Positions 1-29,801 of a DNA stretch of 29,801 nucleotides are shown piece after piece. Made by a program: the position numbers and the translations under genes. Source of the stretch: a virus. Its lineage: Duplodnaviria > Caudoviricetes. The stretch is taken from positions 1 to 29,801 of the IMG/VR virus record IMGVR_UViG_3300020460_000042, one strand, 5' to 3'. How positions within the stretch are numbered: position 1 is the stretch's first letter; each line of letters starts with the position of its first letter. The notes beneath the pieces were generated by a model that ran no database searches, had not been told where the DNA came from, and saw only the letters and a list, made by a program, of their open reading frames with translations.

Positions 1-1010
1 GGAGCAAGGACCAGCTGATGCAGCTGGCCGACCACCTAACCACCTGCACCCCGGAGGTGTTCCGCTTCCTCTATGACGACGTCCAGGAGGCCCTGAGCGC
101 TGGCATACGTACCGCTGTGACCGCGCCCCCTGGCCACACCCTGGTGGTGTGCGACCTGTCCAGTATCGAGTCCCGGGTACTGGGCTGGCTGGCAGGCTGC
201 AACGAGATAAACGCCGCATTCGCCGCCGGGCAGGACACGTACCGCAGGTTCGCTTCGCGTTACTACTCGGTGCCCTACGAACAAGTGACCAAGCCCCAGC
301 GCACCTTCTGCAAGCCCCCTGTACTCGGCTGCGGCTACATGCTGGGCGCCAGGGGGCTGGTCAAGTACGCCGCCGGCATGGGCGTCGAGATGGGGGAAGA
401 AGAAGCCCAAGGCCTAGTAGACGTGTGGCGCTCCACTCATCATGAGGTAAGCACCATGTGGATTGCTTGGGACCGGGGTCTCAGGGACCTCGTAACAGGC
501 GACATCCGATACTACACCTGGACAGCTACTACAGAGGCCTCGATTTACGCTTACCGCCAGGGGCCCTTCCTGGTGCTGCGGCTACCTAGCGGACGCCGCA
601 TTTTCTACAACGCCCCCGAGATAAAATCCTACGGCGACCTGAGACGTGAGGGAGTCCCGCTAGTCATGGGGGATGACTCGTGGGAAAACATCCTCTATAG
701 GGGACGAGAGCAAGGTGGTCACGGTTGGGGGCTCATTCGAACTCACGCCGGCAAGTGGGTTGAGAACGTGGTTCAGGCTATCGCTCGTGATGTGCTGCGC
801 GACAACGTCCTGCTGGCCTCGAAGAAGTGGATGCCCTGGGCCACCCTGGTGGGCCACGTGCATGACGAGGGCGTCTGGCTTTGTCGTGAGGAGGACGCCG
901 AGAAGACATTGACAACAGCTGCTGCTATGATGTCAGCGCCTTTGCCCTGGGCGCCAGGGCTGTTGTTAGATGCGGAAGGGGTAATCACCCACAGGTACTT
1001 TAAAGCATGA
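1..1010 (+). CDS. polA: Family A DNA polymerase, C-terminal part (5' truncated)
   Basis: Motif A (VCDLSSIE), motif B (RTFCKPPVLGCGY), motif C (GHVHDE) and ENVVQAIARD. The frame is open to the window edge. Confidence 0.93.
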   Translation, partial: SKDQLMQLADHLTTCTPEVFRFLYDDVQEALSAGIRTAVTAPPGHTLVVCDLSSIESRVLGWLAGCNEINAAFAAGQDTYRRFASRYYSVPYEQVTKPQRTFCKPPVLGCGYMLGARGLVKYAAGMGVEMGEEEAQGLVDVWRSTHHEVSTMWIAWDRGLRDLVTGDIRYYTWTATTEASIYAYRQGPFLVLRLPSGRRIFYNAPEIKSYGDLRREGVPLVMGDDSWENILYRGREQGGHGWGLIRTHAGKWVENVVQAIARDVLRDNVLLASKKWMPWATLVGHVHDEGVWLCREEDAEKTLTTAAAMMSAPLPWAPGLLLDAEGVITHRYFKA

Positions 1011-1276
1011 AACTCAACCTACCGAAAATTGACTCAGACCGTAAAACTTTTCTGCAACAGAGTATGACCAACACGGTCATGTTTAACGGGCTGATGAGCG
1101 ACTTAAGCCGCCTCGGCTATGACGAGCAACTGGCGCAGATGCAGTACCTCTTAGAACTGGAGATGGCGCGCGAAGAGGGCGCCCGGCGTTCTATCGCAAA
1201 GCGCATACACGGTCGCACCGGGACATTACGCGCATTCCTAGAGTGGGAACTGGTCGAGGAGACCATACGTGCGTGA
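1007..1276 (+). CDS. Hypothetical protein, 89 aa
   Basis: ATGA overlap with the polA stop and overlap with the next gene; no recognisable motif. Confidence 0.75.
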   Translation: MKLNLPKIDSDRKTFLQQSMTNTVMFNGLMSDLSRLGYDEQLAQMQYLLELEMAREEGARRSIAKRIHGRTGTLRAFLEWELVEETIRA

Positions 1277-1727
1277 GTCCAAGATTGAGCGCGAGGTGTG
1301 CGCCTACGCCCGCGACAAGTACGACATGCTGACCCGCAAGCTGTCAGGCGAACTGACCTCCGGGTGGCCTGACCGCATGGTGCTGACACCCGAGGGATAC
1401 ATCTGCTTTATAGAGTTCAAACAGCAAGACCAAGACCTGAGACCGATACAACAAAGAATGTGCGAGAAGCTTGTCCGCTACGGGTTTGACGTGTTTGTGT
1501 GCGACGACCTGGAACAGGGGAAGCGACTCATCGACTACGTAAATGACGCGAACCTCATTAAGGAAGTGATACACGGACATGACCCCGCCATCGAATCTCC
1601 TAAGTTCATCTTGCCTGCACGACTATCAGACCCGAGCCATCCATCACACCGTCCAGAATCCCCAAGCAATGCTGTGGCTGGACATGGGCCTGGGCAAGAC
1701 CGTGGTGACCCTCTCCGCAATCGCTGA
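1269..1727 (+). CDS. VRR-NUC domain nuclease (PD-(D/E)xK)
   Basis: RESKIE start, GWPDR and FIEFK motifs; typical position just before an SNF2 helicase; GAGGAG upstream of the GTG. Confidence 0.88.
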   Translation: MRESKIEREVCAYARDKYDMLTRKLSGELTSGWPDRMVLTPEGYICFIEFKQQDQDLRPIQQRMCEKLVRYGFDVFVCDDLEQGKRLIDYVNDANLIKEVIHGHDPAIESPKFILPARLSDPSHPSHRPESPSNAVAGHGPGQDRGDPLRNR

Positions 1728-3006
1728 GAAACTCGACCGGCTGCAAATCAACGGGGCCCTGGTACTAGCCCCGCTCCGCGTCATACAGTCGGTGTGGCGC
1801 CAGGAGGCAGCCAAGTGGGACCACACCCAGGGCCTCCGCTTTAGTCTCATCAGTGGCACGCGTGACGCCCGCACCAGGGCCGCGCTGCTGCCGGCAGATG
1901 TATACCTCTGCAATTATGAGAACCTCACGTGGCTGGCAGACTGCTGGACCCAGTATTACCTCGCACGTGGTAAGTATCTGCCCGTCAACATGGTGGTGTT
2001 CGATGAGGTAACGAAGGTCAAGAACTCGACCGCGAAGCGGCACGAGGCCCTGCAGCGACTGACGCCGTTTATGCCTCACCGGGTGGGGCTCACCGGCACC
2101 CCGGCCAGCAATGGATACCAGGACCTGTTTGGGCAGTACCTCGCGGTGGACAGCGGCCAGCGCCTTGGCACCAGTAAAACTGCCTACTATCAGAGGTTCT
2201 TTAAAGCGGCCAACCCGATGTCCCCCTTTGGCAAGCAGGTCCCGGTGCCGACTGCAGAGGAGACTATCGAAGCCCTGGTCGCAGACATCACCATCCAGAT
2301 GGCAGCTGAAGATTACATCGACCTGCCCGAGGTGATGGAGAATGAACTCTACGTAGACCTGCCATCCGGGCTCGCCAAGAAGTACAAGAAACTTGAAGAC
2401 GAGATGTGGATAGAGTTGGACAGCGGCCACGAGATTGAATCTTTCAACGCTGCCGCCCTCACCAACAGGTGCCTGCAGTTTAGCCAGGGCGCGATGTACC
2501 TCCACCCCGGCGCCCGCCAGTGGGAGAAGGTCCACGACCTGAAGCTGGAAGCGCTAGACTCAGTGCTTAATGAGGCCAACGGCAAACCGGTGCTGGTTGC
2601 CATTGAATTTCAACACGACGCAGAACGGATACTGGACAAGCACCCTGGTATGGTGTGGGTCAAGTCTGGCATGTCCGGCGCCAAGTTCAATGCCACCCTG
2701 GACGCCTGGGAGGAGGGCCGGCTGCCCGGCATCATCGTCCACCCCGCGAGCGCCGGCCACGGCATTGACAGACTGAAGAACGGACCCGTGGATGACGTGG
2801 TCTGGTTCGGTCACACTTGGAGTTTAGACCAATACGAACAGTTCATCGCCCGCGTGAAGCGTCAGGGTCGCACCCGTCCCATACGGATGCACCACATCAC
2901 CACGCGTGGCACCATTGAAGAAGCCCAACGAATAGCCCTTGCGCATAAGGCCCGAGGGCAGAACAAGCTAAAGGAGGCCCTTAATGAGTACAGACGTGCA
3001 GCCTGA
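1579..3006 (+). CDS. SNF2-family (SF2) DNA helicase
   Basis: LHDYQ Q-motif, DMGLGKT Walker A, VVFDE Walker B, LTGTP, SAGHGID and QFIARVKRQG. Confidence 0.93.
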   Translation: MTPPSNLLSSSCLHDYQTRAIHHTVQNPQAMLWLDMGLGKTVVTLSAIAEKLDRLQINGALVLAPLRVIQSVWRQEAAKWDHTQGLRFSLISGTRDARTRAALLPADVYLCNYENLTWLADCWTQYYLARGKYLPVNMVVFDEVTKVKNSTAKRHEALQRLTPFMPHRVGLTGTPASNGYQDLFGQYLAVDSGQRLGTSKTAYYQRFFKAANPMSPFGKQVPVPTAEETIEALVADITIQMAAEDYIDLPEVMENELYVDLPSGLAKKYKKLEDEMWIELDSGHEIESFNAAALTNRCLQFSQGAMYLHPGARQWEKVHDLKLEALDSVLNEANGKPVLVAIEFQHDAERILDKHPGMVWVKSGMSGAKFNATLDAWEEGRLPGIIVHPASAGHGIDRLKNGPVDDVVWFGHTWSLDQYEQFIARVKRQGRTRPIRMHHITTRGTIEEAQRIALAHKARGQNKLKEALNEYRRAA

Positions 3007-3613
3007 GTTAGAGCGACTGCGTCAATGCTGTGACAGATACGATGATCTTTTCGGCTTGCGCGGGGCTGATGACGCTGGCGGTGGAGTCCACCCCGCCTTG
3101 TCTCATTTGGGGCCAGAGTCATCGCCCTCCATAGACTTCATGTTCCGCCAGTTTGAGGGGGTGAAAGAGATACGGGGTGGCAAACATGACCCCCTGGTGT
3201 TGGCGGCCCACAAGTACGGTGCAAGGGCGCCCTGGTTTGACACAGACGAGATCCCCTGGTGCAGCAGCATTGCTTGCCTCGCGGCAGAGTGGTGCGACCG
3301 CATCCACCCCGGTAGCGCCCGCGCTCGCAGCTGGTTACTAGTGGGCGAGACACTTACGCTGGACGAGTGGATAGAATGCCTAAGGTCCAACGACGTGGAG
3401 GTGGCTCGCAACACCATGGCTATCTTCAATCGAGGCGGCCCGCAGGACCCCGCTATCATTAAGGCTAAGGGGCATGTGGCACAATTGCTCGCGTACGATC
3501 CGAATGACGACGAACTCTTAGTGCGCGGTGGCAATCAATCAAACGAGGTGAATCAAACATGGTACAAAAGAACCGACTTGCTGGGCTTGCGGTATTGTCC
3601 TTCGCTCTACTGA
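2984..3613 (+). CDS. TIGR02594-like (CHAP/NlpC-P60-related) peptidoglycan hydrolase, probable endolysin
   Basis: GVKEIRG, DEIPWCS (catalytic Cys), SARARSW, GHV (His) and GGNQSN; strong SD AAGGAGG upstream. Confidence 0.85.
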   Translation: MSTDVQPELERLRQCCDRYDDLFGLRGADDAGGGVHPALSHLGPESSPSIDFMFRQFEGVKEIRGGKHDPLVLAAHKYGARAPWFDTDEIPWCSSIACLAAEWCDRIHPGSARARSWLLVGETLTLDEWIECLRSNDVEVARNTMAIFNRGGPQDPAIIKAKGHVAQLLAYDPNDDELLVRGGNQSNEVNQTWYKRTDLLGLRYCPSLY

Positions 3614-3828
3614 CCCCGGGCTGCACCCTGGGTAATAAGAACATAATCCCTGCCCCCGGTGAGGGCGACTGCTACTCCGCTGACCGGGTCGCCAATGCGA
3701 GCCCTATGGTGGGGTCCAGCTTCAGCCTGCACGGCAGGCTACACGCCACAGCGGGCTGTGTGGCGTATCTTAAGGCCCTCACCGAGGCAAAGAAGGCAGG
3801 GGTGGACCTGAGCCTGTTCCCACGGTAG
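3559..3828 (+). CDS. Predicted lipoprotein, possible spanin/lysis accessory
   Basis: Basic N-terminus, hydrophobic stretch and lipobox-like LTPG-C; overlaps the end of the endolysin gene. Confidence 0.6.
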   Translation: MVQKNRLAGLAVLSFALLTPGCTLGNKNIIPAPGEGDCYSADRVANASPMVGSSFSLHGRLHATAGCVAYLKALTEAKKAGVDLSLFPR

Positions 3829-3831
3829 CTA

Positions 3832-5850
3832 TTACGGCCCAAAGAGGCCTTCGGCAACAACCGGCGCTGCTATCCCAGAACCTCCGCCGCCTATAATCGT
3901 GCCCCACATATTTGAAGGAGGCATGCCCCTGCCTGCCTGGGCCGCTTGTTGCGGGGTCATGTACGAACGAAACGGCAGCCCTGGAGACAGCAGGGCTTGT
4001 GTGACTCGGTCGGCCACTGCTGGATCGGTCATTGGGTGCCGGGGCTGTAATAACGTTTGCAGCCACGTACGGGGGCTGACCAGTTGGGCGGGTGTCATGT
4101 CGTCGGCAACGTTAAGGGTATCCGAAGTTGTGGTCCGATTGGCCAATCGGACTGCGTCTGCTTGGTTTCTTGCGGTACGGTTAACCTCGTTTAGAAGCCG
4201 GTTAGCGCCATCGCGTCCGAAAACAATGGCCAGACGGTCTTGGAACTCTTCTGCTACAAAAGCGTTGTCCGTACCCACATTCTGGCCAGAACGCTTCATG
4301 CGCAACCGGTTCTGCATTTCTTTCACTACGCCGAGGGTGAACGCCTCCCGCTCGGAACGGTTCATGTTCGGCCACACCATATAAAGCCTCTCGGCATCCA
4401 TTGCCGTCTTGCCTCTATCGAAGATGTTGCGGCCCAGCTGTACAGCTTCTTCTAAAGCTTCAAAGCCGGCGTATGTTGCGCGCGCCTCTTTTAACGCAGG
4501 GTTGGCTTCATCTACCACTCGGTTGAAGCGGTCGCGCGCCATACGGTATTCAAAAAACTTCTCAGTTCCGGGCACGTCACCGCCGAGGGCGCGCAACCCG
4601 CGCTGGATGTGGTCTAGTTCCTCCCAAGTGGGCATATGCTCCCATTCATATATGGGGTCGCCGTACTCATCAGTGCCCTGTTTCTTCAACAACACCCGGG
4701 GCTTCTTGTTGGTCTTGCGCCGGATAGAGTCCTGACCCCGAATCAGCGCCTGCTTGACGTCCTTATCTCGCAACAGCGCCACTATCTCGGGAATTTCAGA
4801 CGGGCTAGCCTCAAAGGCGTAGGCCGCCTTGTAGCCAGCTTCAGCTGCCCTGCTTTGCTGCTTGTTGAGGGCGTCCAGAGTCATTTCATAGGAACCGCGC
4901 CTACCCCCTAAGTCACTGACGGTGTTTTGCAATGCCCGACCCTGGGCGTTCTGGTGAGATTGGGCAAGTTCCTGCGCCATAACGCGACCTGTCGGGGTGC
5001 CTGCGGCCCTACCTACCGCCAGCGGTTGGAACTCGGGGAGCATACCCGGAACAACGCCGGAGCCGCGTTCGCTCAATTCTGCATAGATGTCGGGCACCGT
5101 CTTGTTCGTTCGGTCTAGGACCCCTTTCAACACCTCCCCTGCCGCTTCGTCGGGGGTCTGCCACATTGGTCTGGCCGCGTCCATAACCGCGTTGCCGACT
5201 TTGCTTCCTAAGTGAGTGGCCGCCTGGGATATTGGGCCGCCCACCATGCCTGCAGCGGCGCCTATACCGGTGTCGGTCGCTTGTTCGGAGAAAGAGCCCT
5301 CCGCACGCCCGAGGCCCTCCGCCCCGCCAACCAAGCCGCCGCCGGCAATACTGCGGGTGAGGGGTGTGCTGTTTGGCAGGAAACGGGGAACAGCCCCGCG
5401 CGCCGCAAGCCCCATCGTTGGGATAGTGCCTAGTATTTGGTTGGCTACATTTGCCGTTGGATTCTCTTCGGCATATTGGGCCTGGGCGGCACGTTCATGA
5501 TCACGCGTAGTTGTGTACGCGTCTACCGCTGCATCCAAACCCTCCCCGGAGAAGAGTTCAGTCATGAACGGCGCCACCCCGGCTATCTCGTCAGTAGCGC
5601 CTGCGAACATGCCCTGCCCAACTGAGCGGGCTGCAGAACGGGACGACGCCTCCCCACCGGTGTAGTCGGGGGTCGGCACCTGTAAAGGTGCCACACGTGG
5701 CGCCATGCCAGCCCCGCGAAATTGGGCAGGCTCTCCCATCTTGAGTTTTAACAGGGTCGTAAGGTCATCAATGGCAGAGTAGTTGTCAGTGTCGTAGGCT
5801 ACCTTTAAAGCCTCTTTAAGTTGGTCTGCTGTAACTTCGCTTAATCTCAT
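3832..5850 (-). CDS. Large internal virion/DNA ejection protein, 672 aa
   Basis: Last gene of the virion operon; Gly/Ala-rich hydrophobic N-half and helical C-half, as in podovirus ejection proteins. Confidence 0.65.
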   Translation of the reverse strand: MRLSEVTADQLKEALKVAYDTDNYSAIDDLTTLLKLKMGEPAQFRGAGMAPRVAPLQVPTPDYTGGEASSRSAARSVGQGMFAGATDEIAGVAPFMTELFSGEGLDAAVDAYTTTRDHERAAQAQYAEENPTANVANQILGTIPTMGLAARGAVPRFLPNSTPLTRSIAGGGLVGGAEGLGRAEGSFSEQATDTGIGAAAGMVGGPISQAATHLGSKVGNAVMDAARPMWQTPDEAAGEVLKGVLDRTNKTVPDIYAELSERGSGVVPGMLPEFQPLAVGRAAGTPTGRVMAQELAQSHQNAQGRALQNTVSDLGGRRGSYEMTLDALNKQQSRAAEAGYKAAYAFEASPSEIPEIVALLRDKDVKQALIRGQDSIRRKTNKKPRVLLKKQGTDEYGDPIYEWEHMPTWEELDHIQRGLRALGGDVPGTEKFFEYRMARDRFNRVVDEANPALKEARATYAGFEALEEAVQLGRNIFDRGKTAMDAERLYMVWPNMNRSEREAFTLGVVKEMQNRLRMKRSGQNVGTDNAFVAEEFQDRLAIVFGRDGANRLLNEVNRTARNQADAVRLANRTTTSDTLNVADDMTPAQLVSPRTWLQTLLQPRHPMTDPAVADRVTQALLSPGLPFRSYMTPQQAAQAGRGMPPSNMWGTIIGGGGSGIAAPVVAEGLFGP

Positions 5851-6992
5851 GTCTTCTTGCTCGGTATAAGAGGGGCGACGTTTGCAGGTATTTCAGGGTC
5901 TGCATCGGCAGCCCTGGTTCCGCTATTGCCCCCTGTGCCCCCTGTGCCCCCTGCTGTGGGCACCATGGGGCCGTAGTTGTATATGCCCCAAGGAATAGCT
6001 GCCGGCAGGGTGACTTCAGGCTTGAGGCGCAACAGGTTGCCCATCTCGACCAGCTTGCCTCGTCGGATGTCGTAGTGACGATTAACCTCTTGCATAATAA
6101 CGCCCATAGCGTCGCGGATGCTCTTCTTAGCATCCTCTGATAGCAGGCCGCCTTCTTTTTTTAGCCTCTCCATCTGCGCGCTTAGGTTGTTTATCGCACC
6201 CATCGAGGTTCGGGCTAATTCCACCTCGCCCTCTCGTGCAACTGAGCCAGGGTCAAGGAACTTGGTGAAGCCCACGATGCCCGCGATTTCCGCAGCACCC
6301 GTGTCCTGCTCCAGAGCCTTCATGACCCGTGCGTAGGACTCAAATTGCTCCCGGTAAGGCTTCAATTCTTTAAGCGCCGTAGTTCGCAACTTAAACGCGT
6401 TTTCTGGGTCCACAGGGATGTCGTTCGGGTCTGCGTCCTGCAACACCGGTTGTCCGTTGTCGGTATATACCAGACGCCCGTAGCGGTCGGTCGACACCGG
6501 TCGATTCTTCGGCGCGGTAGGCTTCCGGTAGGGCACCAGGGTACTCCGCGCCTGCAGGTCCGATTCGCCTTTTTGCCGCGCAGCCGTGTATTTCTGCCAG
6601 CTTTCTGGGGTGTACTTGCTTTGGTCAAGCTTGCCCAACCCGGTGTTGTTCAGCTGGCTCTTGATGAGTTCGGGAATGATGCTTTCCGCGAGCCCAGGCG
6701 CCTGCGCGAGCAGGGGCCCGTAGCCGCCCAGCCTATCTGCCATGCTGGGGTCTGCCATCATTCTCTTGACAGCGTCTCGCTGTAGCTGCTGGCGCTCATG
6801 CTCCTGCACCTTCCAGTCCCACGCTTTTTGCTGTTGCTGCTGCTGTTGCTGCTGCTGCTGGTACTGCATGGCAGAGTTCATGCCCCGGCTCCAGGCAGCG
6901 CCAACATCAGCATCCGGGTTAGTAGATGCAATCATACCTTGCATCCCCGCCATAAACAGCGGGTTGGACATAAATGCGTTAGGAGTCCACAT
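5847..6992 (-). CDS. Internal virion/ejection protein, 381 aa
   Basis: Synteny, Q-rich N-terminus and the motif FTKFLDPGSVAREGE; ATGA coupling to the next gene. Confidence 0.62.
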   Translation of the reverse strand: MWTPNAFMSNPLFMAGMQGMIASTNPDADVGAAWSRGMNSAMQYQQQQQQQQQQQKAWDWKVQEHERQQLQRDAVKRMMADPSMADRLGGYGPLLAQAPGLAESIIPELIKSQLNNTGLGKLDQSKYTPESWQKYTAARQKGESDLQARSTLVPYRKPTAPKNRPVSTDRYGRLVYTDNGQPVLQDADPNDIPVDPENAFKLRTTALKELKPYREQFESYARVMKALEQDTGAAEIAGIVGFTKFLDPGSVAREGEVELARTSMGAINNLSAQMERLKKEGGLLSEDAKKSIRDAMGVIMQEVNRHYDIRRGKLVEMGNLLRLKPEVTLPAAIPWGIYNYGPMVPTAGGTGGTGGNSGTRAADADPEIPANVAPLIPSKKT

Positions 6993-7015
6993 ATTCTAAT
7001 ACCACTCGTGCTTTA

Positions 7016-7945
7016 TCAGATCCAACCGGCGCCGGGGTAGATATTACGGGGCAGGTACGGATTGTAGGGGGTGCTGGGCAACGAGGTGCCGTAGCTAATG
7101 CCCCCACCACCGCCACCCATAGGCGGCATGCCCATAGACATCTGAGCCGCTGCAAGAGCGGCTGACATGCCCATACCCAACAGGTTGGGGCTTTTCCTCT
7201 GTGTCTGAGACTGAGAGCCTGTTGTCTCAGCCTGCAACAGCGGGGACACTAGGCCGCTGTACTGTTGAGCGCGCATATACGGCTCCATCTGGTCAAACTG
7301 GGCCCGCTGGTTACGCAGCGCTTGCTCTTGCATAGCCTCGGCCCTGTCTCTGCCCCCTAGATTGTACAAAGCCTCTGCAGGCATTTGGCCAATGCTCAAC
7401 AATGTGGGCGCCATACGCATCGCATCAAACTGCCGCCTCTGCCCCTGGTTGATTAAGTTGGAGAAGAGTGTAGACCCCGCGTCCGCGATAGCCTCAGAGG
7501 CCTCACGCTGGGCCAAGCGGTCTTGCAGGGCTCGTCTACTGCTATAGCCACCGTACTGGCCGGCTGCATTGGCAGCCTGGGCATAGCCCGGCCTGATGTT
7601 CTCGTCCAGGTTGCGGCCCACCTCTTCGGAATACAGCCGGAGTGGATTCATCGCGCCCTGGGCGTTCACGAACGCATACGGGTCAAGCGCGTCTCGCCAT
7701 GCCGAGTTCGTGGAGCCAAGTATCCCCATCGCAGTGTTTGGGCCACTTCCCCCAAAGAAGTTCCGCTGCTGCTGCGCGGCGTCTTGCTGTAGGGCTGTCT
7801 CGCCTATGTATTGCGGCCCGGTGTATTTAAACGGGGTCTGCGCAACCGCGTTCAGTGGGTTTATGACGTTCTGCGTCAGCCCCTGCACAGCTGGTTCGTA
7901 CCCCGATTGTCTGCTCTCGGTCTTGGTCTTGCTCCCGCCTGCCAT
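7016..7945 (-). CDS. DNA transfer/ejection protein (P22 gp7-like position), 309 aa
   Basis: MAGGSKTKTES start, Q/A/G-rich body and Gly-rich hydrophobic C-terminus; SD AAGGTG. Confidence 0.65.
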   Translation of the reverse strand: MAGGSKTKTESRQSGYEPAVQGLTQNVINPLNAVAQTPFKYTGPQYIGETALQQDAAQQQRNFFGGSGPNTAMGILGSTNSAWRDALDPYAFVNAQGAMNPLRLYSEEVGRNLDENIRPGYAQAANAAGQYGGYSSRRALQDRLAQREASEAIADAGSTLFSNLINQGQRRQFDAMRMAPTLLSIGQMPAEALYNLGGRDRAEAMQEQALRNQRAQFDQMEPYMRAQQYSGLVSPLLQAETTGSQSQTQRKSPNLLGMGMSAALAAAQMSMGMPPMGGGGGGISYGTSLPSTPYNPYLPRNIYPGAGWI

Positions 7946-8378
7946 TGGACACCTTCCTAACCATCACGGTGTAAGCGACGTCAGCGTATTGCTTCAAAGC
8001 TTTCGCAAATCCCTGACGTCCAAATATTTCCAGTTGTGCTGCCCCTATTGTGGCAGCCCCCTCTTCCAGTTTCTCTATCAGCGGCTTCAACCACCGGTTC
8101 ATCTGGCCCGGCATACTCCCGCCCAGGACTACTCGGAGAGCGGTAAAGTTGGAGTATGCGACCTGCAGCACGGTGAACGCAGCCACCACGGTGCCGTCAT
8201 CCTCCAGTGCGCACAACAGCCAATACTCGCCCTTGCGCATCTCTTCTAGCGTCTCTTCGATGCCTTCCTCGCCCTGCGACTCTTCTATTGCTTTCGACAA
8301 CAGATAGATAGTCTTACCCTTTTGGGCCTCGGTCAACCGCCACCAGGGGCGATAGTCAACTGTCAAAGCTTGTTCCAT
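7827..8378 (-). CDS. GNAT-fold-like virion assembly protein
   Basis: Lies between the tail and ejection genes; YWLLC...VVLGG...LEIFGRQGF pattern typical of this podovirus slot. Confidence 0.6.
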   Translation of the reverse strand: MEQALTVDYRPWWRLTEAQKGKTIYLLSKAIEESQGEEGIEETLEEMRKGEYWLLCALEDDGTVVAAFTVLQVAYSNFTALRVVLGGSMPGQMNRWLKPLIEKLEEGAATIGAAQLEIFGRQGFAKALKQYADVAYTVMVRKVSNGRREQDQDREQTIGVRTSCAGADAERHKPTERGCADPV

Positions 8379-8596
8379 GCCGCCCCGTGGTACACGTAGA
8401 CCCCGGTGCCTGAACCGGGGTCGTAGATGGTCGCGTCAAAGTACCGTACCTGCCCATCACGAGGCTTGGCTGGCGCCACACGCGGCGGGTCCAGGTCTAG
8501 CAGCCCAGCCAACGAAGTGGAGATACGGGTGAGTTCTCGCTCCAGGTACGCGGCGTCGTATTCAGCCGGCGCCGTGGTCGGCTGGTACTCGCTCAT
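8363..8596 (-). CDS. Small tail-associated protein, 77 aa (start revised to ATG 8596)
   Basis: ATGA overlap with the upstream stop; YLERELTRI helix followed by PRDGQVRYFD...GVYVYHGAAW. Confidence 0.7.
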   Translation of the reverse strand: MSEYQPTTAPAEYDAAYLERELTRISTSLAGLLDLDPPRVAPAKPRDGQVRYFDATIYDPGSGTGVYVYHGAAWNKL

Positions 8597-10170
8597 CTGC
8601 GCGCACCTTCGCGGTACTTCATCGAGAAGCCCTGCAGCGCCCAGTCCACGTCGGTGTTGGACTCGAAGGCCACGCATGGGTAGCGCCCGGTCATGCGGAA
8701 CGTCACCTTGCGGTCCTGTTCGGGGTCGAAGTCCTTCTCCACTTGCCACGTAACGGGCCCGTTCGGGTCGTCTTGCGTACCCACGTACACTTTAAAGACG
8801 CCCCCGGTCGCCCGTGGCCAGAGTTCGGTGATGGTCATCTTCCGCTCGCCGTTGGGCACCCGCAGGCCCAATCTCTCAATACGCGAGGTGCGATTGACGC
8901 CGTCGAACTGGTTAGTCTTCTCCGCTCGGAAGATGGGGCCGCCTGTAACGCCAGCACCGGAGTCATCACCGCCAAGTAGCAGCTGACCCCCAACAATATT
9001 GAATGAGCGCTCGTCCCAAGATTGCGTTTCGACGTCCCAATTGTTAGCGGAAGACGTCCAGGTCTCCGTGGACAAACCAGTTATATCTATGCCATCCGCA
9101 AGCGAGATACATCCTGCCGGAAGGTCGCGGACGCCCCAAGTGTTATCGTTTACGTTCCACACCAGGGCGAGATTGTTGTAGGTGCTGCCCTGGCCAGGGA
9201 ACGCGATCCAGACCTCGTTCAACAACCGGTGGACTTGCACCTGGGCGAACCCGTAGTTGGACTCGTCCAGCTGGTTGAAAAGGAAGCGGCGGTTACGGCG
9301 GTCGATAATGCTACGCACCGTTTGGCCGTCAGTCATGACCACATCCTGGTCAGTCACATAGATATGGTTGCCTCGGAAGGCGCCAACCGCCCTTCTAGAT
9401 AACACCCCAGCCGCCCGGCTGATGGGCCGGAACGACCAGATAAGGTCGCCACCGATGTATTGCATCGCGATGGCGTCACGTTCGGTGTAAAGCATCGCCT
9501 GCTCGCGTAACCCCAAACCCGCGAGGAGGGTGGACCCGACCGCGTCTCCGAGGTCGAACTCCCCCGCCTGCTTGGTGGCGTCGGTTATGTCCCAAGACGT
9601 CGGCAAGCCCCCAGCTGCGGCCTCGTCGGACCACTTCACGCGGAAGGGGCGACGGGTGCCCGTGTCCGTTATGTCTAGCGCTATCAAGAACCCCCTGTGC
9701 GCGAATATAGAGCCGGCCCGGCAGTTGGAGTTCCAACCGGTCAGGATGGCTGCGGGGGTGCCTGTGTCCAAAGCCCACGAGTGGGGCTGGTCCACCCCGT
9801 TGTTAAAAACGAGGTTTTGATTCAAGAACGCCCAGGTGAATATGTCAGACCGGGTGTTTGTAAGGGCAACCGAGGGGCTAATGTCGTGCTGGGTCGTGCC
9901 GTCAAACGCGTACAGCTTCGGGGTCGCGCCAGACAACGTCGCATGCGCCCAATAGTGTTGGGTGTTGCTGCTCACCGGCATGATGGCTAGAACATCATCG
10001 ACGTTGGTGTTGTCACTACCGACATCATGGCCCGGAAAGGACACAGCAGAGCCGTCCCGGAACCTTACATTCTGGGCAGAAGTCCAGGCGTTAGGTGGGG
10101 CCTCGTGAGGCGGGGCGTCAGCCACGACCCCGACCTCACCAGCCCCGTTGAACTCTAGCCACTGTTGCAT
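8593..10170 (-). CDS. Tail nozzle/head-closure protein (P22 gp10-like), 525 aa
   Basis: NAWTSAQNVRF, RVKWSD and a Trp/beta-strand-rich, propeller-like sequence; synteny. Confidence 0.72.
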   Translation of the reverse strand: MQQWLEFNGAGEVGVVADAPPHEAPPNAWTSAQNVRFRDGSAVSFPGHDVGSDNTNVDDVLAIMPVSSNTQHYWAHATLSGATPKLYAFDGTTQHDISPSVALTNTRSDIFTWAFLNQNLVFNNGVDQPHSWALDTGTPAAILTGWNSNCRAGSIFAHRGFLIALDITDTGTRRPFRVKWSDEAAAGGLPTSWDITDATKQAGEFDLGDAVGSTLLAGLGLREQAMLYTERDAIAMQYIGGDLIWSFRPISRAAGVLSRRAVGAFRGNHIYVTDQDVVMTDGQTVRSIIDRRNRRFLFNQLDESNYGFAQVQVHRLLNEVWIAFPGQGSTYNNLALVWNVNDNTWGVRDLPAGCISLADGIDITGLSTETWTSSANNWDVETQSWDERSFNIVGGQLLLGGDDSGAGVTGGPIFRAEKTNQFDGVNRTSRIERLGLRVPNGERKMTITELWPRATGGVFKVYVGTQDDPNGPVTWQVEKDFDPEQDRKVTFRMTGRYPCVAFESNTDVDWALQGFSMKYREGARR

Positions 10171-10886
10171 TAGAGCGCCCTGATGAAGAAATGCAGCGCC
10201 AGTGAGGGCTGCAAGTTGTTGTGCGCGCCATCGCCCCCAGTGGACCCCGTGGTGCCCGCACCGGGGGTCGCAGAGACGTTGCCACTGCCATCATGCGAAG
10301 CGGTGGACTGGTTACCAACGCTATGCGTATGGGCCGGCATCTCAGCCACCGTCAGGGTGTGAGTTTCTGCGCCGTCTTTATCCGCCAGGGAGAAAGCTGT
10401 AGCGTCGGTAGCGTCACCGGTGCCAACACCGACAGGGACACGCCCCCGCAGGTCTGGCAGGTTGAAAGTAGTGCTGCCGTCACCTGTGCCGTAGGTCGTG
10501 CCTATGAGGGCGAACAGGGTGGCGTAGGTCGTGCGGCTCACTGCCTGGGCATTACACTCCAGCCAATCGCTGCCGGCGGTCGCCGCCGACCGTAGCTTGA
10601 TGTCTCCCACCTCGGACCCTTCGAGTGCAGCGATGGCTGCTGTGTTTGTCGCGGTGTCGGTGGTGAGGGTGTTTAGCTGAGTCTGAATGGCAGACGTTAC
10701 GCCCACCACGTAATTAAGTTCCGCAGCGGTAGGGTTAACCGTTACGCTGTTGCCCAGGTTCGGAAAGTTCGCCTGCAGTACGGTCTTCAGCAGCCGCAGA
10801 TGGTCGTCGCCCTGTCGCACGGGGTCGGTAGCCAAGGGCCAAGCGGTGTTCAGGTCCGCGATAAAAGTGACAGATTCTAATCCCAT
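10170..10886 (-). CDS. Tail collar domain fibre protein
   Basis: GDDHLRLLK N-terminus; collar motif WLECNAQAVSRTTYATLFALIGTTYGTGDGSTTFNLPDLRGR; HNNLQP C-terminus. Confidence 0.9.
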   Translation of the reverse strand: MGLESVTFIADLNTAWPLATDPVRQGDDHLRLLKTVLQANFPNLGNSVTVNPTAAELNYVVGVTSAIQTQLNTLTTDTATNTAAIAALEGSEVGDIKLRSAATAGSDWLECNAQAVSRTTYATLFALIGTTYGTGDGSTTFNLPDLRGRVPVGVGTGDATDATAFSLADKDGAETHTLTVAEMPAHTHSVGNQSTASHDGSGNVSATPGAGTTGSTGGDGAHNNLQPSLALHFFIRAL

Positions 10887-10897
10887 GCTTTAAAGCC

Positions 10898-11080
10898 TCA
10901 CAGGTCGCTTAGGGCCGCACGTTGCGTCCAAGTGGTGTCAGTGCCCTCAGACTCCAGCAAAATGGTGGCAGTGCCATCAGTGTCCGACTCCAACAAAAAC
11001 GGGTTGGCGCCGTCCCCAGTGTCAGACTCCAGCAGCAGGTCTAACGCATTGATGCCACGTAGTTCAGTCCAGACTGGCAT
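10898..11080 (-). CDS. Small acidic protein with three LLES repeats, 60 aa
   Basis: TGATG coupling to the upstream gene; fills the gap exactly. Confidence 0.7.
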   Translation of the reverse strand: MPVWTELRGINALDLLLESDTGDGANPFLLESDTDGTATILLESEGTDTTWTQRAALSDL

Positions 11081-11691
11081 CAGACCGCTCGCACCGACAG
11101 CTGACCACTAGGGAAAGCCTCCTCTGCCGTATCTGCCGCCACTTCGGTCAGCGCCTTCTGATACCGCGCCTCCCACAGAGCGAACATCTCGTTGTCTTTC
11201 AGCCAGGGCTCAGCCTCAACTAGGCACCCATACAGCAGGAGGTCTGGCACCTGTTCCAAAAACACGTTAGTGGTAACAGTGCTGGACAGCACTTGCTGCT
11301 TTTTCCAGTACGCCATCTCCAGGGTATACGCCCCGTCCGGTATCGGACCCAGCCGGATGCGGTCCCCTAACACAGTGAAGCTGTTGGGCTTGCCGGATGA
11401 GTTCAGCCCGATGTCGTCATCGAACTCGGCCAGGGGCTTAAAGTCGAGGCCTAATGTACTGGTGCCGGTGTCAATCTTCAGTCGCCGCATACCATTGTAG
11501 CGGTCTGGCTTTGCTACCCAAGCATCGCCGGCCACAGTGCTGGCGGTCACCAGGGTGGTCTGTTCCTCCAGCTTCAACAGACGATTCAGGCGGGCATGGA
11601 CCAACGTTAACATGTAGTCGACCTGGGCATTGACGTCATCGTTGTCTGCCCAGGACTGGAACACGGTTACAAAGTTCGCGTAGTTGTCCAT
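11080..11691 (-). CDS. Head-tail adaptor protein
   Basis: ARLNRLL, GKPNSF, LGPIPD and PDLLLYGCLVEAEPWLKD motifs; SD GGAGG. Confidence 0.8.
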   Translation of the reverse strand: MDNYANFVTVFQSWADNDDVNAQVDYMLTLVHARLNRLLKLEEQTTLVTASTVAGDAWVAKPDRYNGMRRLKIDTGTSTLGLDFKPLAEFDDDIGLNSSGKPNSFTVLGDRIRLGPIPDGAYTLEMAYWKKQQVLSSTVTTNVFLEQVPDLLLYGCLVEAEPWLKDNEMFALWEARYQKALTEVAADTAEEAFPSGQLSVRAV

Positions 11692-11704
11692 GCTTTAAAG
11701 CCTC

Positions 11705-12364
11705 CTACCACCCGGTATCCAGGTCGGCCAGAGCCAGCCTGAGAGCATCCACATCAGCCGCATTCTCTGCGGCATCAAGCAATGTACTTTCACGGTTGTT
11801 CACTCTCAGTATGTCCAGCGCGTACTGTCTGCTGAGAACCTCAAATTGAGCCTCATCTACTGGCAGTCTGACACGCTCCTGGTCTATCTGTCTTATCGCA
11901 TCGAAGCGGATGGGGCTTTCCGAATACATGTTACCGGCGCCCAAAGCAGCGCCCAACATCTTGACCTGCTCCTCAGTAGCGCCACGGTTGAACTCATGAC
12001 CGGCCACTACGATGGGCCGGTTACGCTCGCGGTCGGCGCGGTTTCGAACCCGGGTAAGAACGTGCGTGCGAGCGCTCTCCAGAGACATGTCGGATTCTTG
12101 CCATTGCACCTGCCCAGCGTCGTCTACCCGGGTGATACCCAGCATAGCCACCTCTGTAAGGGTCTTACTGGGGGCCGGGGGCGAGGGGTTAATCAATCGC
12201 AAAATGCCCAGACCGGCCAAGAACGCGTCTGTTTGCTTGCACAGGAAAGGGTAAGTGTAGCGTTTGCCCCCGCTGGCGGCGTCAGCCCGCTGCTCTACGG
12301 CATTGGGCGACGCCTCTGCATACACGTTTGGGCTGGTCTCTACCGCGTACGGTCTCATGCTCAT
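11705..12364 (-). CDS. Probable tail-fibre assembly/accessory protein (DUF4376-like C-terminus)
   Basis: Directly follows the large fibre gene (ATGA overlap); helical C-half ending in TGW. Confidence 0.55.
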   Translation of the reverse strand: MSMRPYAVETSPNVYAEASPNAVEQRADAASGGKRYTYPFLCKQTDAFLAGLGILRLINPSPPAPSKTLTEVAMLGITRVDDAGQVQWQESDMSLESARTHVLTRVRNRADRERNRPIVVAGHEFNRGATEEQVKMLGAALGAGNMYSESPIRFDAIRQIDQERVRLPVDEAQFEVLSRQYALDILRVNNRESTLLDAAENAADVDALRLALADLDTGW

Positions 12365-14742
12365 CTCCCAGGTATTGGCGGTAAGCCCGCGCCAGGGGCC
12401 ACATCAGCAAAAGCGATGTAGTGGTACGTTGTGTTGTCGGAGTTAAGCCAACTATGGGTATCGCGAATCTTGAACCCAGTGGCCAATGCATCGATGTTAA
12501 GCCCTGACGACGTCTCCGGAACAGGTGCGTCAGTTTGCAAATAGACGGTTAGTGGCTGCACGGTGTCACGGGCGGTGTCGAAGCAGACCCAGCCGCCCCC
12601 TGAAGCCGATGATTTGATAATTATCCAACGTCCTTCGAATCCAACATCAAACATTGGTCCGTCGGCGTCGCCGTTGCCCACGTATGCGCCGATGTCACAA
12701 ACCCCTGGAACGCTGCGGAAGCAAAGCATCACGTAATCTCCCGCGCCGAAATTCGTGCCGGTGTTTATAACTGTCGCGGTCGGTGCGGACGTGTACACCG
12801 TAGGAGCGGTTGAGTCGCCATCAGTCGAGTCAAGCTGCAGGAAGTCGTTGCCGCCCATGCCGGTCATCCAGGTGTACCACGCATCAGTCCCGGTGAGAGT
12901 TTTGACGGTGACAAAGTCAGGAGCCCCTGACAACCCGTGCCCAAGAGTTGCGTTTGCCCCAGCGAGTGTCAACGTCGCAATAGACATGTGCCCTTCGGGC
13001 GCGACCTGGACGGTTGTCGTTACGCTGCCGTTACCGTTGCTAGACGTCGTTCCGGCGTTGCCTTTCCAGCACCATGCGACTTGGTTATTGGTGCCGCTGG
13101 CGTTCATTCCAGAATGGCTGCCAAGGCTGAACCCGTCAGAGTCAAAGGCGGTAACCCCCGAGCGAGTTTGTTCTGCCCCATTATCCGATGGGAAGATAAC
13201 TTTCGTCGTGCCACGGGTGCTGTCGTAAAGTTCAAAATCTGTAGACGAGGGCTTGTCCTTACCCCAAATTAAATCGGGCTGGAACCCTGCGCCTGTGATG
13301 CTTTGCGTTGAGGCATTGCCGCTATATATGAGCGCCTGGAACAGGTCTACACCCTGCGCAGACGGCGCTGCAAGGTTGCTGTACTTCGGAGGCGTATACC
13401 CTGCCGTCGGTGTGTGCGTCATGGCTGCGGTTTCCGCGATAACGCGGGCGTCGGCGCCGTTATACGCGTCGATACCAAAGAACACCGGCGCTTCTAAACC
13501 CGCCGAAGATGTTGTCGATTGCAGCGAGCCGTTTTTATACCAACGGATCACGTCGCTATCCAAATCTACTTCGATCGCTATGTGGTCATTGGTCGTAAAT
13601 GATGCAGGTCCACTATCGATGGTAGACCCTTCATGTAGTATCGCCCCGCTTGGATCGTAGCCATAACTGCCCGGCACAGCCGCAGCGCCTAATTCATACG
13701 AACCAGACACCGCATTCACCGACCTGCTCTGCATGGTCGCCAAGTCCATCAGTCCGACTTTGGGATAGCTGGAAGTGTTGTTGGTGATGTCAAACTCGAT
13801 AACGTGTTGGCCCGAGTAAAACCCTGGCGTAACAACCAGCAGGTTTGCCTCGGAACTGTCTGACGAGCCACCGACGGCTCCGCCTTCTTCAAAGAATACG
13901 TTTCCGCCTCCACGGAACAGCGGATTAAAAATTGGCAGCGGGTCGGTGGGAGTATCGTTACTGCCATTGGCCGCGTCGGACATGCTGCTCGCGGTAAAAT
14001 TGTTGCCTTTGCTACTATCGTCTGTGCCATCGCCAATGTCGCTTGCGAGGAAAAAACTCGCAGTTCCACCCGCGTTGGCTAGCGCAGCTAGGGCGGACTC
14101 GGATTTAGGATAGTAGACAGTACCGTTAGTCCCCACGGTGTCGCTTGACCACACGTCGCTTGGAGTAAGCACGGTGTTATCCGCGTGCAAAATAGCTGCA
14201 AATGAGCCTCCCCAGTAATTTTGCAGCGAACTATAACTCTGCACACCAATATGTTGGCTAGTGCCGTTGTTCCACGCCGTATCGTAATTTTCACCAGGGT
14301 TTGTGCGGGCGACTGTCTCTACCGTTTGTTCGACACCATTGAGGTACAGCCGCCAGCGATGTGCCTCAGTTGAATTTGCGGTATCGCAAACGCATAAGAA
14401 CGTGTACCACTCGTTGTCACGGATTTTGCCTTCGCTATACACAGCGGCATTAACAGCGCCGCCGCTGTAATCGAAAAATGACAGATCTTGTTCTGAGCGC
14501 AACAAAAGAGCGGTTTGGGACGAAGTGCCGTTCGCGCATTCAAAAATGTAGCGGCTATTGGCGCTAAAATCGGTAATCCGAAACGCGCCAAAAATGGACC
14601 ATTTGCGAGTGCTAGTGCCCGTGACGCTGCTGCGCGAAAGGTAATCAGCGCTACCGTCCAACCACGCGGAGCGAGTTATGTTATCGGCGCCGGGCCAGCC
14701 CCCTGCGGCTTGGAAATTATTCTCGTCAGTCAAGAACGACAC
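12361..14742 (-). CDS. Large receptor-binding/tail protein with LamG-like and SPRY-like domains, 793 aa
   Basis: DGSADYLSR...WRLYLNG (ConA/LamG-like), DHIAIEVDLDSDVIRWYKNG (SPRY-like), and QSITGAGFQPDLIWGK and GAYVGNG repeats typical of marine phage structural proteins. Confidence 0.75.
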   Translation of the reverse strand: MSFLTDENNFQAAGGWPGADNITRSAWLDGSADYLSRSSVTGTSTRKWSIFGAFRITDFSANSRYIFECANGTSSQTALLLRSEQDLSFFDYSGGAVNAAVYSEGKIRDNEWYTFLCVCDTANSTEAHRWRLYLNGVEQTVETVARTNPGENYDTAWNNGTSQHIGVQSYSSLQNYWGGSFAAILHADNTVLTPSDVWSSDTVGTNGTVYYPKSESALAALANAGGTASFFLASDIGDGTDDSSKGNNFTASSMSDAANGSNDTPTDPLPIFNPLFRGGGNVFFEEGGAVGGSSDSSEANLLVVTPGFYSGQHVIEFDITNNTSSYPKVGLMDLATMQSRSVNAVSGSYELGAAAVPGSYGYDPSGAILHEGSTIDSGPASFTTNDHIAIEVDLDSDVIRWYKNGSLQSTTSSAGLEAPVFFGIDAYNGADARVIAETAAMTHTPTAGYTPPKYSNLAAPSAQGVDLFQALIYSGNASTQSITGAGFQPDLIWGKDKPSSTDFELYDSTRGTTKVIFPSDNGAEQTRSGVTAFDSDGFSLGSHSGMNASGTNNQVAWCWKGNAGTTSSNGNGSVTTTVQVAPEGHMSIATLTLAGANATLGHGLSGAPDFVTVKTLTGTDAWYTWMTGMGGNDFLQLDSTDGDSTAPTVYTSAPTATVINTGTNFGAGDYVMLCFRSVPGVCDIGAYVGNGDADGPMFDVGFEGRWIIIKSSASGGGWVCFDTARDTVQPLTVYLQTDAPVPETSSGLNIDALATGFKIRDTHSWLNSDNTTYHYIAFADVAPGAGLPPIPGR

Positions 14743-15611
14743 TAGGTCTTCTCCGCTCCTAAGTCGACGATGTAGTTAGACCCGACCCGATTAATAACCA
14801 CCTTCTGAATGCCGCTTGCCGTGCCAGTTAAGCTAAAGCTGCCGACACCTTTAAAGCTTGCGTTCCACCCGCTAATGTCTCGGCCCCCGGTGCCGTCTTG
14901 GGTGAGTATCCAGGTTAAGCTTTCGCCGTCGTCCATCGTTGGCACATTCACCGTGGTGACGTTGCCGGTCAGGGTCGAATGTATAACGTTCCCACTAGCA
15001 GTGCTGAGAGACGCGGTGCCAGACGCAGGGCCTGTCTGAGGGGTAAACCCCTGGCCAGCGGTCCACTGCTGGTCTACGTCCAATTTGGCGGTGTCAGCGT
15101 CATACGCCTGCACATCTGAACCAATGGCCACGCCCAGGTTGGTACGGGCTGTAGCCGCGTCAGACGCGCCGGTGCCGCCGTTTGTCACGGCAAGGTCAGT
15201 GCCAGACCAGTTGCCATCGTTAACAGTGTTCGCAGTGGCCAGCGAACCTAAACCGCTGATTTTAGCCTGCGAGATGCTATTGACCGCCACATCTGTGGCA
15301 TCGTCCCCGCCATCATCCGTCAGCGTAAACTCTGCCCCGAAGTTGAGGTTAGTCCGCTGCGTCATGGCCGTCCCATTGGCCTGGATAGTGTGCGGACCTG
15401 CGCCGGCTGCAATAACCGCCCAGGCGCCATTATTCCGGGCGTAATTACTGCCGTCGCTTGGGGCGTCCTGCAGATAACGGGTATCTAGCGTTGACAGCAC
15501 CAGTGACCACTGAATGCTGACGTTAGTGGCTGACCGCTCAGCGGGCAGCTTATCCGTGGAGAGGATGCTGACCGCAGCAGTGAGCGCGCTAATCTTTGAA
15601 CCGGCCATCAT
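14742..15611 (-). CDS. Tail fibre-like structural protein, 289 aa
   Basis: KISALTA start, foldon-like [32 protein letters not shown] and LTQDGTGGR. Confidence 0.78.
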
Positions 15612-15943
15612 GCCCTCCCGTCGTAGGTCTTCAGGTGGCAGTAGTCTCGGTCGTTCAGCTTAGCCAAAAGCCATGCTTGTGCGTCTTTGCTGCCGGTCCT
15701 AAGTTCTGGGTTCTCGCGGCAAAACTGTTCGTATACCCAAGTCGGAATACTGGCCACGTGGTGGCCCCAAGTCTCGGTGCCGCGTTGGATGTCTTTATTA
15801 ACGCCACGCTTGCGAGAGTTCTCATCTAACGCAGCCTGAACGTTGGTGCCAACCGTTACCAGGGTGACCCCAGTATCGTCCGGTTCGATGTACTGCATCA
15901 TGCCCATGTCGGGGGATGCGTCCAGGAGGATACGCTTGCTCAT
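15608..15943 (-). CDS. Hypothetical protein, 111 aa (start revised to ATG 15943)
   Basis: ATGA overlaps at both ends; HVASIP motif. Confidence 0.7.
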
Positions 15944-16122
15944 GGCTTCTCTCGGCTTCCGCCTACAGGCAGAACCCACCACCCGCCGCCGATAGGCTGC
16001 CCAAAGCGCGCCGCGCCCGGCTTAGTGCCAGATGCCCGGCTGGCCTCGGGGTGGATGTTGGGCTGCACCAGGGGGCGGTGGGCCAGTTTCGGAACTGGCG
16101 GAATAATTGGTCGCTTGGCCAT
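15940..16122 (-). CDS. Small basic Pro-rich protein, 60 aa
   Basis: SD AAGGA upstream; coupled to the next gene. Confidence 0.6.
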   Translation of the reverse strand: MAKRPIIPPVPKLAHRPLVQPNIHPEASRASGTKPGAARFGQPIGGGWWVLPVGGSREKP

Positions 16123-16138
16123 CTTGACTTCCTTTAAA

Positions 16139-16164
16139 GCGAGGGGGCTTTGAAGCCCCCTCGC
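16139..16164 (-). terminator. Hairpin after the major capsid gene (probably a leaky terminator or stabiliser)
   Basis: 11-bp stem GCGAGGGGGCT/AGCCCCCTCGC with a 4-nt loop, followed on the - strand by only TTT. Confidence 0.7.
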
Positions 16165-16183
16165 CGGTGGGTCAAGCCGAAGC

Positions 16184-17227
16184 TTAACTGTAGGTCATCG
16201 CCGTGCTGTTGAGGTCGGCAATACAGAACGAAGCAGCTTCGTTGTTGGAGCGGAGGCCCCAATCGCAGATAAGCTGGCGCCGTTCGGAGTCGCCGTTCTT
16301 CGCAAGACGGTTGGTGCGGAACGACCGCAGATACAGCATGCCCCACATAGACATCTGCAGACCGCAGATGTAGGTGTCGTCGGGTGCAGTACCGTTGTGG
16401 CCCCAGAAGCGGTTCGGCACCATCTGCAGCGCGCCGAAGTCCGAGACAAAGACGTCCACAGCACCGGTGGCAGTTGCCTGCCCTTTACCCTGGCCCTCGG
16501 TGTCTTTGTACAACGTTGCCACGCGGGCGCTGGACGTGAAGAGATACTCGGAGATGAGTTGCTTCTTCGCCGGGCTTGACATCAGCACCGTGGGCTCGCC
16601 GCCTTCGAGGTACGCTGCTAACACTTGAGCCCGCAAAAGGGTCTCAGTGAGTCCACGTGCCGTGCCTGCCGTAGGAGCGGAAACTGCCCCAGAAGCCCAG
16701 CCGCCAGCTGCACCGGAACCGGCGCCTGCGGAGTAGTTGGTGGAGATCCAGGCCTTCATGCCGCCGGTCTCGGATGCCGTGGTGCTGTTACCAGCAACCG
16801 AGGCGTTGCCCGAGGTCACAATGGCCTCCATGTCACGCTTCAGAGCCTTGCCAGCTTTGGCCAGCTGATACCCCATCTCTGAACGCCGGCCAGCGGTGTC
16901 CACCGCTTCAGCACGCCCGGAGACAAAGATACGCTTGTCCGAGATTTGCATGTGGTTGCCCACACGCGTGGACTTAGAGGACTGGTCGGTGCCGGCATCA
17001 GCGCCGTCTATGACCGCGTTAGACGGGTTCACCGCCGCGAGGTCGTCAGTCTGCCACTCGGAGTATGTGTTCTTCGCGCGGCCACGCCCGATGCCACTCA
17101 TGAACGGAGTGTTGTAAGGCGCGATGTTGTAAATCATGTTCGACAAGTCCTCACGGACATTGTCATCGTAGCGGTCGAGATACGTTCCCCCGGAGAGGTC
17201 GTATCGGTCAAAGTTAGTGCTGGACAT
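16184..17227 (-). CDS. Major capsid protein (DUF5309/SU10-like)
   Basis: REDLSNMIYNIAPYNTPF, EWQTDDL, LKRDME, VSDFG and LAKNGDSE; follows the scaffold gene, with SD GAGGT and a downstream hairpin. Confidence 0.9.
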   Translation of the reverse strand: MSSTNFDRYDLSGGTYLDRYDDNVREDLSNMIYNIAPYNTPFMSGIGRGRAKNTYSEWQTDDLAAVNPSNAVIDGADAGTDQSSKSTRVGNHMQISDKRIFVSGRAEAVDTAGRRSEMGYQLAKAGKALKRDMEAIVTSGNASVAGNSTTASETGGMKAWISTNYSAGAGSGAAGGWASGAVSAPTAGTARGLTETLLRAQVLAAYLEGGEPTVLMSSPAKKQLISEYLFTSSARVATLYKDTEGQGKGQATATGAVDVFVSDFGALQMVPNRFWGHNGTAPDDTYICGLQMSMWGMLYLRSFRTNRLAKNGDSERRQLICDWGLRSNNEAASFCIADLNSTAMTYS

Positions 17228-17255
17228 TGGGTTACCTCTTTAAAGCCAGTACACG

Positions 17256-18470
17256 TTACAACAAATTATCTACGATGCCGCTTTCGATGAATGCGAGCGC
17301 TGCATCGCGGTCGGAGCCCGACTGGGCCAGTCGCTGTTGCGCCGCTTGAGACCTGTCGCGGGAGTTCTGCCGTTCGGTGGTGGCGGCGCCCGGCTTACGC
17401 ACACGGGGTACGTTAGTCAGCCGCTTAGCCAGAGGTATCGTGCGTTTCCCTTCCCCGTCACTAGTGCCCTCAGTCAGCCCCCGCCGATAGCGGACAGCGT
17501 CGTTGATGACACGCAGCATACGGTGGTCCAGAATGCCCTGCACCTCTTCATCCTGGAATCCGTAGCCGGCTAAGTATTGATGATACTCATTCAGCAACGG
17601 TGTACGGGTTTCCGAGTTGGCGAGTTCAGGCAGATGCTCAAACAGCGCGTTCTGCTGTTCTTGAACCCACAGCTGCTGTTGCTGCTGCTGTTCCTGTAGC
17701 TGCTGCTGCTGCTGTTGCTGTATCTGGCCCACAATCATCTGCGTTTCTTGCTGAATGCTTGCGGTCTCCATAGACAGCTGTTGCTGCATCGCAGCGTACT
17801 CGCCTGGGTCCTCCACCCGTAGCCTGTTCCAGTCGATACCTTCGTATTTGGCCATAACCCGGTCATGCATCGCCTTGCCCATCGCGAGGGTGTTCTGCAT
17901 GACCTGCGACAGCTGCTCGTTACGCTGCGCGTACTCCTGTTCCAGCTGCTCTCGTTGTCGCGCAACCTCTTGGCTGCGCCGTGTGACGTTCGCTTCGGTT
18001 TGGTAGCCCTTCACCAGTTCCGCGAGAGTGGCCTGCCCGCGCTCCCCGTCTATGGTGGTGGTCAAGGCCAGTGTGCCATCGTCGTTAACGATAAGCTGGT
18101 CCTCTTCCACGCCAAGCAGGGCCGCAACGGTGGCTGCCTCTAGTTCTGGTCCGGCATCATCCGGGTCGTCGTCAGTAGCCGTCTCCTTTTCAGGTTCCGG
18201 TTCAGGCTGTGAAGCCTGACGTGCATCCTCTCCAGTTTCAGCATCATCATCATGCCGAGTGAGCGGAGGGGCAGTTTGAGAGTCTTCACTGGGAGAAGAC
18301 GCACGTCGGGTCTCACGGTCCTGGTCGAAAAAGTCTATATCGTCGCCGCCTTGCTGGGCAATGTAGTTGGCAATCTCCTCCCCCGCATCCAATTCATTCA
18401 TAGACTGCATGTGTGAGAAGTCAGGTGCCGGGGCGCTGCCCTGCTGTTCTGCTGCGGTTCGGACTGTCAC
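17256..18470 (-). CDS. Capsid scaffolding protein
   Basis: Acidic N-terminus, TLAELVKGYQ...TRRSQE, IDWNRLRVEDPGEY, coiled coil and KPG C-terminus; directly upstream of the capsid gene. Confidence 0.85.
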   Translation of the reverse strand: MTVRTAAEQQGSAPAPDFSHMQSMNELDAGEEIANYIAQQGGDDIDFFDQDRETRRASSPSEDSQTAPPLTRHDDDAETGEDARQASQPEPEPEKETATDDDPDDAGPELEAATVAALLGVEEDQLIVNDDGTLALTTTIDGERGQATLAELVKGYQTEANVTRRSQEVARQREQLEQEYAQRNEQLSQVMQNTLAMGKAMHDRVMAKYEGIDWNRLRVEDPGEYAAMQQQLSMETASIQQETQMIVGQIQQQQQQQLQEQQQQQQLWVQEQQNALFEHLPELANSETRTPLLNEYHQYLAGYGFQDEEVQGILDHRMLRVINDAVRYRRGLTEGTSDGEGKRTIPLAKRLTNVPRVRKPGAATTERQNSRDRSQAAQQRLAQSGSDRDAALAFIESGIVDNLL

Positions 18471-18811
18471 TGAATCTGTGCCTCTTTAAAGCTTGCCTCT
18501 TGCTCATCGAGTTGTGCCATTGCCATCTTCCCAGTGTTTACAGTGTTCTGCAACATCTGTTCGATGTCCTCCAAGCACTTCAGCATAAGCCGGCAGTAGG
18601 TGTGGCCCTCGCTATCACGTAGCGGGGACGTGGTATAGGCCTCCAGGATAGTGTCCCGGAGGCCGGCTGTAGCGACCCGGTATTCGGGGGATTGCAACAG
18701 TTTGTTGCAGGCCGCGCCAAGGCGCAGTTCCTCCTCCAAATCGGGCCCGGAGAACTCTTCATCCTGTGGGAGTTCAACCTCGTCGAACTCCCCCGCCCAA
18801 CGGTCTGCCAC
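18467..18811 (-). CDS. Head-module hypothetical protein, 114 aa
   Basis: LLQSPEY...TGKMA pattern in the pre-scaffold slot; GTGA coupling to the scaffold gene. Confidence 0.75.
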   Translation of the reverse strand: MADRWAGEFDEVELPQDEEFSGPDLEEELRLGAACNKLLQSPEYRVATAGLRDTILEAYTTSPLRDSEGHTYCRLMLKCLEDIEQMLQNTVNTGKMAMAQLDEQEASFKEAQIQ

Positions 18812-18858
18812 TATTTGGGTTTAGGTTTGGGCTTGGGCTTGGGCTTGTAATTTGTCAT
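18811..18858 (-). CDS. Micro-ORF MTNYKPKPKPKPKPK, 15 aa (not in the ORF track)
   Basis: SD AAGGAG 7 nt upstream of the ATG; its TAG overlaps the GTG of the next gene (TAGTG). Confidence 0.65.
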   Translation of the reverse strand: MTNYKPKPKPKPKPK

Positions 18859-18871
18859 CAAAGGGCTCCTT

Positions 18872-19117
18872 TTAATCCAACACCGAGGGCACCGGGGGTT
18901 TTTTCCTGGCGGCCCGTTTCTTTTTGGGGTGTTCGGCGGGTTTCTGGCCTTCCTCCAGGATCTCCACCTCGCCCCTGCGCGCCATCAGGTTAGCCTGTAC
19001 CCGGCCCACCAGCATGACCTCATCAGGCAATAGAGTGCCCTCCTCGAAGCGTACACTCTCGCGTAACGGGGTGCCGTCTTCGGTGGTCTTGAGGCAGACC
19101 GATACCTTATCTTCCAT
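18872..19117 (-). CDS. Hypothetical protein with a basic C-terminal tail, 81 aa
   Basis: SD AGGAG upstream; PKKKRAARKK tail. Confidence 0.72.
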   Translation of the reverse strand: MEDKVSVCLKTTEDGTPLRESVRFEEGTLLPDEVMLVGRVQANLMARRGEVEILEEGQKPAEHPKKKRAARKKPPVPSVLD

Positions 19118-19137
19118 CGAACTCTCCTGCTTACTGT

Positions 19138-19198
19138 GTTTAAAGCTACTGTATCAGTAGTTGTGTTGTCAACCTAGTGATGCTACAGTATCACCCCA
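19138..19198. promoter_or_regulatory. Candidate overlapping divergent sigma70-type promoters with palindromes
   Basis: + strand: TTGTGT(19161)-N17-TACAGT(19184) with an extended TG. - strand: TTGACA(19172-19167)-N18-TAGCTT. Palindromes CTACTG-tat-CAGTAG and GTGATGCT-ac-AGTATCAC. Confidence 0.55.
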
Positions 19199-19215
19199 TC
19201 TAAGGAGTATCCGCC

Positions 19216-19431
19216 ATGAGCCACACCCCAGAAACCCTCGACAACCTCGTTACCTTCGAGACCATCACAGAACATATGTACCGGGCCATCGAAATCGAGG
19301 TGGGCGTGGCCGCCGAGTTCAAGCCTGAAACTGAGGCAGAACTCGACAAGGCATTCGGTCTTATCGCCAAAGCTCTAGGGCTGCCTGAAGACCAGCCGGC
19401 GTCGTATCTGCCGGACGGTTACCTCGGTTGA
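19216..19431 (+). CDS. Small acidic protein antisense to the virion operon, 71 aa
   Basis: SD TAAGGAG 8 nt upstream, candidate promoter, and GC3-rich codons matching the genome. Confidence 0.65.
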   Translation: MSHTPETLDNLVTFETITEHMYRAIEIEVGVAAEFKPETEAELDKAFGLIAKALGLPEDQPASYLPDGYLG

Positions 19432-20956
19432 ACAGGTCGTCCCACCGCATCACGCCATCCAGCCACTGTTGGTTGGCTTTTTGCAGGGGCGTGCTCAAGT
19501 AAAACGACCGGAAGTCGGACTTTGGCGAAGTTCCTGCCGCCCTTCTGGCCGCATAAAAATCCGGGAACAGCACCTCTGAAGGGATCCCCTGGGCGATGCC
19601 GCCGAAGTAGTCTCCTCCCATCTGGGTGTTGTAGGTGGTGTGTTCTTTAAAGGGGTTAGCCACAATCTGCCCTGTTGGGCGGGACATGGTCTGAGCACCG
19701 TGCAGCAATGGAACATTCATCAGGTCGGGGTCCGTCAGCGCAAACCTAGTTTCAGCCGCATCCGGAAAACCTCGGTTCTTGTAGTCATCCTTCTGGGCGA
19801 CCTGCATGAACGCATGCCGAAGTTCGCCGTTGTTACGCAACGCCTGGGTAGACTCCGGATCGTCAATCCCCTTCCACTCGGGCCGGATCTTCCGCAATTC
19901 TCGGTCAAACTTAGTTTTGGCGGTCTTGGACACGTTGCCCGCCATCTGCTCTAAGGTGGCGTCCGCCATATTGACGCTAAAGTTGGTCATTTTGTGCGAC
20001 CCCGGCGCAAACGTAAGAAGCGGGTTACCCCCTGCTTCCAGCACCTGATTCACCTTATTGTTGAGGCCCGTCACCACCCCTAAGTCTGACGCCCATATGG
20101 ACTGTGGCCCCTGCCTCATGAACCCGTGGCCGCCTTCAAGTTCGATAGGGCTAGCCAGAGGGCGCCCGCCTACAGACAGCAGCCACTTGGCAATGTCAGT
20201 GCGGTCGCCTACAGCAGGGATGAGCGTGAACCCGAACATGTCCTCGGGCGTCACCTCACGGTGGGGCTGAAGACCTACGCGGTCGTCCACAACCTCACGG
20301 CTAAACTCCCCGAAAGGCTTCCGCAGCTTTTTCTCCAGGCCTATTGGGTGCCAGGGTTGGTCCTCCGGGTATCCCGCCGCCTTGGCTTGGGCCTTGGTCA
20401 TATTCTTACCCGGAGCGGCATCCAGTTGCAGCGGAGGCAACACGTCACCCCAGAAGCCCTTCACCTGTGGCATCTCAGACGGCACCATTGCTCGCGCGGC
20501 GTTGGTCATAGCGCCCTTGGGTACGAACGGCAGCCCAGCAGCAATAGCAGTCGGCAGCGTCTTCGCAATGGTCCCCCCTGGAACCCCTGCTAGGTCGTAG
20601 CCAAAGTTGCCAAGGGCCTCTTCAGCCTCCGCGACGGGCCGGAGCAGGTCGCCCAGCATCCGCTGCGCCTGTTCGCCACCGCCTGACCGAGGCTGCCAAG
20701 TCAATGCATCGCGCACGGCTTGGACGTTGTCGGCTGCAGTGTCAAGCCCAAACGGAAGACTGGCTATGCCGGCAAGACCTGCCGGTATCTCGCCCACGCC
20801 GCTGGCCAACATGCCAATAACGTCGTTAAGAGTGTCGCCATACGACCGACCAAAGCTGCCCAGCTTGCCAAGCACCGATTGCTCGGCGGCCATCTGACGG
20901 GCTTGAGCCCTATAGGCTTCTTCGGGGCTGCGGAAGGGCACAACATTCATGGCCAT
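19361..20956 (-). CDS. Hypothetical protein, possibly virion-internal, 531 aa
   Basis: Long ORF; Gly/Ala-rich hydrophobic N-terminus like ejection proteins, with a globular C-terminal region. Confidence 0.75.
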   Translation of the reverse strand: MAMNVVPFRSPEEAYRAQARQMAAEQSVLGKLGSFGRSYGDTLNDVIGMLASGVGEIPAGLAGIASLPFGLDTAADNVQAVRDALTWQPRSGGGEQAQRMLGDLLRPVAEAEEALGNFGYDLAGVPGGTIAKTLPTAIAAGLPFVPKGAMTNAARAMVPSEMPQVKGFWGDVLPPLQLDAAPGKNMTKAQAKAAGYPEDQPWHPIGLEKKLRKPFGEFSREVVDDRVGLQPHREVTPEDMFGFTLIPAVGDRTDIAKWLLSVGGRPLASPIELEGGHGFMRQGPQSIWASDLGVVTGLNNKVNQVLEAGGNPLLTFAPGSHKMTNFSVNMADATLEQMAGNVSKTAKTKFDRELRKIRPEWKGIDDPESTQALRNNGELRHAFMQVAQKDDYKNRGFPDAAETRFALTDPDLMNVPLLHGAQTMSRPTGQIVANPFKEHTTYNTQMGGDYFGGIAQGIPSEVLFPDFYAARRAAGTSPKSDFRSFYLSTPLQKANQQWLDGVMRWDDLFNRGNRPADTTPAGLQAALELWR

Positions 20957-21411
20957 ATCACCGTTCTAGTCAAAGGAATAAAAGACGCATAGCATTGATG
21001 ACGGGTCTCCACATGCCAGCGGTCGTGGGGTAGTTTGGTCAACACCTTGATGTGGGCCACATTCTTGCCCGTAGGACGGTCCTGGTCAGCGCGCACGGGT
21101 TCCTGGGTGATGTTCTCCCAAGGTATCCGGTAGAAGCTGTTGTCCGTGTCCTTCCAATAAATGGCCAAGTATTTGAACTCGCACGCCCGCACCTTATCGA
21201 AGGTGATGGTGGCAAGGCGCGCAACACCGGAGTCATGGAGTTCGGAGTCTATGTGGACGTTGACCGCGACCGGCTGAAGCTTGCCATCCCAAGCGCCGAG
21301 GTTGGGCCCCGCGATAACAACGAACGAGACCGCTGCAACAGCGAACAGAATGCTGGCCATAGACAGACGGTTTAAAGCCTCCAGGGCTCGACTTTCTAGG
21401 GTCTGGCTCAA
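20947..21411 (-). CDS. Membrane-anchored protein (start probably TTG 21411 or ATG 21360)
   Basis: In-frame TTG overlaps the upstream TGA; TM segment ILFAVAAVSFVVIAG followed by a soluble domain with two Cys. Confidence 0.62.
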   Translation of the reverse strand: MSQTLESRALEALNRLSMASILFAVAAVSFVVIAGPNLGAWDGKLQPVAVNVHIDSELHDSGVARLATITFDKVRACEFKYLAIYWKDTDNSFYRIPWENITQEPVRADQDRPTGKNVAHIKVLTKLPHDRWHVETRHQCYASFIPLTRTVIWP

Positions 21412-21644
21412 GAGTTCGCCCCCACCACGCCGCTCAGCACCTGGATGAGGACCGCCATCACGATGGCCCAGGTGACCTTGCGAAGGCCTGCCTGAATCTG
21501 GGATATCTGGCTCCCCTGTTCGGTCAAAATGACCTCCATCCGGGTCAGACGGTCCCGGGCTTCCGGGGAACCAGCTGCCACTTGTTCCAGAAGGGAGACC
21601 CGTTCGCGCAGCTGGTAGAACAACTCTGTATCTGGTTCGGTCAC
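21408..21644 (-). CDS. Coiled-coil protein with C-terminal TM segment (holin/XhlA-like), 78 aa
   Basis: RVSLLE...RLTRME heptads, then TM segment VTWAIVMAVLIQVLSGVV; SD AAGGTG. Confidence 0.6.
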   Translation of the reverse strand: MTEPDTELFYQLRERVSLLEQVAAGSPEARDRLTRMEVILTEQGSQISQIQAGLRKVTWAIVMAVLIQVLSGVVGANS

Positions 21645-21657
21645 CCATCAGACACCT

Positions 21658-23874
21658 TTAGTCGGCGCTGCCCATGTCCCACGGGGAGGGCTTTTGGTTG
21701 AGCCCTTGACCGTGGATATCGACAGCTGCGTCCACCTCCATCTTCGTATAATCCAGGTCGAGGTCTTGGGAGTGCTGCAACGCGGCCTGGGCCATCTTCT
21801 CGCGCTCGCGGGCGTCCTTTAAAGCGGATTCCATACGTTTGGTAAGTTCCCTGTTCTGCTCAATCATGGCTTGCGCCTGCAGCATCATTTGTTGGGAAGC
21901 CTGCATCTGTGCTTGCTGGGCTTCAACTTGCTGTTGCTGCTCCATAGCCTCTTGCTGCTTCTGCTGCATCGCCTGCTGGGCTTCTGGGCTCTTCGGGTCT
22001 TGCCAGTAGGGCGAGGGGTCGCCCACGTGTGAGGAGCGGGTGAACTCCGCGAGGGTGTTGTAGATGTTGTCCATCGTGACCAGGATGCCGTCACCGCCCA
22101 TCTCCCACACAGTCTGCTGCTGTTGCAGCGTCATAGCGAGGCCCTGGGCCTTCTTCATCCGGTCACTGTGCGATAGCGTGGTCTTGACGGTGGCGCCAGT
22201 GCGGGCTCTCCACTCTGCCGGGTTGACCTCCTGCCACTGCTTACGGGCCTGGAAGTGTATTGGCGTCTTGCGGTAGCGCTGCAGGTTCATCCGCACCTTC
22301 ATCAGCGTGCCCTTCGACAGCGTATTGGCGAACAGCTTGACGATGAGCCCGGTTAACTCTTCCTTCGCGGACATCAGCCGCTCTAGGCCATGCGCGGTAT
22401 CGCCCGCGATAGCGTTTGCGACCGCTGCTGTATCGGGAGAGACGCCCGCACGCCCGGTACGGACGTTATCGAGCCACTCCAGCTGCCGATACCCCAGTTC
22501 GCCAATCTGTGGCGCCACCAGGGGCTCAATCATGCCGGGCGCCTTCTGCCGAACCACGCCGCCTGGGCGCGTCGTCAGCAGGTCGTCCAGGTTGACCTGA
22601 CCCGCGACCACCGCTAGGCGGGCGTTGTTCTGGTGCGAGAGGTTGTCCTGGATAGCGCGCACCAGTTCGGTCTTCTGGTCCTGAATCTCGGACACTTTGT
22701 CATAAAGACTGCGGCCCCAGAACTTGTGCGTCATCAGGAACGGTGTGCAGCCCACAAACGGATTACACGGCACATGCTCCCAACCCATCAGCACGTAGGT
22801 GCTATCGCCAGCCACGTGGCACTGGATAAGTTCCGCGTAGCCGTCCCGGTCGGTGTCAACGTGTGCGTAGCACTCCGCGACCTTGACCCGCCGGGTGGCG
22901 CGGTCACTCGCGTCATAGCCGAAGTCTCGCTCATCTTCCAGGCTGCGGCGCTCCTCCCGCTCCCCGGTGGTGTCCACGCTGTAGGTCGGCAGGTCCCGGA
23001 CAAGGTCTTCCGGCCAGCCCTCACTGATGAGGTCGGACTCAGTCGCAAGCCTCTCGTGAGCGGTGAAACGCGCGTCGTCCAGGTTGATACTGGTGTGGTC
23101 CCGGTTCACCCGGAACTCTTCCGGCGGCATGGGCACCACCTTCACGCCACCGTTGCGTGTCACGCGACGCACGGTGATGTCGTAGGTGAATACAGGCTGC
23201 CCGTCCATCGTGACAGCCGCGCCCCCGGCCTCGTGCGGCGTCATCTCGGTCGGCACCACGATGCTGCCGTCCTCGGGCTGCAACAGCTGGGCAGCCTCCA
23301 TCTCTGTGAGCCCTTCGTAGGTCTCATAACAGACACTGGTGGACTCGTCCCAATAAATCTTGCCGATACCGTTCTTCTGCATCAGCGCGTCCTTTACCAC
23401 GCTGTAGAAGTAAGTGAACCCGTCGTTCTCTTTAAAGATGACGTGTTCGCAGGCGTCGGTCTCCAGTTGCGCGGCCTCCTCGTCCTCCTCAGACTGGGCG
23501 TCGAACAGCACCACGTTCTCAGTGTTGACGAGGGCCTCGATACACTGCGGCAGGGTCCACTCGATAACGTCAGCCACGTCGGTACTGACAGCCTGCGAGC
23601 GCCCCTTCGGCGCCGACCTCATGCGGCCTTCGTAGTACCGCATCGCCAGGATACGGTTCTCGGAGAGTTCGCCGCTATGCTCGCTACCGGAGTTCTGCAA
23701 CTCGGTTTCGACGACCGACAGGATCTCCCTGTCGGTCATGGGCTCCCTCTCGCGCTCGTCCTGAAGCACGCCCCCGGTGCCGGTGGTGGCGGGGTCACTA
23801 GTGACCAGTTCGGTCGCACCTTCCTCGGACCCGTCATCGTCCGAATATGGGTCGTCGTAAAGTTCAGTGGCCAT
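21658..23874 (-). CDS. Portal protein (P22-like), 738 aa
   Basis: RSQAVSTDVADVIEW, KDALMQKNGIGK, PPEEF and a Q-rich barrel-like C-terminus; downstream of terL. Confidence 0.9.
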   Translation of the reverse strand: MATELYDDPYSDDDGSEEGATELVTSDPATTGTGGVLQDEREREPMTDREILSVVETELQNSGSEHSGELSENRILAMRYYEGRMRSAPKGRSQAVSTDVADVIEWTLPQCIEALVNTENVVLFDAQSEEDEEAAQLETDACEHVIFKENDGFTYFYSVVKDALMQKNGIGKIYWDESTSVCYETYEGLTEMEAAQLLQPEDGSIVVPTEMTPHEAGGAAVTMDGQPVFTYDITVRRVTRNGGVKVVPMPPEEFRVNRDHTSINLDDARFTAHERLATESDLISEGWPEDLVRDLPTYSVDTTGEREERRSLEDERDFGYDASDRATRRVKVAECYAHVDTDRDGYAELIQCHVAGDSTYVLMGWEHVPCNPFVGCTPFLMTHKFWGRSLYDKVSEIQDQKTELVRAIQDNLSHQNNARLAVVAGQVNLDDLLTTRPGGVVRQKAPGMIEPLVAPQIGELGYRQLEWLDNVRTGRAGVSPDTAAVANAIAGDTAHGLERLMSAKEELTGLIVKLFANTLSKGTLMKVRMNLQRYRKTPIHFQARKQWQEVNPAEWRARTGATVKTTLSHSDRMKKAQGLAMTLQQQQTVWEMGGDGILVTMDNIYNTLAEFTRSSHVGDPSPYWQDPKSPEAQQAMQQKQQEAMEQQQQVEAQQAQMQASQQMMLQAQAMIEQNRELTKRMESALKDAREREKMAQAALQHSQDLDLDYTKMEVDAAVDIHGQGLNQKPSPWDMGSAD

Positions 23875-23885
23875 GCTTTAAAGCC

Positions 23886-24134
23886 TCACGTAATGGCGTC
23901 ATTCTCGGGCGGCGGTGCGCCCGCCACAGGGTAACCGGCCAGGGACATGTCGTAGGTGGCGCTGGACCCGTCAGCGGCGTCAGTGAAGCCCTGGTCCCAG
24001 GCTGCCTCCTCTGGGGTTCCATTGCCGTCGTGGGGGTTGTCGGTTGCGGCGCCGCCGGCGCGCTCGTCAGCAGCGCCCTCGGCATAGCAGCGGCGCAGCT
24101 TGGCATCGCGTAGGTACTCGGTACGGTCGGGCAT
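23886..24134 (-). CDS. Rmf/CrpP-like small protein, 82 aa (start revised to ATG 24134)
   Basis: YAEGAAD...G...NPH...AWDQGF pattern; GGAG upstream of the ATG. Confidence 0.55.
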   Translation of the reverse strand: MPDRTEYLRDAKLRRCYAEGAADERAGGAATDNPHDGNGTPEEAAWDQGFTDAADGSSATYDMSLAGYPVAGAPPPENDAIT

Positions 24135-24139
24135 TGGGG

Positions 24140-25762
24140 TCAGTCTCCATAATCGATGGTGTCGTTGAACCCGCACCAGCTGGACTTTCGGCGGTCCTGC
24201 AGGGTCGCCTCACGGACATACGGACCATCGAAATGGTCGTCCTTTTCGGCATGCAGGATGGCCTGAGACACGTTGCCACGGGACTCATACTCGTGGGCAG
24301 CGTACACGATTGCATCCCCAATGTCAGGTGACCGCCCCAGGCGGGTCAGTTTCATCAGGTCCTCTTTGGCCTCGACCTGCACCCCTCGGGCGGTCACACG
24401 GTAGTGCGGCGCGCACAGGTCGGCCTTCACCTCGCTGCCCGGTGGGAGCGCTATCGGGTCCGGGTTCTGGGGCGCCAGCAACTCTCGCATCCGCCAGTAA
24501 AGCGCGGAGCGGAGGTTCGCCATCTTCAGTCGACCGGTCTTGTCAGTGTAGTGGCTGGCAGCGCTGCCGTGTATCGCGGTCACGTCCATGCCCAGGCCCT
24601 CCAGGTGGTCTACCACCGAGGTGCCCACCCCGACAACATCGACCATCACCGGGGCACCATTGCGGAGGTGCTGCACCACCAGGGCGGCGCCTGCTGGCCC
24701 GTCCGGCACAGCGGCGCCCGGAGTCTCGATGGGCTTCGAGAACCAGCTGCCGTGCCTCGGGACCAGGACCATCTGGTCCTTCCCACCGCGCGCCGGGTCC
24801 ACGCCCATCGCGGACATGACCCCGTGCGGCTCATTCTCACGCAGCCGCCAGCGGCGCTGTGCGGCGTCCACCCAGGCGGAGGGTATGACCTGCCACTCGT
24901 GGTCGTCCTGGCCCGCTTTAAAGTCACCGTCTCGCATCTGCGACCGGAGCGGTTCGGGCAGGGCCTCCAGCTGGTCAGCGTAGCCCGTCCGCATCAGGAA
25001 GGGGTTGTCTTCGACCGAGGCCGGAATGAAGGTGCGGGAACGGGGCAGCACCCAGCGGGTCTTGCCGCTGGCACTGGTGACCTTCACCGGGCAGCCATCC
25101 TCCACGATGGTATCCTTCCCGTCCTCGGTGATGTAGTAGACCAGTTCGCCCGGTGCGACCTCACCATAGAGCGGGTGTTCATCGTCCAGCCAGGGCGCCC
25201 AGTATTTCAGCACCCACAGCCCCTCGGGTGTGGTGGGCGGGTTGCCTGTCGCGACCACCCTGCAGCGCTGCTTGGGGTCCACCGACCGGTTCCAGGTCTG
25301 CAGGTAGCGGTACTGGAACTCGGTAAACTGGGTCACCTCGTCGTAGATGATGAGGTCATGCGGGCGGCCCTGGTACTTCTGCTCGTCGCCGGGGTTCGGC
25401 ATCGACCCGTACTCCAGCTGCCGCCCCCCGAATCGCCATATCTTCTCACCGCCGTGGTATTGGTCCTTTCCGCCCAGGAGTTCGGTCAGCCGGTCAGTGA
25501 TGCCGGTCAGCTGCGTTGCCTCGCGGCGGTAGACGATGCTGACCTGATGCTCCTCCAGCGCGAGGCCGCACACAAAATCTGTCTTGCCGCCGCCTGCGGC
25601 GCCACCGTAGAACAGTTCATCAGCCTTGCAGTTCCAGGCGTCCAGCTGCGGCCCCGGGAGGGGCGCCCAGGTCATGATGTCGTCCAGCTGGGCCTGCTCC
25701 TCTGGGCTCAGCTTCGCCAGGAGCGCCATCGCCTCGTCGACGGTCTGCGGCATCTGGGTCAC
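24140..25762 (-). CDS. terL: Terminase large subunit (start GTG 25762 or ATG 25753)
   Basis: YGGAAGGGKT Walker A, IIYDE Walker B, ATGNP, DNPFL, and nuclease motifs MGVDPA and SPDIGDA. Confidence 0.93.
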   Translation of the reverse strand: MTQMPQTVDEAMALLAKLSPEEQAQLDDIMTWAPLPGPQLDAWNCKADELFYGGAAGGGKTDFVCGLALEEHQVSIVYRREATQLTGITDRLTELLGGKDQYHGGEKIWRFGGRQLEYGSMPNPGDEQKYQGRPHDLIIYDEVTQFTEFQYRYLQTWNRSVDPKQRCRVVATGNPPTTPEGLWVLKYWAPWLDDEHPLYGEVAPGELVYYITEDGKDTIVEDGCPVKVTSASGKTRWVLPRSRTFIPASVEDNPFLMRTGYADQLEALPEPLRSQMRDGDFKAGQDDHEWQVIPSAWVDAAQRRWRLRENEPHGVMSAMGVDPARGGKDQMVLVPRHGSWFSKPIETPGAAVPDGPAGAALVVQHLRNGAPVMVDVVGVGTSVVDHLEGLGMDVTAIHGSAASHYTDKTGRLKMANLRSALYWRMRELLAPQNPDPIALPPGSEVKADLCAPHYRVTARGVQVEAKEDLMKLTRLGRSPDIGDAIVYAAHEYESRGNVSQAILHAEKDDHFDGPYVREATLQDRRKSSWCGFNDTIDYGD

Positions 25763-25917
25763 GCGTGGAAACTCCCGCTGCCTTCGCAGACCGGGCAATC
25801 CCCGCCGCCGTCGCACTCGGGGCAGTACCCATCGTCAGTGGCCCCGTCACCTTCGCACTTGGGGCAGTCCCCGCTGCCATCGCACTCCCAGCAGTCCTCG
25901 TGGTCTTCGGTACTCAT
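25759..25917 (-). CDS. DnaJ-type zinc-finger miniprotein, 52 aa (not in the ORF track)
   Basis: MSTEDHEDCWECDGSGDCPKCEGDGATDDGYCPECDGGGDCPVCEGSGSFHA has four CxxCxGxG motifs; ATGA and GTGA overlaps on both sides. Confidence 0.85.
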   Translation of the reverse strand: MSTEDHEDCWECDGSGDCPKCEGDGATDDGYCPECDGGGDCPVCEGSGSFHA

Positions 25918-26624
25918 GAGATTCTCTGCCCCACCCGTTGCCCCTTCAGTATCCGCCCCACCTCGGCCCCAACCCGGGCGCGTAGTGGCGCTTTAAAGGC
26001 GTCGCTGTGCCCCACTTTGGTGAGACCGGGCAGCAGCGCCTCCAGGTCGATGTTGTGCACGTGAGGCCTGCCCTTTGTCTCCATCCCCCAGCGCCCGGCT
26101 GCGCCCCAGGGGTGCTTCCAGAACCAGTTCCAGGGCAGCACCCGTAGCGCCAGGGACGCCAGCACAGCGGCATCGTGGCTGGCGTGGAAGCACCACACGT
26201 GGCGGGCCCTGATGTCGGCGTCCACGCGGATGGCCGGGTTGAGGAGCACCGCGTGCGTGAGCGCCACGCCGGGCTTGCGAGACAGCATGCGGATGATGTT
26301 GCACCCGTGGCTGTGGCCCACAGCGCTGACCATCACCTCGGGCTCATACTCGACCTGCTGCCGGATGTAGTCGGCAGCCGCGCCGGCCACGTTGTCTGCG
26401 GTCACCCTCGCGTCAATCAGGAACTCTTTCTTGCGGTCCCAATCGATGACGCGTCTGCCATCCTCGGCCAGCCAGGGGTCCAGCTGGTCCAGCGTAGACG
26501 CGCCCGCATCCCCCACATTGAAGCCGTGGAACGTGTGCACGTCGTGGGCCCGCTTCAGCGGCACCACGTTCGGATGTATCCAGGTCATCCCCTCCTCACC
26601 GGTCACGTTCTCCCTCCAGGTCAT
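25914..26624 (-). CDS. Alpha/beta-fold hydrolase (esterase/lipase-like)
   Basis: FHGFN oxyanion motif, VGHSHG nucleophile elbow, LLNPA, ASHD and C-terminal GHS. Confidence 0.8.
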   Translation of the reverse strand: MTWRENVTGEEGMTWIHPNVVPLKRAHDVHTFHGFNVGDAGASTLDQLDPWLAEDGRRVIDWDRKKEFLIDARVTADNVAGAAADYIRQQVEYEPEVMVSAVGHSHGCNIIRMLSRKPGVALTHAVLLNPAIRVDADIRARHVWCFHASHDAAVLASLALRVLPWNWFWKHPWGAAGRWGMETKGRPHVHNIDLEALLPGLTKVGHSDAFKAPLRARVGAEVGRILKGQRVGQRIS

Positions 26625-26838
26625 CTAGGTAGTCGGTCATGTGATGCAGGGCTGCGTCCCAGCCCTCCCGATAGGCGCGAGAGAACAGCCAAGAGTGCAG
26701 GGGCAACGTCCACTCGCTCATCTTGGCGAGCCCAGCGTCCCATTCCCTCTGCCGGATGGCGCCGCACTTACGGCACCAGTGGACCACACCGGGGCCTCTC
26801 ACGATACGGTCGTAGCCGTCATGGGTGCACTGTTTCAC
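26596..26838 (-). CDS. Hypothetical protein with a possible small Zn knuckle, 80 aa
   Basis: CTH...WCRKCG; ATGA coupling to the upstream gene. Confidence 0.65.
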   Translation of the reverse strand: MKQCTHDGYDRIVRGPGVVHWCRKCGAIRQREWDAGLAKMSEWTLPLHSWLFSRAYREGWDAALHHMTDYLDDLEGERDR

Positions 26839-27113
26839 GTGAAACCCCGTGGAAACTTCGCCGGGATTCGCCGCCGGTGGTCATTCTCAATCTCCTCAAG
26901 CCGCTCTTTCGGCAGGCAGGCCACACGCGCAACCATAGGGGTGCCCTCAAAATGGTCAGAATACTGACCCTGCAACTCCTCAACCCTGGCGCTGCATTCC
27001 TCCTCGCTCTGATACCACCGCTCTGGCTGTTCCACCATCACGTTGCAGTTCACAAAACGTGGGCCTTGGGGCGTCATCACCGCCAAGCACACGGCCATTA
27101 GAATCTTGAACAT
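26835..27113 (-). CDS. Small Cys-containing protein with a hydrophobic N-terminus, 92 aa
   Basis: MFKILMAVCL...C...YQSEEEC...C pattern. Confidence 0.65.
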   Translation of the reverse strand: MFKILMAVCLAVMTPQGPRFVNCNVMVEQPERWYQSEEECSARVEELQGQYSDHFEGTPMVARVACLPKERLEEIENDHRRRIPAKFPRGFT

Positions 27114-27226
27114 GTCGGCACCACCCAGCTGCGAAGCTTTGTGTGAAAGCAGCGAACGGGTCGGAGTGACATTCGGCAGCCCTTCCCCCTATTCAGAAGG
27201 GTCAACCGGTGAGGACGACCCGTCCG

Positions 27227-27616
27227 CTACTGCAGAAACCCTAGCACAGGTGATTCAGCTGCACCAACGCTCTCCGCTTCAGCGCCCCTCATGATGGCGA
27301 GCAGTTTGGTGGCCAGCACCAGTTTGTCGCTGTTCGGGCCCTTTAAAGGCTCGCCATCGGCGCCGGCTATCTCGACCGCCTTGAGGTCCGGCAACACCTT
27401 GGACAACAGCCTCAGCTGAATGTCCATCACCTTGCCGAGCGCGGCTGTGCGGTCCTTTGACAACGGCACCCAGGTCACTTGCTTTGTGGCCGGGTCGGTC
27501 ACGGGCTCCCAGCCTGAGAGCAGCACCTGTGTGCAGTGTTCGATGCGGCTCAGTATCCGCTCACCATCTACACGTTCTCTGAGTGCCTCACGCACCCTGG
27601 TTGCTGCGCTGTTCAT
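27227..27616 (-). CDS. terS: Probable terminase small subunit
   Basis: LLSKVLPDLKAVEIAGADGEPL motif; strong SD AAAGGAG; first gene of the packaging block. Confidence 0.72.
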   Translation of the reverse strand: MNSAATRVREALRERVDGERILSRIEHCTQVLLSGWEPVTDPATKQVTWVPLSKDRTAALGKVMDIQLRLLSKVLPDLKAVEIAGADGEPLKGPNSDKLVLATKLLAIMRGAEAESVGAAESPVLGFLQ

Positions 27617-27634
27617 CTAATCTCCTTTGAATCA

Positions 27635-27814
27635 GGGTGAAGTCACGAAGTCACGACTTCACCATTGCGCCGTAAGGAATTCTCGGTCACAAAACACACA
27701 CCGAAAACTCTCTCACACCAATTTCCCATTTTACGTGACTTCGTGACTTCACCCGGTGCATCACATTGATTGCCCTGAAGAAAAGCGAAGTCATGAGCCA
27801 CAGCGCTCATGACT
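27635..27814. repeat. 21-bp inverted repeat and GAAGTCA iterations, candidate replication origin/regulatory site
   Basis: GGGTGAAGTCACGAAGTCACG (27635-27655) and its exact reverse complement (27734-27754); hairpin AGTCATGAGC-N6-GCTCATGACT (27789-27814). Confidence 0.8.
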
Positions 27815-27846
27815 GCAGAGCCACTTTGGTGACTGCACTTCTCCTC

Positions 27847-29801
27847 TCACGAGAGGAGAAGCCAGTCCCGCGATTCTCTTAGCCCCCACTCCTCCACATT
27901 CCGCAGGGCAACAAGCCTCACCTTGTTGGGTTGCCTCGCTCCCGCTCTCGGAGGATTCACCCTCCGGTGCGGCATCGCCAGCTGGTCAAGAGCGGACAGC
28001 AGCCTGCGTTCAGTCATCGGCCTACCGCGCACATCCTCTCCCGCGAGAATCAGGTCCTCCCGCACCCTCGCTAGCAACTCACGCACATCCACCACATCCG
28101 GCAGCTGGGCGGTCTCCACCACCCTCAGAACCGACCGCGCAGCGTCCGTCAGACTCGACTCCATCACCTCCGCCTTCCACGCGGTCACCGGTGGTGGCGC
28201 CTTCGGATTGAACTCGCTCACGTCGAAACCGTACAGGAAGCCGGCCACAGCCTGAGCCCCGGTGTGGCCGCCCAGGTTCGTCTGTGGCTCCTCAAGCCAC
28301 CGCCACATAGCAGCAGCTGTCTCCTCCCGCATGCGCCGCCCAGGCGCCCACAGCATCGCACACCGTCTATCGTCCTGCTCCAGCACCATCGCGTTCCGGT
28401 GGTTGGTCATCGCCAGCACCTGAACGATGTTGGGTATCTCAATCGCGTTCATGTTCTTGAGAACAATCGACAGCCGCATGGGAGGCGCCGCGCCGTAGGG
28501 CTTCAGGTTGTTGTAGACCACGCTCGCGCGTGCCCTGTCCCAATCGCTGCTGGCCAACTCCTCAATCTCCAGCACCTTCGCGTGCTGGACATCGGGGTCG
28601 AAGTTGCTGTCTAGCACGTTCTGCCGCACCGACTTGATGTTGTCGCTCCCCAGGGCCGCGTAGACGGGCTGCAGGGCGAACCCCTTGCCACTGCCCTGGT
28701 TCCCGCCCAGGACCAGCATGTGGTTGATTTTCTGCTCCGGGAACTGGACCATGTGGGCCAGATAGGAGATGAGGTGCAGACGCTCCACCTCGGGCAGCCT
28801 GAGCCCGTCACGCAGATGCAGCAGCCAGGGCTTGATGTCGGACGCGGTCGCGTCCAGCTTCGGGTTCAGGCCACGCACAGGCGCCCAGGTGTTCAGCCTC
28901 GGCTCACCGGTGGTGGTGTCGCGCGGGAAGCGCCAGCCGCCCATCGTACGGTCGGCCTCATCGAACAGCGGGCTGTGTGGATTGATGGGCAGGTAGGTCA
29001 TCTGCGACACGCGCGGCATCAGACCGTCGTTGATGAACCGCTCGCGAGCCTCAGTGCCGTGCATGTTGCCGAAGGCTGTGGGCGTCAGGAAGCAATGCTC
29101 CACGCTATCCCAAACCCTGTCCTGGCGCGCCACGTAGACATAGCGTGCGGCGAGTCCCTTGCCCTGCTGCGCCTCCCGCCTCGCCTGCTCCTGCTCCGCG
29201 TCATGGCCCTGGCGCACACGCTTCAGTGTGTTACGAAGTGGCACCAGTTTCATGCCCACAGCCTGCGCGAGGGCGCCCAGCACGAGGTCCTCCTCGTGCG
29301 GCATCAGCGACATGATGGCGATGTTGCTAAGCGCCGCGTTGACCTTGTCGTACTGGCCCGGCAGCAGGCCCTGCACGTGCGCCATCGCTGCTTTAAAGGG
29401 GTCAACCTCAACCGCAGCCTCCTGCGGCTGTACCACGGGAAGCGGAACAGAGGCCCCGCTTTGTTCCGTTTGTGGCATCTCGGTGTGGTACGCCACCCCA
29501 GTGTCCGCGAACGGGTTCAGCGGGGTGCAGGGCATCACTGCGTAGGCCCAGAGCCACTGCGCCGCGCTGTCGCCTCCCTCTGGCCGCCTGCTATCCGCCA
29601 TCGCCACATCCATGCACCAGGGGTTGTCCACCATCGCCTGCAGCACGCACTGCGGCGGCAGCTTCATGTGGTGCAGCGCTGTGGCGACACCATAGATAGC
29701 CTCCGACCGGGTGTCGTACTCCCCAAGGTCGCCATCGAACCAGAATGGCTGGACCTTGGGCGGCAGCCTCAACTCGACCCAGAAAGGTGGGTTGAACTGC
29801 G
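27847..29801 (-). CDS. Primase-helicase with C-terminal SF3 ATPase (DUF5906-like), 5' truncated
   Basis: KINHMLVLGGNQGSGKG Walker A, LEIEE Walker B, MTNH motif C and DDRR Arg finger; TRSEA primase-C-like helix. The frame is open to the window end. Confidence 0.85.
   Translation of the reverse strand, partial: QFNPPFWVELRLPPKVQPFWFDGDLGEYDTRSEAIYGVATALHHMKLPPQCVLQAMVDNPWCMDVAMADSRRPEGGDSAAQWLWAYAVMPCTPLNPFADTGVAYHTEMPQTEQSGASVPLPVVQPQEAAVEVDPFKAAMAHVQGLLPGQYDKVNAALSNIAIMSLMPHEEDLVLGALAQAVGMKLVPLRNTLKRVRQGHDAEQEQARREAQQGKGLAARYVYVARQDRVWDSVEHCFLTPTAFGNMHGTEARERFINDGLMPRVSQMTYLPINPHSPLFDEADRTMGGWRFPRDTTTGEPRLNTWAPVRGLNPKLDATASDIKPWLLHLRDGLRLPEVERLHLISYLAHMVQFPEQKINHMLVLGGNQGSGKGFALQPVYAALGSDNIKSVRQNVLDSNFDPDVQHAKVLEIEELASSDWDRARASVVYNNLKPYGAAPPMRLSIVLKNMNAIEIPNIVQVLAMTNHRNAMVLEQDDRRCAMLWAPGRRMREETAAAMWRWLEEPQTNLGGHTGAQAVAGFLYGFDVSEFNPKAPPPVTAWKAEVMESSLTDAARSVLRVVETAQLPDVVDVRELLARVREDLILAGEDVRGRPMTERRLLSALDQLAMPHRRVNPPRAGARQPNKVRLVALRNVEEWGLRESRDWLLLS

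Follow-up and report, generated by a model that had tools for sequence, protein, structure and literature searches.

We observed that the palindromic octamer CTTTAAAG is repeated 18 times across the window (the whole 29,801-nucleotide stretch analysed, which is a fragment of a podovirus genome) in an array that appears to be selected at the DNA level. Homology and co-variation among phages suggest that an early SprT/Spartan-like protein of the phage itself binds at this word, and that a predicted zinc protease would in this way be anchored along the phage genome; we put the probability of this at about 0.5. That the factor behind the mark is the phage's own SprT-like zinc-ribbon protein has good odds.

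An octameric palindrome is enriched throughout the window

The exact copies start at positions from 998 to 29391, at about one per 1.7 kb. An order-2 Markov model of the window predicted 0.14 copies, and the runner-up palindromic octamer had 7. An earlier note on this DNA had reported 18 copies against about 0.2 expected, along with 21 TTTAAA hexamers, 18 of them the palindrome and 2 a second spelling. Our recount returned the same numbers, the two being GTTTAAAG (19138 and 21370) and the last hexamer ATTTAAAC (7825). GTTTAAAG, which has one mismatch to the word and is intergenic at 19138..19145, was weakly enriched in the window, and its copies are possibly decayed CTTTAAAG sites.

When the sites were placed on the 33-34 called CDSs of the window, 13 of the 18 copies fell within genes, on both coding strands and in two frames, just as the note had described. 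Ten read as xxC TTT AAA Gxx. These lie in the last codons of polA (998..1005, Y-F-K-A-stop, with the next gene's ATG 1 nt on), the SNF2 helicase gene (2199..2206, F-F-K-A), a 525-aa virion gene (8790..8797, V-F-K-V), a 289-aa tail gene (14849..14856, S-F-K-G), the 3' end of a 114-aa gene with the scaffold gene downstream (18484..18491, S-F-K-E), a 531-aa gene (19645..19652, P-F-K-E), the portal gene (23430..23437, I-F-K-E), terL (24916..24923, D-F-K-A), a 236-aa gene (25991..25998, A-F-K-A) and the primase-helicase gene (29391..29398, P-F-K-A). The other three, also noted earlier, read as TTA AAG, in a 672-aa gene (5803..5810, A-L-K), the portal gene (21817..21824, A-L-K) and a 129-aa gene (27341..27348, P-L-K).

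The remaining 5 of 18 copies are intergenic, and intergenic DNA makes up 3% of the window. Three occupy the gap between Shine-Dalgarno and ATG of the tail-collar gene (10888..10895), the SU10-type adaptor gene (11693..11700) and the portal gene (23876..23883, a position shared with the relative G002). One immediately precedes the major capsid gene (17238..17245), whose start has a site in G002 as well. The fifth follows the MCP gene (16132..16139) and adjoins a hairpin with a one-mismatch CTTTGAAG loop at 16148.

All ten Phe-Lys-(Ala/Val/Gly/Glu) tripeptides of the window are written with CTTTAAAG, and 6 of the 7 remaining Phe-Lys pairs use TTC or AAG; both observations of the note thus held. 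Within-gene synonymous shuffles gave a mean of 0.61 copies and a maximum of 4 in 1000, against 13 observed, so that similar counts from such shuffles, which the note had named as grounds for doubt, were not obtained. Since the copies fall on both strands, in two frames and between genes, and exceed the codon shuffles, selection at the DNA level is supported. The copies are also spaced more evenly than chance (CV 0.51, P=0.002).

Absence from near relatives, another doubt that the note had raised, was also not seen. Three independent assemblies (L013, L031 and L032, 96-99.8% identical) retain the CTTTAAAG sites wherever they cover them (e.g. 27341..27348 and 29391..29398 in L031), and therefore the array is not an assembly artefact. 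L013 even has one additional exact copy, at window position 16148.

A SprT-like zinc-ribbon protein is encoded in a contig that extends the window

The window carries a polA - VRR-NUC - SNF2 helicase module (3..3006, plus strand) and an SU10/LUZ24-type podovirus head and tail module with terL, portal, scaffold, MCP and adaptor (11080..25816, minus strand). It overlaps contig L031 over 3 kb (26789..29790, minus strand) at 97.5% nucleotide identity. L031 runs 3.4 kb beyond the window's end, and there it carries the Prim-Pol N-terminus, six more CTTTAAAG copies, an early promoter and the candidate reader, a SprT-like gene (L031:354-962, minus strand) about 2.5-3 kb past window base 29801. The gene thus lies outside the window and is known from this 97.5%-identical contig, which we count against our explanation.

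The SprT-like protein has 202 aa, with an HExxH motif and a C-terminal CxxC...C zinc ribbon. In G001, a complete phage with 38 CTTTAAAG copies and a P22-like head module, the product of the first early gene shares 40% identity with it (E 1e-41), and Tallboi gp46 shares 41% over 201 aa, the ribbon included. The G001 homolog matches phrog_6361 (E 3e-37), and by full-length homology the protein belongs to this phage SprT-like family (phrog_6361 / cluster AZ gp46). The zinc-protease residues H85-E86-H89-H98 were invariant in 42/42 homologs, and the HExxH...H pattern was present in 96/96.

The modelled protein (AF2 pLDDT 89.6) is predicted to have the SprT-like metalloprotease fold of SPRTN and Wss1. 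Its best Foldseek match was human SPRTN (6MDW, E 2.2e-3). The VIA structure match gave 6MDX (Z 8.2, rmsd 3.5, 99 aligned), tied with abylysin, and Wss1 at Z 7.5, with 5XBN also among the best structures. The Pfam PF10263 score was 21.5 bits (E 2e-4), below the cut-off of 25.6, and PF10263 is present in many homologs. The zinc ribbon matched generic rubredoxin-like ribbons only (best Z 3.4).

A residue of the ribbon follows the spelling of the word

At one key column of the ribbon, Arg accompanies G-TTTAAA-C words and Tyr accompanies C-TTTAAA-G words. Tyr is found both in the window's phage (the L031 gene) and in the unrelated phage G001. We examined an Arg set of 81 loci, i.e. the best 80 of 522 IMG/VR matches plus Tallboi. 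In this set Arg was present in 81/81 loci, C-words were enriched in 0/81 and GTTTAAAC/GTGTAAAC/ATTTAAAY in 60/81; the other 21/81 had no enriched word, as did 1/15 Tyr loci.

Further Tyr-type genes were searched for prospectively with a back-translated Tyr pattern. Of the 25 loci recovered, 14 were SprT-like, one being G001 itself and 13 new. Eleven of these 13 were rich in CTTTAAAG (3-24 copies, expected <=0.13), one was rich in CTGTAAAG (9 vs 0.03 expected) and one had neither word; GTTTAAAC was seen in none of the 13. The 11 chance matches that were not SprT-like showed no word enrichment. After 80% clustering, C-words were enriched in 11/12 Tyr clusters vs 0/40 Arg clusters, and the Arg/Tyr column was the best separator of word types across the whole protein. 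Two adjacent ribbon columns also co-vary, and therefore the code may require more than one residue.

The protease-domain tree required 6 Arg/Tyr changes, at least 3 of them forced, and it grouped the window phage's protein (98% support) with two Arg/GTTTAAAC proteins. The word shifted in the predicted direction in 3/3 independent pairs (p 0.25, three pairs being too few for significance). Named phages with the canonical Arg ribbon had G-words in 5/5 cases: Venkman (26 copies vs 0.72 expected), Tallboi (26 vs 0.13), Bogota (9 vs 0.01), R5C (3 vs 0.01) and HeidiAbel (4 vs 0.43). In LK3 and Dismas, whose protease has a diverged ribbon, the word was absent from the 14-16 kb stretches available (2/2).

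The array was also absent from five complete relatives that lack the SprT-like gene. G015/L210 is rich in CTTTAAAG (11 vs 0.02 expected) and has the gene, with Gly in the key column and, where a partner-strand Arg is otherwise invariant, a Tyr, so that Tyr at the key column is not the sole route. Three word-rich fragments (G002, L184 and L197) lack the gene in their assembled part. G012 (40.3 kb, CheckV 97%) has 50 word copies and no SprT match was found in its gapped assembly, which counts against the proposed reader; at either end the contig stops in tandem repeats within the early operon, and the gene may therefore sit in the gap.

Sites near promoters and the possibility of a repressor

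The word is concentrated around the SprT-like gene, which we count in favour of this protein as reader. It was found within 300 bp upstream in 23/47 clusters (8.1 expected) and inside the gene in 27/47 (14.1 expected). In L121, L131 and L057 a site lies in the -35/-10 spacer of a promoter-like element of the gene's operon, and in L031 (11 bp, early promoter), L027, L141, L049 and L074 it lies 7-11 bp upstream of a promoter-like -35. In Tallboi, the word directly follows a -10-like hexamer five times.

The sites at promoter-like elements would also suit a reading in which the same SprT-like protein acts as a repressor. Operator and stoperator-like sites would damp early promoters and block elongation (for lysogeny, a carrier state or timing), and the protease would be a switch, through cleavage of itself or of a regulator, or be dispensable. 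Other findings point the same way: 7/18 window sites have a start codon no more than 30 nt downstream, a placement open to 2.5% of positions (P ~1e-7), gene-start sites recur between the window and G002 while CDS sites turn over, and the asymmetric Tallboi word is biased 19:7 to one strand. Plaques are reported to be clear for phage Liebe, with a truncated gene, and turbid for Maureen (bioRxiv 10.1101/2025.05.26.655371), although three further changes separate these two phages. However, 13/18 window sites are intragenic, and as palindromes they are without orientation. The genome-wide association with promoters was weak (11/92 vs 5.1 expected), and the catalytic residues are retained in all 96 homologs. 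A tyrosine integrase (PF00589) was found in 0/5 Tyr-type records, 2 of them near complete, and none was among the called genes of G001. We consider a repressor distinctly less probable than a tethered protease, yet a real contender.

Other candidate readers

A host factor (a nucleoid, segregation, uptake or restriction-modification protein) could read the word, with the SprT-like gene co-occurring or tracking the host group. The array of G012 would fit this, and GTGTAAAC dominates in actinobacterial phages, which points to some influence of the host on spelling. We nevertheless find it improbable, since the spelling follows a residue of the phage protein across at least three independent changes, and G-words turn up alike in phages whose hosts are E. 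coli, Dinoroseobacter, Methylophilales, Streptomyces and Arthrobacter. Host enrichment, a further doubt of the note, was approximated on one MAG: 16/22 CTTTAAAG copies were on two small contigs, one with a Tyr-type gene, and 6 in the other ~5.8 Mb, which leaves the MAG without enrichment beyond those two contigs, although binning of a carrier contig is not proof of host.

The replication module (primase, SNF2 helicase or PolA) might instead read the word, for example at priming sites spaced like Okazaki fragments. The 1-2 kb spacing and an SNF2 helicase common to the window, G001, G008, G009 and G012 would agree with this. The idea is weakened by four named phages with a closer SNF2 (42-47%) that have neither array nor SprT-like gene, by the varying primase catalytic domain (Prim-Pol in L031/G002, DUF3854 in G001) and by Tallboi, which has the array and no annotated SNF2 gene. 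We see little chance for it.

Programmed nicks in virion DNA are known from T5, phiKMV-like and LUZ24-type phages, at asymmetric sites on one strand. The CTTTAAAG sites could similarly mark nicks or base modification, possibly by another enzyme, and this would be compatible with a SprT-like reader as targeting subunit. The window's head module is related to LUZ24-type phages, and the even spacing would agree. Against this, known nick sites do not resemble a palindrome, head modules are unrelated among carriers, and no methyltransferase or nickase was among the annotated genes of the incomplete window or complete G001, which makes the proposal a long shot. The note had proposed a selected nucleic-acid mark for a phage or host factor; selection is supported and a phage factor is likely, and its nicking, modification and host-factor variants did not gain support.

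An RNA-level or translation signal (a U/A-rich Shine-Dalgarno-ATG spacer or a processing site) is the least credible. Four copies do lie exactly 1 nt 5' of an ATG, but most are mid-gene in two frames, the word is an exact 8-bp palindrome without flanking consensus, and it co-varies with a zinc-ribbon residue.

Proposed role and significance

In the preferred reading, a tethered SprT-like protease, the C-terminal zinc ribbon would read CTTTAAAG and place the predicted protease every 1-2 kb of the phage genome. The ribbon hairpin very probably contacts the outer base pair, with two ribbons per palindrome, and the sites on the early promoter probably give negative autoregulation of the SprT-like gene. 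Even spacing was seen in the window and in 8/10 further records tested; in two Arg loci the sites were clustered. There is perhaps an even chance that sites spread in this way deliver the protease in cis, with proteins on or moving along phage DNA being cut and host DNA, having few sites, being spared. The protease target is a guess; candidates would be host restriction or defence motors, silencers and protein-DNA adducts. A change from Arg to Tyr would re-spell the word from G-C to C-G genome-wide, as may have happened several times, and would keep the addresses of co-infecting phages apart. Slightly short of even are the chances that all this forms a widespread self-marking system, in which a Spartan-like protease with a 45-residue zinc ribbon uses a genome-wide 8-bp address to destroy in cis the proteins landing on phage DNA, the address being re-spelled at each ribbon-residue change. 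Our literature search found no description of such an address word with a SprT-like reader in phages.

If true, this would be the first sequence-addressed protease of the SPRTN/Wss1 class among those found. A function would also be suggested for the SprT-like gene, which occurs in 164 GenBank phage records and >500 IMG/VR contigs, and the residue-to-base rule is open to direct binding assay. A DNA-binding module this small, with a specificity that can be switched, could be of interest for protein engineering too. Cultured carriers of the gene include HeidiAbel_Bas97 on E. coli and cluster AZ phages on Arthrobacter.

Comparison with known systems

The SprT-like protein shares with SPRTN/Spartan and Wss1 (SprT family, PF10263) the zincin fold, HExxH, the third His and a small zinc-binding domain C-terminal to the protease domain, and differs in scoring under the PF10263 cut-off. 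SPRTN and Wss1 bind DNA by structure and are not known to do so by sequence, and we know of no cognate word array for them; the proposed scheme would be their self-addressed, sequence-specific counterpart. A SprT-like protease (Lizalica gp46) has been described for Arthrobacter phages of cluster AZ and Microbacterium phages of EB/EH in bioRxiv 10.1101/2025.05.26.655371, whose main text names no binding word for it. Cluster AZ phages combine Arg with GTGTAAAC, whereas the window's phage combines Tyr with CTTTAAAG.

ArdC of plasmid R388 is likewise a mobile-element protein with DNA binding and a SPRTN-like metalloprotease domain, acting in antirestriction. It differs in binding ssDNA without sequence specificity via its N-terminal domain and in having Glu as third ligand (PMC7213743); its protease activity is dispensable, which we count against the protease step.

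The operators and stoperators of cluster A / MabJ mycobacteriophages also involve a phage protein whose sites are scattered in large numbers over the phage's genome, at least one of them overlapping an early promoter. Stoperators are 13-14 bp and asymmetric; they are oriented with transcription, lie mostly between genes and are bound by the repressor of a temperate phage (PMC9934374). The window's sites are instead 8-bp palindromes, largely genic, with a protease ribbon as predicted reader.

The array resembles HIP1 (GCGATCGC) of cyanobacteria in that a palindromic octamer is strongly over-represented and selected at the DNA level. HIP1 is enriched >100-fold, selected within and between ORFs and regularly spaced; it sits on the chromosome and is associated with methyltransferase sites (PMC5861425, PMC4390886). 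HIP1 research has so far had no such reader, and in CTTTAAAG, which is AT-cored and apparently confined to phage DNA, a genome-wide iterated palindrome is given a likely reader and a candidate residue code.

Results

The array in the window

We recounted the iterated palindrome CTTTAAAG in the window (29,801 bp, 59.8% G+C) and observed 18 exact copies, along with 21 TTTAAA hexamers, against 0.14 octamers expected under an order-2 Markov model. The earlier note's claim of an array far above chance was thus borne out. By our own gene calls, 13 copies lie inside coding sequences and 5 are intergenic. The coding copies occupy both coding strands and two frames (xxC TTT AAA Gxx in 10, TTA AAG in 3), exactly as the note had counted them, and its observation that every Phe-Lys-(Ala/Val/Gly/Glu) tripeptide is spelled xxC TTT AAA Gxx was reproduced (10/10), although TTT makes up only 38% of Phe codons and AAA only 28% of Lys codons in the window. 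These tripeptides are also in excess per se (10 vs 3.5). A codon-preserving check was run, in which synonymous codons were shuffled within genes; it gave 0.61 copies (at most 4 in 1000 shuffles) vs the 13 observed, and the array therefore stands. Near relatives were also checked, and three further assemblies of an almost identical phage keep the sites.

The copies are spaced more evenly than random (mean gap 1670, CV 0.51, P=0.002), and a start codon follows within 30 nt in 7/18 (P ~1e-7). No consensus outside the eight bases was found in the flanks of the window's copies. The terminator-like hairpin after the MCP gene (window 16132-16165) has CTTTGAAG in its loop, and in L013, a near-identical assembly, the loop is CTTTAAAG; this site was gained or lost through one substitution.

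The window is a podovirus fragment. It encodes polA, VRR-NUC and a SNF2 helicase on the plus strand, and SU10/LUZ24-type terL, portal, scaffold, MCP and adaptor, as well as a DUF5906 primase-helicase, on the minus strand. No close named phage was found, the portal identity being at most 37%. We evaluated relatives of these modules as carriers of the array and rejected them. The 12 MCP relatives (40-44% identity) had no copy of CTTTAAAG (11 loci) or one (1 locus), and the named phages with the closest helicases had 0-3 copies in 38-43 kb (DSL-LC05, 1; LS06-2018-MD04, 0; MZH0603, 3; fEV-1, 1). A search of viral contigs with the SNF2 protein gave no relative. NrS-1-type primases prime at sequence sites, and a primase-site idea modelled on them was dropped since the primase domain differs among carriers. 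The phages fetched as controls (L025, L026, L035, L024, L018, L104, L110, L037) have enriched octamers of their own, which are non-palindromic and Chi-like or nick-like: CCAGCTCC/GCTCCAGC in MZH0603 and L035, AGATTTGC in fEV-1 (34 vs 1.2), AAGGTTAG in LS06-2018-MD04, CCAGAGCC in L018, and further CCGTAGCC, CCGGGAGC and CAAACCTG.

An SprT-like gene accompanies the array

Scanning IMG/VR with a 16-base context of the word yielded 10 loci, of which 3 were word-rich: a sister strain, the relative G002, whose 18.9 kb contain 7 copies, and G001, a complete 42-kb phage with 38 copies of CTTTAAAG and a P22-like head. The first early gene of G001 encodes a protein with an HExxH motif and a C-terminal CxxC...C ribbon. 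A homolog of this gene (40% identical) is encoded by L031, a metagenome contig that shares 3 kb with the end of the window at 97.5% and then continues for 3.4 kb beyond it, with six further copies of CTTTAAAG. The AlphaFold2 model of the L031 protein (pLDDT 89.6) best matched human SPRTN, abylysin, selecase and Wss1, and the ribbon, at about residues 146-196, was modelled as a beta-hairpin plus helix. A fold search with the ribbon alone returned generic zinc ribbons only (best Z 3.4), with no sequence-specific DNA-binding domain among the matches listed, and a PDB sequence search with the alignment A1 gave no match at E up to 1. Annotated members of the family occur in 164 phage records.

One phage has a second, weaker SprT-like match (L124:4670-5200(-), E 3e-12). 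In Bordetella phage LK3 (L145, 9974-11022) an SprT-like gene with a diverged C-terminus adjoins a gene annotated as an antirestriction protein. In G001, the genes for an exonuclease, an HD phosphatase and a dATP/dGTP diphosphohydrolase are consecutive (L028:14372-17079), a hint that the nucleotide pool or the bases may be modified; purZ was not seen.

One ribbon residue corresponds to the word

Among the best 80 of 522 IMG/VR homolog loci together with Tallboi, a cluster AZ phage, the ribbon motif KKQxT-R-xxK had Arg in 81/81. Scoring a word as enriched at two or more copies and Poisson P<0.001, 60 of these loci were enriched for GTTTAAAC, GTGTAAAC or ATTTAAAY and 21 for no tested word, while a C-word such as CTTTAAAG was enriched in none (0/81). 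Both CTTTAAAG phages (G001 and the L031 strain of the window) have Tyr at this position. The prediction that Tyr goes with the C-word was fixed beforehand, and the Tyr motif was then searched without using the word. This gave 25 loci, 14 of them SprT-like, including G001 itself. Of the 13 new Tyr-type SprT loci, 11 were rich in CTTTAAAG, one was rich in CTGTAAAG, the C-form of GTGTAAAC, and the last, a 5-kb fragment, was rich in neither; GTTTAAAC was found in none of the 13. The 11 chance matches of the search showed no word enrichment.

After clustering at 80% identity, 11/12 Tyr clusters vs 0/40 Arg clusters were C-word-rich. The Arg/Tyr column was the sole perfect separator among 42 word-bearing representatives, the two adjacent columns coming next; the Tyr set had been selected by the residue at this column, and the word played no part in that selection. 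Five named phages with the canonical Arg ribbon all carry G-words (the G-TTTAAA-C spelling), and two with a diverged ribbon had no word in the stretches fetched. Tallboi gp46 and HeidiAbel Bas97_0032 are homologs of the Arg type. G008 and G009, near-complete Tyr-type genomes, carry 16 and 15 copies of CTTTAAAG from end to end and have no structural genes in common with the window.

A protease-domain tree of 52 representatives (quick method, ribbon excluded) requires 6 Arg/Tyr changes, of which well-supported branches force at least 3. In it, the window's protein falls in a group with two Arg proteins from GTTTAAAC-carrying loci. The independent Arg/Tyr pairs agree with the word in 3/3, a number too small for significance, and a tree built from the 46 ribbon columns alone lacks the resolution to separate point changes from domain swaps. 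A GTDB scan gave two loci, both rejected: L142 was a chance match, and L143 was not independent, its C-terminal sequence being identical to that of L130. Pro two residues before the Arg (L059, L067, L081, L092, L098) goes with ATTTAAAT/ATTTAAAC, and Cys just before it (L055, L077, L080, L110, L113) with no enriched word, so it may be possible to read further parts of the code.

Exceptions to the correspondence

A word-first, two-site scan gave 62 loci, 4 word-rich and 58 chance. One of the four has an SprT-like gene in which Gly occupies the key column and the partner strand carries Tyr, and two are fragments without the gene, one being ~80% identical to Tyr-type phages. G012, a genome rated 97% complete with 50 copies, gave no SprT match. 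Each of its ends stops at tandem repeats within the early operon, immediately behind a copy of the word, and a gene is therefore probably missing from the assembly there. G002 is likewise a fragment without the early region. The arrays flanking the G012 break are tetranucleotide repeats (L220:14-80, L222:3890-4000), with the word after each of them; L045 has comparable simple repeats upstream of its SprT-like gene.

Where the sites sit

For the 47 clusters that have two or more sites, the 300 bp upstream of the SprT-like gene contained a site in 23 (8.1 expected) and the gene itself in 27 (14.1 expected). By eye, the sites take operator-like positions, in the spacer, at the -10 or just upstream of the -35; the one strong early promoter found in L031 has a copy whose end is 11 bp upstream of its -35. 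A blind test of all promoter-like sites gave a weak signal (11/92 vs 5.1 expected). The window and G002 share sites at the starts of portal, MCP and a small gene, but not those within portal and terL, which suggests that inside genes site density outweighs exact place. Of the 22 copies in the one MAG whose bin includes a Tyr-type contig, 16 are on two small contigs.

In SprT-like genes, two conserved Phe-Lys positions, ~50 and 116 nt after HExxH, are often spelled with the word. The right arm of Tallboi (L116, 34622-40655) has five -10-like TAGACT motifs each directly followed by GTTTACAC, one of which immediately precedes the SprT-like gene. The 'repeat sequences' named without data in a cluster AZ preprint may be these motifs. 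L031 has two (CA)n tracts (1830-1865 and 2285-2305) directly upstream of early-gene Shine-Dalgarno sites, one right after CTTTAAAG, and a 24-nt direct repeat ahead of two consecutive early genes.

Discussion

The co-variation of ribbon residue and word leads us to propose, with a probability of about 0.9, that the SprT-like protein is the reader of the word. The protein would be made early by the phage; two ribbons would grip one palindrome, with Arg or Tyr contacting the outer base pair, and sites on the gene's own promoter would limit the protein level. The evenly spread sites would tether the predicted intact protease at intervals of 1-2 kb along phage DNA, from which it could clear host proteins.

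SPRTN and Wss1 cut DNA-bound proteins, and ClpXP removes translocating HsdR. By analogy with these, and with ArdC, described as acting in antirestriction (PMC7213743), we favor clearing as the role of the tethered protease, at roughly even odds. The main rival is that the SprT-like protein is a repressor with stoperator-like sites. The sites at promoter positions speak for it, as do the clear plaques reported for Liebe, in which the gene is truncated (bioRxiv 10.1101/2025.05.26.655371). A repressor would be compatible with the clearing role, and we hold it as a tentative second. Programmed nicks are known in virion DNA, and nicks share the remainder with a host reader, a replication reader and an RNA signal.

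For the reader proposed here, HIP1 offers a comparison as an iterated palindrome (PMC5861425). The layout of the array resembles that of stoperators, the dispersed repressor sites of mycobacteriophages (PMC9934374), and the chemistry is predicted to be like that of SPRTN, but as a whole the system has the defining features of neither. The likeness of the phage SprT-like family to SPRTN is already in print (bioRxiv 10.1101/2025.05.26.655371; PMC12363180). In open journals and the main texts of preprints, we found neither the word array nor a sequence-specific SprT protein nor the residue code described. The present analysis links CTTTAAAG to the SprT-like family through a ribbon residue change and adds a prospective test of that link.
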